This document shows positions 1-64,000 of a stretch of 64,000 bases of DNA, in pieces. The position numbers were made by a program, and so were the translations under genes. Source of the stretch: Pirellulales bacterium (GTDB taxonomy: Bacteria; Planctomycetota; Planctomycetia; Pirellulales; PALSA-1355). The notes under the pieces were generated by a model. That model saw only the letters and a list, made by a program, of their open reading frames with translations, was not told where the DNA came from and made no database searches. Location of the stretch: the NCBI GenBank assembly GCA_963733035.1, contig CAVTBU010000005.1, positions 1,632,001 through 1,696,000 of the forward strand, written 5' to 3'. Within the stretch, counting starts at the first letter, position 1, and every line of letters starts with the position of its first letter.

Positions 1-3000
1 GTGCGAGACGCTCACGTTCCCGTGGATTCTGGCCAGGCGCCCATCGCCAATCGTCACGTGCCTCACCGGGTCTTCGAAGAGCGACGTGGTCAACTGGTTA
101 TTCGTCGCCGAGAGGACCATGTCCTCCTGCGCATGGATCTCGAGGGCGCCTAGTAACGTCGAGGCATCAAAGGTCAATAGTTTGCCGGCCACCGGGTCGT
201 TGCCGTTGACGAATGCCACGGTCTGGCTGAAGGTCGTGGTATCTTGCAGCCGATTGCCCAGGATCTGCACGCGATACGGGGGGGCCGCATCTTCCATGCG
301 GATTGTCACGCCGCCGTCGGTATCGGGATAAAAGTTGTCATTGCCGTTGTGCACTTCGATGCCCACGATGTTGACGTTCGTGGAGTCGACGGGTCGCACG
401 GTGCCGTCGACGGTTACGCGTCCGATGCCGACACCGGAGAGGTTGTTTACCTGGACCTGTCCACCGTGGAGTTTCAACAGCAGATCCTCGTCGGGATCCA
501 AACCCACCAGTTCCAGGTTTGCCCCGGGCTGGTTGCCATAGGCACCTTGCAAGACGTCGAGGTCGTAGTAGGTCGTGCTTTCGCCTTGATCGTTCAAAAT
601 GGGGACACCATTGGCGTCGACAAGCGTGAATAGATGCCGATTGACGAACATGGTATCGGGCACGGGTGTTGTCGGAGTATCCATCACGACGTGCGTGGGA
701 CTGACGCGCGTGGGAGCCAGGTTCCCCACGATCTGCACGTTTCCCAAGGAACTGAGATCGCCGATATCTAGCGTGCCGCCGTTTAAATTGAGTCCCAGCA
801 GTTGAGAGTGGTCGACGACGATGTTCGTCCGTTTGCCGGTCACCAAAAGATTGGTGCCAAAGGGGCGCAGCACGAGACTGTCGTCGTCGTTGTTGGGGAC
901 GTCAGTTCGTTCGAAGAGCACCGTGTTGCGCGTGCCGCCATTGGTAAGCACGTGACCCTGCTCGGGATTGTCGGTGGAATACTTGAGCGCGACCTTGTAT
1001 TCGTTGATGGTCGGGCCACCGATGAACGTCGTCGAGCTACCGCCTTCGAGCAAGTTGGTGCCAATGCCGCCGATCAGAATATCGTGAGCGTCTGCCGCGG
1101 AAAGAAAGTCGCCATGAGGGCCGTGCATCAACGGCTCACCGGCCTGGGAGACTTGCGCGTTAATCAGCCCCACCACTTCCGGCGGCAACCCGCTGTAGTC
1201 GATATAGCCCGTCTGACCAACGTCAATGCGGTCGCCGAACGCCGTGACGCTCGCGGCGTTCGGGTTGGTCGATTGGAGGATGTCGTCACCGCCAGCGCCG
1301 ATCAGGATCGCCCTGCCAGCTCCTTGATACTCGAGTGCGTCGTTACCCGATCCACCGATCAATACTGCGTTGACGGGAAAGTCCTGGCCTTCCCAAGTCA
1401 AGTCATCGACGATGATCGTCTGGTCGCCAACCTCCTCGTCCTGTACGAGTTGTGGCGGGAATGAGTTGTCAAAGTGATATGCCCGGTCGGTCGCGATCAG
1501 GTCGTAGTCGGCGATGTGGGCAATGAGATCTCCCAAAACCGGATCATGGAAATAGTGGGCGACCGGAAACACCTCTTTGTGATCCGGATATTCCACGAGG
1601 ATGGCTTTGGTGTAGGCCTTAGGATCTTCCGGGTCGGGAGCGGAGAACTGCGTCATCCGCACGTAAATCTTCTCGTTTGTGGCCGACTTGTGGACGTAGA
1701 TCGTATGCCCATCCGACGTCGGCGGACCGTTCTCCGTCCCGCCGAAATCGACGATGTTCAGATGCCCTAAGTTGACGTGTGCCAGCGTAATATCGCCCCA
1801 GAACGTTGGAATGATCACGCTTAGATCCGCGGTGATGTACAGACTTCCGCCGGCACTAAATGGATTGTCGCCGTGTTCAATCTGTTGTTCCAAAGCGCTC
1901 AATCGCACGCGCTGTTGGGCATCGTTCAAATTGGGATCCAAATGAAGATTGACGTCGGCGTGCAAACCACCGCTAACCAATAGAATCGCCGCCCGCGCTT
2001 CCAAGTCCAAGCCACCCATGACGTCAATGCTGGTGGCGTAGTGATCGTAATTGTTTCCCTTCTGATCCTGGACAACACTCTTGGTGTTGTCGATGTAGAA
2101 ACCGTCCAGGACATGCTCGAACACGTGGTCCGGGTCGTTTACCGCCGCACGCAAACCCGACGTGTCGTATCCGAAGCCAAAGCTCAGGTTGAATGCGGCG
2201 CTGGGGTGCAAAAACAAACCGGCAAAGGGTGGAATGCCGAAAAGCGGAATCGGCGGCAAGTCGAGCGGGACATTGAGGCCAACCTGGAATTGAAACAGCG
2301 TGACGTTGTCGTGGCCCGTCAGCATCTGGAATACTGTGCCGGCGGGGTCTTCTAGCAGAGGAAAGTCCAACTGGGAGTACGTGCCCAACGCCGGATGAAC
2401 CAACGGTGCGCCATTGCCATCCCACTGGGTTTTTCCCGCTTGTCGCAAACCATTGGCATCGAGCGTGAAAGCATCCGTAATGGGAATGTCACCGCTATTC
2501 AGTTGGTCCACATCGAGCGTGTTGACGTAATTGATGAGCTCAAGAAAATCGCGACTGCCTGGACTTACCTGTTCAAGCAGGTCCGCCACGCTAAAATCCA
2601 CTCCCAGGTCGCTCAGCCCCGGAATGTTCGTCAGCGCAAAGTCGACGATCGGTTGAATGGGCTTCGTGAATGCCTGCACATCTTCGACGACGGTCCGCAC
2701 GAAGCCTCCGTCGCCAAACAGGCTGTCGGCCTGGAACACCAGTGCGTCGAATTGCACGTTGCTCAGCACGCCGAAACTGTCGGCGCTTAACCCCGCGGCC
2801 AATAGCTGGTTGTCCAGATGCCAGTCAAAATGAAAACCGCCCGTAATTCTCGGGTTGAACGGCAGGCCGACCGGGCCGAAATCGAGCGACATGCCCGCCA
2901 CGCCGATGTGGCTATCCGCCGAAAAACTGGCCGACGTTTGCAGATTGGGGTTCACGTCGGCCAGCAACGTGCTACTGAAAAAGCTGTCGGCTGAAAGCGA

Positions 3001-3747
3001 GCCTTGAATATGCAACAGCGCCGCAAGGGTACCGTCGAGCTGCAAACCGCTCAAACCGCCGGCGCCCATCGGCGTGGCCACTGTCAGTGCCAGATCCTGA
3101 TTGGGGAATTGGGCGAGACTCGCCGACTGCAGAGCCAGTGTGCCGCTGCCGTCGAAGGTGAACTTCAGTTCATAGTCCAGGTCCAGATTCAGATCGATCG
3201 AGCCAGTCTGCTGCAACGTAAAGTAATCGCCCAACCCAATTGCAAACTGCGGATGCAGTGTGGAGAGCAAGCCAGACTGTTGCAGCAGGATTTCAAACTG
3301 CCAACTGCCGTCAGCATTTTTTTGCACCAGGACGTCCTTGCCGCCTCCTGGGATATAGTCGCCGACAAACGACTGGCTGAGCAGTGCCTGTCGAACGGCG
3401 TCTTCGGCACCGGGATCGGATGCCGGCAGTCCGATGGATTGAAAGACGTCGGCCAAGCTGCTTCCCGTGTCGCTGACAATTTGAGCGACGTTGCCGATTT
3501 GCTGCCCAACCACAGGCATCAGCGGCGCCAGATTCAGCGAGTCGGCAATCTGCGATTCGACGTCGGTCAGTTTGTTGCGCAAGGACGACGCCAGGTTGCC
3601 GAAGTCGATGTCGCCAGCCAACATACGCCGACTTTCGAGTATTTCGACCAGGGAACGCCGCCAGCGCGGATCGCGTGTGCCTAGACGGAGGGAGCGGGTC
3701 AGCTGTCGAGGGCGACGTCGAGGGGCCTTCCCGCCAGAGCGCTTCAT
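1..3747 (-). CDS. Large secreted/surface protein (>1249 aa, runs off the left edge) with planctomycete LEPR-type export motif and a few RTX-like Gly/Asp repeats
   Basis: Hand translation from ATG at 3747: MKRSGGKAPRRRPRQLTRSLRLGTRDPRWRRSLVEILESRRMLAGDIDF... The frame appears open to base 1. Contains LIGGSGNDAL, LIGAGGDDIL and LIGGIGTNLL. Not in the ORF track because the stop lies outside the window. Confidence 0.85.
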   Translation of the reverse strand, partial: MKRSGGKAPRRRPRQLTRSLRLGTRDPRWRRSLVEILESRRMLAGDIDFGNLASSLRNKLTDVESQIADSLNLAPLMPVVGQQIGNVAQIVSDTGSSLADVFQSIGLPASDPGAEDAVRQALLSQSFVGDYIPGGGKDVLVQKNADGSWQFEILLQQSGLLSTLHPQFAIGLGDYFTLQQTGSIDLNLDLDYELKFTFDGSGTLALQSASLAQFPNQDLALTVATPMGAGGLSGLQLDGTLAALLHIQGSLSADSFFSSTLLADVNPNLQTSASFSADSHIGVAGMSLDFGPVGLPFNPRITGGFHFDWHLDNQLLAAGLSADSFGVLSNVQFDALVFQADSLFGDGGFVRTVVEDVQAFTKPIQPIVDFALTNIPGLSDLGVDFSVADLLEQVSPGSRDFLELINYVNTLDVDQLNSGDIPITDAFTLDANGLRQAGKTQWDGNGAPLVHPALGTYSQLDFPLLEDPAGTVFQMLTGHDNVTLFQFQVGLNVPLDLPPIPLFGIPPFAGLFLHPSAAFNLSFGFGYDTSGLRAAVNDPDHVFEHVLDGFYIDNTKSVVQDQKGNNYDHYATSIDVMGGLDLEARAAILLVSGGLHADVNLHLDPNLNDAQQRVRLSALEQQIEHGDNPFSAGGSLYITADLSVIIPTFWGDITLAHVNLGHLNIVDFGGTENGPPTSDGHTIYVHKSATNEKIYVRMTQFSAPDPEDPKAYTKAILVEYPDHKEVFPVAHYFHDPVLGDLIAHIADYDLIATDRAYHFDNSFPPQLVQDEEVGDQTIIVDDLTWEGQDFPVNAVLIGGSGNDALEYQGAGRAILIGAGGDDILQSTNPNAASVTAFGDRIDVGQTGYIDYSGLPPEVVGLINAQVSQAGEPLMHGPHGDFLSAADAHDILIGGIGTNLLEGGSSTTFIGGPTINEYKVALKYSTDNPEQGHVLTNGGTRNTVLFERTDVPNNDDDSLVLRPFGTNLLVTGKRTNIVVDHSQLLGLNLNGGTLDIGDLSSLGNVQIVGNLAPTRVSPTHVVMDTPTTPVPDTMFVNRHLFTLVDANGVPILNDQGESTTYYDLDVLQGAYGNQPGANLELVGLDPDEDLLLKLHGGQVQVNNLSGVGIGRVTVDGTVRPVDSTNVNIVGIEVHNGNDNFYPDTDGGVTIRMEDAAPPYRVQILGNRLQDTTTFSQTVAFVNGNDPVAGKLLTFDASTLLGALEIHAQEDMVLSATNNQLTTSLFEDPVRHVTIGDGRLARIHGNVSVSH

Positions 3748-3907
3748 GGTTGCAGCCCCATTTCCTAGTGACCGTCGCTCTGCTGGCAGACCAGCCAAGT
3801 CGCGCGGTGATGCCGGGTCGTTTTGATCGCCTTACCGTGGCTCTTGCGAACAGCTACAGCCTATCGCGGCACTTCGCGCGCATCGCGATACCACCCACTG
3901 CCCAAAG

Positions 3908-3934
3908 AATTGCCGTGGGCACAAGCCGCGGACA
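3908..3934 (-). promoter_or_regulatory. Putative ECF-sigma promoter, copy 1 (TGTCCGC-N11-ACGGCAATT)
   Basis: Minus strand reads tgtccgc-ggcttgtgccc-acggcaatt, about 160 nt upstream of ATG 3747. Same boxes and spacing as at 5418-5444. Confidence 0.7.
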
Positions 3935-3985
3935 AGAAATTACGGGAATTCCGAAGAAGTGGCTGTACGCGAGAACGTTTTGCTC

Positions 3986-5239
3986 CTAGGCCAACGTCCG
4001 GGAGATCCGCAGCCGTGCGCGCCGCGAACACCCGCACACAACAGCGACACCAAGAACAAGCAATCCCATCGTGGAGGGTTCAGGAACAACGGACACGCCC
4101 AATTCAAAGGGCGAGAAGTTGTCGGTGGTGTAGCTGATTGTGTGATCCGCCGTATTCACAACGCCGCCGAATTGCCACTCGCCAACGAACGTGTTGTAGT
4201 GCCAGATTCCTAGTTGCGACTCATCGATGCCGCCGGGCAGCAGCAGAGGGTCATAGTGGAACGTCAAAGTCACGCTGGTGCCGTTCAGGTCGCCGCTGTA
4301 TTGCACGTCCCAGATTTGCGGCGCCACGGAGAAGTCTTGAGCCGAAAGCGCGAACAGAGGATTTGCACTGCCTGCTGCCAGCGCATCGTTGGCAAGTCCG
4401 GCTGCGGGAATCTGTTGCGCGCTGAACTCGCCGGCTCCAGCGAACTCGTTGAAGGTCGCGCTCACGCCGCCGGTCTGCGTTGCTCCGCCGAGGACATCGA
4501 TGTCGGTGAAGAAGAACGGATCGATCACCGCGACGTTGTCGGCACCAAACTGTGCGGTGGCTACGATCGCGCCGTCATAGTTCAAGGTCTGCCCCTCGGT
4601 CGTGATGCCGGGCCCGAACACCGTCGATGTGTACGCGTAGTGCAGATTCATCACGAGCCGCCACGAGCCCGGCGCGACTTGCGTAAGGGAGGACGTGCCG
4701 CTATCGAGGTAGTCGCCGATGCCCGCGGCAGAGAACGTTCGACTACCCAGGTTGGCGTTTTCGACGTCTTCGCTGCCGGAAAGCGTCGCGAAATGCACGC
4801 CGCTCGAGGCGAACTCTCCTGCCGCGTTCACGGGTACCGACCCGGAGGACCAGTCCCAACTCAAATCGCGCAAAGCGCTGGTGGACGTGCCGGCCGCGTT
4901 ACGCATGGCGAAATTCGCTGGCAGGTTCAAGGGTTGAAAGCTGGCCCCGCCGCCCGTCGGCTCGTAGGCCGACGAACCGTGACCCGCGAAGAACTGAATC
5001 GAGCCAGGAGTCGCCGAGCTGGCATCGAAGTCGACCAGGAAGTGGCCATCGACGGTCGTCGTATCGCTCCCGGGCGCCTGTGGAACGGCCTGGCCGTAAA
5101 GCGTGTCCTGACCGCTCAGCACGACACTCGACTGGGCGGGATCGACCGTCATAATGATGTGACTTGCCAACGCCGGCTGGACGAAACTCGGCATTGCGGC
5201 AACAAGGGCCCAAACGAGCCATTTTACAGTGTGTTTCAT
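3986..5239 (-). CDS. PEP-CTERM sorting-domain surface protein
   Basis: N-terminal signal peptide; C-terminal VPEPST + hydrophobic helix + RRARLR basic tail. Confidence 0.92.
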   Translation of the reverse strand: MKHTVKWLVWALVAAMPSFVQPALASHIIMTVDPAQSSVVLSGQDTLYGQAVPQAPGSDTTTVDGHFLVDFDASSATPGSIQFFAGHGSSAYEPTGGGASFQPLNLPANFAMRNAAGTSTSALRDLSWDWSSGSVPVNAAGEFASSGVHFATLSGSEDVENANLGSRTFSAAGIGDYLDSGTSSLTQVAPGSWRLVMNLHYAYTSTVFGPGITTEGQTLNYDGAIVATAQFGADNVAVIDPFFFTDIDVLGGATQTGGVSATFNEFAGAGEFSAQQIPAAGLANDALAAGSANPLFALSAQDFSVAPQIWDVQYSGDLNGTSVTLTFHYDPLLLPGGIDESQLGIWHYNTFVGEWQFGGVVNTADHTISYTTDNFSPFELGVSVVPEPSTMGLLVLGVAVVCGCSRRARLRISRTLA

Positions 5240-5417
5240 TAGGCAGTTCCTTTGTCAAAGCGGTGGTGGAACGCGTCCTAGGCCCCGTTTCGCGCTCCGG
5301 CTCGAAACCAACCGTTCGGCTTGGTCCTGTCGGTGCTGCAACGATCCAAGCGGCACCCCTGGTCGCTTGCCGCCCGGCCGGTCCAATGCGCGAAACCACT
5401 GGCCCTCAACAGACTAC

Positions 5418-5444
5418 AATTGCCGTCACGGCCGCAGGCGGACA
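5418..5444 (-). promoter_or_regulatory. Putative ECF-sigma promoter, copy 2 (TGTCCGC-N11-ACGGCAATT)
   Basis: Minus strand reads tgtccgc-ctgcggccgtg-acggcaatt, about 180 nt upstream of ATG 5239. Confidence 0.7.
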
Positions 5445-5698
5445 GATTCTTTGGAGAAATGTTTTGGAATCTCGGGTTCGCACATTGTGTCTGAGTTATT
5501 TAGTGCCTGGGTTTTTGCGCATGCTTGACGGTCGTCCCCGGTTGCGAATGACGTCCAACGGGGAGGCAAATCCTCAGAGACGCGGCTGGCACCTGTGGCT
5601 GTCGGCCGGACGGGGATCAGCTATTGCCGATAAAATTCGCAAGTGGCAAGTCGCGGAAGTAGAATGCAACCACGAGGTTCTATGGGACAACATCGGCA

Positions 5699-6289
5699 AT
5701 GCCTACGACAAATGACTTCTGCGAATTGATTGCACGTGTCCGTTGCGGCGATCCCGACGCGGCTTGCGACATCGTCCGCCGGTACGAGACGTCGGTTCGC
5801 GTTGCCGTGAGGACGCGACTATCGGATCCACGATTGCGCCGTCATTTCGATTCGATGGACGTTTGTCAATCCGTGCTTGCCAGCTTCTTTCTGCGTGCTG
5901 CAAGCGGCGCATTCGACCTGCACGATCCTCGCCAGCTCGTAGCCTTGCTGACCAAGATGGCCGAGAAGAAAGTGGCGATGCGCGCTCGGGCGCACCATCG
6001 CCAGCGCCGCGATATCCGGCGCACGAACGAGAAGACGAATCAATGCTCCACGATCCCGTCGTCGGCACCGGATGCCGTGCGACATGCGATTGGCAAAGAG
6101 CTTTTGGGCCAGGCGCTCAATATGATGACGAACGAAGAGCGCGCGATCGTCGAGCGACGCCTACTCGGAGAGAGCTGGTCGGAAATCGCGGCGGCCTTGG
6201 GCGGCTCGGCGGAAGCTCGCCGCAAACAATACGAGCGAGTGGTCGAAGTGATCGCGGACAGCTTGGATCTTGAATGTATCGAGGGGTAG
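5699..6289 (+). CDS. ECF-type RNA polymerase sigma factor (kinase-associated planctomycete type)
   Basis: 196 aa. Region 2 FDSMDVCQSVLASFF; region 4 HTH GESWSEIAAALGGSAEARRKQYER. Lies 6 nt upstream of a Ser/Thr kinase. Confidence 0.88.
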   Translation: MPTTNDFCELIARVRCGDPDAACDIVRRYETSVRVAVRTRLSDPRLRRHFDSMDVCQSVLASFFLRAASGAFDLHDPRQLVALLTKMAEKKVAMRARAHHRQRRDIRRTNEKTNQCSTIPSSAPDAVRHAIGKELLGQALNMMTNEERAIVERRLLGESWSEIAAALGGSAEARRKQYERVVEVIADSLDLECIEG

Positions 6290-6295
6290 AGCGTC

Positions 6296-9200
6296 GTGGC
6301 AACCTTCCGCGAATCGCACTCCACCGACATCGATTCCATTGACGCGGCGATCGCAGCCGTCCGGCATTTTTCCCGCCCGCATTGGCTCGATCTGGTGCGC
6401 CGCGACCAATGCGACCGCTGGCGAAGCGGCCAAGGTGTCTGGGCGGAAACCTATTTCGAATCTCTGCCCGAGTTGCGCGCCGTTTCTGAAGACGCATTGG
6501 TTCTGATTTGCGGAGAAGTGCACCTCCGCCGAGAGATTGGCGATGCTCCGGCGCTCGCCGAATACGAGCGACGCTTCCCGGAGCTTGCCGACGAGATTTC
6601 TGTACAGTTCGATCTCGACTGCGTGCTGGCCGACGGATCGTCACTCTCGCCCCAACGCCACGACCGTATTGAACCTTGGAATTTCGAACTACCGGGCTTC
6701 GAGATCGTCAATGAGCTCGGCCGAGGAGGTTCCGGCGTCGTCTATCTCGCGCGCCAGCTTTCGATTGATCGCTCGGTGGCGATCAAGGTAAGTTCGCTGT
6801 TGGCCATCAATCCGGGGCAACTGTGTCGGCAACGTCAAGAAGCGACGATTCTATCGCGAATTCAGCATCCGAACGTTGTGCAAATCTATGACTTAGTAGA
6901 GCACGGGGGGATCCTGTGCGCCATCATCGAGTACGTCGATGGCTCGACGCTGGACGAATATACTGGTGGCAAACCACTACCGGCACTAAAGGCGGCGCGC
7001 CTGGTCCGCGTCTTGGCCGAAGCCGTGCATTTCGTGCACGAGGCCGGCGTACTGCACCGGGACATCAAGCCTTCGAACATCTTGATGACCTTGCAGGGAC
7101 AGCCAAAGATCACCGACTTCGGGTTGGCGAAGTTCGTGGAAGGTCAGCCAAGCCTGACCGAAGCGGGCCAGGTCATCGGCACACCCAGTTTCATGCCGCC
7201 GGAACAGGCGGTCGGCACGTTGGATGATGTTGGCCGCCCGTCCGACGTGTATTCCCTTGGGGCAGTCCTCTATGCGATGCTCACTGGCCGTCCACCGTTC
7301 CAGGCTGCGGCGACACTCGACACTTTAAGACAAGTATTGGAGCAGGATCCCATTCCACCGCGCCACTTGGATTCGTCCCTGCCCCAGGATCTCGAAACGA
7401 TCGCAATGAAGTGTCTGGAGAAGAGCCCCGCCAGGAGATATCAATCGGCGCAAGCGCTGGCCGACGATCTGCGGCGTTTCGAACTGGGCGAACCCGTTCT
7501 AGCGCATCCCGTGTCACCTCGGGAGCGAGCGTGGCGTTGGGCCAAACGAAATCGGCTCACGGCTGGGCTCAGTAGCGCGGTGCTGTTCTTGTTGATTACC
7601 GTCACGATCACTGCCGTCGTCGCAGCATTCGCGATCGACTCGCTGCGCCAGGAGGCGGTGTTCCAAAAAGAACGCGCCATTGCCAACCTCCAGGAAGCGC
7701 GCAGCGAGCGGGCCCGCGCCGAGCAAAACCTGGACTACGGTCGCCAGGCGGTCAACCAACTTGCCGAGAGCTACGCCTTGTTGGGCAACCAGCAGCCGGG
7801 ACTCGATCAGCGACTGCAATGGTATGAACAGGCACACTCGCTGCTAGAGGATTTGGCGCGCGAGAGTCCTGCAAATCTCAAATTCCTCACTCAACTCGCC
7901 GCCAGCTATGGGCGACTGGGACTCTTGCACGCCCAATCACGGCACAGTTCGCAGGCTCGTGACGCGCTGCATCAGGCCGTCGACATTCTCGAAAAGATAT
8001 GCGAGGAGTTTCCCCAAGTGCAAGAATATCAGCGCGATGTTGCGCAGACTTACAATCTGTTGGGCAAGCAGTATCGAATGGATAACGAGTACGAGGCCGC
8101 ACAGAACATGCTCGCCCGGGCGTGCAACGCCCAAGAACGACTGCTGTCCATTTCAAAAACACCCGTCGTCGAATGGCAGCGCGATCTCGGGGTCTTCTAT
8201 TCCGATTTGGGTCACGCGCAATGCGATGCGGGAAACACGTCAGGAGGAAGGAAATCGTACGATAAAGCCCGAGTCATCTTAGAACCGCTCGCGGCCGCTC
8301 ATATGGATGATGCAGTACTGCAGGAAACGTTGGCGGATTTCTACTGCACGATTGGCACATCCGAAGCCTCGGATGATCCGCAGTTGCTGCTGTCGCGGGC
8401 GACAAGCATTCTCGAATCGCTCATTACGGCCCATCCGGATCGCCCGCGCTACCGAGCGGATTTGGCGCGAGTGCTCACTCGGTCGCTATTCATGCAAGAC
8501 GACTTCGAAAAGGCTCTTGCCATGCAGAATGAGCGACGCGCGCTGTGGCAGCAACTTAGCCGTGAGCAACCGGACGATGCCGAGATTCGATACTCGCTGG
8601 CGTGGTGTTTGTTCGATGACGCCCGATTGTTGCGAGGGGAAGGGCAATCACGAGAGGCGCTTTCCGCGCTCGATCGAGCCGTCACGATTGTGGACTACTC
8701 CGATGATATCGAACTCAACGATCGAGATTCGGAATTCGTGGCGCGACTATTGGCAGACCGCGCGCGGCTGCAACTACAGCTTGGCGACGTGAGCGCCTAT
8801 CGACAGACCTGTCGCGCACTGGTCGAACAATGCCGCCGACGGAACTGCGTTGCGTTCGGACCGCTGCGTGTTTGTCTGCTAATGTCCGATGCAACGGATG
8901 ACCCGGCTGAGCTCGTAGCGCTGTCGAAAGACGCAGTGACGCGGGGGTCAACTTCCCTGAGAAAACGCGCAAATGTGGGCGGCGCGTTGTACCGGGCCGG
9001 TCAATATGAAGAAGCAATTGAAGTATTGCGTGCGGTCGAGCAGTCTAACCGTATAGCTCTACTCGCTCGACTCGGAACAGCTGAAGTTGTGAAGGCGGAC
9101 AATGCTCGTGTGGAATTGTTTCTAGCAATGGCCAATGCCCAGTTGCAACGAATCGACGAGGCATGTCTGTGGCTAAAGAAAGCTCTCACGTGGATCGATG

Positions 9201-9445
9201 GGAAGGGGACAAGTTTTGCGCCGTCAGCACACCACGTTTACGAGGAACGAACGGAAACAGCCGGCGATGTCCATAGCAAGCAATCCGGGGATGAAGACAA
9301 CCTTGTGGAAATCACGTCTGGGGTACTTAGGAACCGTCCTGGCCAACTTGAACTCGCCGATCGTATGTTCTTGGCAGACATTCTTTGTGAGCTCCAGATG
9401 CTTCGCGACGAAGCCGAGCAAATGATTGATCGCGCATCTCATTGA
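6296..9445 (+). CDS. Hanks-type Ser/Thr protein kinase with TM helix and C-terminal TPR-like repeats
   Basis: GRGGSGVV, VAIK, HRDIKPSN, DFGLAK and GTPSFMPPE motifs are intact; TM segment LSSAVLFLLITVTITAVVAAFAI; helical repeats follow. Confidence 0.95.
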   Translation: MATFRESHSTDIDSIDAAIAAVRHFSRPHWLDLVRRDQCDRWRSGQGVWAETYFESLPELRAVSEDALVLICGEVHLRREIGDAPALAEYERRFPELADEISVQFDLDCVLADGSSLSPQRHDRIEPWNFELPGFEIVNELGRGGSGVVYLARQLSIDRSVAIKVSSLLAINPGQLCRQRQEATILSRIQHPNVVQIYDLVEHGGILCAIIEYVDGSTLDEYTGGKPLPALKAARLVRVLAEAVHFVHEAGVLHRDIKPSNILMTLQGQPKITDFGLAKFVEGQPSLTEAGQVIGTPSFMPPEQAVGTLDDVGRPSDVYSLGAVLYAMLTGRPPFQAAATLDTLRQVLEQDPIPPRHLDSSLPQDLETIAMKCLEKSPARRYQSAQALADDLRRFELGEPVLAHPVSPRERAWRWAKRNRLTAGLSSAVLFLLITVTITAVVAAFAIDSLRQEAVFQKERAIANLQEARSERARAEQNLDYGRQAVNQLAESYALLGNQQPGLDQRLQWYEQAHSLLEDLARESPANLKFLTQLAASYGRLGLLHAQSRHSSQARDALHQAVDILEKICEEFPQVQEYQRDVAQTYNLLGKQYRMDNEYEAAQNMLARACNAQERLLSISKTPVVEWQRDLGVFYSDLGHAQCDAGNTSGGRKSYDKARVILEPLAAAHMDDAVLQETLADFYCTIGTSEASDDPQLLLSRATSILESLITAHPDRPRYRADLARVLTRSLFMQDDFEKALAMQNERRALWQQLSREQPDDAEIRYSLAWCLFDDARLLRGEGQSREALSALDRAVTIVDYSDDIELNDRDSEFVARLLADRARLQLQLGDVSAYRQTCRALVEQCRRRNCVAFGPLRVCLLMSDATDDPAELVALSKDAVTRGSTSLRKRANVGGALYRAGQYEEAIEVLRAVEQSNRIALLARLGTAEVVKADNARVELFLAMANAQLQRIDEACLWLKKALTWIDGKGTSFAPSAHHVYEERTETAGDVHSKQSGDEDNLVEITSGVLRNRPGQLELADRMFLADILCELQMLRDEAEQMIDRASH

Positions 9446-9730
9446 CGGGCCGTGTAATAATTCGGCACGGGCTCTGGTCCGATACTTCCTTCTTCTTTTG
9501 CGGCTTCTGCAGCAGTTCATGATGACTCGATCGGCATGAAGTTCGGGCTGGCGTGCAACGCATCGGATCAACTACCTAATGGATCGATTTTGGGGACAGA
9601 ATGGGGATAAAAAGTGCCATCTAAAGCCCACTCGTCCAAAATTCAAATCGCTGTGATTCTCATTCCAGAGGCTTGGGACCAACACAATTGCGACGCAAAT
9701 CGTTTGCCATCGCCATGCAGGTGCTTTACC

Positions 9731-9782
9731 TTGAGGGCCTAGTGGTAGTAATACCGTGCAGGTTCAAGTCCTGTTTCCCGCA
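9731..9782 (+). mobile_element. 3' fragment of tRNA-Leu(GAG), att-site-like duplication
   Basis: TTGAGGG anticodon loop, CCTAG, variable arm GGTA-GTAA-TACC, T-arm GCAGG-TTCAAGT-CCTGT and acceptor strand TTCCCGC-A. No D-arm or complementary 5' acceptor strand (GCGGGAA) upstream. Confidence 0.8.
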
Positions 9783-9907
9783 CTCTTCACGTAGGTCACG
9801 CCGAAATCGCAACGTCGATTACCTGCCGGCGAACTGGCAGTGCCGCCCGTTGAATCCGAGCCAAAACGGTAAGTACCGTTTTGCGATCCTTCAACCGGAG
9901 TTCGCAC

Positions 9908-10145
9908 ATGCCGAAGCTGCTTTACGCAGCCCCCAAGTATTGCCTGTTTCGCGTCTCGGGACAGGCCATCGTGACTCTCAACGGGCACGACCACTTCCTG
10001 GGGCCGTGGAAGCCGAAGGCATCTCTCGTCGAGTATGACCGTCTCACGGGCGAGTGGCTGGCAAACGGCCGTGTGGTCTTCTCGTGGCGGCAGCGACGTG
10101 ACGATCGTTGAACTGGCCGGCCGCTACTGGGACCACGCGAACTTG
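9908..10145 (+). pseudogene. Truncated, frameshifted N-terminus of a planctomycete-type tyrosine integrase
   Basis: MPKLLYAAPKYCLFRVSGQAIVTLNGHDHFLGPWKPKASLVEYDRLTGEWLANGR, then in another frame VTIVELAGRYWDHA. Resembles N-termini of planctomycete integrases as recalled; no catalytic domain; 126 nt after the tRNA fragment. Confidence 0.75.
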
Positions 10146-10446
10146 CGAGACGCTTTTTCCAATCGAGCTGGGCCTCTGCGAGGATTGGTTAGTGTTTCGC
10201 ATACTCGCGGTAGCGACTGGCGCACGAGCCGCGCGCAGTTACAATCATTCGTTGATTGAGCGACCTGGTGCAAGTAGGATCGAACGGCCCGCAACTTGTG
10301 TGGCCGGGCGGGCATTAGGATGGCGCGCCGTACGTCACGTGACGCACGATTCGGCACAAACCTGGCCGCACGAAGTTTAGTTGATTGCCGGGCGTGGCCG
10401 CCGCACGTGTGAGCGGATCAACTGTGAACATTGCTGATACCAACGA

Positions 10447-12084
10447 ATGATTGCGACCCCGCTTCGCCCGCTCGACATCGCCGCCGTTCTGGCGTATTTG
10501 CTGGGGATGGCGGCCGTGGGGCTCTATTTCGCACGTCGGAATACCAGCACCGAAGAGTATTTCGTAGGAAACCGGTCGTTCAAGGGCTGGGTCATAGGCC
10601 TCTCGATGTTGGGGACGACCGTCAGCTCGGTCACATTTTTGGCCTTTCCTGGCGATGCCTATGGTTCCGACTGGCGGAACCTGGTGAGTAACCTCACACT
10701 GCCGCTGGTTGCCATTTTCGCGATTGCGTTATTCATCCCGTTCTTTCGCCACGGCAACCTTACCTCGGCGTTCGAGTACTTGGAGCAGCGCTACGGTCCG
10801 ATCGTCCGTTTCTACGGAGTGGCCAGCTTCATCGTTGTACAGCTCATTCGACTGGCGCGAATTCTGTTCCTGGTTTCGCTGCCGGTGGCCCTGCTCACGG
10901 GAGCGTCTCTGTCGACGGTCATCGTCTGCACGGGCATCTTCATCGCGTTCTACACAATCGCCGGCGGAATCGAGGCCGTCATCTGGACCGACGTGGTGCA
11001 GTCGCTCGTTTTACTGGCGGGCGGACTGTTTTGCGTCGCGTTCATCGCGATCTCGCTGCCGGGGGGAATACCTCAGATCTTCGAAGTGGCCTCGGCACAC
11101 AACAAGTTCAACATGGGCGGCTTGAACCCCGAGAGCGAGGACGCGACGGCGAATCCGCGACAGACGTCGGATCCTGGCAGCCGCGTCGAGCCGCCACGTC
11201 GCGACGAATCCCTGCACGACAAGATCGCGTTTTTTCTGTCGAGGAAGACGCTGCTGGTGGTGGCGCTGCTGGGAATTTTCGAATGGCTGACGACCTACGC
11301 CTGCGACCAGACCGTGGTGCAGCGGTACGCGGCGGCCAAATCGATGCGCGAAGCCCGCAAGGCAACGGCCTTGTTTTCAGTGCTGGCCCTGCCGACGTGG
11401 GTGCTGTTCTTTTTTGTGGGCACGTGCGTTTACGTCTACTACCAGGCCTTCCCCGACCCTACCGTCGCGGCCCTCGGGGAGGTGGACGCCGTGTTTCCGC
11501 ATTTCATACTCACGCAATTGCCGGCCGGCATTGCGGGCCTTGTGATTGCGGGGGTACTGGCGGCGGCGATGTCGTCGCTCGACTCGAGCATCAACTCGAT
11601 TGCCACCGTCACGATCGTCGACTTGCTGAAACCATACCTGGCCAAGGGGCGCGACGACCGGTTTTACTTGCGGATGGCTCGCCTGACCGCGACGCTAGCC
11701 GCGGCTTTCATGATCGTCGGGGCGGTCGTTCTGGTCTACATACCAAAAGAAAGCATGAATAGTCTGACGTGGATTGTATCGTCGGTCTTCGGCGGCTGCC
11801 TGGTCGGGCTGTTCATGCTGGGCTTCTTCACGACACGTGTCGACTACGTCTCGGTGGTGATCGCGCTGGTGCCCTCCGTCGCGCTCAATGTGTACTTCAT
11901 GCTGAACGTTTCCGGCTGGCTACCCGCCGGCTTGCGCGTCGGCATCCACGAGTACTGGGTGACGATCCTGGTGAACCTGCTGTTCGTAACGCTGGCCTAC
12001 GCGGTCAGTCTCGTGCGTCGAGGCAAGCCGCCGCCGTCGGGATTGACCGTTTGGACCACCGGCCCACAAGCCGAGCAACCGTGA
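10447..12084 (+). CDS. Sodium:solute symporter (SSS; SiaT-like subgroup)
   Basis: EEYFVGNR, GGIEAVIWTDVVQ, DQTVVQRY and LAAAMSSLDSSINS motifs; many TM helices. Confidence 0.92.
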   Translation: MIATPLRPLDIAAVLAYLLGMAAVGLYFARRNTSTEEYFVGNRSFKGWVIGLSMLGTTVSSVTFLAFPGDAYGSDWRNLVSNLTLPLVAIFAIALFIPFFRHGNLTSAFEYLEQRYGPIVRFYGVASFIVVQLIRLARILFLVSLPVALLTGASLSTVIVCTGIFIAFYTIAGGIEAVIWTDVVQSLVLLAGGLFCVAFIAISLPGGIPQIFEVASAHNKFNMGGLNPESEDATANPRQTSDPGSRVEPPRRDESLHDKIAFFLSRKTLLVVALLGIFEWLTTYACDQTVVQRYAAAKSMREARKATALFSVLALPTWVLFFFVGTCVYVYYQAFPDPTVAALGEVDAVFPHFILTQLPAGIAGLVIAGVLAAAMSSLDSSINSIATVTIVDLLKPYLAKGRDDRFYLRMARLTATLAAAFMIVGAVVLVYIPKESMNSLTWIVSSVFGGCLVGLFMLGFFTTRVDYVSVVIALVPSVALNVYFMLNVSGWLPAGLRVGIHEYWVTILVNLLFVTLAYAVSLVRRGKPPPSGLTVWTTGPQAEQP

Positions 12085-12179
12085 AACACGCGCCGCAACC
12101 GGCGGCGATGATGGCGATCTGAATGCGACACTTTCGGATATCCGCTTGCGGAGGAATTCCTGGCACACAGCCATGACGA

Positions 12180-12310
12180 TGAGCCCCACCTGCAATATCG
12201 ATGGAGCAACTGGACCTGGTCCACGGAGCTGATCAAGGGCGCTTCGTCGGACTTCCCTTCGATGTGGCCGTCTTCGTCGAGACGCATTTGCAGCCGTTCT
12301 ATCAAGAACG
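12180..12310 (-). pseudogene. Possible degenerate IS5-family transposase fragment
   Basis: (VLDR)..ERLQMRLDEDGHIE resembles a segment of IS5-like transposases. Very short; recognised from memory only. Confidence 0.3.
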
Positions 12311-12383
12311 CTCGGTTGATTCGGCTGACGGGGAAGCATAACCTGGGATCACCAATTCCACGGCTTCCTCACGCGGCAAAACG

Positions 12384-13937
12384 ATGACGCTTCAGCGAAT
12401 CAACATCCTATTCTTGCTGCTTTTTGCTGCGATCTGCTGCCAGCAGGCGTGCCTTGGGCAAAATATAACGGTGATGGATCCTCGCACCGCCCGCGTCGAC
12501 CTGCCGGCTCCCGCGCCTCCCAATCCGATCGTGGTCGACAGTGCAAAACGTTTCTTTGCCGATGACTGGATGATTGAGCGTATGGTGCGGCTGACGCGAA
12601 CACTACACCCGATCAAGAAACACCCGGGCAGTCCGCTGTTGAAAGCCGAGATGCCATGGGAAAAGCCGTGCGTGCTGTTATATGGCAGTGTGATGTATGA
12701 TCCAGATCGCCAGGACGACCGGTTTCGGATGTGGTACTTGTGCTTCACGCCCCAATACAATGAGGATTACTCCGAGCGGCTGGCCAAGGATGGCCGGATT
12801 GCGTACGCGATTAGCAGCGATGGCCTTCACTGGAAGCGGCCAAACCTGGGGATTCACGAATACGACGGGAGCAAGAACAACAACATCGTCATTCCCGGTC
12901 CGTGGGGTGTCGCGAGCGTCCACTACGACCCCCGCGACCCGAATCCCCAGCAGCGCTACAAGGCCCAGGTTCGCTACAACGGACATCGCGCCTTCGTCTC
13001 GCCTGACGGCATACACTGGACCGACCGCGGTCCGATGAACTTGAGTGCATTCGATCGAACGTCCGTGCATTGGCATCCGGTTGATCAAAAATGGTTCGCG
13101 AGTACGAAGAACTGGTACAAGGTTCCTGGCGAGGAGGACCAACGCGGTCGAGGGTACGCCGAGAGCGACGATTTCTTTCACTGGGGGCCCGTTTCGTATA
13201 TGTGCGGCACGTCGCCGGACTCGGGTGAGATCGTGTATGGGTTGGAGCCGTTCTACTACGAGAGCATGTTCTTCGGCCTGTGGGACCGCTACCGGCACGA
13301 CCCCGATGGACTGTTAGATGTCCAGCTCGCGGTGAGCCACAACGGCCGGCATTGGACACGCCCCAGTGACGAGGCGTGGATCCCTTTGACGCCGTTGCCG
13401 GACGATTTCCGAAGAGCGACGTCGGCGCGTAGCCCCGAGACCGGCATCGACCCGTTCGACCCACGAGTCCCGTGGGACTATGCGAACAACAGCGGCAGCA
13501 TTCTCGGACCGCTGCGGGTGGGCGATGAGTTGTGGATGTACTACAGTGGCCGCGCGACCGACCATCGCAGCCGACCACACGTAGGAGCGATTGGTCTGGG
13601 GACATTACGACTGGATGGCTTCTTCTCACTCGACGCATCCGACTCGAGCGGTGTTCTGGTTACACGGCCGCTCCGTCTCGTAGGCGATCAGCTACATGTA
13701 AACGCAGATGCCGAAGGGGGAACACTGCGGGTCGCGATTCTCGACGAAGCGAACAAGACCATTGCGCCATACACGCTGGCGAACTGCCCACCCATTTCGA
13801 CGGATAGCGTTCGGCACCGCATCGAGTGGAACGGCGCGTCCGATCTGAGCGGAGTCGTTGGCAAGACGGTCCGCCTGAAGTTCGAGCTGACGCGCACCGC
13901 ACTATACGCAATCTGGACCGGCGAAGAACGCCGCTAG
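12384..13937 (+). CDS. Secreted GH32/GH43-like five-bladed beta-propeller protein of unknown specificity
   Basis: Signal peptide; repeats SSDGLHW, SPDGIHW, SDDFFHW and SHNGRHW; C-terminal RLDGFFSL...LHVNADA beta domain common in planctomycetes. Confidence 0.7.
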   Translation: MTLQRINILFLLLFAAICCQQACLGQNITVMDPRTARVDLPAPAPPNPIVVDSAKRFFADDWMIERMVRLTRTLHPIKKHPGSPLLKAEMPWEKPCVLLYGSVMYDPDRQDDRFRMWYLCFTPQYNEDYSERLAKDGRIAYAISSDGLHWKRPNLGIHEYDGSKNNNIVIPGPWGVASVHYDPRDPNPQQRYKAQVRYNGHRAFVSPDGIHWTDRGPMNLSAFDRTSVHWHPVDQKWFASTKNWYKVPGEEDQRGRGYAESDDFFHWGPVSYMCGTSPDSGEIVYGLEPFYYESMFFGLWDRYRHDPDGLLDVQLAVSHNGRHWTRPSDEAWIPLTPLPDDFRRATSARSPETGIDPFDPRVPWDYANNSGSILGPLRVGDELWMYYSGRATDHRSRPHVGAIGLGTLRLDGFFSLDASDSSGVLVTRPLRLVGDQLHVNADAEGGTLRVAILDEANKTIAPYTLANCPPISTDSVRHRIEWNGASDLSGVVGKTVRLKFELTRTALYAIWTGEERR

Positions 13938-14124
13938 AGCCTTGTTCTTGCTGGCCCGCGGACGCCGCCGCATGGGTGTCTGGGAGTTTCGACTTCGTCT
14001 TGGTCCGGTTTGGATGGTGGCTTTCCCATGGATGTCGGACCGAAGCGTGCTCTGTTGCAAGAAATTGAGAGTCGCGTACGGAGGGCTTGGTCGTAGAACT
14101 GCGACATTCTCGCCAGACACCGCA

Positions 14125-15496
14125 CTAGCTGGCGCCGCGGAATTGCAGAATCACGCTGGCAACCACGCACGTGCCGATGATTGCCACTGACAATAGAAGC
14201 AGCGCGGCAGTGGGTTTGCTCATCTGCACGCGACGATCGGTGCGAAAGGCCATCCAGCAAATTGCCACCATCAACAACGGTGTCGTCAACAAACCCGAAA
14301 AGTATTGTCCGAAGATCACCAGCCTCTCCGGCGCGGGGCCCGCCAGGAAGATGATGCCCAGAAACGCCACCAGATACACCGACTGCACGGCCCGCCAACA
14401 TCGTCGCTGCACTGTGGCGTCGCCGCGGCTGATCCAGCCGAAGCTTGCCAGCATGTCGCACCACATGCGGGCGAACGCGGCCGTGCCCACGATCAACGTC
14501 GAGAATAGCGTGCAAAGGGCGCCAGCCAGGAACAGGTCTTTGGACCACGCGCCGTAGGTGCTCGTGTACATCGAAGAGAGACGCTCGATGATCCCGTCGC
14601 CGGTCAGTTGTTCGTTTCGTCCGTAAAATACGGCGCCGCCGATCAAAAAGTAGCCCAGCGTCGTCACGGTGGCCAATGCCGTGCAGGTGAACACGTCGAC
14701 CTGCAGCACGCGAATCCAACCGCGCGCGACGCAGCCAAGCGTCGTCGTCACCCGTCCCCACGTGTTTGGCGTAGCCTTTTTCCAGAACCCAATAGGGGTA
14801 CATGAACAGTTCGTTTCCGGTCGCCCCAAGCGCACCCATCAAGCTCACCACCGCAACCGCCGCCAGATGAACGTCGTTCTTGCCAAACGAAAATGTCATC
14901 CCGGACAAAACTTGCTCGCTGCTGATGCGAAACGTCGTGCCTTGAATCAGCACCAGTCCAACCACGACGCTCAGGCTGAAAACGCCCACCAACACACCGA
15001 TCATCTTTTCCAGGACGTTGTACGTGCCGCGCCACAGGATCACGAAGGAAACGGCGAACACGACGAGCGTCCACAAGTCGACGCTGCGGGACTCGGCGGT
15101 CGAAAACGGCAGGACCACGTGCAATAGCCCGGCCGTGGCGCGGAGAATACCGGCGAGCGACGCCGCGGTAAGTAACGATCCGAGCACGAACACGGTTCCG
15201 ATCCACGACGTGCCGCGCCATTTCGGGCCCGGCAGCGCGTTGAGCGCGTCAAACGGAGTTCGATTGTGCACTAATGCGTGGCGGCCGATTTCAACCTGCA
15301 GAAAGCACTTGAGGATGCAGGACAGGAGCACCGCCCAGAGCAGCACGAAACCAAATCGCGCCGCCTGCACGGGCGTGTTGATTAGCTCGCCCGAGCCAAT
15401 CACGGAACCTGTGACGACGATTCCCGGCCCAATGGCCAATAGAATTCCGCCGGGCCGTGTTGGCGCCGGCAAGTATCGTTCGCTTGGGTTGCTCAT
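14125..15496 (-). CDS. Nramp/YcsG-like membrane permease (frameshift near 14720)
   Basis: IGPGIVVTGSVIGSGELI and YPYWVLEKGY motifs. ...AWLRRAR continues as GWIRVLQVD in ORF 14125-14835 after a 1-nt slip in a CG repeat. Confidence 0.8.
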
Positions 15497-16326
15497 CCGC
15501 CCGATGATCCCAGTTGCGGTTGCCTGGCAATCGGTCGCCCATTGGCTGGCGTCGACTGTGCCGCCCGCAACTGTTCAACCGCGGCCTTCGCCGCGTGTTG
15601 CAAGTGAATTTCGTCGGTGGCGTAGGAAGCGAAACGCATTCCACGTGCGATCCAATCGGAAACCGTTGACATATCCGGCGAAATAATGCCAGGTGCGACG
15701 CGGCGCCGGTCGGCCACCTCGATCAGCCGCTCGACGGCGCCAACGGCCTGGGGGTGCCGCAATTGTCCGGCGATGCCCATATCGACGGTCAGATCCATAA
15801 AACCCAGACAAGCGACGTCGACGCCGTCGATTGCCAGCATCGCCTCGAGATTGTCGACGGCCTCTCGTCGTTCGATCTGAATCACCAGCAGCGTTTCTCG
15901 GTTGGCCGCTCGAATGAATTCATCGATGTCCACAGCTCGTCCGTCGGTTTGGGCCGTAGTGCAGGCAAACCCTCGCACGCCGTCGGGCGGATAACGAACC
16001 CAGCTCACGATCTGCTCGACCTGTTGGGGCGTATTCACGCGGGGCACGATCACTCCTCGGGCCCCGGCATCGAGCACGCGAGCGATGAAGGCATATTCAG
16101 CCTGCGGAACGCGCACGATGGGCACAATATCGGCCACGCGCACTGCCTGGATCATGTCGGACACCGTTTCCATGCTGAAACTGGTGTGTTCCATGTCGAT
16201 AAACGCGAAATCGAAACCAGCCGTCGCGTAGATACGCGCAATGTCCGGCGATCGCAACCTCGAAATCTCGCTGCCGAGGGCAACTCCGCCAGCCCGCAGA
16301 GTACGTTTGACTTGGTTTGGTTTCAT
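15493..16326 (-). CDS. HpcH/HpaI class II aldolase family protein
   Basis: GFDFAFIDMEH, PIVRVP, LDAGARGVIVP, RYPPDGVRG and IQIE motifs. Confidence 0.92.
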   Translation of the reverse strand: MKPNQVKRTLRAGGVALGSEISRLRSPDIARIYATAGFDFAFIDMEHTSFSMETVSDMIQAVRVADIVPIVRVPQAEYAFIARVLDAGARGVIVPRVNTPQQVEQIVSWVRYPPDGVRGFACTTAQTDGRAVDIDEFIRAANRETLLVIQIERREAVDNLEAMLAIDGVDVACLGFMDLTVDMGIAGQLRHPQAVGAVERLIEVADRRRVAPGIISPDMSTVSDWIARGMRFASYATDEIHLQHAAKAAVEQLRAAQSTPANGRPIARQPQLGSSGG

Positions 16327-16408
16327 GGGGACCTGCGCAGTTGACCTATGCGGATAACAGACGACCGTCAGCTTGATGTCTTGAGACTAAGCGGCGGCTG
16401 AGTTTGGT

Positions 16409-17833
16409 TCAAGCGATCAATCCCGGCAGCAGGACTCCGCGCGATGCGGGAAGCGGTCGGCCTTGGGAATCGTGAAGCTCCGCGTCCGGCGGAACTCCCA
16501 GCAGGTGCAGAATCGTCTGCGCCAGGTCGTGAGGAGCCACGGGGTGTTCGTTCGGTTCGGCAGCCGTGCGGTTGGAGGATCCAAATAAACTGCCTCCGCT
16601 AATTCCGGCTCCGGCCAGCAAAATCGATTGCACGTGCGGCCAATGGTCGCGCCCGGCGTCTTGATTGAGCCGCGGGCTGCGCCCGAATTCTCCCATCACG
16701 ACCACCAGTGTATCGTCCAACAAACCGCGCTCGTCCAGATCCGCGAACAGCGCTGACAGCGCTCGATCCGTGGGAGGCACCAGGCGCTCGCGCATGTGGT
16801 GATAGATTCGACCGTGCGAATCGTATTCTCCGCCCCCTGGCCCCGCTGGTTCTGGATCGATCCAATACACGGTCGCCAGCCGAACGCCCGCCTCGATCAG
16901 TCGGCGCGCCAGCAGCACACCCTGCCCGAACAGGTGCCGGCCATAGCGGTCACGCGTGGCGTCTGACTCGGCGTGCAAGTTAAATGCGTTACGCACATCC
17001 GGTGAGCTTAGCAGCGAGAAAGCTTGTTCGTAGAAAGTCGCCAGATGATCGAACGGGCCACCGAGCGGCCGGGCCGGCGTACGTCGATTCAATTGCGCCA
17101 ACAATGAGTGTCGACCGCCGAGCCGATCCGCGTTCACTTCTCCCGGCAACGCCAGCGCCGGCGCCGAGAACTCGGCCGTCTGCTTGTTTCCTTGCGCGAC
17201 GAACGGGTCGAACTGCCGTCCCAAGAAGCCTGCGTTCTGGCCCGGCCAGATGCCGTCGACCGGCGGCGCTTCAAACAGCCTGGGCATGGTTACGAAAGCC
17301 GGCAGTCCGCGATCGGCGCCGCGAAATTTCGCGACAATGGAACCCAAGTGCGGATGGTCCGTCGGCAACGCGCGGGTTTGATCCACGATCGGCGTGCTAT
17401 GAATCGTGCCGGTCAGCATCGTGTAAACACCCGTGGTGTGCACCGAGCAGGGGTGAGTCACGGAACGCACGATCTTGAATCGATGGACCTGTTGGGCCAA
17501 CAGCGGCAACAGCTCGCTGATTTGAATGCCCGGCGTGTTGGTGGCGATCGGCTTTAGTTCGCCGCGAATTTCGGCAGGCGCCTCGGGCTTCATATCCCAA
17601 AGGTCAAGTTGAGATGGTCCGCCGTTGAGAAATACCAGGATGCAGCGCTTTGCGCGGCCGAACGATGCAGGCATAGACGACGCGCAGGCCGGTTGAGCGC
17701 GAATCAGCGACGGCAAACCAAGTCCCATGCCACCCAGCGCCCCCAGCCGCAGAAACTCGCGGCGGAACCAGTGTCGCGCAATGCGTGGCGACTGTGGTGC
17801 GTGTTGCACGGCGTTTTCGCGCTGAGGTGTCAT
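16409..17833 (-). CDS. DUF1501 domain protein (Tat-like leader)
   Basis: RREFLRLG, GGPSQLDLWDMKP, GEFGRSPR and GRDHWP motifs. Confidence 0.92.
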   Translation of the reverse strand: MTPQRENAVQHAPQSPRIARHWFRREFLRLGALGGMGLGLPSLIRAQPACASSMPASFGRAKRCILVFLNGGPSQLDLWDMKPEAPAEIRGELKPIATNTPGIQISELLPLLAQQVHRFKIVRSVTHPCSVHTTGVYTMLTGTIHSTPIVDQTRALPTDHPHLGSIVAKFRGADRGLPAFVTMPRLFEAPPVDGIWPGQNAGFLGRQFDPFVAQGNKQTAEFSAPALALPGEVNADRLGGRHSLLAQLNRRTPARPLGGPFDHLATFYEQAFSLLSSPDVRNAFNLHAESDATRDRYGRHLFGQGVLLARRLIEAGVRLATVYWIDPEPAGPGGGEYDSHGRIYHHMRERLVPPTDRALSALFADLDERGLLDDTLVVVMGEFGRSPRLNQDAGRDHWPHVQSILLAGAGISGGSLFGSSNRTAAEPNEHPVAPHDLAQTILHLLGVPPDAELHDSQGRPLPASRGVLLPGLIA

Positions 17834-18489
17834 TGTCTCGTCATCCGGGAGACCTGCAGCTCCATCGAACGAACACAGTGCTGGCGCATCGCCTCCTCGG
17901 CCCGCTGGGCGTCGCGGGACTGGATCTCCTCGACCAGATGCACATGCTGCAGCGCCGGCCGCTCGACATCATGGGCCAGCATGCTGCCGCGTGCGAGCAT
18001 GCGTACCAATTGATTTGCCCGCAGCACTTCGACCAGGATTGCCGTGCCAGCCAGTTCGGCAATTTGCAAGTGAAACTGGGAGTCCAAACCGTGGATCTGG
18101 TCTGGTTCGGCATGCGAATCGATCCGGCGATCGAGCTCCGTCGCCAGGTTGAGCAACTCGGCCAGTTGGGCATCGGAAGCGGTTGTCGCGCAACGACGGG
18201 CTGCCTCGCATTCCACCGCTGTGCGTAGCACATGTTGACCGCGCAGCGCGTCGGCAGTCATCTTCCGCACACGTGTCCCCCAGCCAGGCTCGCTTTCCAC
18301 TAGTCCATCACGCGATAACTCACGCAGTGCCTCGCCGACAGGCGCCATGCTCATTCCCAGCGAGTTGGCCATGCCGCGGAGCGAGAGACGTTGCCCAGGC
18401 TGTAACCGCCCGGCGAGGATTTGATCGCGGAGCTCGAAGTAGGCTTGCCGGCTTAGCGTAAGCGATTTTGTTACATCAGCTTGTGGCAT
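17830..18489 (-). CDS. GntR/FCD family transcriptional regulator
   Basis: wHTH (ILAGRLQPGQRL...PVGEALREL...GTRV) plus FCD domain (DSQFHLQI...HVHLVEEI). Confidence 0.92.
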   Translation of the reverse strand: MPQADVTKSLTLSRQAYFELRDQILAGRLQPGQRLSLRGMANSLGMSMAPVGEALRELSRDGLVESEPGWGTRVRKMTADALRGQHVLRTAVECEAARRCATTASDAQLAELLNLATELDRRIDSHAEPDQIHGLDSQFHLQIAELAGTAILVEVLRANQLVRMLARGSMLAHDVERPALQHVHLVEEIQSRDAQRAEEAMRQHCVRSMELQVSRMTRQ

Positions 18490-18534
18490 CAGGACTCACG
18501 TTTTTTGGGTCGCGTACTTGCAACGTTCGATCAG

Positions 18535-18544
18535 TGTTATAACA
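18535..18544. promoter_or_regulatory. Palindrome TGTTATAACA, candidate GntR operator
   Basis: Perfect 10-bp AT-rich palindrome in the divergent gntR/DUF1501 spacer; near-copy TGTTACATCA at 18469-18478. Confidence 0.55.
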
Positions 18545-18608
18545 TAGGCGTTAGCCCGCCCAATCGTCAACCACCAGCCAGCCGGAATTCTTCGATCCAG
18601 GTTTCACA

Positions 18609-20098
18609 ATGACCGATCCACTTGGCAACCCCTTGCCCGAACCAGAGGGTATTAGCCGCCGCCGCTTTCTGCGGGCTGGACCGGCCGGGCTCGCGGCATT
18701 GGGTGCTGCCAATCTATTCGACCCGGCGGCGGCGATGGCCTCGGCGGCATCCCACAAGCCGCGAGCAAAGTCGGTCATTATCTTGTACTTGTATGGCGCG
18801 CCGAGCCAGATGGACACGCTCGACCCCAAGCCGAACGCGCCGCTCGAGCGGCGCGGCGAGTTCAAGTCCATCTCCAGCAGCCTGCCCGGCATTGCCGTTT
18901 CTGAGCTGCTGCCCAATATCGCGAAGAATCTTCACCGCGTCGCGCTGGTGCGTTCAATGACGCACACGTCCAACAACCACGCGGTTTCGGTGGCGCTGTC
19001 TGGCTTGTCCAAGTCGTTGCCGGAAATCGAAGGGAACGGGCGTGACCCACGGCATCAACCCTATATTGGCTCGGTGCTTGAGTACTTGTGGAAGCAACAG
19101 GGCATCAGCATGCTCGACAGCGGCATCCCGGTGAACATGGTGCTGCCCTGGGCGCTCAACGAAAAGACCGGCCCCGGACGCTGGCAACACGACGGCGCAT
19201 GGTTGGGATTGCAGTACAACCCGATCATTCCGATGTTCGTTGGCAAAGGTTCGCTTGAGGTCGGCTCTCCGTCGATCGCGGGCAGCACGCCGATCCTGAC
19301 GCGTTTCGATCCCTGGGATGGGATAACTCCCGAAAGCACGTTTCAATTCGAGGGGACGGATTTCCCAGCAGGCGTTTCCGCGTCGCGATTTGCACGCCGG
19401 CAGGAGTTGCTTCGGTCGCTCACGGTCGCCGAGCGCCGGGTCGGATCGGCCGTGAACACGTTCGATCAATGCCGCGATTTGGCCTTTGCCATGATTGCCA
19501 ACCCCAAGGTCGCGCATGCGCTGGACGTGACGCGTGAACCGACTTCGGTGCGCGAGAAGTATGGCTGCACGTTATTTGGCCAGTCGGCTTTGACGGCGCG
19601 GCGACTCGTAGAAACCGGCGTGAAGTTCGTTACGGTTTTCTGGGACACCTGGACCGACAACAATGCCGCCTGGGATACGCACCACAACCATCATCCCCGT
19701 CTAAAGGACGGACTCTGCCCCAAGCTGGACCAGATCCTCCCGGTATTTCTCGACGACATGGAGCAGCGAGGGCTGTTGGACGACACCTTGGTCATGGTCA
19801 TCAGTGAGCACGGCCGGACGCCCACTTTGGGAAACTCGCCTGGCGGAGGTCGCGAACATTGGGCGGGCACTATTGGGGCATGTTCTTTGGCGCCGGAATC
19901 AAAACGGGCCAGGTAATCGGCTCGACCGACCGAGACGGGGGATATCCGGCGAGTTGTCCGACGGACCCGAAAGATATCCTGGCAACGATGTACCACCTGC
20001 TTGGCTTCGACCCGCATTACACCACGGTTCCCGACCGGCTCAACCGACCCATCCACATCATTCCGCATGGCGAGGTTGTTCGGCAGCTCTTGGAATAG
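18609..20098 (+). CDS. DUF1501 domain protein (frameshift near 19870)
   Basis: SRRRFL Tat motif, GAPSQMDTLDPKP, WDTH and SEHGRTP. The C-terminus (YWGMFFGAGIKTGQVIGSTD...) is in ORF 19859-20098. Confidence 0.88.
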
Positions 20099-20117
20099 GC
20101 CGGCGTGGTGAGCCGTT

Positions 20118-21146
20118 TCATTGGCCGACTGTGACGACGACGCGGCCAGGAGCGCCGCCTTGGCGAACCACTTGGAACGCGTCGTTGATGCGATCCAAGG
20201 AGAATCTCGCGACAATCGGCGGACGGATCACTCGATCAGCCATGAACTGCAAGGCATCGCGCACGTCTTGCATGCCGCCGTTGCGCGAGCCGAGGATTCG
20301 CAGCTCGCGCTGTGCGATCGAGATCGTGTCGATCGCCGGGAATTCAGCCTCCTCGCCGACGACGATAATCTTGCCACGTCGACGCACGAGCTTGGAGGCC
20401 AGTTTCATTGTCGCCGACAAGCCGACCAACTCGAACACCGTATCGGCTCCATCCGCTTCGCGGCCTACGACGTTCTGAACCTTCCGCATCAGGGCCTCGT
20501 CGTCGGCCGACAAGGCCAAAATGGCGCCCGAATCCATCGCCAGCTTTAGACGATCGGTCGATCGGTCAATCGCGATCGTTCGCACCCCCGCGGACGACAA
20601 AAGCTGCACAAGAATCTGACCGATACCGCCAGTGCCCAACACCACGGCAGTGTCACCCCACGAAAGCTGGGCCGTGCGAAAGGCGTGTACGGCCGTGCTC
20701 ACAGCGCAACTCGTCAAGCCTCCGCAATCGAAAGGCACTTCGTCCGGCAGCACCAACAGGTTGCGCACGGGGGCCTTGAAGAATTCTGCAAATGCCCCCG
20801 GCAAGGTGACGCCGAGAATGCCCGTCAAGTGCATCGCCTGGGCGTCGAGGCCACGACGCGAAAAGCGGCACTCGGCGTTGCGCACAAACAAATGCGGCAC
20901 AACCGGCTGCCCCACCTCGAAATCCGCCACGTTGCTCCCTACGCTGGCAACGACTCCGGCCGGCTCGTGCCCCGGAATGTGCGGCAATTGTGGCACGTAG
21001 GCCAAACCCTCCTGGATGTGCAGATCGGTCCGGCAGATGCCGCAGGTGCGCGTTTCGACAAGCACCTCGTCCGGCCCAATCTCAGGGATTGGAACGTCGG
21101 CAATACGCAGCGGACCGCCGACCTGTGTCAAAGTTGCCGCTCGCAT
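20118..21146 (-). CDS. Zn-dependent medium-chain alcohol dehydrogenase
   Basis: CGICRTDLH, GHEPAG and GTGGIG motifs. Start placed at MRAATL. Confidence 0.9.
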   Translation of the reverse strand: MRAATLTQVGGPLRIADVPIPEIGPDEVLVETRTCGICRTDLHIQEGLAYVPQLPHIPGHEPAGVVASVGSNVADFEVGQPVVPHLFVRNAECRFSRRGLDAQAMHLTGILGVTLPGAFAEFFKAPVRNLLVLPDEVPFDCGGLTSCAVSTAVHAFRTAQLSWGDTAVVLGTGGIGQILVQLLSSAGVRTIAIDRSTDRLKLAMDSGAILALSADDEALMRKVQNVVGREADGADTVFELVGLSATMKLASKLVRRRGKIIVVGEEAEFPAIDTISIAQRELRILGSRNGGMQDVRDALQFMADRVIRPPIVARFSLDRINDAFQVVRQGGAPGRVVVTVGQ

Positions 21147-21229
21147 GCGATTCTCAATGCTCCCAAAAGCTTCGCGGAAGTCCCCGGATGGGAACCCCGT
21201 ACCAAAGGAGTTCACCCGGCGGTTTTGAT

Positions 21230-22054
21230 TCAGGTCGTCGTTGCGATTCCCAACTCGCGCTCGATACTTTGAATCGATTCCACATTGCGCCGCGCACCGT
21301 CTTCCAGCAATGGGTAGCCGTATAAGTCGTTTGTCAGCGTGCCATCGAAACTGATACCCTTTAGCGCATCGACGACGGCCGTGAGCCGCAACACGCCGTC
21401 GCCCAGCGGCAAATGGAGTGCATACGTCTGTCCGTCGCCGTCCGCCAAGTGGACGTGTCGAATCCGCGAACCGAGTTGCGCGATCGAGTCGACGTACGTA
21501 TCGGCTTGGCCGACGCCATAGTGACAGGAGTCGTACAGCAGTCCGACCGCGCCCCGCGGCATTCCCTCGGCCACTGCGTCGACAAAGTCAATTGCCCACG
21601 AGTTCTCCATGCTAAGTGTGTCGGGATGCGGCTCGAACACGAGGTGCAAATCGCGATCCACGCACCGGGCGGCAACGCGGCGAAACAAATCGACGTTCGT
21701 GCGCAGGCACTCTCCCGGTCGACGATGGGCATTCACTGCCGCCCACGGGTCGTGACTGATGATCATGCCAAGCTGCAAATCGGCGGCCCACTCAATCGCC
21801 CGACCAAAGTCCGCCAGCGTTTCGTCAAACCGATCGTATGGTTGGACGTCGACCCAGCAGTCGAAGCCGTAGAGGCTCAAACCAATTTCCCTTGCCCAGG
21901 CGGCAAAGCGGCGGCGTAGGCCTGGCGTCTTCAGCTGGTCGTAAAACGGCGGCCGCGAGACTTCCAGCGAATCGAAACCAGTCGCCCGCACGAGTCGACA
22001 GATCGCCTCGATGTTCGGGTTTTCGTGAAAACTGACGGCGTTGATGCGGGCCAT
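21230..22054 (-). CDS. Sugar phosphate isomerase/epimerase (xylose-isomerase-like TIM barrel)
   Basis: [21 protein letters not shown] and HLPLGDG motifs. Confidence 0.85.
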
Positions 22055-22090
22055 GCGTGCCTCGCTGCAATGCGATGAAGTATCAACCGA

Positions 22091-22984
22091 CTACGCCGCG
22101 GCCGGCCAAATCATCGCGCGGGCTTCGTCTGGTGTGGCAACTTCGCGCCCTAGTTCGCGCGAAATGCGTGCGATTTTCTCGACCAGCTCCGCGTTGCTGC
22201 GGGCGTACTGCCCGGCCGCGACAAACGGATTGTCTTCCATCCCCACGCGCACGTGCCCGCCCAGAATGATGGCCGTGGTCAGCACTTTCCATTGTTCCTG
22301 GGGGTCCATGACGCTGGTGTTGTAGAGGAAGCCAGGCGGCAAATGGTGATGATTGAAGAGCATTGCTTCGGCGGTCGGTGGCGTGTAGCTGCCGCCCCGC
22401 CAACCGAGAAAGAACGTAATCCAGACCGGCGCCTTGAGCAGGCCCTTTTGTACCATTCTCTGTGCGTTCCACACGCCGCCATAGTGGAAGCACTCGGCCT
22501 CGATTTTCACTCCCAGCTCGGCCGTCGCGCGGCAGTATTCCTCGAGCTCGGGACGATTGTGCAGACCATAGAGCTCCACCGGTTCGCGTCCCGGCTCATA
22601 GTCAAAACACTCGTCGTGTGGATTGAAACAGGTCGAAATCATATCCGGCTTTTGCTCGCACATCAGCACCTTGCGCTGAGCGAATCGGCCGTTGGCAATG
22701 CCGTATTGAATGATCGGGTTGACCGAACAGTTTTCGACGATGTCGCGGCGCAACTTTTCCCAGCCTGGGATGTCGAGATCCGAAAGCCGCGTCCCATCCG
22801 CCTGAATCGTTTCGTCAATTGTGTAGGGACCGTGCAGGTGGCAAATCGACGCCCCGGCGCTCACGCTGCGTACGTATTCGCGCGCGACCTCCTCGTAGCC
22901 CTTGGGCGTTGGGTTGTGCGGGTTGCTGGGATAGGCCATCGTCGAGTCGCACGTCACGGTGATGATCAGTTTGTCCACGGTCAT
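22091..22984 (-). CDS. Beta-keto acid cleavage enzyme (BKACE/DUF849; 3-keto-5-aminohexanoate cleavage family)
   Basis: KLIITV, AGASICHLH (HxH metal motif), GGHVRVGMEDN and REVATPDEAR motifs. Confidence 0.92.
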   Translation of the reverse strand: MTVDKLIITVTCDSTMAYPSNPHNPTPKGYEEVAREYVRSVSAGASICHLHGPYTIDETIQADGTRLSDLDIPGWEKLRRDIVENCSVNPIIQYGIANGRFAQRKVLMCEQKPDMISTCFNPHDECFDYEPGREPVELYGLHNRPELEEYCRATAELGVKIEAECFHYGGVWNAQRMVQKGLLKAPVWITFFLGWRGGSYTPPTAEAMLFNHHHLPPGFLYNTSVMDPQEQWKVLTTAIILGGHVRVGMEDNPFVAAGQYARSNAELVEKIARISRELGREVATPDEARAMIWPAAA

Positions 22985-23014
22985 CGGCTCCTGATAGATT
23001 CTCTTGGCGGGTCA

Positions 23015-24124
23015 TCAGATGGCGCACTCGCGATCGCCGGCGGCAGCTATGCCCTCAACGGCTTTCCGCCCTACCGGTGCCTCCGGTGTGGGCACGGTCA
23101 ATTCGTCGCCCAGGGCGACCAACTCGTTCCAAGCCGCCGCATCGATGTCGATTCCGCCGCTCAGTCGTTCATTCCGCCGGCGGTGCTCCAACTCACCGGG
23201 AACAATGATTTCGGCGAATCCCGGAACCAGCGAGGATGACTTGACATGCGCAATCAACTCGCCGACGTGCGTGCGGAATCGGTCGAGACCACCGAACTGT
23301 GCAACATCGACGGCAATGAGCAGCATTCCGTCACGCGCTTCGACGTCATCCGCACTGCAGCATCCGGCACCGGACAAGGCGCCTGCCAATACGTCGACCA
23401 TTAGCGCCAGCCCGAACCCCTTGTGGCCGGCGGCCCCACCCAAGGGCAATATCGCACCGGCGGGAGAATGGTAGAACTCGGCGGCGTCGTTCGTCGGCCG
23501 GCCTTGGGCATCGATGAGCCAACCGTCGGGCGTGGGCCGGCCTTGTTGGGCCAGAGCGCGGATCTTTCCTTCTGGCGCGACGCTCGTTGCCATATCCAGG
23601 ACGAGCGGGAATGTGTCTCCGGGAACGGCGATCGAAATCGGATTGGTCGCCAGGCGGCGATCCGACCCGCCGAACGGCGCCACGGACTGTCCACCGCCCC
23701 CGGCGTTGACCAGGGCAATTCCCGCCATGCCTGCCGCGGCGATCGTTTCGGTGTAGCTGCCGATTCGGCCGGTGTGGTAACAATTCCGCACCGTTGCAGC
23801 CGCAATTCCGCCTGCGCGAGCCTTCTCCACGACGATGTCGACGGCACGCGCGGCGGAGACCTGTCCAAAGCCCCGCGCACCATCCACGATTGTGCACCCT
23901 GTCGTTTCGTGAACCACGCGCGGTATGGCGTGGACGTCGACTTCACCCGACCGCACGGCGGCCACGTACTGGGGCACGCGCCGCACTCCATGCGAGTCGT
24001 GGCCGCACAGGCTGGCATCGACCAGGTGGCGGGCGACGAGCCCTGCGTCGGCCGCGCGAACTCCGACGGCCTGCAGAAGTGCGACGACAAACGGCTCAAG
24101 CGAGTTGTGCGAGACCAGCGGCAC
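23015..24124 (-). CDS. Ldh_2 family (malate/lactate/ureidoglycolate-type, YbiC/HcxB-like) oxidoreductase
   Basis: GHDSHG, HTGRIG, TNPISIA, LDMATS and GHKGFGL motifs. Start placed at GTG 24124. Confidence 0.9.
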   Translation of the reverse strand: MPLVSHNSLEPFVVALLQAVGVRAADAGLVARHLVDASLCGHDSHGVRRVPQYVAAVRSGEVDVHAIPRVVHETTGCTIVDGARGFGQVSAARAVDIVVEKARAGGIAAATVRNCYHTGRIGSYTETIAAAGMAGIALVNAGGGGQSVAPFGGSDRRLATNPISIAVPGDTFPLVLDMATSVAPEGKIRALAQQGRPTPDGWLIDAQGRPTNDAAEFYHSPAGAILPLGGAAGHKGFGLALMVDVLAGALSGAGCCSADDVEARDGMLLIAVDVAQFGGLDRFRTHVGELIAHVKSSSLVPGFAEIIVPGELEHRRRNERLSGGIDIDAAAWNELVALGDELTVPTPEAPVGRKAVEGIAAAGDRECAI

Positions 24125-24315
24125 GGCAACCACGATGCATGAGACAGCCGACGACCCCCGCTGCGCCGGCGCAGGACTCGAACTTAGCGGCTGGGCATGC
24201 CTCACGCAAGGCTTTAAGCGTTCAAAAACTGACTTTTCTTGCTAAAATGCAACGTCGTTCCTGTTGCGGGGTGATTCCCCGCGCCTTTGCCAAACCGCAA
24301 GTGAAGGTACTGTAC

Positions 24316-25272
24316 GTGACCTCCGAGAACCGCGCGTCTTTGACTGACAAAGTTTATCAATATCTCTCAGGGCAATTGGCCGGACGTGCGCTCGCGATCG
24401 GAGATCGGATTAACCCGCGCGCCGTGGCCGAACAACTCGACGTCAGCCGTACCACGATCAACAAGGCACTGGCTCGGCTCGAAGCCGAGGGCTGGTTGAC
24501 CTCAGACGACGCACGTCGCCCGATCGTAACGAAGCGACCGGGCAAGCGTCGGGCCAGCCCCGCGGCGAATTTCGAGTTTTCGAATCGTACCGACGCAACC
24601 TACGAGGCAATTCTCGAGCGCATTTTGAAAGGGGAGTTGCAACCAAGCGAAATCGTCAAGGAACGACCGCTTGGGCAAACTCTCGGAGTGAATCCGGCCA
24701 CGGTGCGCCGCGCGGCCGAGTGGTTGTGCAACGACGGACTCATGGAACGGCTCCCGCGCCGCGGTTGGCGCGTGGCGACTGTTTCCGCGCACGACCTCAA
24801 GGACATCTACCAAATCCGGGTGTTGCTGGAACCGCTGGCGATCAAGGGCACCGTGGCGCGGATGTCGGATGAAGTGCTGGCTGACCTCGAACGAGAAACC
24901 CGACGTCTAATAACTCAGGGAGAAAAGGCCACGGTTTACGATCGTCGCCGCGCCGATCTCCGTTTTCATCAGGCGATCGCCATGACATCGGGAAATCGCA
25001 TGCTGGCGGCGACGATCGAGCCGCTGGTCCGCAAGGCCCTGCTCGTAACGACCGTGGGTTTCCGTTATGGCCGGGCGTCGCAGTCCTTCGAAGAACATCT
25101 GGATATTCTCCGCGCGCTCAAATCGCGCGATGGGGCGCTGGCGGCCAAGCGGCTCAAGAGCCACCTTCGCCAGGCACAGAAGTTCAATCTCGAATTGTGG
25201 GAGCGACAGTCGCGATTCCCGTTAGTGGCTGACGACAGTCGCAGCGGACCGCCCGGGCGCGGCATCACTTGA
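24316..25272 (+). CDS. GntR family regulator with two tandem wHTH domains + FCD
   Basis: wHTH1 SLTDKVYQYL...VSRTTINKALARLEAEGWL; wHTH2 TDATYEAILERI...VNPATVRRAAEWLCNDGL; FCD ADLRFHQAI...EEHLDIL. Start approximate. Confidence 0.85.
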   Translation: MTSENRASLTDKVYQYLSGQLAGRALAIGDRINPRAVAEQLDVSRTTINKALARLEAEGWLTSDDARRPIVTKRPGKRRASPAANFEFSNRTDATYEAILERILKGELQPSEIVKERPLGQTLGVNPATVRRAAEWLCNDGLMERLPRRGWRVATVSAHDLKDIYQIRVLLEPLAIKGTVARMSDEVLADLERETRRLITQGEKATVYDRRRADLRFHQAIAMTSGNRMLAATIEPLVRKALLVTTVGFRYGRASQSFEEHLDILRALKSRDGALAAKRLKSHLRQAQKFNLELWERQSRFPLVADDSRSGPPGRGIT

Positions 25273-26322
25273 CGGCAATCGGATTTCCCGGCGATCCGGT
25301 GGCGCCTTTCAGCCGCAAAGGGGCGAAAATAAACGCAAATTCGTAGGCCTTATCGGCGGCCAATGCGTCGAGATCGAGGTTTTCGATGAAGTAGATGCCG
25401 TGGCGGGTAATCATCCACTGGTGGACCTCGATCTTGCGCCCGGATTCTTCGGCGACGGATCGACCTCAATTCCCCAATTGTCGGCGCCGACCATCAACGG
25501 TTCGCGCTCGATGAGCATCTTGGCCACCTCGAGGCCAATCCCCGGCTCGCCGGAGTTGTACTGCTGGTTGTCGACCTTCCACAGCCGGCTGTGCCCGGTG
25601 CGAATCAGTACGACGTCGCCCTGGCGGATCGTCGTCCGCTGGGCCGCCAGCGCACCGCGAAAATCGCCCGGCGTAATCTCGTAGCCGACTTCCAGCCGTT
25701 CCTTCTGCAAATAGCCGGCAACGTCGACCAGGACGCCGCGAGCAAAGAACACGCCGGCGTTCTCCACGCCCAGTGATTTGAGGCCATAAGCATCCTCAAT
25801 GTCGCTCGAGCGGAAACCGTTGTAGTAGTAGTCGCCGTCGTTGAGACGTACGCCGACGTGCCCCAAACCGTCCATCTGCGTCCCCATCTGGCCGATTTCA
25901 CCGACGAAGAATTCGTCGCGGCCGACGCGCATGTTGTCGCCGTCAACCGCCCGGAAGGCAGGAATCGTCAGGCGAAACGTGCGATGAGGAAACGTCGGCA
26001 TGTCGCGTTCGTAAACGCGTCCCAACTGGTAGATGTTGCCTTTGCGAATCAGCTTTGCCGCCTCCAAGACGCGCGCCGCTGACATCAGATTGGCCGATCC
26101 GCGCTGATCATCCTTTCCCCATCGCGAGGGCCACCAGCGAGAACCGATGGGCGTCTCGTTGGAGTCTTCCCGAGTCGCCGACCGCCGATTCGCCGGTTCG
26201 TCCGGCGCCGCGATTGCCGCCGGGGCGGACAATTCACCGAAGTCCGCGGCTTCCCACAACAGAATGCCAACCACCGCGCCCAACAGAATCGGCAAATACC
26301 GCGTCAATCGTTGATCGCTCAT
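25265..26322 (-). CDS. Cyclase (kynurenine-formamidase-like) family metallohydrolase with N-terminal signal/TM (frameshift near 25440)
   Basis: WGKDDQRGSAN, GTQMDGLGH and GDVVLIRTG motifs. C-terminus EVHQWMITRHGIYFIENLDL...GATGSPGNPIAVK* is in another frame. Confidence 0.85.
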
Positions 26323-26653
26323 CAAAACGCCTCGCGAATCGAAGGTTGCTCGCTTGCCCATACGCCCGCGGCCCCCGGGGGTCGCGCGGCGACCGCGCCG
26401 GGTTCTCGATGCGACCGGTTGCCAGCTGACAAGTATTGCTAAAAATCCGTTGGTCTACAATCCACGCGAGGAATTGAGCGCCATGAGCGTGGTTTTTGAG
26501 AGCAAGCGATAGAGCACTGGCGGCCGGCAGATTCCAGTAAGTGCTCGGCGAAGCCCGCCTCCTGGTTCGCGTGAAAGTCGATCGTCTGAACGCCGGTAAC
26601 GGCGAGAACTTCCGGCGGCAGATTTGGCGGCCATGAGAGATCCAAGAACGCGG

Positions 26654-28402
26654 CTATTTGCCAGGGCTCTCCTGGAGCTTGTTCATCACTTCGTCCAGGT
26701 TGAAGCTGGCGGCCTTTTGTCGCTGCGGAAACTCCTTGAACGTCGCCAGGACGTTTCCGACGTACTCCTGAGCCGGCACCAGCAGGAAGGCATGGTCGAG
26801 CAGCCAGTCGTAGTAGGTGTTCGACGTGATATCGGCCCGCTCGTACGGATCGAGCCGGAGGTTGTAAATCTTTGGCACTCGGAGCGAGACAAAGGGCTCG
26901 GCCCAAATTCGCAGAGTGCCCGGAACGCGTTGCTCCAAAAACACCAACTTCCAGTTGTCATACCGCAGGGCGGTCACTTGCTGGTCGTCATTGCAGTAGA
27001 TGAATGACTCCCGCGGACTTTTGTCGACCTGTCCGGTAAGGAGTGGGACCAGATTGTAACCGTCAAGGTGAACCTTATAGGTCGTGTCGCCGAGCTTGTA
27101 TCCCTGCTTCAGTTTTTCGGTCACATCCTCGTCACCTGCGATCGCCAGCAGCGTCGGCAACCAGTCGTGATGGGCGACGAGCTGATTCGAGACGCTGCCC
27201 GGGGTGATCTGGCCCGGCCAGCGGACCATGCAGGGCACGCGGTAGGCTCCTTCCCAGTTCGAGTTCTTTTCATTTCGGAACGGCGTCATGGCGGCGTCCG
27301 GCCAGCTATTCATGTGCGGACCATTGTCGGTGCTGTACATAACAAGCGTGTTGTCCGCAACGCCGGCGTCGTCGAGCGCCTTGAGCACGGTGCCCACGTT
27401 TCTGTCGTGGTCGATCATCGCATCGGCGTATTCGCTCATCCAGCGGCCCGATTGCCCCTTGCTCTCGGGCTTGACGTGGGTCCGAAAATGCATGTGTGTG
27501 AAATTCACCCACACGAAGAACGGCTTACCGGCCTTGGCCTGTCGCTCAATGAAATTCGCAGCCCGACTCGCCGTATCGTCGTCGATCGTTTCCATCCGTT
27601 TCCTGGTGAGGGGCCCCGTGTCCTTGATGGTCTGCCTGCCGACCTTGCCAAACCGCGGGTCGACCGTCTCGTCGTCCTTGTCTGTCGCTTTGCATTCGAG
27701 GACCCCACGTGGACCGTACTTCTTTCGGAATGCCGGATCCTTTGGATAATCGGGGTGTTCGGGTTCTTCTTCGGCATTGAGGTGGTAAAGATTGCCGTAG
27801 AATTCGTCGAACCCGTGCACGGTGGGGAGGAACTCGTTGCGGTCACCCAGGTGGTTCTTGCCAAACTGGCCGGTCGCGTAGCCGAGCGGTTTGAGCAACT
27901 CGGCGATCGTGGGGTCTTCCTTCCGTAGGCCGACAGTAGCGCCTGGCAGTCCAACCTTCGTAAGCCCGGTGCGCAAGCCGTGTTGACCGGTAAGAAACGA
28001 AGCGCGGCCGGCGGTACAACTTTGTTCGGCGTAGTAGTCCGTGAAGAGCATCCCTTCCTTGGCGACTCGGTCGATGTTCGGCGTGCGATAGCCCATGAGC
28101 CCCATCGTGTAGGCGCTGATGTTCGACTGACCGATGTCGTCGCCCCAAATGATGCAGATATTTGGCGTCTTGCCGGACGCCTTGGACTTGGCCGCGACGT
28201 TTTGATTGAAGGCCGCCAGTGCAATCAACTCGCTCCTGTCCGCTTGCCCGCCGCACGCCGTTTGCAGCCGGTGAGCTTCGCGCAAGTCCTTGGTTCTGTC
28301 ACCGGGAATCAATGCTCGCGATGCGGCGGAATAGCCGACCAGTGCGCACATCCCGACGCAAAACAACGTGATTAGTCTTGCGTGCTTCAACATGGAAGTC
28401 AC
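26654..28402 (-). CDS. Arylsulfatase (formylglycine-dependent, CxAxR type)
   Basis: PNICIIWGDD, SCTAGRASFLTG, GKNHLG and STDNG motifs; signal peptide. Confidence 0.95.
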   Translation of the reverse strand: MTSMLKHARLITLFCVGMCALVGYSAASRALIPGDRTKDLREAHRLQTACGGQADRSELIALAAFNQNVAAKSKASGKTPNICIIWGDDIGQSNISAYTMGLMGYRTPNIDRVAKEGMLFTDYYAEQSCTAGRASFLTGQHGLRTGLTKVGLPGATVGLRKEDPTIAELLKPLGYATGQFGKNHLGDRNEFLPTVHGFDEFYGNLYHLNAEEEPEHPDYPKDPAFRKKYGPRGVLECKATDKDDETVDPRFGKVGRQTIKDTGPLTRKRMETIDDDTASRAANFIERQAKAGKPFFVWVNFTHMHFRTHVKPESKGQSGRWMSEYADAMIDHDRNVGTVLKALDDAGVADNTLVMYSTDNGPHMNSWPDAAMTPFRNEKNSNWEGAYRVPCMVRWPGQITPGSVSNQLVAHHDWLPTLLAIAGDEDVTEKLKQGYKLGDTTYKVHLDGYNLVPLLTGQVDKSPRESFIYCNDDQQVTALRYDNWKLVFLEQRVPGTLRIWAEPFVSLRVPKIYNLRLDPYERADITSNTYYDWLLDHAFLLVPAQEYVGNVLATFKEFPQRQKAASFNLDEVMNKLQESPGK

Positions 28403-28886
28403 TCCTCCGAGATAGGGCTAAAGATGTGAGTGCTTGCGGCGTACAGGCTGCGACATGCCGGAAAACAAACGATGTGAACAGATGTAAGCACCAACCGCCG
28501 CGTTTGCAGATGCCGGCATGCCCCTCGTGCCCTTTGCCGAACGGGCCGGACGAATCATCACGGCGCTCCGCAGAGGCAAACCCCGAGGTTGGACGCATTA
28601 TGTCGGCGGGCGACGTGGTCCACAAGAAAATACCGAAGTTTTGAGGCAAGACGTTGGACGCCGTTTCGTTGCACAGATAGTTGGAAATTGATGGGTTCGT
28701 GGTCGTCAATGACGGACGATACCGCGCAAACGCATCGCCTTAAATCCCGCGGGCGCGATCTCGGGCGGGGCGACAACTCTTTCGGAAGAACTTGCGGCAA
28801 CGTGATGTTCCGCTTCCGCGGTTGTAATCCGGTGGTCCTTTGCGATCATGGTTGCAGACCCTGGTTTACTGTGGTGGAGCGCGACC

Positions 28887-30373
28887 ATGTTTTCTTCGAT
28901 TGGTTTTCAACGGCTGGTTTGTCTGGCGGTGGTTGCGGTTTTGACCGAGACAGTTTCCGGCGTGCTTGCCCAGGAAACCAAACCGGTTTTTCGAGCCGGG
29001 GCCGCGACGAGCAACATTACGCCCCCGCTGGGGGAACTGATCGTCGGGGGTTGGACTCCAATCCTCGCGACTCACATTCACGATGAGCTCCACGCGCGCT
29101 GCCTCGTGCTCGACGACGGAACGAATCAAATGGGCATCGTCCTGTGCGACAACGTCGGCATTTCGCAAGAAGTGTTCGACTTGGCGAAGGAGCAAATCCG
29201 CCGAACGTCGGGTCTACCAGGTTCGCACCTATTATTGGCCTCCACGCACACTCACTCGGCCACCTCGGCGAGTGGTCCGTGCAAGGTCATTCGGGAGCGA
29301 AAACTCACCGCCTATCAAACGTTCGTCGCCAGCCGCATTGCCGACGGAGTGCGCCGTGCGCACAACCAACTCGAAGCCGCTCGAATAGGTTGGGGGAAGG
29401 TCGATGAGCCGTCCGAAGTATTCAACCGTCGCTGGTTCGTCAATGACGCGGCCTTGCTGACGAATCCGTTCGGGGGCATCGACCGCGTACGGATGAACCC
29501 GCCGCGCGTAGCGCCGCGCTCGATCGTCCCGCCGGGCGAACCGATCCGGAAATCTGCTTCATTTCGATCAAGAGCCTGGACAACCGGCCGATAGCGGTCT
29601 TGGCAAACTATTCGCTGCACTACGTGGGTGGTGTCCGTTCGGGGGACGTTTCGGCCGACTATTTTGGCTGCTTCGCGACGTCGCTTGAAGAGGCGCTGGC
29701 GCGAGCGACCAGTCGCCGCCGTTCGTCGGTATCATGTCCAATGGCACCAGCGGCGACGTGAACAACATCGACTTCACCGCAAAGAACCCGCGGCAATACA
29801 AGCCCTACGAAAAGATGAGCGAGGTCGCCGAGAAGCTGGCCCGCCGCGTCTATCAAGCGCACGGGCATATTGAGTTCCACGATTGGGTACCGCTGGACGC
29901 GGCGGAACTGCAGCTGCCGCTGAAAGTCCGCAAGCCAACTGCCGAGATGGTGAGGTACTTGGAACAAGTCACCTCAGCAAGCGGGGGCGACAAGCCGGCC
30001 CGTCACGATCGCGAATCAATCTATGCCGAACGGATCCGACAGCTGGCGGACGCCCCCGACGAGATTCGCGTTCCGCTGCAGGTCATGCGCATCGGCGACC
30101 TGGGCATCGCGACGGTTCCGTTCGAGACCTTCGCCGAGACCGGCCTCGAGTCTGAAGAACCGCAGCCCCTTTAGCCAAACGTTTACGATTGAACTCGCGG
30201 GCGGATCGTTTGGCTACTTGCCCACACCCGAGCAGCACCGACTGGGTGGTTACGAAACGTGGTTGGGAACGAACTATGTGGAAGAACAAGCGTCGAAAAA
30301 GATCGTCGAGTCGCTGCTCGATCTGTTTCAAACCGTCCGCCAAAGCAGCGCAACCAATAATTCGACTCACTGA
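28887..30373 (+). CDS. Neutral/alkaline ceramidase-like secreted hydrolase (frameshifts near 29510-29530, 29700 and 30150)
   Basis: HDELHARCLVLD, STHTHS, NYSLHY, NGTSGDVN, VPFETFAETG and GYLPTPEQHRLGGYETW occur across successive frames. Confidence 0.8.
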
Positions 30374-30384
30374 GGTCCTTGCCG

Positions 30385-31712
30385 ATGATCCTTCGGCCGT
30401 TGCTGTTTCTTCTGGTGTTCCTGATGTTTGTGTCGACGTCGGTTGGGATGGCCGAACCGAGTCGGCCGAATATCCTCCTCATACTGGCCGATGACGTCGG
30501 CCGCGAAGTGCTGGGCTGTTACGGTGGTCAAACGTATCAGACGCCCCACCTCGATGCCCTGGCACACGGCGGCCAGCGGTTTACGCACTGCTATAGCATG
30601 CCGGTCTGCCATCCCTCGCGGATCTGCCTGCTCACTGGCAAGTATCCCGCCGTGCTGGGAAATCCCCGCTGGGGAACGTTTCCGCCGGCCGAAGAAGACG
30701 GGACCTTCGCGGCGCGTCTCGGACGCGACGGCTATGCGACCGCGGTCGCCGGCAAATGGCAATTAACGCTCCTCAAAGACGATCCGCGGCAGCCCAAGCG
30801 GATGGGCTTCGACGAGTGGTCGCTGTTTGGATGGCACGAGGGACCCCGGTATCACGACCCGCTAATCTATCAGAACGGTTCGATTCGCCCCGACACGGCC
30901 GGAAAGTTTGGACCCGATCTGTACGTCAACTTTCTGATTGATTTCATCCGTCGCAACCAGGCCGGGCCGTTCCTGGCGTACTACTCGATGGCGCTTTGTC
31001 ACGACGTGACGGACGACATTGGCAAGCCGGTGCCTTATGGTCCCAACGGTCGTTGGTTGTCGTATGCCGAAATGGTCGCCGAAATGGATCGGCAAGTCGG
31101 GCGACTGGTCGGTGCGCTCAACGAACTGCGGCTGCGAGACAAAACGCTGATCCTGTTTATCACCGACAACGGCACCCCGGCTGCATCGTACTTGAAACAC
31201 GAGGACGGCAAGTTCGTCCGCCCGAAGGTCTTCTCCAAAATCGACGGCCGGCTCGTGCAAGGCGGCAAGGGCCAGCTTACCGATTGGGGCACTCGCGTGC
31301 CGCTCATTGCCAACTGGCCCGGGCATGTCGCCGCCAACTCGGTCTGCGACGACCTGGTCGATTTCAGCGACTTTCTGCCGACGCTGTGCGACTTGGCCGG
31401 CGCGGCGCTGCCGTCGGACGCGAAGCTCAACGGGCACAGCTTCACGGCGGAACTACGAGGCGACGGACATTCCCAGCGAACCTGGGCGTACTCCGAAGGA
31501 AAGCCGCATCGTCAATACGTCCGCACACAGCGATACAAGTTGTACTCGTCGGGGGAATTGTTCGACATGCAGAGCGACCCGGACGAACAACAGCCATTGG
31601 ACCAACAGATGCTAACGCTGGAGCAGCAGGCGCAAAACAGTCGCTAACCGTCGCGCTTCTTTCGCTCGTCGAGATGGACGAAAAGCGCGAACGCGCTTCG
31701 AGCGCGCGGTAG
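30385..31712 (+). CDS. Sulfatase-like hydrolase (CxPxR type; probable frameshift near 31635)
   Basis: RPNILLILADD, VCHPSRICLLTG, GKWQL and TDNG motifs. Confidence 0.92.
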
Positions 31713-31863
31713 GACACTCTCGGCCGGCGACCGGTAAAGACCTTGCTTGCGTGGAGCTTGTGGTGGGCGGATAATCCAGGTTTGTCGAGCCGAACTTGCG
31801 TGCTTTTTTGAGGCATGCATTTTGTACCCATTCTGACGCAACTAAGCGAGAAGGGAGATTGCA

Positions 31864-32031
31864 ATGTCACGTCAAGCCGGCGATCGTTATGTTTGCGAAA
31901 AATGCGGAGCGCAGCTGGTCTATGAAAAGCCGTGTCCTTGCGCGGAAACCATGCCACATTCCGAAATCTGCTGTGGGGAGCAGATGAAGCAAGTGAAAGA
32001 GCAGGCAAGACCCGCGACGGTCAAGAAGTGA
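31864..32031 (+). CDS. 55-aa Cys-rich metal-binding protein (desulforedoxin-/metallothionein-like), not in ORF track
   Basis: MSRQAGDRYVCEKCGAQLVYEKPCPCAETMPHSEICCGEQMKQVKEQARPATVKK*; preceded by an AAGGGAGA Shine-Dalgarno-like site. Confidence 0.8.
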   Translation: MSRQAGDRYVCEKCGAQLVYEKPCPCAETMPHSEICCGEQMKQVKEQARPATVKK

Positions 32032-32166
32032 CGTCCGCGGCCCCCGCGCTCGTGCAAACCTGAATTCACAAGAGAAAGTGGCCGGCGAGCCCGGGACAGC
32101 CGCCCAGGTGCGCACTGCGGTTGCGGCCGTTATGGATAGTGGCACGCTCCACGTATTGCGACTACG

Positions 32167-33282
32167 ATGAAGCGTTTGCCGCGGCTTTGGGGGTCTTGCG
32201 TCATGATGAAGTTTCTGTTGTCGGCTTGCCTCGGTCTGGTCGCGTTTGCCCCTGCTTGTGCTGAGGAGGAGATCCGTATCGAACGGTTGTTTGGGCCGGA
32301 GATTCCAGGGCAATACAAGCATCCGGCATCGATCGCCGAGCTGGACAACGGCGACTTGTACGTCGTCTACTACGGCGGGGAAGGGGAATACGAGGGAGAC
32401 ACGGCCGTCTATGGATCGCGGCTACCTGAGGGAAGTCGCCAGTGGTCGCGTCCGCAAATCATTGCCGACACGCCCGGTCGCTCGGAAGGGAACGCCGCCG
32501 TGTGGCAGGCGCCTGACGGCATGGTATGGCTGTTTTATATCACTAACTACGGACCGACGTGGTCGACCTCGCGAATTAAGTACAAACTTTCCAGCGATCA
32601 GGCGAAGTCGTGGTCTGATCCGGTCGTGCTGACGTTTGAATTGGGCTCGATGGTTCGCGGGGCGCCGATCGTACTGCGCGACGGTGACTATCTGCTGCCG
32701 GTCTATCACGAGACAGGGGAAGATCGAGAAGGGACCGCGTCCGACACCTCAAGCTACTTTCTCCGCTACGATCCCAAGACGAAAACGTGGACCGAGTCCA
32801 GTCGCATTCGTTCGTCCAATGGGAACTTGCAGCCGGCGGCGGTGCAGATTGACGATGACTACCTGATTGCCTACTTGCGACCCGGCGGCGATTTCGAGCC
32901 CAACCCGAAGCGGTTCGTGTTGCGCAGCGAGTCGCGCGATGGCGGCCGCACGTGGAGCAAGGGAGAGAACACACAATTCCCCAATCCCAACTCCGCGGTC
33001 GACTTTATCAAGCTCAAAAGCGGCCACTTGTTGCTGGTCTACAACAATACCAACGTGGGTGACCGAATGCCGCTCACGGTTGCCATATCGACGGACAACG
33101 ACCGGACGTATCCGCATCGTCGCGACATCGTCAACCAGCCGAGCGACACGGCCGCGTATCCGGTGGCCATTCAAACCCGCGACGGCAAGATCCACGTCGT
33201 CTATACTTCGGACAATCGCAAGGTCGTCAACCAGGCGGTATTCGACGAAAACGCGATCCTGGGGCACACGCCAACGCATTGA
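32167..33282 (+). CDS. BNR/Asp-box repeat sialidase-like protein
   Basis: Asp boxes SSDQAKSW, SRDGGRTW and STDNDRTY; signal peptide; AYP near the C-terminus. Confidence 0.85.
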   Translation: MKRLPRLWGSCVMMKFLLSACLGLVAFAPACAEEEIRIERLFGPEIPGQYKHPASIAELDNGDLYVVYYGGEGEYEGDTAVYGSRLPEGSRQWSRPQIIADTPGRSEGNAAVWQAPDGMVWLFYITNYGPTWSTSRIKYKLSSDQAKSWSDPVVLTFELGSMVRGAPIVLRDGDYLLPVYHETGEDREGTASDTSSYFLRYDPKTKTWTESSRIRSSNGNLQPAAVQIDDDYLIAYLRPGGDFEPNPKRFVLRSESRDGGRTWSKGENTQFPNPNSAVDFIKLKSGHLLLVYNNTNVGDRMPLTVAISTDNDRTYPHRRDIVNQPSDTAAYPVAIQTRDGKIHVVYTSDNRKVVNQAVFDENAILGHTPTH

Positions 33283-33327
33283 TGCCAAACATCGATACGA
33301 CAAGATTCACGGACAAGCGGCGCGAAC

Positions 33328-33789
33328 ATGCTTGAACCACCTCGAATCATCCAGACCGAAGTTCAGCTTACGGCGATCATTCGCCTGACGGTTCCGCGGG
33401 CGGAGATTCAACAGGTGATGGGGCCGGCGATAGCCGAAGTGATGGCGGCCACAGGTGCGCAGGGCATCGCGGCTGGACCGGTGTTTTCCTATCATCCGCG
33501 CATGGATCCCGAGGTGTTCGATTTTGAGGTTGGCGTGCCGGTGACGAAGCCCGTGACTCCCGCGGGACGCGTGCAGGCGAGTCAACTGCCGGCAGCGCGG
33601 GTTGCGCGCACGGCGTACCAGGGTCCCTACGAAGGACTCGCCGCGGCCTGGGGCGAATTTGGAAAATGGATTGCGGCGGCCGGATATCAGGCGACGCCTG
33701 ATCTTTGGGAGTGCTACGTCCAAGGGCCCGAGTCGAATCCCGACCCAGCGACATTTCGTACGGAATTGAATCGACCGCTCGTTGATTGA
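33328..33789 (+). CDS. GyrI-like small-molecule-binding protein
   Basis: LPAARVARTAYQGPYEGL...WECYVQGPE...TELNRPL pattern. Confidence 0.85.
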   Translation: MLEPPRIIQTEVQLTAIIRLTVPRAEIQQVMGPAIAEVMAATGAQGIAAGPVFSYHPRMDPEVFDFEVGVPVTKPVTPAGRVQASQLPAARVARTAYQGPYEGLAAAWGEFGKWIAAAGYQATPDLWECYVQGPESNPDPATFRTELNRPLVD

Positions 33790-34062
33790 GGTTGCGACGG
33801 CAACGCCTGTCAGGCCGGAAGGTATTAGGAGGTGAAGTCGCTCGGGCGGGGCGATCCGTAGGGAGCCTGGCGTACCGAAGGAACTGCGCATCGGGCATTA
33901 AGGCTTAGCAATGGTCGCAGACAGCTCGTATGTTTTCCCGGATTTAGTCCCAGTCGTCTTGTGTCGCCTCCCCCTGCCAACGGGCGAACGTATTGAACCT
34001 GGGCGTCAACCAGAACAAAATCTGAGGGAACTGGCAGACCACTTTCCTGGCGGTAATGGACC

Positions 34063-35444
34063 ATGACTCCACGGCTTCGCGGGTATGGCATCGCATTGCT
34101 CTGTCTTGTCGTCGCGACGGCCTGTCGAATCGTTCTCAATCCCATCCTGGGCTACGCGGTCATCTACGGCCTGCTGTTGATCAGCGTGTGGGCTAGCGCT
34201 CGACTCGGCGGATTCGGTCCGTCGTTGTTCGCGGTGGGCGGCGGGGCGATTCTAGCGTACGGGCTAAGCTATTCCGATCCCACGTTCGATTGGACAGATT
34301 TTGAGCTTGGCATCGGCTTGATTTTGTACGCTGCGCTGGGCGTCATTGTCAGCTTGTTGTGCCGATCGGAGTTCAATGCGCGGTGGTCGTTGATTCAACA
34401 ACTTGCAAAGCATCACACCCTCGAGGAGATAAGTCGCACCAACGAAGGTCGCTTGCAGGCCATCATGGACAACACCACCGCGGTCATCTACATCAAGGAT
34501 CTGCAAGGGCGATTCGTGATGGCTAACCGGTGGTTCGAGGAATTATCCACGCACGGTCCGATCGTGGGTAAAACCGATGCCGATATTTTTCCCAGTGACG
34601 TCGTGGCCAGGATCCAAGCCAACGACCGGCTGGTGAGAGAGACCGGCAAGCCGGTTGAGTTCGAGGAGGTTGTGCCGCAAAGTGACGGACTGCACACGTA
34701 TGTCGCGATCAAGTTCCCGCTCTTTGATTCCGCGGGGCAAATTACGGCAATCGGTGGCATCTCGACGGACATTTCCGATCGCAAGCGAGCAGCGGACGCA
34801 CTCGAGGCGGAACAGGAAATGCTACGCCATACGATCCATGTGCAAGACCAGGAGCGGCAGCTGATTGCCTACGAAATTCACGATGGTCTGATTCAATATG
34901 TCACCGGAGCGTTGATGCAATTGGAAGCCCTGCAAGCCAACGCAGATTCGCAACCCGCCGCGTCGGTTGAGAACATCGTGGAAATCTTGCGTGCGCCGTG
35001 GCCGAAGGTCGCCGCTTGATCAATGGAATTCGCACGCCCGTGCTGGACGGTTTGGGAGTCGTGGCCGCGGTCGAACATCTGATCCAGGAAGAAGATCGGG
35101 CGCATGTAGAGATTGAGTTTCTCAAGGATGACGAAATCGATCGCATGGAACCCAAAATCGAGGAAGCCATTTATCGCATCACGCAGGAGGCCTTAACGAA
35201 CATCGGCAAACACAGTCACAGCAAAAGCATCCGAGTGGAACTCGGGCGCCGCGGAGAACATGTGCATCTCGAAGTTCGTGATTGGGGCGTGGGCTTTACG
35301 CCGACCAGCGGGTCCACGGGCATCCATGGCCTGCGAGGAATGATGGAGCGCGCACGAATCGTCGGCGGCATGTGCAAAATCGAAAGCGCGCCCGGAGAGG
35401 GCACGCGCGTGATCGCGGACGTGCCCTACTTGAACAGAACCTGA
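34063..35444 (+). CDS. Membrane PAS-domain histidine kinase, HisKA_3 type (frameshift near 34995)
   Basis: N-terminal TMs, PAS (IYIKDLQGRF...KFPLFD), ERQLIAYEIHDG H-box; QEALTNIGKHS, DWGVGF and GLRGMMER in ORF 34998-35444. Confidence 0.88.
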
Positions 35445-35681
35445 GGCAGGTGCGGTACCAGTCGGATCTTGTGAACCGGGGCGCGAGGCAGCGTTCTGGC
35501 TGCCATCCGCCGAGGCTTGGCTTGGGCGACGTCTTGATTTGTCGTCCGCGTCGTCGGTCTGGCGACGCTAGCAGCTCAAGCCATCATCGACGATTCTCAT
35601 TGACTTGGTCGCGCCCTCGACGATAGAGTTCGGGGCCTTTCAAGTTCCAGGCGACCGGCAGACGATGCGCGAGGGTTCGCA

Positions 35682-36668
35682 ATGTTCAAACTCGGTGCTT
35701 TCTTCACGTTTGTCGCGGCGTCGCTGTGGATCGCGGTGGATTCGCTTCCCGGCTTTTTCTCCGAACCTGTTCGGGTCGTCTTCGATTTGCCTGAGATTGT
35801 CGAGTGCCGCGACGTGACGCCGGTTGAATTCGCAAGAACACATCCAACCGTAAAGGTCATCGAGGCCAAGTTCCGCGTATCCGCCAGGCTTGTCGCCGGG
35901 TCCGAATCCGACGTCGAGGATTTTCTGTATGTGATCGCCAGCGGTGACCAGCAGATGCGGTTTCAGGACTACCTTCCGAACACGTCGCTGGAGAGCTCGG
36001 TCGCCGAGAACGAAATTGAAATCACCGACACCACGGAGAACGCCAAAGGGGGAGAAATTGGGACGCATGTCGCTTATCAAGGGGTGGGCGGAGGCGTCTC
36101 GAGGACCAAGAATTCCAAGCACACCCACGCCGATCACTACAAGGAGATAGCCCCGCAGGCACTAGTGGTGGCCAGCGGCACGACCGATCACGAGCATGGT
36201 GTCTTTTTCAAACTCAAACCGTCGAGAGCGGCTTCCCTGGAGGGAGCTAAAGAATTCACGTTCCTGGCCACGGTGCCGATTTCGTGGAGGGGCGGATGGT
36301 GCACGGTCTCTTGCGCTGCCAGAGGGAAATCCAAAGCTCTCTTCTCCCGAAGTGGAGTGGTGCCTGCCGGAGTAGCGCAGTCGCAGGTCGGTCTCTACTT
36401 GCTGGGCGACGCCGAGGCCAATCGCCTGGCTGAGGAGTTGGGTGCCGTTCAACGACGACATGCGGATGTTTTGGCAGGCCACCTCGAGAAAAACGGCTTC
36501 CTGGACATGATGTACGATGCCGCTTCGACAGGGCGCACCGCCTCCTTGTGCGGAGTCTTCAAAATCAGCCCCGCACACTGGGGATTTGACACGGGAGAAG
36601 ACGAACTCGACGAGGCGCAGCATGACTTGCTCAGCGTTCAGCAGCGCCTCGAGGAACTATCCGAGTAG
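35682..36668 (+). CDS. Hypothetical exported protein
   Basis: 328-aa ORF with N-terminal hydrophobic segment and natural-looking composition; no family recognised. Confidence 0.7.
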   Translation: MFKLGAFFTFVAASLWIAVDSLPGFFSEPVRVVFDLPEIVECRDVTPVEFARTHPTVKVIEAKFRVSARLVAGSESDVEDFLYVIASGDQQMRFQDYLPNTSLESSVAENEIEITDTTENAKGGEIGTHVAYQGVGGGVSRTKNSKHTHADHYKEIAPQALVVASGTTDHEHGVFFKLKPSRAASLEGAKEFTFLATVPISWRGGWCTVSCAARGKSKALFSRSGVVPAGVAQSQVGLYLLGDAEANRLAEELGAVQRRHADVLAGHLEKNGFLDMMYDAASTGRTASLCGVFKISPAHWGFDTGEDELDEAQHDLLSVQQRLEELSE

Positions 36669-36710
36669 CGTCGGTCCCCGTTTCCAGGCCGAACACGTCC
36701 AGCAATTTTT

Positions 36711-37706
36711 TCAACGTCGCCGGGGCGGCGGCATGCGCAGGTTTACCGGCGTGCCACGGAATGCGCGCGGGATGACCGGCCAGTCCTCGGTCAGAAAATA
36801 GGCGTACGTGCCGCCGGGAAAGTCGGGCGTCTTGCCGAAGCGACCGTTGCACTCGTCGAGATCACCGCGGCCGGCCACGTATTCGTAGTCCTGGATGAAC
36901 GTCCCATCGTACTGTCCGCCGGGCTGGTGCTGGCCACCAGGTCGTTTCCCCGGCTTCAATCGGTAGCTGGATTTGAGCGCCACGATTTTCGATTCCGGAT
37001 CGTTCGCGTCCGCGTAGCCGTAGACGGCATAGACCGGGAAACCATCGGCTGCCCAACCGATTTGCGGTGAATGCTTGCGATCGCTCCAGCCGAGTTCCTT
37101 GAGCAGCAGTGTGGGTAGCCCATGATAGTGGTAGCCGCCGTTAGGCTGGACGTGTGCGTAATTGGCGTCGATGCCCAGCGGCACCGCGCCGCCAAGCGCC
37201 TCATAGTTCCAGCCGCGCGGGTCGCCATCGTAGAATTCAGCCGTCCCGGGATCGAACAGCACGCCGTTGATTGCGACGCCAAACGGCATGTTCGGCGGTC
37301 CGCGGCGGCCCGTGCTGTTGTGCAGCGGCGTAATCCGCGCCGCGGGCTGCGGATTGGCGGGCAGATTGAACTGGTAGCGCTGTTCGCGGATCGCGTTCGG
37401 GTTGCCGCGGTTCGGGAACATGCCGACGTTGTGATTGGGAATGCCGTTGGCCGAAACGTGGCGGTGGCCGTGTTGCTCGTCGATCTCGGCCTGGCTCTTG
37501 GCGGGCGGCTTTTGGCTGGCGGGCACCAGTTGCAGTGGCCGCGTGCCGATCGCAAACAGACGCCGCAAGGGAGGTGGACCTTGGGCCCACACGTACCAAC
37601 TGGCACCCACGAACGACACGGCAAGGACCACGGCCAGCCATCGTTTTGCCAGCATGGCAATGAGTCGGCGAAACGTCATCGGCACATACCCTGTTTGTCC
37701 CGTCAT
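36711..37706 (-). CDS. YHYH domain protein
   Basis: AHVQPNGGYHYHG, GWAADGFPVY and GDLDECNGR motifs. The start may be slightly downstream. Confidence 0.9.
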   Translation of the reverse strand: MTGQTGYVPMTFRRLIAMLAKRWLAVVLAVSFVGASWYVWAQGPPPLRRLFAIGTRPLQLVPASQKPPAKSQAEIDEQHGHRHVSANGIPNHNVGMFPNRGNPNAIREQRYQFNLPANPQPAARITPLHNSTGRRGPPNMPFGVAINGVLFDPGTAEFYDGDPRGWNYEALGGAVPLGIDANYAHVQPNGGYHYHGLPTLLLKELGWSDRKHSPQIGWAADGFPVYAVYGYADANDPESKIVALKSSYRLKPGKRPGGQHQPGGQYDGTFIQDYEYVAGRGDLDECNGRFGKTPDFPGGTYAYFLTEDWPVIPRAFRGTPVNLRMPPPRRR

Positions 37707-38159
37707 GGAAATAAAGAATTCGACTCTTCAAATAGCCTACCATCCAGTTCAGCGCACCGCACCCCGTGCCGGTCGCCCATTCTTCCGGGGCACCGGGCCG
37801 TCGGTCGATTTATTTTGGAAACGTATGAATGATCGAACGTGCCAGCGTGCGTCGACGGGCTGAGCCTCCGCAACTCGGAATCCATCGTGCCACGATCGCG
37901 TGCTGACACGCTCAACGACGCCTCCTCAAGCGCGCCCCTTCAGCTCACATGCTTCGCTCATCGCACGCGCGACCGAAGTTCGACACGCTTGGCGCAAGTT
38001 CGACAGGTGAACATACTACGCGGTAGGTAGTTGATCGTTGTTCGGTCAAGTTTGGCGTGTTGCGGCGTTCGGTAACACGCGCATGCGGCGAATTGGGGCC
38101 GATCGACTGGATTGCAAGCGCGCCGATCGTAACGAAGTTTCTTTGAGCACGACCACCTG

Positions 38160-39116
38160 ATGTCATCCAAAATTCGCGTCGTGACATTGACGATGAATCC
38201 GGCCATCGACTCGAATTGTTCCGTCGAGCGAGTCGAACCCGAAGCCAAGATGCGGTGCGATGAACCCTCGTTTTTTCCTGGCGGCGGCGGAATCAACGTC
38301 GCCCGAGCGATCCGAGAATTGGGGGGCCACGCGATCGCCTATTGGACCAAAGGGGGCGCGCTGGGAGATTTGCTCAAACACTTGCTAGATTTATCGCGAA
38401 CCGCGAACCAGGCCCTGCCGATCGCAGGAATGACTCGCGAGAATCTGGTGGTCACCGAGCGCGCCAGTGGCTGCCAGTATCGATTCTGCATGCCGGGTCC
38501 GCGGTTGCTTGAACACGAAGCCGAGAACTGCATCGCGCAATTGCGGAGTATGCCGCCAGCCGACTACCTGGTTCTCAGTGGCAGCCTCCCTCCCGGCGTT
38601 ACGGACGATTTTTACGCGCGGATAGCCCGCAGCATTCACTCGGATTGCCGCGTCGTGCTTGACACGAGTGGCCAGGCCTTGCGAGACGGCCTGAAGGCAC
38701 CCATTTACTTGATCAAACCAAATCTCAAGGAACTTGGCGGTCTGGTTGGCCGGGAAGTTTGCTCCGCCAGCGACATCAAGGACATCTCCAAATCGCTGAT
38801 CGAGCAAGGACGCGTGCGAATCGTCGTCACGTCGCTTGGTGCCGATGGCGCCATTGTGGTGACTTCCGAGGGCGCCGAACACATCCCCGCTCCCCAGGTG
38901 CCAATCCGCAGCAAAGTTGGTGCAGGAGACAGCGCTGTTGCCGGCATCGTTGTCGGACTAGTCCGTGGCCTGAGTATTACGCAGGCCGTAAGGTTTGGCG
39001 TCGCCGCCGGATCGGCTGCCGTAATCACAGAGGGGACTGAACTGTGTCGTCGATCGGACGTGGAACGGCTCTATGGCGAGATGCAGGGCGACATCGCCGC
39101 GCCGCAACGGCCTTGA
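38160..39116 (+). CDS. pfkB: PfkB-type 6-phosphofructokinase II / 1-phosphofructokinase family hexose kinase
   Basis: TLTMNPAID, PGGGGINVAR, SGSLPPG, IKPNLKEL and VGAGDS motifs. Confidence 0.88.
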   Translation: MSSKIRVVTLTMNPAIDSNCSVERVEPEAKMRCDEPSFFPGGGGINVARAIRELGGHAIAYWTKGGALGDLLKHLLDLSRTANQALPIAGMTRENLVVTERASGCQYRFCMPGPRLLEHEAENCIAQLRSMPPADYLVLSGSLPPGVTDDFYARIARSIHSDCRVVLDTSGQALRDGLKAPIYLIKPNLKELGGLVGREVCSASDIKDISKSLIEQGRVRIVVTSLGADGAIVVTSEGAEHIPAPQVPIRSKVGAGDSAVAGIVVGLVRGLSITQAVRFGVAAGSAAVITEGTELCRRSDVERLYGEMQGDIAAPQRP

Positions 39117-39149
39117 ATTCTGTCACCAAACCTCTCGGTTGGAGGAATC

Positions 39150-39614
39150 ATGAACAGCAACAAAATCGTTTTCGCGACGGACTATTCAGAAGCCAGCCAG
39201 CATGCCCTTCAATACGCAACCTGGCTGGCAAAGTCTGCAGGTAGCCACCTCTATATCGTGCACGTTTCCGAGCACGAACAATTTCCCGTGGGAGAGCTCT
39301 TCGATGAAGAGCCAGAACCCGATACGAACGAGCTGAAACGCTTAAAGGCGGTCGTGCCAGCTCAACAAGACGTACGTTACGAGCACCGCTTGCTCTACGG
39401 CGAGCCGGGAAGCGCCGAGGTCACCAAACCGGCCGAAGTGATTGTCAAGTTCGCCAACCAAGAAAACGCCGATACGATCGTGCTCGGCACGCATGGCCGC
39501 TCCGGATTCGGGCACGTGCTGATGGGCAGCGTGGCCGAAGCGGTTCTGCGGGAGGCGCCTTGCCCGGTGGTCACGGTGCGCGAGAGTAAGTCGGTGCAAA
39601 AGAAACCGAAATAA
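39150..39614 (+). CDS. Universal stress protein
   Basis: IVFATDYSEAS...IVLGTHGRSG...GSVAEAVLREAPCPV. Confidence 0.93.
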   Translation: MNSNKIVFATDYSEASQHALQYATWLAKSAGSHLYIVHVSEHEQFPVGELFDEEPEPDTNELKRLKAVVPAQQDVRYEHRLLYGEPGSAEVTKPAEVIVKFANQENADTIVLGTHGRSGFGHVLMGSVAEAVLREAPCPVVTVRESKSVQKKPK

Positions 39615-39701
39615 GGCCGACTCTCTCGACCAGCCGACTCTCTCCACCATTTAAGTGGCACGTCGTAGCCGCAAAGAGGCACGCGTGGGCGCTTCACGGA
39701 C

Positions 39702-40844
39702 TTGGGGCGGCGCGGTGTCTTGTTGCCGCTCCGCGCTCTGTTACTCGTGTTTATGCTCGCCTTGATTGCGTTCGCGATTGATATCGGCACCTTGCAGGTT
39801 GCCCGAACGCAACTCCAGCAATCAGCCGACGCGGCGGCGCTGGCGGCCGCGTCGGACCTAATTGACGACGATTCGTTCGGCGCGACGCCGGACCTGACCG
39901 ATGAGATTGTATTGGCCCGCACACACGCGGCGCAGTACGCGTTGGCCAACAAGATCTGTACGTCGGCGCCCACGATTGACATGAACTCAGGAAACAGCAC
40001 CTCCGGCGACGTCGTCATTGGCTATCTCCAAGACCCGTCGAATCAGAGTCAGACGCTCACTTTCACCGACCCGAATCAGTTCAACGCCGTGCAAGTGCGC
40101 GTGCAGCGGTCGCAAACAGAGAATGGCGAGGTGCCGTTGTTCTTTGCGCGGGTGTTGGGCGCCAACAGTGAAAGCGTTTCGGCAACCGCGACCGCGGCCA
40201 TTCTGAAGAACTTTTCCGGTTTCAAGGCTCCCTCCAACGGAAACAACCTTGGGCTGCTTCCTTTCGCGTTGGACGAAGAAACTTGGAACGACATGATGGC
40301 CGGAGGCGGCACCGATCAGTGGGCGTGGGATGATACGAATAACGCCGTCGGCTCAGGCAGCGACGGCATTCGCGAAGTGAACCTCTATCCCCAGGGCACG
40401 GGCTCGCCGGGCAATCGAGGCACCGTCGATATCGGCAGCAGCAACAACAGCACCAACGATATCGCCCGCCAGATTGTGAGCGGAGTGAGTTCTTCGGACC
40501 TCGCTCAACTACCCGGAGCGCAACTGGTGCTTAACGAAGATGGAACTTTGAACCTCAATGGCGATACCGGCATCAGCGCTGGCGTCAAAGACGAGCTTGC
40601 TTCCATCAAGGGACAAACTCGCGTCATCCCGATCTTTCGCAGTGTAACGGGGCCCGGCAACAACGCGCAGTATGAAATCGTGATGTTCGTAGGCATCCGA
40701 GTCCTGGATGTAAAACTCACCGGAGCCATGAGCGGCAAACGAGTCATGGTGCAGCCGGCAAACGTGAAAATGGAGGGCGGCATTGCCGGCAGCGGTACGC
40801 AAACAAGCTACTTCGTGCATTCGCCGGTCTGGATTGCTCGCTAG
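39702..40844 (+). CDS. TadG-like Flp pilus assembly protein (start uncertain; possibly GTG 39656 with a frameshift)
   Basis: RRG + hydrophobic helix + AIDIG...QLQQSADAAALAAA. Confidence 0.8.
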   Translation: MGRRGVLLPLRALLLVFMLALIAFAIDIGTLQVARTQLQQSADAAALAAASDLIDDDSFGATPDLTDEIVLARTHAAQYALANKICTSAPTIDMNSGNSTSGDVVIGYLQDPSNQSQTLTFTDPNQFNAVQVRVQRSQTENGEVPLFFARVLGANSESVSATATAAILKNFSGFKAPSNGNNLGLLPFALDEETWNDMMAGGGTDQWAWDDTNNAVGSGSDGIREVNLYPQGTGSPGNRGTVDIGSSNNSTNDIARQIVSGVSSSDLAQLPGAQLVLNEDGTLNLNGDTGISAGVKDELASIKGQTRVIPIFRSVTGPGNNAQYEIVMFVGIRVLDVKLTGAMSGKRVMVQPANVKMEGGIAGSGTQTSYFVHSPVWIAR

Positions 40845-40872
40845 GGATTAAAGTATTCGAGGAGAGCGAGTC

Positions 40873-41376
40873 ATGTTCCCCCGATTAAGCAATAGCTGCT
40901 TGTGGCCCCAGGTTGACGGCCATGACGGCCTACCAAGCATTTCGCGATTGGCGCGGGTGTCCCGGCATCGTCGCTGTCGGTCGCGCCGTCGCAGGGGTTC
41001 CGCGGTCGTCGAGTTCGCCGTGGTTGCCCCGGTGTTCGTGCTGCTCGTGTTCGGCATGATCGAGTACGGACGAATGGTGATGGTGCAACAGATCCTCACC
41101 AATTCTGCCCGCGAAGGGGCACGTGTTGGAATTCTCGACAACAGCACCGAGAGCGACGTTGACACGGCCGTCAATCGCTACCTCACGGCGGCGGGTATTA
41201 GTGGCGCGACAACGACCGTAACACCCGATCCGCCCAGTTCCGCATCTGCGGGAAACCCCGTTTCGGTGCAGGTCTCCGTCGGTTTCAACCAGGTCAGCTG
41301 GCTACCATCGCCGTTCTATCTCGGTGGGACGACCTTGAGCTACACCGCGACCATGCGGCGTGAAACGAACCCGTAA
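40873..41376 (+). CDS. TadE-like pseudopilin
   Basis: RRGSAVVEFAVVAPVFVLLVFGMIEYG...AREGAR. Confidence 0.9.
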   Translation: MFPRLSNSCLWPQVDGHDGLPSISRLARVSRHRRCRSRRRRGSAVVEFAVVAPVFVLLVFGMIEYGRMVMVQQILTNSAREGARVGILDNSTESDVDTAVNRYLTAAGISGATTTVTPDPPSSASAGNPVSVQVSVGFNQVSWLPSPFYLGGTTLSYTATMRRETNP

Positions 41377-41668
41377 GTTCACGCCACTCCTTGCGGACCT
41401 TCGAGATTTCTTTCGGCGGCGCGTCGTTTTCGCCGGCTCGCGCGCGGCATGTCCTCGTCGGCCACTCACTTGATGAGCGAACTGGCCCGGATAGGGCGAA
41501 ATCGCACATCACGCGAGGGCTGCTGCTCTTGCAACCGATGCCGGATTGGTTGCCAATCACATTGGCTGGTACACACGAGCGGCGGCGGCACATTCTTTGC
41601 TCCCTGACGTTCCTGAAACGTCGGACTGATCCCATGCAAAGCGTCTCCAACAGGGAGGGCAGAATTCC

Positions 41669-42928
41669 ATGGCCGCAAAACCGCGCATTGCCGTATTAGG
41701 TGGGGGCTTTGGTGGACTCGAGGCCTTGTTTTACTTAAAGCACGTATTGAAGGACCGGGCGGAGTTGAAGCTCCTGAGTGATCGGTCCCATTTCACGTTC
41801 AAGCCAAACACGATCTACATCCCCTTCGGCGAGCCGCCGGAGAAATATCAGATTGACCTCGTTCGACCGCTGCAACACCAGTCGATCGAATTGCTGCAGA
41901 CCTCGGTGCGGAATATCGACCCCGCGGCCAGGTCCGTCGAAACGGAGCGCGGCCCAATTGAGTTCGACTATCTGGTTGTCGCCACGGGCGCCAAAATGCG
42001 GCCCGAAGAAGTTCCCGGCCTGGCCGAGCATGGCGTGACGGTGTGGACGCCAGACCAAATGCTGGTGCTCCGCGACCGCATCGCCCAGGTGATCGACCGC
42101 GCAAAAGATGGGAATCGTTCGAAGGTTTTATTTCTCGTGCCGCCCAACAATCGTTGCTCGGGGCCGCTATACGAAATGGTTTGTATGCTCGATACGTATC
42201 TCCGCCGGCGAGAATGCCGCGAAGCGGTGGACCTTGTCTTCGCCACCAAGGAAAACGCGTTCATCGAGGCGTTCGGACCGCGATTGAACACGGTTGTCTC
42301 CGAGGAATTCGCGGAACGGGGGATTGAAGGACACATCGGTCACATCGTGAAGGAGGTCGGTGAAAAGAGCGTTCGCTTTGAAAATGGCGCGGAGTTTCCG
42401 TACGATGTGCTGGTCAGTTTTCCGCCGTATGCGGCGGCCTGTCATTTTCCCGCGCTGCCGGCCGACGAGCGCGGGTTCGTCAAGGTCGATCCGTCGAGCC
42501 GGCGGGTCGACGGTTTGGAGCGGGTTTTTACGGTCGGCGACGCGGGCAACTTTCCGATCAAACAGGCCTTCCTGGCGCTGTTGCAGGCCGATGCGGCCGC
42601 CGATCATATTGCCGCCGAGGTTTTGGGGCGCAAGGCGGAAGTGGACTTTGTGCCAATGAGCATGTGCGTCATGGAGCAATTCGACAAAGCCGTGTTTGCC
42701 CAAGTGCCGCTGAGGTACACAGATGATCCCCAGCAACCGGTTGCCGTCGACGTGGAGGACACCGAACACTATAAGGTGGGCGTCTCACCGTTATGGCGCG
42801 TGGGAAAAAGCGCGCTGGGCTTCTACTTGCCATGGCGGTTCGGCAGCGGCAAGCCTTTCCACGCCGGGTTTGCCTGGAACATGATGGACCTGGGACTGAA
42901 GGCGATGTCCCGCGTAATGGCCGATTGA
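41669..42928 (+). CDS. FAD-dependent oxidoreductase, sulfide:quinone oxidoreductase (SQR)-like
   Basis: VLGGGFGG, DYLVVATG, RCSGPLYE (first catalytic-type Cys), VFTVGDA and SMCVME (second Cys). Confidence 0.75.
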   Translation: MAAKPRIAVLGGGFGGLEALFYLKHVLKDRAELKLLSDRSHFTFKPNTIYIPFGEPPEKYQIDLVRPLQHQSIELLQTSVRNIDPAARSVETERGPIEFDYLVVATGAKMRPEEVPGLAEHGVTVWTPDQMLVLRDRIAQVIDRAKDGNRSKVLFLVPPNNRCSGPLYEMVCMLDTYLRRRECREAVDLVFATKENAFIEAFGPRLNTVVSEEFAERGIEGHIGHIVKEVGEKSVRFENGAEFPYDVLVSFPPYAAACHFPALPADERGFVKVDPSSRRVDGLERVFTVGDAGNFPIKQAFLALLQADAAADHIAAEVLGRKAEVDFVPMSMCVMEQFDKAVFAQVPLRYTDDPQQPVAVDVEDTEHYKVGVSPLWRVGKSALGFYLPWRFGSGKPFHAGFAWNMMDLGLKAMSRVMAD

Positions 42929-42938
42929 GGGAAGTCCC

Positions 42939-44078
42939 ATGACCGCTCGTCAGCGTGTTTTGCGTTCGGGAGTTTCGCGGTGGGCCGGCGTGGTTCGACG
43001 CGGCGCCATTTTTCTCGCCCTCGCCGCCGGAGTGAGCGTACTGCTCTTTTGGCTGGCCGGCAGCTTCGCCCCGAAAGTACCAACTGACGTCCCGCACGCG
43101 GTGACGTCGCGAACGCCGGCCGGCGCCCAGCGCGTCGTACCGGTGCGATTGGTGAAGCTTCCTCGCTCCGAAAGCGCGGTGGGAACGATCCGCGCCGTGC
43201 ATGAGACCAGCATCGGGTCGAAGCTGTTGGCCCGGGTCGTCGAGGTCGACCTCAAGGCGGGTCAAAACGTCAAGAAGGGAGACGTGTTGGTGCGCCTGGA
43301 TGACTCCGATCTGCAGGCCAGGCTGAAGCAGGCGCAGGCGGCGATGACGTCCGCGGACGCCGCCCGAGCGCAGGCCGAGGCGGACGTAGCTCGGTTTGCC
43401 AATTTGCGAAAGGCCAATGCAATTAGCGAGCAGGACTACGAGCGGGCGGTCACGGCGCTCAAGTCGGCCGACGCCGACCTGCGACGTTCGCGCGAAGCCG
43501 TTAATGAAGTGCAGGCCACGCTCGACTTTGCCACGGTGCGGTCAACGATGGACGGTATCGTGATCGACAAGAAGGTAGACGTGGGCGACATGGTTTCGCC
43601 AGGTGAGATTCTGGCCACGATTTTTGATCCGCAGAGAATGCAACTGGTGGCCAGCGTACGTGAGGCGCTGGCGGTTCAACTCAAAGTCGGGCAACCGATC
43701 GAAGTTCAGTTCGAAAACTTCAACCGGCAATGCACCGGCACCGTGAGCGAAATCGTGCCCGAAGCTCAGGCCGCCAGTCGCACGTTTCAGGTCAAGGTAA
43801 CCGGTCCCTGTCCCGAGGGTGTCTACAGCGGCATGTTCGGACGCGTTTTGATTCCGCTCGAAGACGAACAAGTGCTCGTCATTCCTCGCGGCGCGGTGCG
43901 GCACGTCGGCCAACTCGAATTGGTAGACGTCGTGGAAAATGGGACCTTGAAGCGTCGGGCCATCCGCAGCGGGCGTGCCATCGACGGAAAGGTCGAAGTG
44001 CTTTCCGGGTTGCGCGAAGGAGAATTGGTTGAACTACCGGCTGGCGCCACGGCCGGGCGAGAGGCGATTCATGGCTGA
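42939..44078 (+). CDS. RND efflux periplasmic adaptor (MFP)
   Basis: N-terminal TM, lipoyl half motifs (VKKGDVLVRLD; VDVGDMVSPG), coiled coil and SRTFQVKV. Confidence 0.92.
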   Translation: MTARQRVLRSGVSRWAGVVRRGAIFLALAAGVSVLLFWLAGSFAPKVPTDVPHAVTSRTPAGAQRVVPVRLVKLPRSESAVGTIRAVHETSIGSKLLARVVEVDLKAGQNVKKGDVLVRLDDSDLQARLKQAQAAMTSADAARAQAEADVARFANLRKANAISEQDYERAVTALKSADADLRRSREAVNEVQATLDFATVRSTMDGIVIDKKVDVGDMVSPGEILATIFDPQRMQLVASVREALAVQLKVGQPIEVQFENFNRQCTGTVSEIVPEAQAASRTFQVKVTGPCPEGVYSGMFGRVLIPLEDEQVLVIPRGAVRHVGQLELVDVVENGTLKRRAIRSGRAIDGKVEVLSGLREGELVELPAGATAGREAIHG

Positions 44079-47000
44079 GCATGACCTCGGTTCCTCGCTT
44101 CAAGAACACAACTTCACCAACAAGATCGTCAAGATCTTCCTGGAGTCGAATCTCTCGCTGATTCTGATCTTGTTGGCCACCGTCATCGGCATCGCCGCAC
44201 TGGTGCTGACGCCACGCGAGGAAGACCCACAGATCGTGGTTCCGCTGGCCGACATCTACGTCAACTTCCCCGGACATTCGGCGGCCGAAGTTGAACAACT
44301 GGTTGCGACGCCCCTCGAGAAAATACTGTTCCAAATCGACGGCGTCGAATACGTCTATTCCATGAGCCGCGAGGACCAGGCGATCATCACGGTCCGCTTC
44401 TATGTCGGCGAGGACCGCGAGCGCAGCCTGGTAAAGCTGTACAAGAAGATCGACGAAAACGTCGACATCGTGCCCAGAGGCGTGACCGGCTGGGTTGTGA
44501 AACCCGTCGAAATTGACGACGTGCCGGTCACCACCTTGACGCTGGCCAGTGGCAAGGCCGACGACATGACGCTGCGCCGGGTGGCCGAGGAACTTTCCCA
44601 GCGATTGGCAACCATTCCCGACGTTTCGCGGGCGTACGTGGTGGGCGGCCGGCGGCGCGTCGTGCAAGTACTGATGGATCCGGACCGAATGGCCGGCTAC
44701 CACGTTTCGCCGCTGGAACTGGAGCGAGCGATTCGGGCCACGAACGTGCGACAGATGGCCGGAGACTTTCGGTCGCAGGACCGGCTGATCCGCGTCGACG
44801 TGGGTCAGCGCTTCGACGATGCTCGACAACTGAACGATCTGGTCGTGGGCGTATTCGACGGTCGTCCGGTGTTTCTCAAGGACGTGGCACGCATCGTAGA
44901 CGGTCCGGACGAAGTGGCCAACTACGTGCGTCACGGCTGGGGACCGGCGCATGGGTTCACCAAGCACGAGTATTTTCCGAGCACCACGCTGGCCGAGGCG
45001 GAACGTCCGACCGAGCCAGCGAAAGATGGCGGCGTTTCGCAATCGGCCGTCACGATTGCCGTCGCCAAGAAGAAAGGCTCGAACGCCGTTTGGGTAGCGG
45101 ACGCAGTACTCGAGAAGGCCGAGGAACTGGACGCCAGCATCGTGCCGGATGACATTGAAATGGTCGTGACTCGTAATTACGGTCTGACCGCCGACGAGAA
45201 GGTGAACGAACTTGTTGAAGGCCTGGCGGTGGCGATTCTGATTGTCGTGGCGCTGCTGACCGTGGGGCTGGGATGGCGCGAGGCACTGATTGTGGCCGTG
45301 GCCGTGCCGGTCGTTTTCGGCCTGACATTGGCGGTGAATCTGCTGCTCGGATTCACGATCAATCGTGTGACGCTATTTGCCTTGATCCTCTCGCTGGGTT
45401 TGTTGGTCGACGACCCGATCGTCGACGTCGAAAACATCACGCGGCACTTCGCGCTGCGAAAGCGCGCGACCAGGCGAATCGTGCTGGAAGCGGTGGCCGA
45501 AATTCGCCCACCGCTGATCACGGCCACCCTGGCCGTAATCGTCAGCTTTCTGCCGATGTTCTTCATCACCGGCATGATGGGTCCTTACATGCGGCCGATG
45601 GCGCTCAACGTGCCGGTGACCATGCTGATGTCGATGGTCGTGGCGTTTACGATCACGCCCTGGCTCGCCTACCACGGTCTGCGCCGCAAGTACCGCTCGG
45701 GCGGTTCCGACTCCGACGCGCACCACGACCCGCACGACCTGGAGGCGATCAAGCAATCGCGCCTCTACAAGGTATTCTATCCGTTGATGGCGCCGCTGCT
45801 TCATTCGCGGCTGATCGCCTGGTCGTTTTTGCTTGCGATGTTCGCGCTGACCGTCGGCGCAATGGGGCTGGCTGCCGTGCGAAGCGTGCCACTCAAGATG
45901 CTGCCGTTCGACAACAAGAACGAGTTGCAAGTCGTGCTCGACTTCGATGAAGGGACAACGCTGGAGCGATCCGATGCGGCGGTGCGCGACATGGAGGCCT
46001 ACCTGGCCGGCGTAACCGAAGTTGCCGATTTCACAAGCTACGTGGGGGTGGCGTCGCCGATCGACTTCAACGGACTCGTCCGACATTATTACTTGCGCAA
46101 GGTGACAACGTCGCCGATATTCGCATCAATCTGGCCGGCAAAAGGAACCGGGATTTGCAGAGCCACGGCATCGGGTTGCGGATGCGCAACGACTTGCAGC
46201 AGATTGCCGACCGCCACAGGGCTCGGATGAAGCTGGTCGAGACGCCGCCCGGCCCGCCTGTGATCGCCAGTGTTGTCGCCGAAATCTACGGGCAACCGGA
46301 TAACCGCTACGAGGATTTGCTGCTGGCGGCCGATACGGTTCGGGCGCGGCTGGCGGAGGAACCGGGCGTGGTCGATGTCGACGACATTCGTGAGTCGCCC
46401 GAGGAGAAGTTGATTTTCGTGACCGATTCGGAGAAGGCCGCCCTGAACGGAATATCGGCCGATGTGATCGCCAGCACGCTAGAGGCCGCACTCGGCGGCT
46501 CAACCGTCGGTCTCATGCGCAGCGACACCGAGCGCAATCCGCTCCGCATCGAGCTGCGGGTGCCGGTCGCGCGACGAAGCAGTGAAATCGACCTGGCTCG
46601 CCTGGAAGCGAAAGGGGAAAACGGCCAACTCGTTCCGCTGGCCGAGCTGGGTCGTTGGGAAAACACGCGCGTCGATCAGATGATCTACCACAAGAATCTG
46701 CAACGCGTGGCCTACGTGTTTGCTGAAACGGCCGGCCGGCCGCCGGCCGACGTCGTTGTCGACGTGCTGGTGGATCGCGATCACTCCGGCCGCATGCCAA
46801 CGGCGGCCAAGATGGTAGGTGAGGGCTGGGTAGCTGATGCGCCAGCGCGACCTGTGGACGAGCGAACTTTTCTGTCCAACGGCGGAGGGATTGCCTGGGC
46901 GCTGCCGGCAGCCTTCACCGTGGATTTCGCCGGCGAGGGAGAATGGAAGATTACCCTGGACGTGTTCCGCGACCTGGGACTCGCCTTTGCCGCCGCGATG

Positions 47001-47579
47001 GTCGCCATTTACATTCTGCTGGTGGCCCAGATGGGGTCTTTCGTCATTCCGCTAGTTGTCATGCTGGCAATTCCACTCACGATTCTCGGCGTCATGCCGG
47101 GATTCTGGCTGCTCAACGTATTGCACGCCGAACACATGGGAGGGTATCTCGACCCGGTCTATTTCACGGCCACCGGCATGATCGGCATGATTGCTCTGTC
47201 GGGCATTGTGACCCGAGATTCAATCATTCTGGTCGACTTCATTCACCTGTCGCTGGGACGCGGGCGTTCGCTGTTCGATGCGATCATGGAGAGCCGCGTC
47301 GTTCGTTTGCGACCGATCCTGCTGACTGCCAGCGCGGCGATGTTGGGTGCCACGCCGATCATCATCGACCCGATTTTCTCCGGCCTGGCCTGGTCGTTGA
47401 TTTTCGGGCTGTTTGCCTCGACGCTATTCACGCTGTTTGTGATTCCGGTCGCCTATTGGCTGCTTTATGCGAACACGCCCGGGCATGGCTTGCCCCAATC
47501 GCTGATGGAGCAGGAAGATCAAGCCTACGAGCAGCGCGCCCGAGCAGCGCAAACCGGGAGTGCGGCGGGCGTGTCATGA
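44071..47579 (+). CDS. RND efflux permease, AcrB-like (frameshift near 46100)
   Basis: PREEDPQIVVP, LGLLVDDPIVDVENI, GIVTRDSIILVDF and RLRPILLT motifs; split across ORFs 43975-46230 and 46155-47579. Confidence 0.9.
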
Positions 47580-47611
47580 GCAGTTCGCGTCACTGGTGCG
47601 AAGGAGGCCGT

Positions 47612-49198
47612 TCAAGCGCTCGGTCCCGCGGACTTCACCGCGTCGCTGCAGCCGGCTTCGTAGGTAGCGAAGTTCTCGCGGAACAAATCGGCCAACTTGT
47701 GGGCCATGATGTCGTACGCGGAGGTGTGCGTCCAGGTATTACGCGGAACCAAAATCCTGTCCGGGATACCACCGCATCTGGTGACGACGTGAAAGCCGAA
47801 AATGGGATCGACTTCCGTGGGAGCATCGGCCAATTCCCCGGTGTGAATAGCATCGATCAGCGCTCGGGTATGAGCCAGCTTCATTCGATGGCCAACGCCG
47901 AAAGCGCCACCGCTCCAACCGGTGTTTACCAGCCACACGTTGGTTTTGTGCTGTTCCAACTTGGCGGCAAGTAGCTCGGCGTATTTGGCCGGGTGCCAAA
48001 CCAGAAACGGTCCGCCGAAACAGGGCGAGAACGTGGCTTGCGGCTCGGTCACACCCACCTCGGTGCCGGCAACCTTGGCTGTGTACCCGCTAATGAAGTG
48101 ATACATCGCCTGTTCGGGGGTCAGGCGGCTGATCGGGGGCAAGACGCCGAACGCGTCGCACGTCAGAAAAATCACGTTGCTGGGATGCTCTCCCAGGCAG
48201 GGGAGCTTGGCGTTCGAAATGAACTCGATGGGGTAGGCGCCGCGTGTGTTTTCTGTGATCGACGAGTCGTTAAAGTCGACCGTGTGGTCGTATTGATGGT
48301 ACACCACGTTCTCAAGCACCGACCCATAACGCAGCGCCTGAAATATTTCCGGCTCTGAATCGGGCGACAGAAAGATCGCCTTGGCGTAGCATCCTCCTTC
48401 GATATTGAAGATGCCATGGTCGGTCCAGCAATGTTCGTCGTCTCCGATGAGCAGTCGCTTGGGGTCGGCCGAGAGCGTGGTCTTGCCCGTTCCCGATAGG
48501 CCGAACATGATGGTTGTGCTGCCGGTTTCGCGATCGGCCGTGGCCGAGCAATGCATCGAGAGCACACCGCGCTTGGGCATGAAATAGTTCATCATCGTGA
48601 ACACGCCCTTCTTCATTTCGCCGGCGTATTCGGTGCCCAGAATCACCATCTCGCCCGTTTCGAGATCGAGGTCGACGCTCGTTTTTGAAGTCATGCCCGA
48701 GGTGTAACGGTTCGCCGGGAAGTGGCCCGCGTTGTAGATCACGAAGTCCGGCTGGCCAAAATTCTCCAGTTCGACGTGGGTGGGCCGCACCAGCATGGTG
48801 TCCATAAACAAGGCATGATACGGCCGCGAACAGATGATCCGTACCTTCCTTCGATATTCCGGATCCCAGCCGGCAAAGGCATCCACGACATACAATCGTT
48901 CGCGCGTATTCAAGTAGTCGATGGCCCGTTCGCGGTTGATCCGGAAGGTGTCCTCCTGGATCGCCACATTGACCGTGCCCCACCAGATGTCGTGTTCCGA
49001 AGGGGCATTGCTGACGATCCGCTTGTCCTTGGGCGAGCGGCCGGTCTTGGCGCCCGAATAGGCAATCAGCGCGCCGCTAGCGGCAATGGCCGAATCGGGT
49101 TCCGTGCGAATTGCCTCTTGATACAATTTGGCCGGCACCATGTTGCGCTGGATGTCGCGCACCGTGATCTCGGGAATTGTCAGCCTGTCAACGCTCAT
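47612..49198 (-). CDS. pckA: Phosphoenolpyruvate carboxykinase (ATP)
   Basis: TGRSPKDK, YAGEMKKG, GLSGTGKTTLS, LIGDDEH and EGGCYAK motifs. Confidence 0.97.
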   Translation of the reverse strand: MSVDRLTIPEITVRDIQRNMVPAKLYQEAIRTEPDSAIAASGALIAYSGAKTGRSPKDKRIVSNAPSEHDIWWGTVNVAIQEDTFRINRERAIDYLNTRERLYVVDAFAGWDPEYRRKVRIICSRPYHALFMDTMLVRPTHVELENFGQPDFVIYNAGHFPANRYTSGMTSKTSVDLDLETGEMVILGTEYAGEMKKGVFTMMNYFMPKRGVLSMHCSATADRETGSTTIMFGLSGTGKTTLSADPKRLLIGDDEHCWTDHGIFNIEGGCYAKAIFLSPDSEPEIFQALRYGSVLENVVYHQYDHTVDFNDSSITENTRGAYPIEFISNAKLPCLGEHPSNVIFLTCDAFGVLPPISRLTPEQAMYHFISGYTAKVAGTEVGVTEPQATFSPCFGGPFLVWHPAKYAELLAAKLEQHKTNVWLVNTGWSGGAFGVGHRMKLAHTRALIDAIHTGELADAPTEVDPIFGFHVVTRCGGIPDRILVPRNTWTHTSAYDIMAHKLADLFRENFATYEAGCSDAVKSAGPSA

Positions 49199-49307
49199 CC
49201 ATGCTCCTTGGTAAGACCGATCACACTGATTCCAAGCGGCGCCGGTGCATGAACTCTATCGGTCGGTGCGCACAAGAGCAACTGCCCGTCGACGGTAGCG
49301 CGGATGG

Positions 49308-49324
49308 TGTGCCAGAGTGGCACA
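49308..49324. promoter_or_regulatory. Inverted repeat TGTGCCA-GAG-TGGCACA upstream of pckA
   Basis: Perfect 7-3-7 palindrome 110 nt upstream of the pckA start. Confidence 0.4.
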
Positions 49325-49368
49325 GTGACTCCCACACCCGATCACCATTGCCGCGGAAGGCAACCAGC

Positions 49369-50840
49369 TCAGGCGAGCAATTCGGAAATGACCTTCGCCG
49401 GTTCGACGCCCGTTAGCCGCTGATCCAGGCCCTGGTGCTTGTAGGTGAAACGCTCGTGGTCGTAGCCTAACAGCTTCAGCACCGTGGCATGGAAGTCGTG
49501 AATGTGAACCGGATCCTTGACGATGTTGTAAGAAAAGTCATCTGTTTCGCCGTAGATCGTGCCTCCTTTGGCACCACCGCCGCACATCCACATGGTGAAG
49601 CACCGCGGATGGTGGTCGCGGCCGTAATTCTTCTTCGAGAGGCCTCCCTGCGAGTAGATCGTGCGGCCGAACTCGCCACCCCAGATGATCAGTGTGTCGT
49701 CGAGCAGGCCGCGGGCACGCAAATCCTCGATCAGGCCGTGGCAGGGCTGGTCGATGTCACGGCATTGGTCCGGCAGCCGGCCGGCTACGTTCGAATGGGT
49801 ATCCCAATTGTTGAGATACACCTGGATAAAACGCACGCCCCGCTCGACCATTCGACGGGCCAATAGCGCGGTTTGGGCGAACGTGCCCGGTTTGCGAGCT
49901 TCCTCGCCGTAGAGTTGGTAAGTCGACTCCGGCTCGTCACTCGTATCCGTTAAGTTTGGAACGCTCGCTTGCATGCGGAAGGCGAGCTCGTATTGTTGGA
50001 TGCGAGTGTGCGTCTCTGGATCGCCTACCTGCCGGTAGTTGATTTCGTTTAGCGCCGCAATCCATCGAGCGTCGTGCGGCGCACCTGGCTGGGAACGCCT
50101 TCGGGATTGTTGATGTACAGAATTGGATCACCGCCGGAGCGGAACGACACGCCGGCGTGTTCGCCGGGCAGATACCCGGCCGACCAGAGCCGCGCGGAGA
50201 TCGCTTGCACCTGTTCGGTATTGGTCGGTTTGGCCACCAGCACCACGAACGTGGGCAAATCCTCGTTGAGCGATCCCAGGCCGTACGAGGCCCAGGCCCC
50301 CAGGCAGGGCCGCCCGGTGACCTGGTTGCCGGTTTGCATATAGCTGATGGCCGGCTCGTGGTTGATGGCCTCGGTGTGCATGCTGCGGATAAAGCACATG
50401 TCGTCGGCGTTCTTTGCGAGGTTCGGCAATAGCTCGCTGAACCACATGCCGCATTGACCATGCTGGGCAAACTTGAACATCGACGGCGCGATCGGAAACC
50501 GCTTTTGGCCGGACGTCATCGTGGTCAGCCGCTGTCCCATCCGCACGCTGTCGGGCAGGTCCTTGTCGTAATACTCCTGCATCTGCGGCTTGTAGTCGAA
50601 CAGGTCCATCTGCGAAGGACCACCAACCATGTGCAGATAAATGACGTGTTTGGCCTTCGGCGCAAAATGCGGCGCAACCGCACCGGCGAAACCGCCGCCG
50701 TCACCCAGCGTGGCCGCGAGGGCCGACGTGCCTTCGCCCATCAGCGAAGCCAGCGCGGCCATGCCGAGCGCGTTCGCTCCGTGCCTAAAGAACTGCCGGC
50801 GAGTTTCGGTGCGGACCCATTCGGTGAACAGCGGGTTCAT
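49369..50840 (-). CDS. DUF1501 domain protein (frameshift near 50055)
   Basis: [30 protein letters not shown] and GRDHHP motifs; directly downstream of the PSD1 gene, the usual pairing. Confidence 0.9.
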
Positions 50841-50903
50841 GGGTTGTCCTTCCGTTTGCGATCGGGTGGCTTGTCGGTTCTTGGGAAAAAGCGGGGTCGA
50901 GAA

Positions 50904-53900
50904 CTACTTATTCACGACTTCGTCGAGGTTCATCAATTCGTTGGTGAGCATCGTCCAGCCGGCCAGGGTGGCCGGATCGAGCTCGGCGATCGGCTTGGCC
51001 TGGCCAGTCGCGATCAGTTTTTTGGCATCGTCCGGATGCTCGCTGTAAAAGCTCAACAGCGTAGCGAGCGACCCTGTGACGATCGACGATTCTTCAGGTG
51101 CCAGTGGCCGGCAAAGCAACCGCCTGGCAATGAAGTCTACGCGGCTGGCATCGCTATCACCTCCCTCGGTCAAGGCTCGCGCGGCCAGCCGCCGGGCCGC
51201 TTCGACGAATTGCGGGTCGTTCAGCGTGACCAACGCCTGTAGCGGCGTGTTGGTCCGCTCTCGCTGAACCGTGCAGACTTCACGACTGGGGGCATTGAAG
51301 ATTTCCATCGATGCCGGCGGAGCGGCTCGCTTCCAGAACGTGTACATGCTGCGGCGGTAAAGGCTTTCGCCTTCGTCCTGCTTGTAGTTGCGGGTGTTGC
51401 TGCCGATCATCGCCACGGCTTCCCACACACCGTCGGGCTGGTAAGGCCGCACGCTGGGGCCGCCAATTTTGTCGACCAACAGGCCGCTCGCCGCCAGGGC
51501 ATAGTCGCGCACCATTTCGGCGTCCATGCGGAACCTCGGACCACGCGACAACAAATGGTTTTCGCGATCCTTCTCCAGCTTTTCGGGTGTCACCTCGGCC
51601 GATTGTCGATACGTGGCCGATGTCACGATCAGGCGGAATAGCTTCTTCACATCCCAGCCGCCTTCGCGGAACTCCACGGCCAGCCAATCGAGCAACTCCG
51701 GGTGCGTCGGAAGCCGACCCGCGACGCCGAAATCGCCGGCGGTAGCCACCAGGCCCGTGCCGAACACCTCCTGCCAAAAGCGGTTGACCGTAACGCGCGC
51801 TGTGAGCGGATGTTCAGGACTCAAAAGCCACTGGGCCAGGCCAAGCCGGTTGCGGGGTAGCTCGTCGGCGAACTTGGGGAAGGCTGCCGGGGTGTTCGGC
51901 TTTACTTCCTCGCGCCGTTTATCGTATTCACCACGATACAGTACGTAGGCCATCGCCGGCTCGGTCTTTTCCTGCGAAACGTGGGCAATCGTGGCTCGCT
52001 GCTTGATGGCGGCTTCGGTCGCTTCCAAGGCACGCTTCGCGCCGACGAGCTGGCCATATACCGGATCGGCCTTGTCGAGCCACCAGCCATACAACTCCTC
52101 GTTCTCCGCGCTGCTGCGCCCTCGGCCGGCAGACCGACGAGGTACGCGGCCCGGCTCAGGCTGGCCAGCGAAGCGACTTCATCGGCACCCAGCACGCGGG
52201 TATAGATCCGCAGGTCCTGCAGTGCCAAATCATCGAGACGCGCTGGCGTTTCGCTGCGCCAGCTTGAACGGCACTTGCGTGCGGATGGAATGCTTGAGCG
52301 TATCGGCGGCCACTTCCACGTCTTGCTGCGCACCGTCCAAGTAGATCCGCACTCCCTTGGCGCTTCCCTGACCGTCGTACGTGACCGTGACGTAGTGCCA
52401 CTTGCCGGCTTCCAGGGCCTTCTTGCTGATCACCTTCACGGCGTCATCGGGCCATTTGTGAATAATGTGCGTGGCCGGGCGCCCTCGATCGAGCCACAAG
52501 TCCCAGCCACGATGCTCGCTACTCTCGTCCATGCGGGCGACGACTGCTCCCGATAAGTCGGCGCGGGGCACTTTCACCCAGGCACTGCAACTGAAGGCCT
52601 GGTCCTTTTCGAAGTCGCCCACGGCCGGAACGGAGACGTTCGTCTCGGGTCGCGACTTGAACGCCTTTGCACTGATCACTCCGGCGTCGTAGTTGGGCTC
52701 GGAACCCAGCGAAACGTTCTGCACCTCGCCCTGCACGGCCAACGTAAGTTGATTGTTTGAGCACTCACCCAGCGGCGCATGCAACACAAGGCCTGCGTGG
52801 TCGACCTTTGATTTCAGTTCGCCCGGCGTCACCTTGGCCAACCAGGCATTGAAGTCGCCGCGGGCATCGGCACGGCGCGCGTCCACTTTTTGCTGAGCGG
52901 CCGAAAGCTCGCTCGGCAGTGCCTCCCAGGCTTCGCGATCCTTGTCCATGGGAACGACAATGATCGGCGGCGTGTCCTTGATGTTTCCGTCCATGGCTCC
53001 TTGCGTCGTGTTATTGAAGAACGCCGCCATCTCGTAGAATTCCTCCTGCGTGATGGGGTCAAACTTGTGATCGTGGCACACGGCACAACCGGCTGTCATG
53101 CCCAGCCACACCTGCGACATCGTCTCGGTGCGGTCGCGGGTGTAGAGCACCAGATACTCTTCGGGAATCACGCCCCCCTCGTTCGTGGTCATGTTGCAGC
53201 GGTTGAAGCCCGAGGCAATCAATTGATCGAGCGTCCGGTTGGGCAGCAAGTCGCCGGCCAACTGTTCGATCGTGAACTCGTCAAACGGCATGTTGCGATT
53301 AAAGGCATCGATGACCCAATCGCGATACGACCACATCTCGCGGAAGTTGTCGAAGTGGATGCCGTGCGTGTCCGCATACCGGGCCGCGTCCAGCCAATAG
53401 CGGCCGCGATGCTCGCCCCACTTGGACGAACCGAGCAGTTGATCGACATAGCGTTCGTAGGCGTCCGAGGCCGCGTCGTTGACGAATGCCTCGACGTCCG
53501 CCGGCTCGGGAGGCAGGCCGGTCAGGTCGAGACTCAACCTGCGAGCCAGCGTCCGACGGTCCGCCTCGGGCGCCGGAGTCAAACCCGCGGCCTCGAGCTT
53601 CGCCAGCACAAACTCATCAATTGGGTTGCGCGGCCAGGCCTTGTTTTGCACTGGCGGCACGGCCGGCCGCGTGGGCGGGATCAACGACCAGTGCGGCTCG
53701 TACTCGGCTCCCGCGGCGATCCATTTGGCGAGCAGGACCTTCTGCTCGGGCGTCAGTTTCTTGTGGGTTTCCGCCGGCGGCATCTGCATCGACTCGTCGT
53801 CGGAGGTGATCCGTTCGACGAGCGCGCTTTCGGCCGGTTTGCCGGGAACGATGGCGCCCACCTCCACCGCGGCATCGCGCTTGTCGAGCCGCAAGTCGGC

Positions 53901-54062
53901 CTTTCGCGACGCGCTGTCTGGCCCGTGGCAAGCAAAACAATTGTCGGCCAAAATCGGCCGCACCTGGCGGTTGTAGCCGATCGCATCGTCGGCCCGCGAA
54001 GTGGAAATGGAGACGAACCATCCAACGACCAGGGCGACCGTCCAACAGCAGCGCCGTAGCAT
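50904..54062 (-). CDS. Planctomycete cytochrome c/PSCyt2/PSD1 (DUF1549/DUF1553) protein with LamG-like insert (frameshifts near 52240 and 52115)
   Basis: CFACH and CAVCHDHKFDP heme motifs; NPIDEFV, WLDAARYAD, PTHPELLDWLA and TPLQALVTLND. Confidence 0.9.
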
Positions 54063-54496
54063 CTTCGAACCCCCGGGGAAGCTTTGTCAGGTGGGACTCA
54101 ACCGCGCTTGCAGGCGGGTACTTGGCACCGGGCTGAAGGTAGGAAGGTAGGGGGCCGGTTACCATTGCCGCCAATGTTGCATTATAAACGGTTCGCACCA
54201 CGCTGAAAACAATCCTGGGGCAAGACTTTAGGGAAGATTTGCCGGGCGTGCGAGCTCGGGCGCTGACCGAGCGCGAACCGCTCGCGCGGGCGGCGCAGTA
54301 TTTGCTTTTCCGCTCGCTTGTGTGCCGCTGTGCCGCGATTTACAACGTTTTGCATGGTAAACTTGCTCACCCACCGGGCGAGTTGCCGGTCTTTTAGGCA
54401 TTACCGACCGGCTATTGCAACCTGTCGGTGCGCGCATCTGGCGGCATGCGTGTCTCGACCGCGCCCTTTCAGGTACCCTTCGAAAGCCCTGCACCG

Positions 54497-57400
54497 ATGG
54501 CCATCCGCGTCGCCCTCAATCATCGCACCACGTATCGCTACGACCGCCACGTGACGCTGGGACCGCAAGTCGTGCGACTGCGTCCGGCTCCGCACTGCCG
54601 CACGCCGGTGGTGAGCTACTCGCTGAAAGTCAGCCCGCAGAAACATTTTCTCTCTTGGCAACAAGACCCCCACGGCAACTTCCTGGCCCGGCTGGTATTT
54701 CCCGAGAAGACCGACCACTTCGATTTGCAGGTCGACCTGGTGGCCGAGATGACCGTTATCAACCCGTTCGATTTCTTTCTGGAAACGGACGCCAACAAAT
54801 TCCCGTTCCGCTACGCCGAGTGGCTCGACTCGGAACTGGCTACCTATCGCAAATGCCAGACGCCGGGGCCGTTGTTTCAGGAGTTCCTGAATTCGATCCC
54901 GCGGAACTTCGAAGGCACGGTCGATTTCCTGGTCGACTTGAACCGCTACGTGCACGAGCAGATTAGCTACTCGATTCGCATGGAGCCGGGCGTCCAAACT
55001 TGCGAAGAAACTTTGCAGCGGCGAAATGGCTCGTGCCGCGATACCGCCTGGCTGTTGGTGCAAACGCTCCGTCATCTCGGGCTGCCCGCGCGATTCGTGT
55101 CGGGATACCTGATCCAACTCAAACCCGACGTCAAGCCGCTCGATGGTCCAGCCGGCGCCGCCGAGGACTTTACCGACCTGCATGCCTGGAGCGAGGTGTA
55201 TTTGCCCGGCGCCGGTTGGGTTGGGCTCGACCCCACGTCCGGCTTGCTGACCGGCGAAGGCCACCTGCCATTGGCCGCCACGCCCGACCCGGCTTCGGCC
55301 GCGCCGATTACCGGCGGTGTGGAGCCGTGCGAGACCCAGTTCGAGTTTTCCATGTCGCTCCAACGGATTCACGAAGATCCGCGTGTGACCAAACCCTACG
55401 ACAACGCGCAGTGGTCGCGCATTGCCGCGCTCGGTCACGAAGTCGACCGGGCGCTCACGGCGGGCGACGTGCGGCTGACGATGGGGGGCGAACCGACGTT
55501 CGTATCGATCGACGACATGGACGGACCCGAATGGAACATCACGGCGCTTGGCCCCGATAAGCGCCGCCTGGCCGGAAAGCTGTTCACGCGGCTGGCCGAT
55601 CGCTTTGCCGCGGGGCCGCTGCTGCACTACGGACAAGGTAAATGGTATCCGGGCGAATCGCTGCCCCGCTGGGTACTCGGATGTTACTGGCGCAAAGACC
55701 GCGAACCGATTTGGACCGATCCGGGCTGGATCGCCCGCGATGAAGTCCAGTACGGGTTGACCGACATCGACGCGCAGCGGTTTACCCTCGCCCTTGCCGA
55801 GCGGTTGGGCGTAGGGGGCGAGTTTGCGATTCCGGCCTACGAAGACGTGTGGTATTACCTCTGGAAATCGCGTCGACTGCCGGTCAATGTCGACCCGTTG
55901 CAGTCGAATCTGAACGATCCAGAGGAGCGCGAGCGGTTGGCGAAAGTGTTCGAGCAAGGTCTCGAAAAGATCGTTGGCTATGCCCTCCCCCTACGCCCAC
56001 GCGAAGACTGGGCCGGCGTGCCCGCTTGGGAAAGCGGACCTTGGTTTTTGCGGCAGGAGCATATGTTCCTGATTCCGGGCGACTCGCCGATGGGATTCCG
56101 GCTGCCGCTCGATTCGCTGCCCTGGGTCGCCAAACTGGACGTGCCATTGCATTGGCAACGCGATCCGTTCGCCGAGCCGGTCGATCTGCCAAGCTACCAT
56201 CGCCTGGCCACCGAAGGACAATGGCCGCGACACTCGGGCAACGGGGCATCCAGCCATTTGGAACGACAACGGCGTCTGGTGCGTCAAGTTGCCGGCGTCG
56301 GCGGTGGCGGCCACCTGCCCGACGAGCCGGGCGACGAACTTCCAGAGGAAGGCGGCGAAGGTGAAGCTCCACCGCATTGGACTCGCCCCAGCCCGGGCCA
56401 ATCGGCTCGCCACCTGGTACGCACGGCGGTTTGTGTCGAAGCGCGCGGTGGCACGATGCACGTGTTCATGCCGCCGGTCGAAGCTGTCGAGGAATACTTG
56501 CATCTGACCAGCGCCGTCGAACAAACGGCCCGCGCCTTGGCCATGCCGGTGCGCAGTGGAAGGGTATCAGCCGCCGCACGACGAGCGGCTGCAGCACTTC
56601 AAGGTGACGCCCGACCCCGGCGTGATCGAAGTCAACTTGCAGCCGTCGGGTGATTGGCAGGAACTGATTGACAACACCACGACGCTGTATGAAGAAGCCC
56701 GGCAGACGCGGTTGGGGACCGAAAAGTTCATGCTCGACGGACGCCATACTGGCACCGGCGGTGGCAATCACCTGGTGCTCGGCGGGGCGACGCCAGGGCA
56801 TAGTCCGTTCCTGCGGCGACCGGATTTACTTGCCAGCCTGGTCCGCTACTGGAATAACCGGCCGAGTTTGTCGTACCTCTTCTCGGGCCTGTTCATCGGT
56901 CCGACCAGCCAGGCTCCGCGCGTTGACGAGGCGCGACACGAATCGATCTACGAGCTCGAGACGGCTTTCGCCCAATTACCCAAGGACGGTAGCGAGCAGC
57001 CCTGGGTGGTTGACCGCGTGCTGCGCAATCTGCTGGTCGATCTGACCGGCAACACGCACCGCACCGAGTTTTGCATCGACAAATTGTTCTCGCCCGACTC
57101 ATCTGCCGGCCGCTTGGGGCTGGTCGAATTTCGCGGCTTCGAAATGCCACCTCACGCGCAAATGAGCCTTACGCAGCAGTTGCTGCTGCGGGCGATTGTC
57201 GCCTGGCAATGGAAGAAACCGTACACGCAAAAGCTCGTTCGCTGGGGCACTTCGCTGCACGACCGATTCATGCTGCCGCACTTCGTGGCCCAGGATTTCC
57301 AGGAAGTGATCGAAGAGCTCAACGACGCGGGCTTTCCGTTCGAACAGGAATGGTTCGCGCCGCACTTCGAGTTTCGCTTCCCGCTGGTGGGACAAATCAC

Positions 57401-57957
57401 GCACGCGCGGTATCCACGTCGAGCTGCGCCAAGCAATCGAGCCGTGGAACGTGCTGGGCGAGGAACCGGCCGGCGGCGCGACCGTGCGGCACGTTGATTC
57501 GTCGCTCGAACGATTGCAGGTTACCGTCCGCGGCATGACCGACTCACGGCACGTGCTGGCCTGCAACGGCCGACGGGTTCCCTTGCATCCGACCGGCACA
57601 CCCGGCGAATTCGTGGCCGGCGTGCGTTTCCGGGCGTGGCAGCCGCCATCGTGTTTGCATCCCACGATCGGAGTTCACGCGCCCCTGGTATTCGATCTAA
57701 TTGATAGCTGGAATGAGCGCTCGATCGGTGGTTGCACCTGGCACGTGGCCCATCCCGGCGGACTCAGCTTCGAACGATTTCCGGTCAACGCCTACGAGGC
57801 CGAAAGCCGCCGCGTGGCACGCTTCTATCCGTTTGGTCATACCGGTGGCCGGTTGCCCGTTCCGCCAGCCGAAGCCAACCGCGATTTTCCCTTCACGCTC
57901 GATTTGCGGCGACGGGTACAGCTAGCAACGCTCGACGAGGGCGTAACGCCGGGCTGA
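54497..57957 (+). CDS. Transglutaminase-like + DUF2126 (putative amidoligase) fusion protein (frameshifts near 56555 and 57410)
   Basis: [22 protein letters not shown] triad motifs; [38 protein letters not shown] and [11 protein letters not shown]. Confidence 0.9.
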
Positions 57958-58013
57958 TTCGGCAGGAGCGACCCGACGCACGACTCTCGCCGGCACAACC
58001 GTCGGCCGGATGT

Positions 58014-59330
58014 TCAACCGATCTCGAATCCCTTCCGCTGCTGGCGGCTGAGCCAGCCGTTGGCCTCGTCATCGCCGATGAACCGTTCGGCATCGGGGTC
58101 CCAGCGCAGCTTGCGGCCCAGCCGCATTGAGATGTTGGCCAGGTGGCAGACGCTGACTGAGCGATGTTGGCTGTGGACGTCGGAAATGGGCTGCTGGCGC
58201 GAGCGAACGCAATCGAAAAAGTTGCCCATGTGGTTGACGATCGCGTCGAGCTTGCCGCTGCGAGCGGGGCGGTCGAGATTGTCGTGCTCGTACAGCACGT
58301 AGTCCTCGCGCTCGAGCGGCTCGTCCTGGAGCTGGTCGACGGCTACGCCGGCCACCGTGCCTCGATTGGCAAAGATGCGGCCCCCCTCCCCTTCGAACAT
58401 CACGCCGTTGCGACCTTCGTCGAGAATCTCCAGCTCCACGCCATCGGCATAGCGGAACCTGGCGGAGTAATTGACGGCCACGTTGTAGCCGTTCGGTACG
58501 TCCGGAAAGTCCGCCCGCCCGTCGATTTCGACCGGCCCCGAATCCTGCATGCCGGCGCCCCACTGGGCAATGTCGACGTGATGGGCACCCCAGTCGGTCA
58601 TCTGTCCGCCGGAGTACTCGTACCACCAACGGAAGGTGTAGTGCGTTCGCTCGGGGATGTAGGGAACGTCGGGAGTCTGCCCTTGCCAGAGTTCCCAGTT
58701 GAAATGGTTTGGCACCGACGCGGTTGAAAACGGTCCGCCGGTCTTGTTCTTACCGAGCGTGACGCCGACTTTTTGCAGCTTGCCAATGCGCCCTTGACGC
58801 ACCATCTCGCAGGCCAGGCGAAAGTTTGCGTCGCTGCGCTGCCAGGAACCCACCTGCACGACGCGGCCGGTTTCTTCGACCACGCGTGTCATCAGCTTGC
58901 CTTCGTCGATCGTGAGCGTCAGCGGCTTTTCGCAATACACGTCCTTGCCGGCCCGGCAAGCGTCGATGACCATCTGGGTGTGCCAGTGGTCGGGCGTGCC
59001 GATCAGGATCACGTCCAGATCGGGCCGCTCGAGCAGGCGGCGATAATCCTCGTAGAGTTCGGCCTTGCCGCCGAATTGCTCGCGAGCTTTCTCGGCAATC
59101 TCCCGATCGACGTCGGCGATGGCGACCAGGTCGCCTTCGGCTAGTGCTTTTTCCGTAATCACCGAGCCCTGGTAGCGCATGCCGATCGCTCCCAAGCGGA
59201 AGCGGTCGTTCTTCGCACGCGGCCGCGCGCGCTCTTCGGCATCGGCCGTGAACACGTAAGGATTCAGCAATCCCGCGGCCAGCGCGGCACCACTGGTCTG
59301 CAAGAACTGTCGGCGATTCGCTCCGTTCAC
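58014..59330 (-). CDS. Tat-exported Gfo/Idh/MocA oxidoreductase
   Basis: NRRQFL, GTPDHWH, DVYCEKP and DWGAHHVD motifs. Confidence 0.93.
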   Translation of the reverse strand: MNGANRRQFLQTSGAALAAGLLNPYVFTADAEERARPRAKNDRFRLGAIGMRYQGSVITEKALAEGDLVAIADVDREIAEKAREQFGGKAELYEDYRRLLERPDLDVILIGTPDHWHTQMVIDACRAGKDVYCEKPLTLTIDEGKLMTRVVEETGRVVQVGSWQRSDANFRLACEMVRQGRIGKLQKVGVTLGKNKTGGPFSTASVPNHFNWELWQGQTPDVPYIPERTHYTFRWWYEYSGGQMTDWGAHHVDIAQWGAGMQDSGPVEIDGRADFPDVPNGYNVAVNYSARFRYADGVELEILDEGRNGVMFEGEGGRIFANRGTVAGVAVDQLQDEPLEREDYVLYEHDNLDRPARSGKLDAIVNHMGNFFDCVRSRQQPISDVHSQHRSVSVCHLANISMRLGRKLRWDPDAERFIGDDEANGWLSRQQRKGFEIG

Positions 59331-59348
59331 AATTGTTTCTCCTCTCGG

Positions 59349-60498
59349 CTACTCGCGAACCTGCTCGAAGTAGTAGGTGCCCTTCTTGTTCGACGTGACG
59401 ACGTCCAGCAGACCGTCGGCGTTGACGTCGGCCACTTCGAACTGCGTACCCACTCCGCTGTCGTGATCGATTTCGTGCGGCGTCCACACGGGTTTACCGT
59501 CTTGGCGCTGCAGTTCGAACCACATCACCACGGCCGGATCATCGGGCCGGATATCCCCTTTCGGTCCGTGCGCCCAATAACGCTTGCCGGTGACAAAGTC
59601 CATCAGGCCGTCGCCGTTGATGTCGGCCAGATTCAACGAGTGCGTTTGCGTGATCGCGGTCGTGATCTCGTGGGTCTTCCAGCCGTCGGGCGATTGCTCG
59701 TGCCACCAGATGCCTTCGCCGTGTGCGCTGCTCGATAGCACGTCGTTGTCGCCATCGCCGTCGAAGTCGTAGGCATACATCTGCGCAAGGCTGGCCGAAC
59801 TTCACGGGGTGGAATACCCACGGCGAGCCGGACTCCTCGGCCGGGGCTTCCCACCAGCCTTCAACCACCATCACGTCGTCGCGGCCATCGCCGTTGATGT
59901 CGCCCGAGCCAATGCCATGGGAGAATCGATCGGTAGCCGGGGCGTTTTCGGCCGACACGGACACCAGCGGCCACAGCCCTTCCTTCGCGGGCTTGGCAAA
60001 CCCAACATGCTTGCCGGGATCGTAGGCCAGCAGCAGCTCGCGCAGGCCGTCGCCGTCGATGTCGCGATAATCAGGGCTCTCATTGTTCGTGACCGGTGTG
60101 GCGGTATGCCGTTTCCAGGCGCCGTCGGCGGCAGCCGGTTGTTCGAACCACCAGGTTTCCTTGCCCGGAAAGTCGACCACGATCAGGTCGGTGCGGCCGT
60201 CGCCGCTGACGTCGTCGGCAAAGTTCTGAAACGACGTGCTGTAGTTGTGCGGATCGTACTCGGGCGGATTCTCGACCACCGGCACCAGCTTCCAGTCGGG
60301 TGCGGCAAAGTAGACGGGTCCGGCCGAGACGTCGAGCTTGCCGTCGCTGTTGAAGTCCCCAACCGAGACACCTTCGCTGCGGAATTTGGGTTCGAGTTGC
60401 GTGCGCTTAAAGGAAATCCGGGGGCTCTTTTCGGCAGCCGGCAAAAGTGCCGGACTGGCCAGACAGGCCGCCAGCGCAAGACACGTCAATCGTTTCAT
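59349..60498 (-). CDS. FG-GAP/VCBS repeat secreted protein (frameshift near 59785)
   Basis: Repeats GDFNSDGKLD, DIDGDGLRE, GDINGDGRDD, DFDGDGDND and ADINGDGLMD. Confidence 0.88.
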
Positions 60499-60686
60499 GG
60501 CGGGGTTCCCAAGTCGCGGAGGGATGGACAGGTTGTCAGCCTAGTCGACGTGCGGCGGCGACGCAAACCAGTAGCGCGCCGACGGGGCCCTAGGCGGCGA
60601 TGGCGAATGAGCCGCGGGGCAGGGAAGGGCGGTCAACGGGGGCCGGCCGGCAACGCCGAGGGCCGACCAACGAGCTGGCGTCGTCA

Positions 60687-60840
60687 AGCTGGCTGTTGAA
60701 ATATGCCGTCGTGGCAGATTCCAACTTCGCCAAGTGCGCGGCAAAGCCGCATACGGCTCGCAAAACAACGACTTGGGTCGCGGTTTTGAGATCGCATCCA
60801 TGCGATCGACCGGTCCGTCGAAGACTTCAACCGAAAGCTA
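60687..60840. repeat. MITE/REP-like ~150-bp palindromic element
   Basis: Imperfect terminal inverted repeats AGCTGGCTGTTGAA / TTCAACCGAAAGCT; internal hairpins CAAAAC..CGAC-TTGG-GTCG..GTTTTG and GATCGCAT-CC-ATGCGATC. Confidence 0.55.
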
Positions 60841-61593
60841 GAGCATGCTTTCGAGCAACAGCCGCATTTTGCGGAGTTCGGCGATGTGGTCGACCCCTTC
60901 CATCGCGGTGATATGCACGACCAGGGCACGATTGTATTTGACCCGTTCAAGCTGCGAGAGCAGCCGACTGTATTCGATTTCGCCTTGCCCGATGCGGACT
61001 TGCAGTTTGTCTTTGGATGTATCGCGCAGGTGGACGTTGTACACGTACTTCATCACCTGATCGTAATTGCCGCCGGCGTGCGGGCCGTAAATGTAGTGGC
61101 TGGGATCGAGCGTCAGGCCGAGCCCTTTCACGTTGTCGCACAACACGACGGCCGTGTCGGGATCCTGCGTGATCTTGCCGGTTTCAGTTTTGATGCTGAC
61201 CAGCACGCCCTCGCGCGAGGCGATGCCGACCAGCCGTTGCAGCCGCTCGATCTCGGCATTGAACGGCGTGCCGATCTCCGCGGCCGGCGCCGTGAGCGAA
61301 ACGACCTTGGTCGCCTTGGCCAGCCGGCAACAGGCGGCGAACTGGTCGTAGTATTCCTCCCCCTCGGCGTCGATGTCGATGCTGTAGCCGCTGATTGTCA
61401 GCCGATACGTTTCGCGGCAGGCGGCAATGACGCTGTCCAGATCCTTCATCAAATCCGACGGCTTGATCTGACCTCCGCGCTCGTGGATCGCAATCTCGAT
61501 GTTGGAGTATTCCAAGTCGACGAAGCGCTGGAGCACTCCATCAAGCGATAACTCCGGAAAACACTCGCTCGAAGCGGCAACAAACACTCGCAA
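60838..61593 (-). CDS. Sugar phosphate isomerase/epimerase family TIM-barrel protein
   Basis: LTLDPSHY, VHLRDT and IGQGEIEY motifs. Confidence 0.82.
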   Translation of the reverse strand: MRVFVAASSECFPELSLDGVLQRFVDLEYSNIEIAIHERGGQIKPSDLMKDLDSVIAACRETYRLTISGYSIDIDAEGEEYYDQFAACCRLAKATKVVSLTAPAAEIGTPFNAEIERLQRLVGIASREGVLVSIKTETGKITQDPDTAVVLCDNVKGLGLTLDPSHYIYGPHAGGNYDQVMKYVYNVHLRDTSKDKLQVRIGQGEIEYSRLLSQLERVKYNRALVVHITAMEGVDHIAELRKMRLLLESML

Positions 61594-61843
61594 TTCCTCC
61601 TTGCAGCGGTACGGCTGGGCAACTGGCGGCTTAGCTTACCGGGTACGACCGAGTTTTGGCAACACCGCGCGAGCCGTCGCGTGCGACTTTGCGTCGCGCT
61701 TCTCAACCCGCGACCGATCTATCGGGCTTGAAACACCGCCCTATAATGAGATGGCTTCCGCGCGACGGCGCGGCAGTCAAATCGTCGTCTTGCCCGCTCT
61801 GCTATCACGTTGGCACGCTGCTCCATTCTTTCGAGGTGGTCTT

Positions 61844-62917
61844 ATGGAACCCGAACAATCATCCCCGCGTACCCCCCCGCCGCCACCGTATCTCGATCCT
61901 CGCACGCCGCTGCGCGTCATCATCGAGCCGCCCCGCGGGAGCTGGCTCGTCCGTGGCGCCCGCTGGATCATCACGATCGGCCTGGTCCTGTTCGTCATCG
62001 GCCTGCTGTACGGCGAGTCGTCCGACAAACTGAACGAGGAGTGGCATTCGCTGAGCAAGTCCTCTGATAATAAGGTCGCGATCATTCGCGTCGAGGGCAC
62101 GATCATGGGCGACGAGGGGTACGTCAAGGACCAAATCGAACAGGTGCGCGAGGACGATGACGTGAAGGCGATCGTCCTGCGCGTCGATTCGCCCGGCGGC
62201 ACGGTCACCGGCAGCGACTACATCTACCATCACCTCAAGAAACTGGTTGATGACAAGCAGGTTCCGCTGGTCGTGAGCATGGGCGGCGTTGCCGCCAGCG
62301 GCGGCTATTATGTGGCCATGGCCGCTGGCGACACGAAGGACACGATCTTTGCCGAACCCACCACCTGGACCGGTTCGATCGGTGTGATCATTCCTCACTA
62401 CAACATCGCCAAGTTGCTCGAAAGCTGGGATATTCAGGACGACTCGATCGCCAGCAATCCACTCAAGATGATGGGCAGCCCCACCCGCGACTTCCCCGAG
62501 CCGATTCGGGCGGAGGAGCAAAAGATTCTGGAAGGGCTCGTGCAATCGAGCTTTGCGGACTTCAAGGAAATCGTGCTGGCGAGCCGCTCGGCACTGCGCG
62601 ACGATCAGGCCAAGCAGGACGTCGTGTTCACCGGTCGGATCTTCACGGCCAAACAGGCCAAGGAAAATCTGCTGGTCGATCGGCTCGGATTCATCGAAGA
62701 CGCGATCGATCGTGCCTTGGAAATGGCAAACCTTGACCGCAAAAATGCACAGGTGGTCAAGTACAAGAAACCGGTCGGCGCCCTCGACCAGTTGTTGTTT
62801 GGCTCACGTAGTCAAGCTAGGCAAATCGACATCGCGAGTTTGGCCGACCTAACCGTTCCGCGGGCATACTACATCTGTACCTGGCTCCCGGCGCTGTCGG
62901 GTCTTGCGAGGCCATAG
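61844..62917 (+). CDS. sppA: Signal peptide peptidase SppA (36K type)
   Basis: LRVDSPGG, AASGGYY, TGSIGVI and GRIFTA motifs; N-terminal TM. Start placed at MEPEQ. Confidence 0.93.
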   Translation: MEPEQSSPRTPPPPPYLDPRTPLRVIIEPPRGSWLVRGARWIITIGLVLFVIGLLYGESSDKLNEEWHSLSKSSDNKVAIIRVEGTIMGDEGYVKDQIEQVREDDDVKAIVLRVDSPGGTVTGSDYIYHHLKKLVDDKQVPLVVSMGGVAASGGYYVAMAAGDTKDTIFAEPTTWTGSIGVIIPHYNIAKLLESWDIQDDSIASNPLKMMGSPTRDFPEPIRAEEQKILEGLVQSSFADFKEIVLASRSALRDDQAKQDVVFTGRIFTAKQAKENLLVDRLGFIEDAIDRALEMANLDRKNAQVVKYKKPVGALDQLLFGSRSQARQIDIASLADLTVPRAYYICTWLPALSGLARP

Positions 62918-62950
62918 GACAGCTAACAGCAAAATGATGATGCCAATGCA

Positions 62951-64000
62951 CTACGAATCATTCTTCGCATCGGCCGGCCCTGGCAACTCGGCCGCCGTGG
63001 GCTTGGGCTGAGCCGGGTTGCGACGCGGCGGCCTGGAGCCATCCTCGGGCTTTGCCGGCGACCCATCACCGTGATCTCGCCCGCGTTCGTGACGGTGTCG
63101 GTCTGAGCGGCCGCTAAACGGTCTGCGAGATGGACCGCCACTCCGTTCGAAGTACATTTTGCGCAGCTCTTGCAGCATTTCCTCGCGGGGCTTTTGCAGC
63201 AATCGCTCGCGCTCGGCCGGCGGAACTTCGGTCTGCAGGAACTGCAGGAGTTGCTCGCCGACCACGGGGTTGCTGCGCCGGCCATGCTGCCACGATGCCG
63301 ACCGCCGCAGGGAAGCGAAGATCCAGCCGCGCACAAGTTGCCGCTGCTCTTCCAAGGTGGAGGCCTTGGCCAATTCGGCCCGGGCGGCTTCCGAGAGCTT
63401 CGCGGTCAAGCGGTCAAGATCCGCCTGCGTGACCCGCGACGGTTCGTCGCCGCCACGCGAACGGCCAAACAAGCGATAAACCAGTGCCATCTGCTTGGCG
63501 CCCGGATCGGTTTGCTTGTTGTACCAATCGCGAAATTTACCTGGAATGCTGGCCACCAGCGCTTCGCGGTCGCGATCGACAAGTTCGTCAACCCAGCGGC
63601 GAATATCGCGCATATCTTGCCAAGTGAGAGGTTCGAGTCGCTGGGCGTCGCGTTGCACGCGCAGCAGATGTTCCACCTCTCGAATCCGATCGCGGGGCGG
63701 AAGCTCGGCGAGCTTTGCCCGCTCGGTCGTGGTGATCGTCTTGAGCCATTCGTGATAATGTTCGAGGACGGCCAGCAATCGCTCGGAGTTTGGATCGGCC
63801 GTGATCGCCGCCTGCAGCTCGCGCAGGCGCTGCTGTTCGGCGGCCGGCAGGGCATTGAATCGTTCGAACTTGTGCAACAACTCCTGCTGTCTGGCGGGAT
63901 CCATCGCCGCGACTCGGACGCGTCGCGCTTCCAATTCCTCGCTGCTCGGGTTGCCCGACGTGGCCAGTGCCAAAAGCACGACCACCAGCAGCCCTGCGCG
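62951..64000 (-). CDS. Hypothetical membrane-anchored helical protein (DUF3106-like repeats; N-terminus outside window)
   Basis: TM remnant followed by ERFNALPAAEQQRLR-type helical repeats and a Pro/Arg-rich tail. Confidence 0.65.
   Translation of the reverse strand, partial: RAGLLVVVLLALATSGNPSSEELEARRVRVAAMDPARQQELLHKFERFNALPAAEQQRLRELQAAITADPNSERLLAVLEHYHEWLKTITTTERAKLAELPPRDRIREVEHLLRVQRDAQRLEPLTWQDMRDIRRWVDELVDRDREALVASIPGKFRDWYNKQTDPGAKQMALVYRLFGRSRGGDEPSRVTQADLDRLTAKLSEAARAELAKASTLEEQRQLVRGWIFASLRRSASWQHGRRSNPVVGEQLLQFLQTEVPPAERERLLQKPREEMLQELRKMYFERSGGPSRRPFSGRSDRHRHERGRDHGDGSPAKPEDGSRPPRRNPAQPKPTAAELPGPADAKNDS

Follow-up and report, generated by a model that had tools for sequence, protein, structure and literature searches.

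A conserved module of ten catabolic genes, rearranged in a soil Pirellulales bacterium

The question raised by this locus is whether its two catabolic operons act as one unit, and on what compound. The window, the whole stretch of 64,000 nucleotides analysed, had been described in a first-pass annotation as holding an uncharacterised route built from a BKACE enzyme, an HpcH aldolase, an Ldh_2 reductase, a Zn-ADH, an isomerase, two GntR regulators and two transporters. All of the named genes were recovered at their places using open reading frames, Pfam and NCBIfam. The listed genes were real, but a second DUF1501 gene, a cyclase-family gene, and the Nramp identity and frameshift of the permease had been missed. 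That the set is uncharacterised was borne out, as 0 enzymes of the module reached an NCBIfam equivalog cut-off.

Gene neighborhoods were compared at 80 loci encoding BKACE orthologues with 60-94% identity to the window BKACE. Partners were counted when they lay within 10 kb of the BKACE orthologue with a query cover of at least 50%. ADH was found at 48/80 loci, Ldh_2 at 39/80, the xylose-isomerase-fold enzyme at 35/80 and HpcH at 31/80, followed by DUF1501 (20), cyclase (17), GntR1 (14) and GntR2 (5). Among the 23 planctomycete loci flanked by 5 kb or more on either side, the xylose-isomerase-fold gene was present in 21, ADH in 20, Ldh_2 and DUF1501 in 15 each, HpcH in 12 and cyclase in 9. The triad of ADH, xylose-isomerase-fold and BKACE genes recurred in genomes of the same family. 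In several Planctomycetota the two operons of the window were merged into one co-directional operon. Three loci (L040, L043 and L044) carried, in one direction, GntR1, BKACE, xylose-isomerase-fold, ADH, DUF1501, HpcH, Nramp, Ldh_2 and cyclase genes, and the order in L030 and L034 was nearly the same. Because the partner genes recur beside BKACE orthologues in other genomes, their grouping goes beyond chance. These neighborhoods show that both operons of the window belong to a single, uncharacterised catabolic unit; the co-occurrence elsewhere on which the first-pass annotation had staked this claim was found among the 80 loci, at the counts given above. The window holds a rearranged version of this module, which comprises ten genes and is conserved in soil and freshwater Pirellulales-type Planctomycetota. 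The module is common to other uncultured bacteria and has never been studied.

Two neighboring genes had also been counted as members. One encodes an SSS-family sodium:solute symporter (10447..12084, + strand; Pfam SSF 139.2 bits, TIGR00813 215 bits), the other a secreted protein with a five-bladed β-propeller and a β-sandwich (12384..13937, + strand) that matched no Pfam or NCBIfam family. The propeller fold was confirmed by an AF2 model (pLDDT 91.4). Using Foldseek, the model, which has an N-terminal signal-like helix, matched five-bladed propellers of GH43, GH130 and GH32, and one homologue carries PF00251. The protein probably represents an unnamed, glycoside-hydrolase-like family. The membership of this pair did not survive the comparison. 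The symporter and propeller were found at 0/80 BKACE loci, and among 61 genomes a propeller match at E≤1e-80 was seen only in the window's own, with no close orthologue in the 60 relatives. They are a separate unit.

The BKACE/DUF849-family Zn enzyme (22091..22984, - strand; Pfam 171.6 bits) is the sole BKACE of its genome. Its NCBIfam scores fell below the cut-offs for Kce (141.1/382), 3,5-dioxohexanoate transferase (118.5/430) and 3-oxoadipate transferase (83.9/350). Identity to orthologues was 60-94% versus ≤35% to other BKACEs, and as judged by this gap the enzyme belongs to a sharply separate, cross-phylum subfamily. H49 and H51 correspond to the Zn ligands His48 and His50 of BsfD, E250 corresponds to BsfD Glu247, and E164 falls on the Glu that precedes the canonical Tyr by two residues and serves as catalytic base in PdKce (E171). 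All four residues were invariant among 23 orthologues. The predicted Zn ligands, Arg and catalytic Glu are kept. At the position of the canonical Tyr itself (Tyr145 in CcaKce, Tyr173 in PdKce) the subfamily has an invariant Phe166. In BsfD, an enzyme that does not carry out the retro-Claisen step, this Tyr is likewise replaced by Phe. As weak evidence, the CoA-contacting residues Arg226 and Lys254 of BsfD appear to align with Gln/Glu and Ala/Pro in the subfamily. The window's own genome (92% complete) had no PF01144 CoA-transferase, acetoacetate decarboxylase or above-cut-off acetoacetyl-CoA synthetase, and neither PF01144 nor acetoacetyl-CoA synthetase was found in five further carrier genomes (70-96% complete); the synthetase model passed its cut-off in 0/14 control genomes, so only the PF01144 result discriminates. 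Because of the Tyr to Phe change and since no acetoacetate-activating genes were found in the six carrier genomes, the canonical acetyl-CoA-dependent reaction is not assured. Two different C-C cleavage chemistries, as proposed by the first-pass annotation, are still plausible, but the BKACE half of that proposal is uncertain.

Three further enzymes are encoded beside BKACE. The first is a divergent xylose-isomerase-fold TIM-barrel metalloenzyme (21230..22054, - strand; Pfam AP_endonuc_2 92.8 bits), a putative isomerase, epimerase or dehydratase whose gene adjoined BKACE at every one of the 35 loci. The best NCBIfam model was IolO (31.4 bits, cut-off 300) and the best PDB sequence match was 3wqo (E 3e-5). 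Its AF2 model (pLDDT 95.9) was closest by Foldseek to ketose 3-epimerases, IolI, Art22, the AtHYD hydratase, AsbF and UlaE, with identities all ≤18%. E141, H143, D175, H178, H202, D205, D207, H214 and D243 were invariant (A2). The second is a Zn-dependent medium-chain dehydrogenase, the Zn-ADH (20118..21215, - strand; Pfam ADH_N 85.7 bits, ADH_zinc_N 71.8 bits); its translation probably begins at the ATG at 21146. The NCBIfam equivalogs PRK13771 (153.8/349), TDH (145.9/380) and IolM (129.1/450) were all below cut-off, and the closest solved structures were the classical tetrameric ADHs 1rjw and 1llu. The third is an Ldh_2-family NAD(P)-dependent 2-hydroxyacid/2-oxoacid dehydrogenase (23015..24133, - strand; Pfam 365.5 bits). 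A GTG near 24133 is a likelier start than the open reading frame limit at 24205, since homologues align from residue 25. PRK10098 (283.2/336) and sulfolactate DH (231.5/500) were below cut-off, and PDB matches were 1v9n, 2g8y and 2x06.

The second cleavage enzyme is an HpcH/HpaI class II (metal-dependent) pyruvate aldolase (15493..16326, - strand; Pfam 119.1 bits). Its best NCBIfam models, HpaI (167.6/368.8 bits) and GarL (139.7/393), were both under cut-off, and its best PDB match was 3qz6 (E 1.3e-42). Downstream lies the permease of the first-pass annotation. The gene is present, but it encodes an Nramp-fold protein (14125..15496, - strand; Pfam Nramp 52.6 bits, NCBIfam Nramp_1 79.3 bits with a cut-off of 50) and is frameshifted in this assembly near 14720-14727. 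Five intact orthologues, 451-496 aa long, match 15496-14720 and then continue in the next frame over 14727-14128, which places the gene at about 14125-15496. In a soil-metagenome contig, two additional bases behind 14720 restore the frame. The 520-aa open reading frame at 13934-15496 was rejected as a frameshift artefact that is in the wrong frame past about residue 259. Aligned with the solved Nramp 10ky, the permease has GSGE in place of DPGN and Ala instead of the metal-binding Met; it has lost the canonical metal-binding residues D, N and M. The gene lies within the fused operon at L030, L040, L043 and L044, and its product is the sole transporter of the module.

Three proteins carry predicted export signals. 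DUF1501a (16409..17833, - strand; Pfam DUF1501 318.6 bits with a weak Sulfatase match) belongs to the alkaline-phosphatase/sulfatase superfamily and has the twin-arginine motif RREFL followed by a hydrophobic stretch. Its orthologues (58-68% identity) lay 1-3 kb from BKACE at nine loci (L030, L031, L034, L035, L040, L042, L043, L044 and L046). The overlooked paralogue DUF1501b (18609..19916, + strand; Pfam DUF1501 197.1 bits; RRRFL motif) sits between the two operons, divergent from GntR1. Its orthologues (62-86% identity) were found at L026, L028, L041, L042, L043, L044 and L047; those of L043 and L044 are divergent from GntR1. Twin-arginine motifs were present in the DUF1501 cluster, and both proteins carry Tat signals. 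The PF04199 cyclase-family protein (25411..26361, - strand; Pfam Cyclase 74.8 bits) is encoded just beyond the segment first annotated, and belongs to the conserved set; its gene closes the fused operon at L030, L034, L040, L043 and L044. It carries a hydrophobic N-terminal signal or anchor. Planctomycete cyclase proteins have hydrophobic N-termini, and 9/15 cluster members had signal-like N-termini plus the motif IGQMGTQ[MF]DGLGH. Gln occupies positions that we take to be those of the metal-binding His residues of the family. The only PDB match was the uncharacterised 5ibz (E 4.8e-23).

Two FadR-type regulators accompany these genes. GntR1 (17830..18489, - strand; wHTH plus FCD, Pfam GntR 58.7 bits and FCD 62.3 bits) is the first gene of the GntR1-DUF1501a-HpcH-Nramp operon and, at its 14 loci, lay mostly directly upstream of BKACE. 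Its stop overlaps the DUF1501a start (ATGA). Both ATGA-type overlaps reported earlier are real, with 4 bases each at 17833-17830 and 15496-15493 on the minus strand. GntR2 (24247..25272, + strand) has two GntR wHTH domains (89.8 bits in 2 stretches) and FCD (81.1 bits). Its start is most likely the ATG at 24247 rather than 23794 (open reading frame 23794-25272), because homologues of about 300 aa match only residues 179-471. It is divergent from the Ldh_2 operon, as are its orthologues (50-60% identity) at L053, L054, L056, L063 and L065. The palindrome TGTTATAACA (18535..18544), in the GntR1/DUF1501b divergent intergenic region, is a candidate GntR operator. It was the sole match in the window at ≤1 mismatch (expected 0.28; at least one match in 26/100 shuffles). 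The decamer also occurs in the same intergenic place in genome G007 (L016 9539-9548) and upstream of GntR1 in L036.

The overall explanation that we put forward, at somewhat less than even odds, joins exported hydrolases, Nramp-fold import, cytoplasmic oxidation and isomerisation, and two C-C cleavages. Outside the cytoplasm, the DUF1501 hydrolases and the cyclase-family protein would remove ester-like groups from an anionic sugar-like or cyclitol-like compound, and the stripped product would enter via the Nramp-fold permease. In the cytoplasm the Zn-ADH, the xylose-isomerase-fold enzyme and Ldh_2 would oxidise and isomerise or dehydrate it to keto acids. The order of these steps is inferred, because the three enzymes reach no equivalog cut-off. 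BKACE would then cleave a β-dicarbonyl (β-keto acid) intermediate in a Claisen-type reaction with acetyl-CoA, following the precedent of the oxidative deoxyribonate pathway, and HpcH would convert a 4-hydroxy-2-oxo acid to pyruvate plus an aldehyde. The two GntR regulators would govern the two transcription units. Counting against this scheme, besides the BKACE residues and genome searches above, the planctomycete operon contained no thioesterase or CoA-ester enzyme, the cyclase-family protein has the Gln described above, and the Nramp-like gene is frameshifted in this assembly. The probable substrate is an ester of an acid-sugar or cyclitol-like molecule; the nonulosonate-like substrate suggested earlier was dropped, as nothing at the locus points toward nonulosonates.

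The locus has no lysine-fermentation or carnitine genes, as first reported, but those are not the only BKACE contexts described. Oxidative deoxyribonate catabolism and phloroglucinol degradation are others, and they are the nearest known systems. In the deoxyribonate pathway a dehydrogenase, BKACE, lactonase and transporter act on a sugar acid, and the proteobacterial loci with BKACE orthologues match this make-up, with IclR, an SMP30 lactonase, an SDR and a sugar-type ABC transporter. Phloroglucinol degradation employs BKACE with a cyclase-family partner. In the present module two C-C cutting enzymes are combined with esterase-like proteins that are exported and with a transporter of unusual type.

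The source genome (6.6 Mb in 10 contigs, 92% complete) has relatives that are, by their public record names, Pirellulales-type Planctomycetota. Genes in the window were mapped from an ORF listing combined with profile scans (Pfam, NCBIfam). On the minus strand, the regulator GntR1 (wHTH plus FCD, 17830-18489) heads an operon with DUF1501a (16409-17833), an HpcH aldolase (15493-16326) and an Nramp-like gene called at 13934-15496. DUF1501b (18609-19916, plus strand) is divergent from this operon. The second minus-strand operon comprises Ldh_2 (23015-24205), BKACE (22091-22984), a xylose-isomerase-fold TIM barrel (21230-22054) and a Zn-ADH (20118-21215). It is divergent from GntR2, a regulator with two wHTH domains plus FCD that lies within 23794-25272 on the plus strand. 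A PF04199 cyclase-family protein is encoded at 25411-26361 (minus strand). The BKACE gene is the only one in the whole genome. Beside the Nramp-like gene lie two plus-strand genes, one for an SSS symporter (10447-12084) and one for a secreted protein without a Pfam family (12384-13937). The genes named in the first-pass annotation are all present, and the two ATGA overlaps it claimed are both real in the sequence, but it omitted DUF1501b and the cyclase gene.

A protein of more than 1265 aa without a Pfam family crosses the window start (1-3798), and a 1049-aa Ser/Thr kinase with TPR repeats is encoded upstream of the locus (6296-9445). Two sulfatases, the first of them on the minus strand, a BNR_2 sialidase-like protein and a PfkB sugar kinase are encoded 3' of the module (26654-28402, 30379-31647, 32167-33282 and 38160-39116). 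Near the window end are a GFO/IDH/MocA oxidoreductase gene (58014-59330) and a second, unrelated xylose-isomerase-fold gene (60838-61593). A perfect palindrome, TGTTATAACA, occurs upstream of GntR1 in three genomes, at 18535-18544 in the window and at 9539-9548 and 633-642 in two loci with BKACE orthologues in other genomes (L016 and L036). It is a candidate operator of GntR1, a FadR-type regulator. A k-mer and palindrome search found no motif common to both divergent promoter regions.

Orthologues of the BKACE were used to define loci for comparison. A close orthologue was found in 9/60 related genomes (7/32 in the same family, 0/3 in the same genus) and in 1/400 other genomes of a phylum-wide sample. 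A protein collection yielded 3182 BKACE matches, of which the best 120 clusters were all at least 70% identical; the source-named matches came from Planctomycetota, Verrucomicrobiota and Acidobacteria. Scanning species genomes with a pattern identified 104 relatives, and the best 80 of the 104 were used as loci. These 80 loci belong to Planctomycetota, Verrucomicrobiota, Latescibacterota, Gemmatimonadota, Poribacteria, Acidobacteriota and Alphaproteobacteria, plus one Marinobacter. Cultured carriers are Oricola indica, Pelagibacterium lacus, Microvirga zambiensis, Sinorhizobium americanum and Rhizobium giardinii.

Partner genes were counted by tblastn of the window proteins, within 10 kb of the BKACE orthologue and with a query cover of at least 50%. 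In our own ORF clustering of these high-GC loci antisense ORFs masked some real genes (an "antiBKACE" cluster, for example), so the clustering was used for gene order only. Counts are given for all 80 loci and for the 23 planctomycete loci flanked by 5 kb or more on either side. ADH was found near BKACE in 48/80 and 20/23 loci, Ldh_2 in 39/80 and 15/23, the isomerase-fold gene in 35/80 and 21/23, and HpcH in 31/80 and 12/23. DUF1501 was found in 20/80 and 15/23, the cyclase gene in 17/80 and 9/23, GntR1 in 14/80 and 8/23, and GntR2 in 5/80 and 3/23.

In three loci (L040, L043 and L044) the genes are co-directional in the order GntR1, BKACE, isomerase-fold, ADH, DUF1501, HpcH, Nramp, Ldh_2, cyclase, with a DUF1501b orthologue divergent from GntR1 in L043 and L044. 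The order in L030 and L034 is nearly the same. Given these fused operons, the window holds the same ten genes rearranged as two operons and a cyclase gene. A second planctomycete layout (L053, L054, L056 and L063) has GntR2 divergent from Ldh_2-BKACE-isomerase-ADH, plus HpcH; a CUT2 sugar ABC system replaces the Nramp-like gene, and an M24 protein and an FAH hydrolase are added. Co-occurrence in other genomes, which the first-pass annotation had proposed as a test, is thus borne out by the counts at 80 loci and by the fused operons. This favours the module genes being one functional unit.

The SSS gene and the gene for the secreted protein fared differently. The earlier proposal was that everything from 10447 to 25272, these two genes included, forms a single locus dedicated to a sugar acid, either nonulosonate-like or a modified aldonate. 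Both genes are adjacent to the module in the window, with sulfatases and the BNR_2 sialidase-like gene following 1-7 kb past the locus end. Each, however, was found near a BKACE orthologue in 0/80 loci (0/23 of the full-flank planctomycete loci). The secreted protein was correctly recognised as a beta-propeller: its structural model (pLDDT 91.4) begins with a helix, continues with a five-bladed propeller and closes with a sandwich at the C-terminus. In a Foldseek search the model matched GH43, GH130 and GH32 enzymes rather than sialidases, against a language-model atlas that places the protein nearest BNR_2 clusters (score 0.93). Its homologues number in the hundreds and are mostly unnamed; the source-named ones are mainly from Planctomycetota, and one distant homologue carries PF00251. 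No close orthologue was found among 60 relatives, including the nine with a BKACE orthologue. On the model, the protein is probably a glycoside hydrolase, or a GH-like protein, of an unnamed family. A nonulosonate-like substrate also fails to agree with the gene content, as nonulosonate aldolase, epimerase and kinase are all absent. The SSS gene and the propeller gene probably form a unit separate from the module. The one-locus proposal is already largely refuted by the synteny counts, and we consider it the least probable reading of all.

The permease gene is not intact as assembled. In the 520-aa translation the hydrophobic segments are absent after about residue 255, and the sequence becomes rich in Arg and His. 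For five intact orthologues (451-496 aa) the alignment changes frame, matching 15496-14720 in one and 14727-14128 in its neighbour, which places the real gene at about 14125-15496 and the shift at 14720-14727. No fewer than four other genes within the 64 kb, encoding AcrB, DUF1501, PSCyt/DUF1549 with DUF1553, and transglutaminase-DUF2126, are split likewise, each into neighbouring or overlapping ORFs that hit one Pfam family (43975-47579, 49369-50840, 50904-54062 and 54428-57497). Such repeated splitting suggests that the assembly contains indel errors, or else real frameshifts. A soil-metagenome contig that spans 14563-14795 with 7 mismatches (97% identical) is longer by two bases behind 14720, as required for the two permease frames to join. 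This one contig has a depth of 2.6 and its strain differs slightly; it shows that an unbroken form of the permease exists nearby and is silent on this strain itself. Among the sequencing runs listed for the region none was of RNA, and the soil-metagenome contigs over parts of 13900-16400 are short and of low depth.

A frameshift in the sole transporter gene of the module is what would be expected of a decaying remnant that is non-functional here. Split or truncated ADH, Ldh_2 or BKACE genes in three related genomes (G007, G032 and G047) point the same way, as does the failure to find a BKACE orthologue in the 3 same-genus genomes. Against decay, the remaining module genes are intact, the other split genes in the 64 kb point to assembly indels, and the soil contig has its two extra bases exactly at the shift. 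We regard decay as very unlikely.

The permease scores within the Nramp family. The cut-off of 50 bits for model NF037982 is passed both by the N-terminal half in the window (79.3 bits) and by the intact orthologue of L040 (117.4 bits). Alignment of an orthologue with a solved Nramp structure (10ky) places GSGE at the DPGN motif of TM1 and Ala at the Met of the TM6 MPH motif. The Asp and Asn of DPGN and the Met of MPH are the metal-coordinating residues of Nramp. By score the permease is an Nramp family member, but it lacks the residues by which a metal transporter is defined.

The BKACE protein matches PF05853 with 171.6 bits (cut-off 24.8) over profile positions 1-272 of 274. It falls below the NCBIfam equivalog cut-offs for Kce (141.1 vs 382), 3,5-dioxohexanoate transferase (118.5 vs 430) and 3-oxoadipate transferase (83.9 vs 350). 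In a plasmid collection 2/541 records, both from S. americanum, were 61-62% identical and the next best was 34.7%. Members of the subfamily are 60-94% identical over at least six phyla and at most 35% identical to every other BKACE compared here. By sequence comparison the subfamily is sharply bounded and cross-phylum, and it sits in sugar-type clusters, not in lysine or carnitine contexts.

A profile of the orthologues was compared with solved structures. The alignment was confident only at residues 145-291 and over a short N-terminal piece; segment 50-145, with an invariant HDECFDY motif, had no counterpart in solved structures. The Zn site (H49, H51 and E250) aligns with His48, His50 and Glu247 of BsfD and is invariant in 23 orthologues. 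R246 is kept in the subfamily. E164, also invariant, aligns with the Glu two residues ahead of the canonical Tyr in 2y7d and 9zsc; in PdKce this Glu is E171, identified as the catalytic base (PMC11961710). Since the Zn and base residues are kept, the window protein falls outside the "non-BKACE" group, whose members lack catalytic residues. The canonical Tyr itself (Tyr145 in CcaKce, Tyr173 in PdKce), which is proposed to interact with the CoA sulfur, is replaced by Phe166, invariant in the alignment of BKACE orthologues. According to a recent report, Phe also replaces this Tyr in BsfD and RaKce, and BsfD acetylates its substrate with no retro-Claisen step (bioRxiv 10.64898/2026.01.15.699783). 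Judged from these residues, canonical BKACE turnover is not assured.

The other enzymes of the module were assigned at family level. PDB sequence searches with BKACE, Ldh_2, HpcH, ADH, the isomerase-fold protein and the cyclase gave family-level or uncharacterised matches only, none of which names a substrate. The isomerase-fold protein matches PF01261 with 92.8 bits, and its best PDB sequence match has an E-value of 3e-5. Its model, a confident one, has Foldseek TM-scores of 0.75-0.80 to ketose 3-epimerases, IolI and UlaE, and is about equally like these enzymes, Art22 isomerase, keto-glucal hydratase and dehydroshikimate dehydratase, at no more than 18% identity. Metal-site residues E141, D175, H202 and D243 are invariant in the alignment of its orthologues. 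On sequence and model it is best described as a xylose-isomerase-like TIM barrel so divergent that no specific subfamily or reaction is assignable.

The ADH is nearest ordinary tetrameric alcohol dehydrogenases. Ldh_2 (PF02615, 365.5 bits) is nearest broad 2-oxoacid reductases and sulfolactate dehydrogenase, and is below the equivalog cut-offs for PRK10098 (283.2 vs 336), sulfolactate dehydrogenase (231.5 vs 500) and 3-dehydro-L-gulonate 2-dehydrogenase (134.2 vs 316). The idea that Ldh_2 is a diketogulonate reductase of an ascorbate pathway was considered and found no further support. HpcH (PF03328, 119.1 bits, cut-off 25) is nearest HpaI/GarL-type aldolases, again below the equivalogs HpaI (167.6 vs 368.8), GarL (139.7 vs 393) and rhamnonate aldolase (124 vs 441).

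Twin-arginine motifs were found by pattern in 21/27 members of the DUF1501 cluster; the other six have motifs of the RRQFF, RRHFF or RRTWL type. The planctomycete cyclase-family proteins have hydrophobic N-termini, and 9/15 cluster members carry the motif IGQMGTQ[MF]DGLGH, whose Gln residues presumably occupy the positions of metal-binding His in the cyclase family. From their N-terminal signals, the two DUF1501 proteins and the cyclase-family protein are predicted to be exported or anchored.

These assignments can be arranged as a most likely mechanism. The exported DUF1501 pair and the cyclase-like protein would trim an esterified anionic compound outside the cytoplasm, and the Nramp-fold permease would import the trimmed product. 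The ADH, the isomerase-fold enzyme and Ldh_2 would yield keto acids, the BKACE enzyme would cleave a beta-dicarbonyl intermediate, and HpcH would split a 4-hydroxy-2-oxo acid to pyruvate and an aldehyde. That the BKACE step is canonical acetyl-CoA-dependent cleavage is the leading reading, though we stop short of calling it probable.

Acetoacetate enzymes bear on this step. Family searches of incomplete genomes found neither a PF01144 CoA-transferase nor, above cut-off, an acetoacetyl-CoA synthetase in the window's genome or in five other carriers, and found no acetoacetate decarboxylase in the window's own genome. Thiolases are present. Among 14 control genomes PF01144 was positive in 6/14 and the synthetase model passed its cut-off in 0/14, so that only the absence of PF01144 discriminates. 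This absence in six carrier genomes favours a different use of the same module, in which the BKACE protein would carry out a Zn-dependent step other than the canonical acetyl-CoA/acetoacetate reaction, within a non-phosphorylative (deoxy)sugar-acid route, similar to those for rhamnose and fucose, that would end at HpcH with pyruvate and an aldehyde. The step could be the dehydration or hydration of a hydroxy acid, the cleavage of a 2,4-diketo acid by water or by CoA thiolysis, or a C-acetylation, and ADH and Ldh_2 would finish the aldehyde or hydroxy-acid product. The replacement of Tyr by Phe166, as in BsfD, which stops after acetyl transfer, is consistent with such a step, and the family includes a hydrolase (cis-epoxysuccinate hydrolase, 5zmy) as well as the "non-BKACE" group. 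The similarity of the ADH to ordinary alcohol/aldehyde dehydrogenases also fits. On the other hand, the Zn ligands, Arg and catalytic Glu of true BKACEs are all kept, and the missing acetoacetate enzymes are a result of family searches in incomplete genomes.

The wider contexts of the orthologues can be read both ways. Alphaproteobacterial loci contain IclR, SMP30 lactonase, SDR/GMC/GFO dehydrogenases and CUT1/CUT2 ABC or TRAP transporters, along with more distant ADH, Ldh_2 and HpcH genes; acidobacterial loci contain CUT1 ABC, M24, GFO and SDR genes. The SDR/GFO dehydrogenases, SMP30 lactonase, HpcH and FAH found around the orthologues correspond to early and late enzymes of an oxidative route of the L-rhamnose/L-fucose type, and the FAH hydrolase scores 254 bits to 2,4-didehydro-3-deoxy-L-rhamnonate hydrolase, which again favours a step other than acetyl-CoA-dependent cleavage. 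Neither the recurrent neighbour clusters nor the fused operon with all its genes labelled included a classical aldonate dehydratase, whether of the enolase superfamily or IlvD type. This too would fit a BKACE protein with another function, but a dehydratase could be missed, only some single-copy neighbours having been scanned. In L062, L070, L074 and L080 (three Methylobacteriaceae and one Beijerinckiaceae) the orthologue is preceded by genes for an AMP-binding CoA ligase and a membrane protein of the BrkB family. L062 and L074 also have an acyl-CoA dehydrogenase gene close by, and L062 and L070 an aldehyde dehydrogenase and a transketolase-like gene. The ligase and acyl-CoA dehydrogenase near these proteobacterial orthologues count against a non-canonical step. 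On this evidence we consider a step other than acetyl-CoA-dependent cleavage tentative and somewhat doubtful.

GH116 genes, up to 3 copies per locus, lie beside the module in L049, L050, L051 and L055, which represent three lineages, and L051 and L055 additionally have a RhaT-like permease gene. The GH116 genes hint at a glycoside as the source of the substrate in these four loci.

The rhizobial plasmid loci differ in content, with FAH, an FAD oxidoreductase with ETF, a PRISE-type reductase, a CMD protein, a cyclase-family protein and an NMT1-type ABC system. One of them (L106, S. americanum CCGM7 plasmid A, 339976-364839) is on a conjugative plasmid and has a BKACE orthologue of 61% identity; its gene set resembles phloroglucinol-type logic more than a sugar pathway. 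A carbocyclic substrate, whether a cyclitol of the inositol type or a reduced phenolic (a phloroglucinol-like dione, for instance), would suit such a set. Dehydrogenases would produce a cyclic 1,3-diketone, the cyclase would open the ring by retro-Claisen hydrolysis, a dehydrogenase would form a beta-keto acid, and BKACE would cleave it. The phloroglucinol pathway pairs a "cyclase"-family C-C hydrolase with a dehydrogenase and a BKACE (PMC10470551), and the cyclase gene occurs in 17/80 loci, including rhizobial ones with the enone-reductase-like PRISE/epimerase, CMD and FAH. Sub-threshold similarities to cyclitol enzymes are found for the ADH (IolM, 129 bits), the isomerase-fold protein (IolO and IolE, with IolI ranked second by Foldseek), a partner GFO protein (IolG, 144 bits) and a partner binding protein (rhizopine SBP, 102 bits), but every one of them is far under its family cut-off. 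The planctomycete cyclase-family protein has a signal or anchor, and therefore would not act mid-pathway in the cytoplasm; it also appears to have Gln at the metal-binding His positions. The module has no counterpart of the thiolase and CoA-transferase found in the phloroglucinol cluster, and the BKACE reaches 118.5 bits against a cut-off of 430 on the 3,5-dioxohexanoate model. A carbocyclic substrate is thus unlikely.

BKACE enzymes have served as a test case for function discovery, and DUF1501 is among the most expanded families of Planctomycetota with, to our knowledge, no known function. The module ties a BKACE subfamily to DUF1501 and to an Nramp-fold permease without its metal site. DUF1501 thereby gains its first metabolic context, and for working out the functions of both, a defined operon of metabolic genes is the best starting point at hand. 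Catabolic clusters that combine known enzyme families and await characterisation are common, which tempers interest, and the substrate is not readable from sequence. The value of the module lies in a cleanly bounded cross-phylum BKACE subfamily with cultured carriers, in the DUF1501 context and in a putatively non-metal Nramp-fold permease. It may be, though we would not count on it, that the subfamily with its invariant Phe166 and unique HDECFDY catalyses a reaction other than acetyl-CoA-dependent cleavage, as the key step of an undescribed sugar- or cyclitol-acid route that in Planctomycetota would be fed by exported DUF1501 esterases and a repurposed Nramp-fold organic-solute transporter. 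If true, DUF1501 would gain its first physiological role, and the Nramp fold would be shown to accept a substrate other than a metal. Cultured carriers make the question testable at the bench.

Among known systems, the two closest precedents are the phloroglucinol pathway, taken up below, and the oxidative 2-deoxyribose/2-deoxyribonate pathway, reported from Pseudomonas simiae, Paraburkholderia and Burkholderia (bioRxiv 10.1101/205583, Price et al.). In the deoxyribonate pathway a dehydrogenase makes a beta-keto acid from a sugar acid and a BKACE cleaves it, with clustered lactonase, transporters and regulator, and the proteobacterial loci with orthologues of the window BKACE share this make-up. 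The deoxyribonate dehydrogenase is an SDR, whereas the window has a Zn-ADH and Ldh_2; a Pfam scan found no SDR or lactonase within the window. As described, that pathway is without a xylose-isomerase-fold enzyme, HpcH, DUF1501, cyclase-family protein or Nramp-like permease, all of which the window has. Burkholderia-type BKACEs from the plasmid search are about 31% identical to the window BKACE. The pathway is reported to need acetoacetate/acetoacetyl-CoA enzymes and glycerate kinase (bioRxiv 10.1101/205583), and these acetoacetate enzymes were not found in the window's genome. The window module meets the deoxyribonate pathway in logic only.

The anaerobic phloroglucinol pathway of Clostridium scatologenes (PGR-DPGC-TfD-TAL; PMC10470551) likewise brings together a "cyclase"-family protein, NAD(P) dehydrogenases and a BKACE, there with two successive C-C cleavages. 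Its BKACE (TAL) is a close Kce homologue, unlike the window BKACE with its score far below the matching model. The cluster also has a thiolase and CoA-transferase, whereas PF01144 was not found in the window's genome, and a cytoplasmic, Mn-dependent cyclase, in contrast to the signal or anchor and the Gln residues of the protein here. An SDR of the phloroglucinol-reductase type is absent from the window.

Canonical Kce-type BKACEs share with the window protein the TIM-barrel Zn enzyme fold and the conserved His-x-His and Glu ligands, Arg and catalytic Glu. They differ in the Tyr that is Phe here, in the unmatched segment 50-145 and in their lysine-fermentation context. BsfD of flavophos biosynthesis (PDB 9zsc) is closer in one respect, as a DUF849 enzyme with Phe for the canonical Tyr, and it shows that the family can stop after acetyl transfer, a non-canonical chemistry (bioRxiv 10.64898/2026.01.15.699783). 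BsfD is biosynthetic and phosphonate-specific. It scores a moderate 92 bits to the orthologue profile, and its CoA-contacting Arg226 and Lys254 are, on our reading of the alignment, not conserved in the window BKACE.

Non-phosphorylative L-rhamnose/L-fucose pathways have an aldolase branch (HpcH/YfaU-type) and a diketo-hydrolase branch (FAH). Their families (HpcH, FAH, SDR, lactonase and sugar ABC) recur round the orthologues with scores below the equivalog cut-offs, and BKACE, Ldh_2 and the isomerase-fold enzyme have no known role in them. Tat-signal DUF1501 proteins such as those of the module are typical of Planctomycetota, where they pair with PSCyt-DUF1549-DUF1553 proteins. Canonical DUF1501-PSCyt pairs flank the module in L030, L034, L040, L048 and L052, but the window's two DUF1501 genes have no PSCyt partner and are inside, or divergent from, a metabolic operon. 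The literature found on DUF1501/DUF1553 consisted of genomic surveys only, and that on BKACE/DUF849/Kce or DUF1501 gave no description of this gene set. All of its enzyme families are already known, and its logic has precedents.
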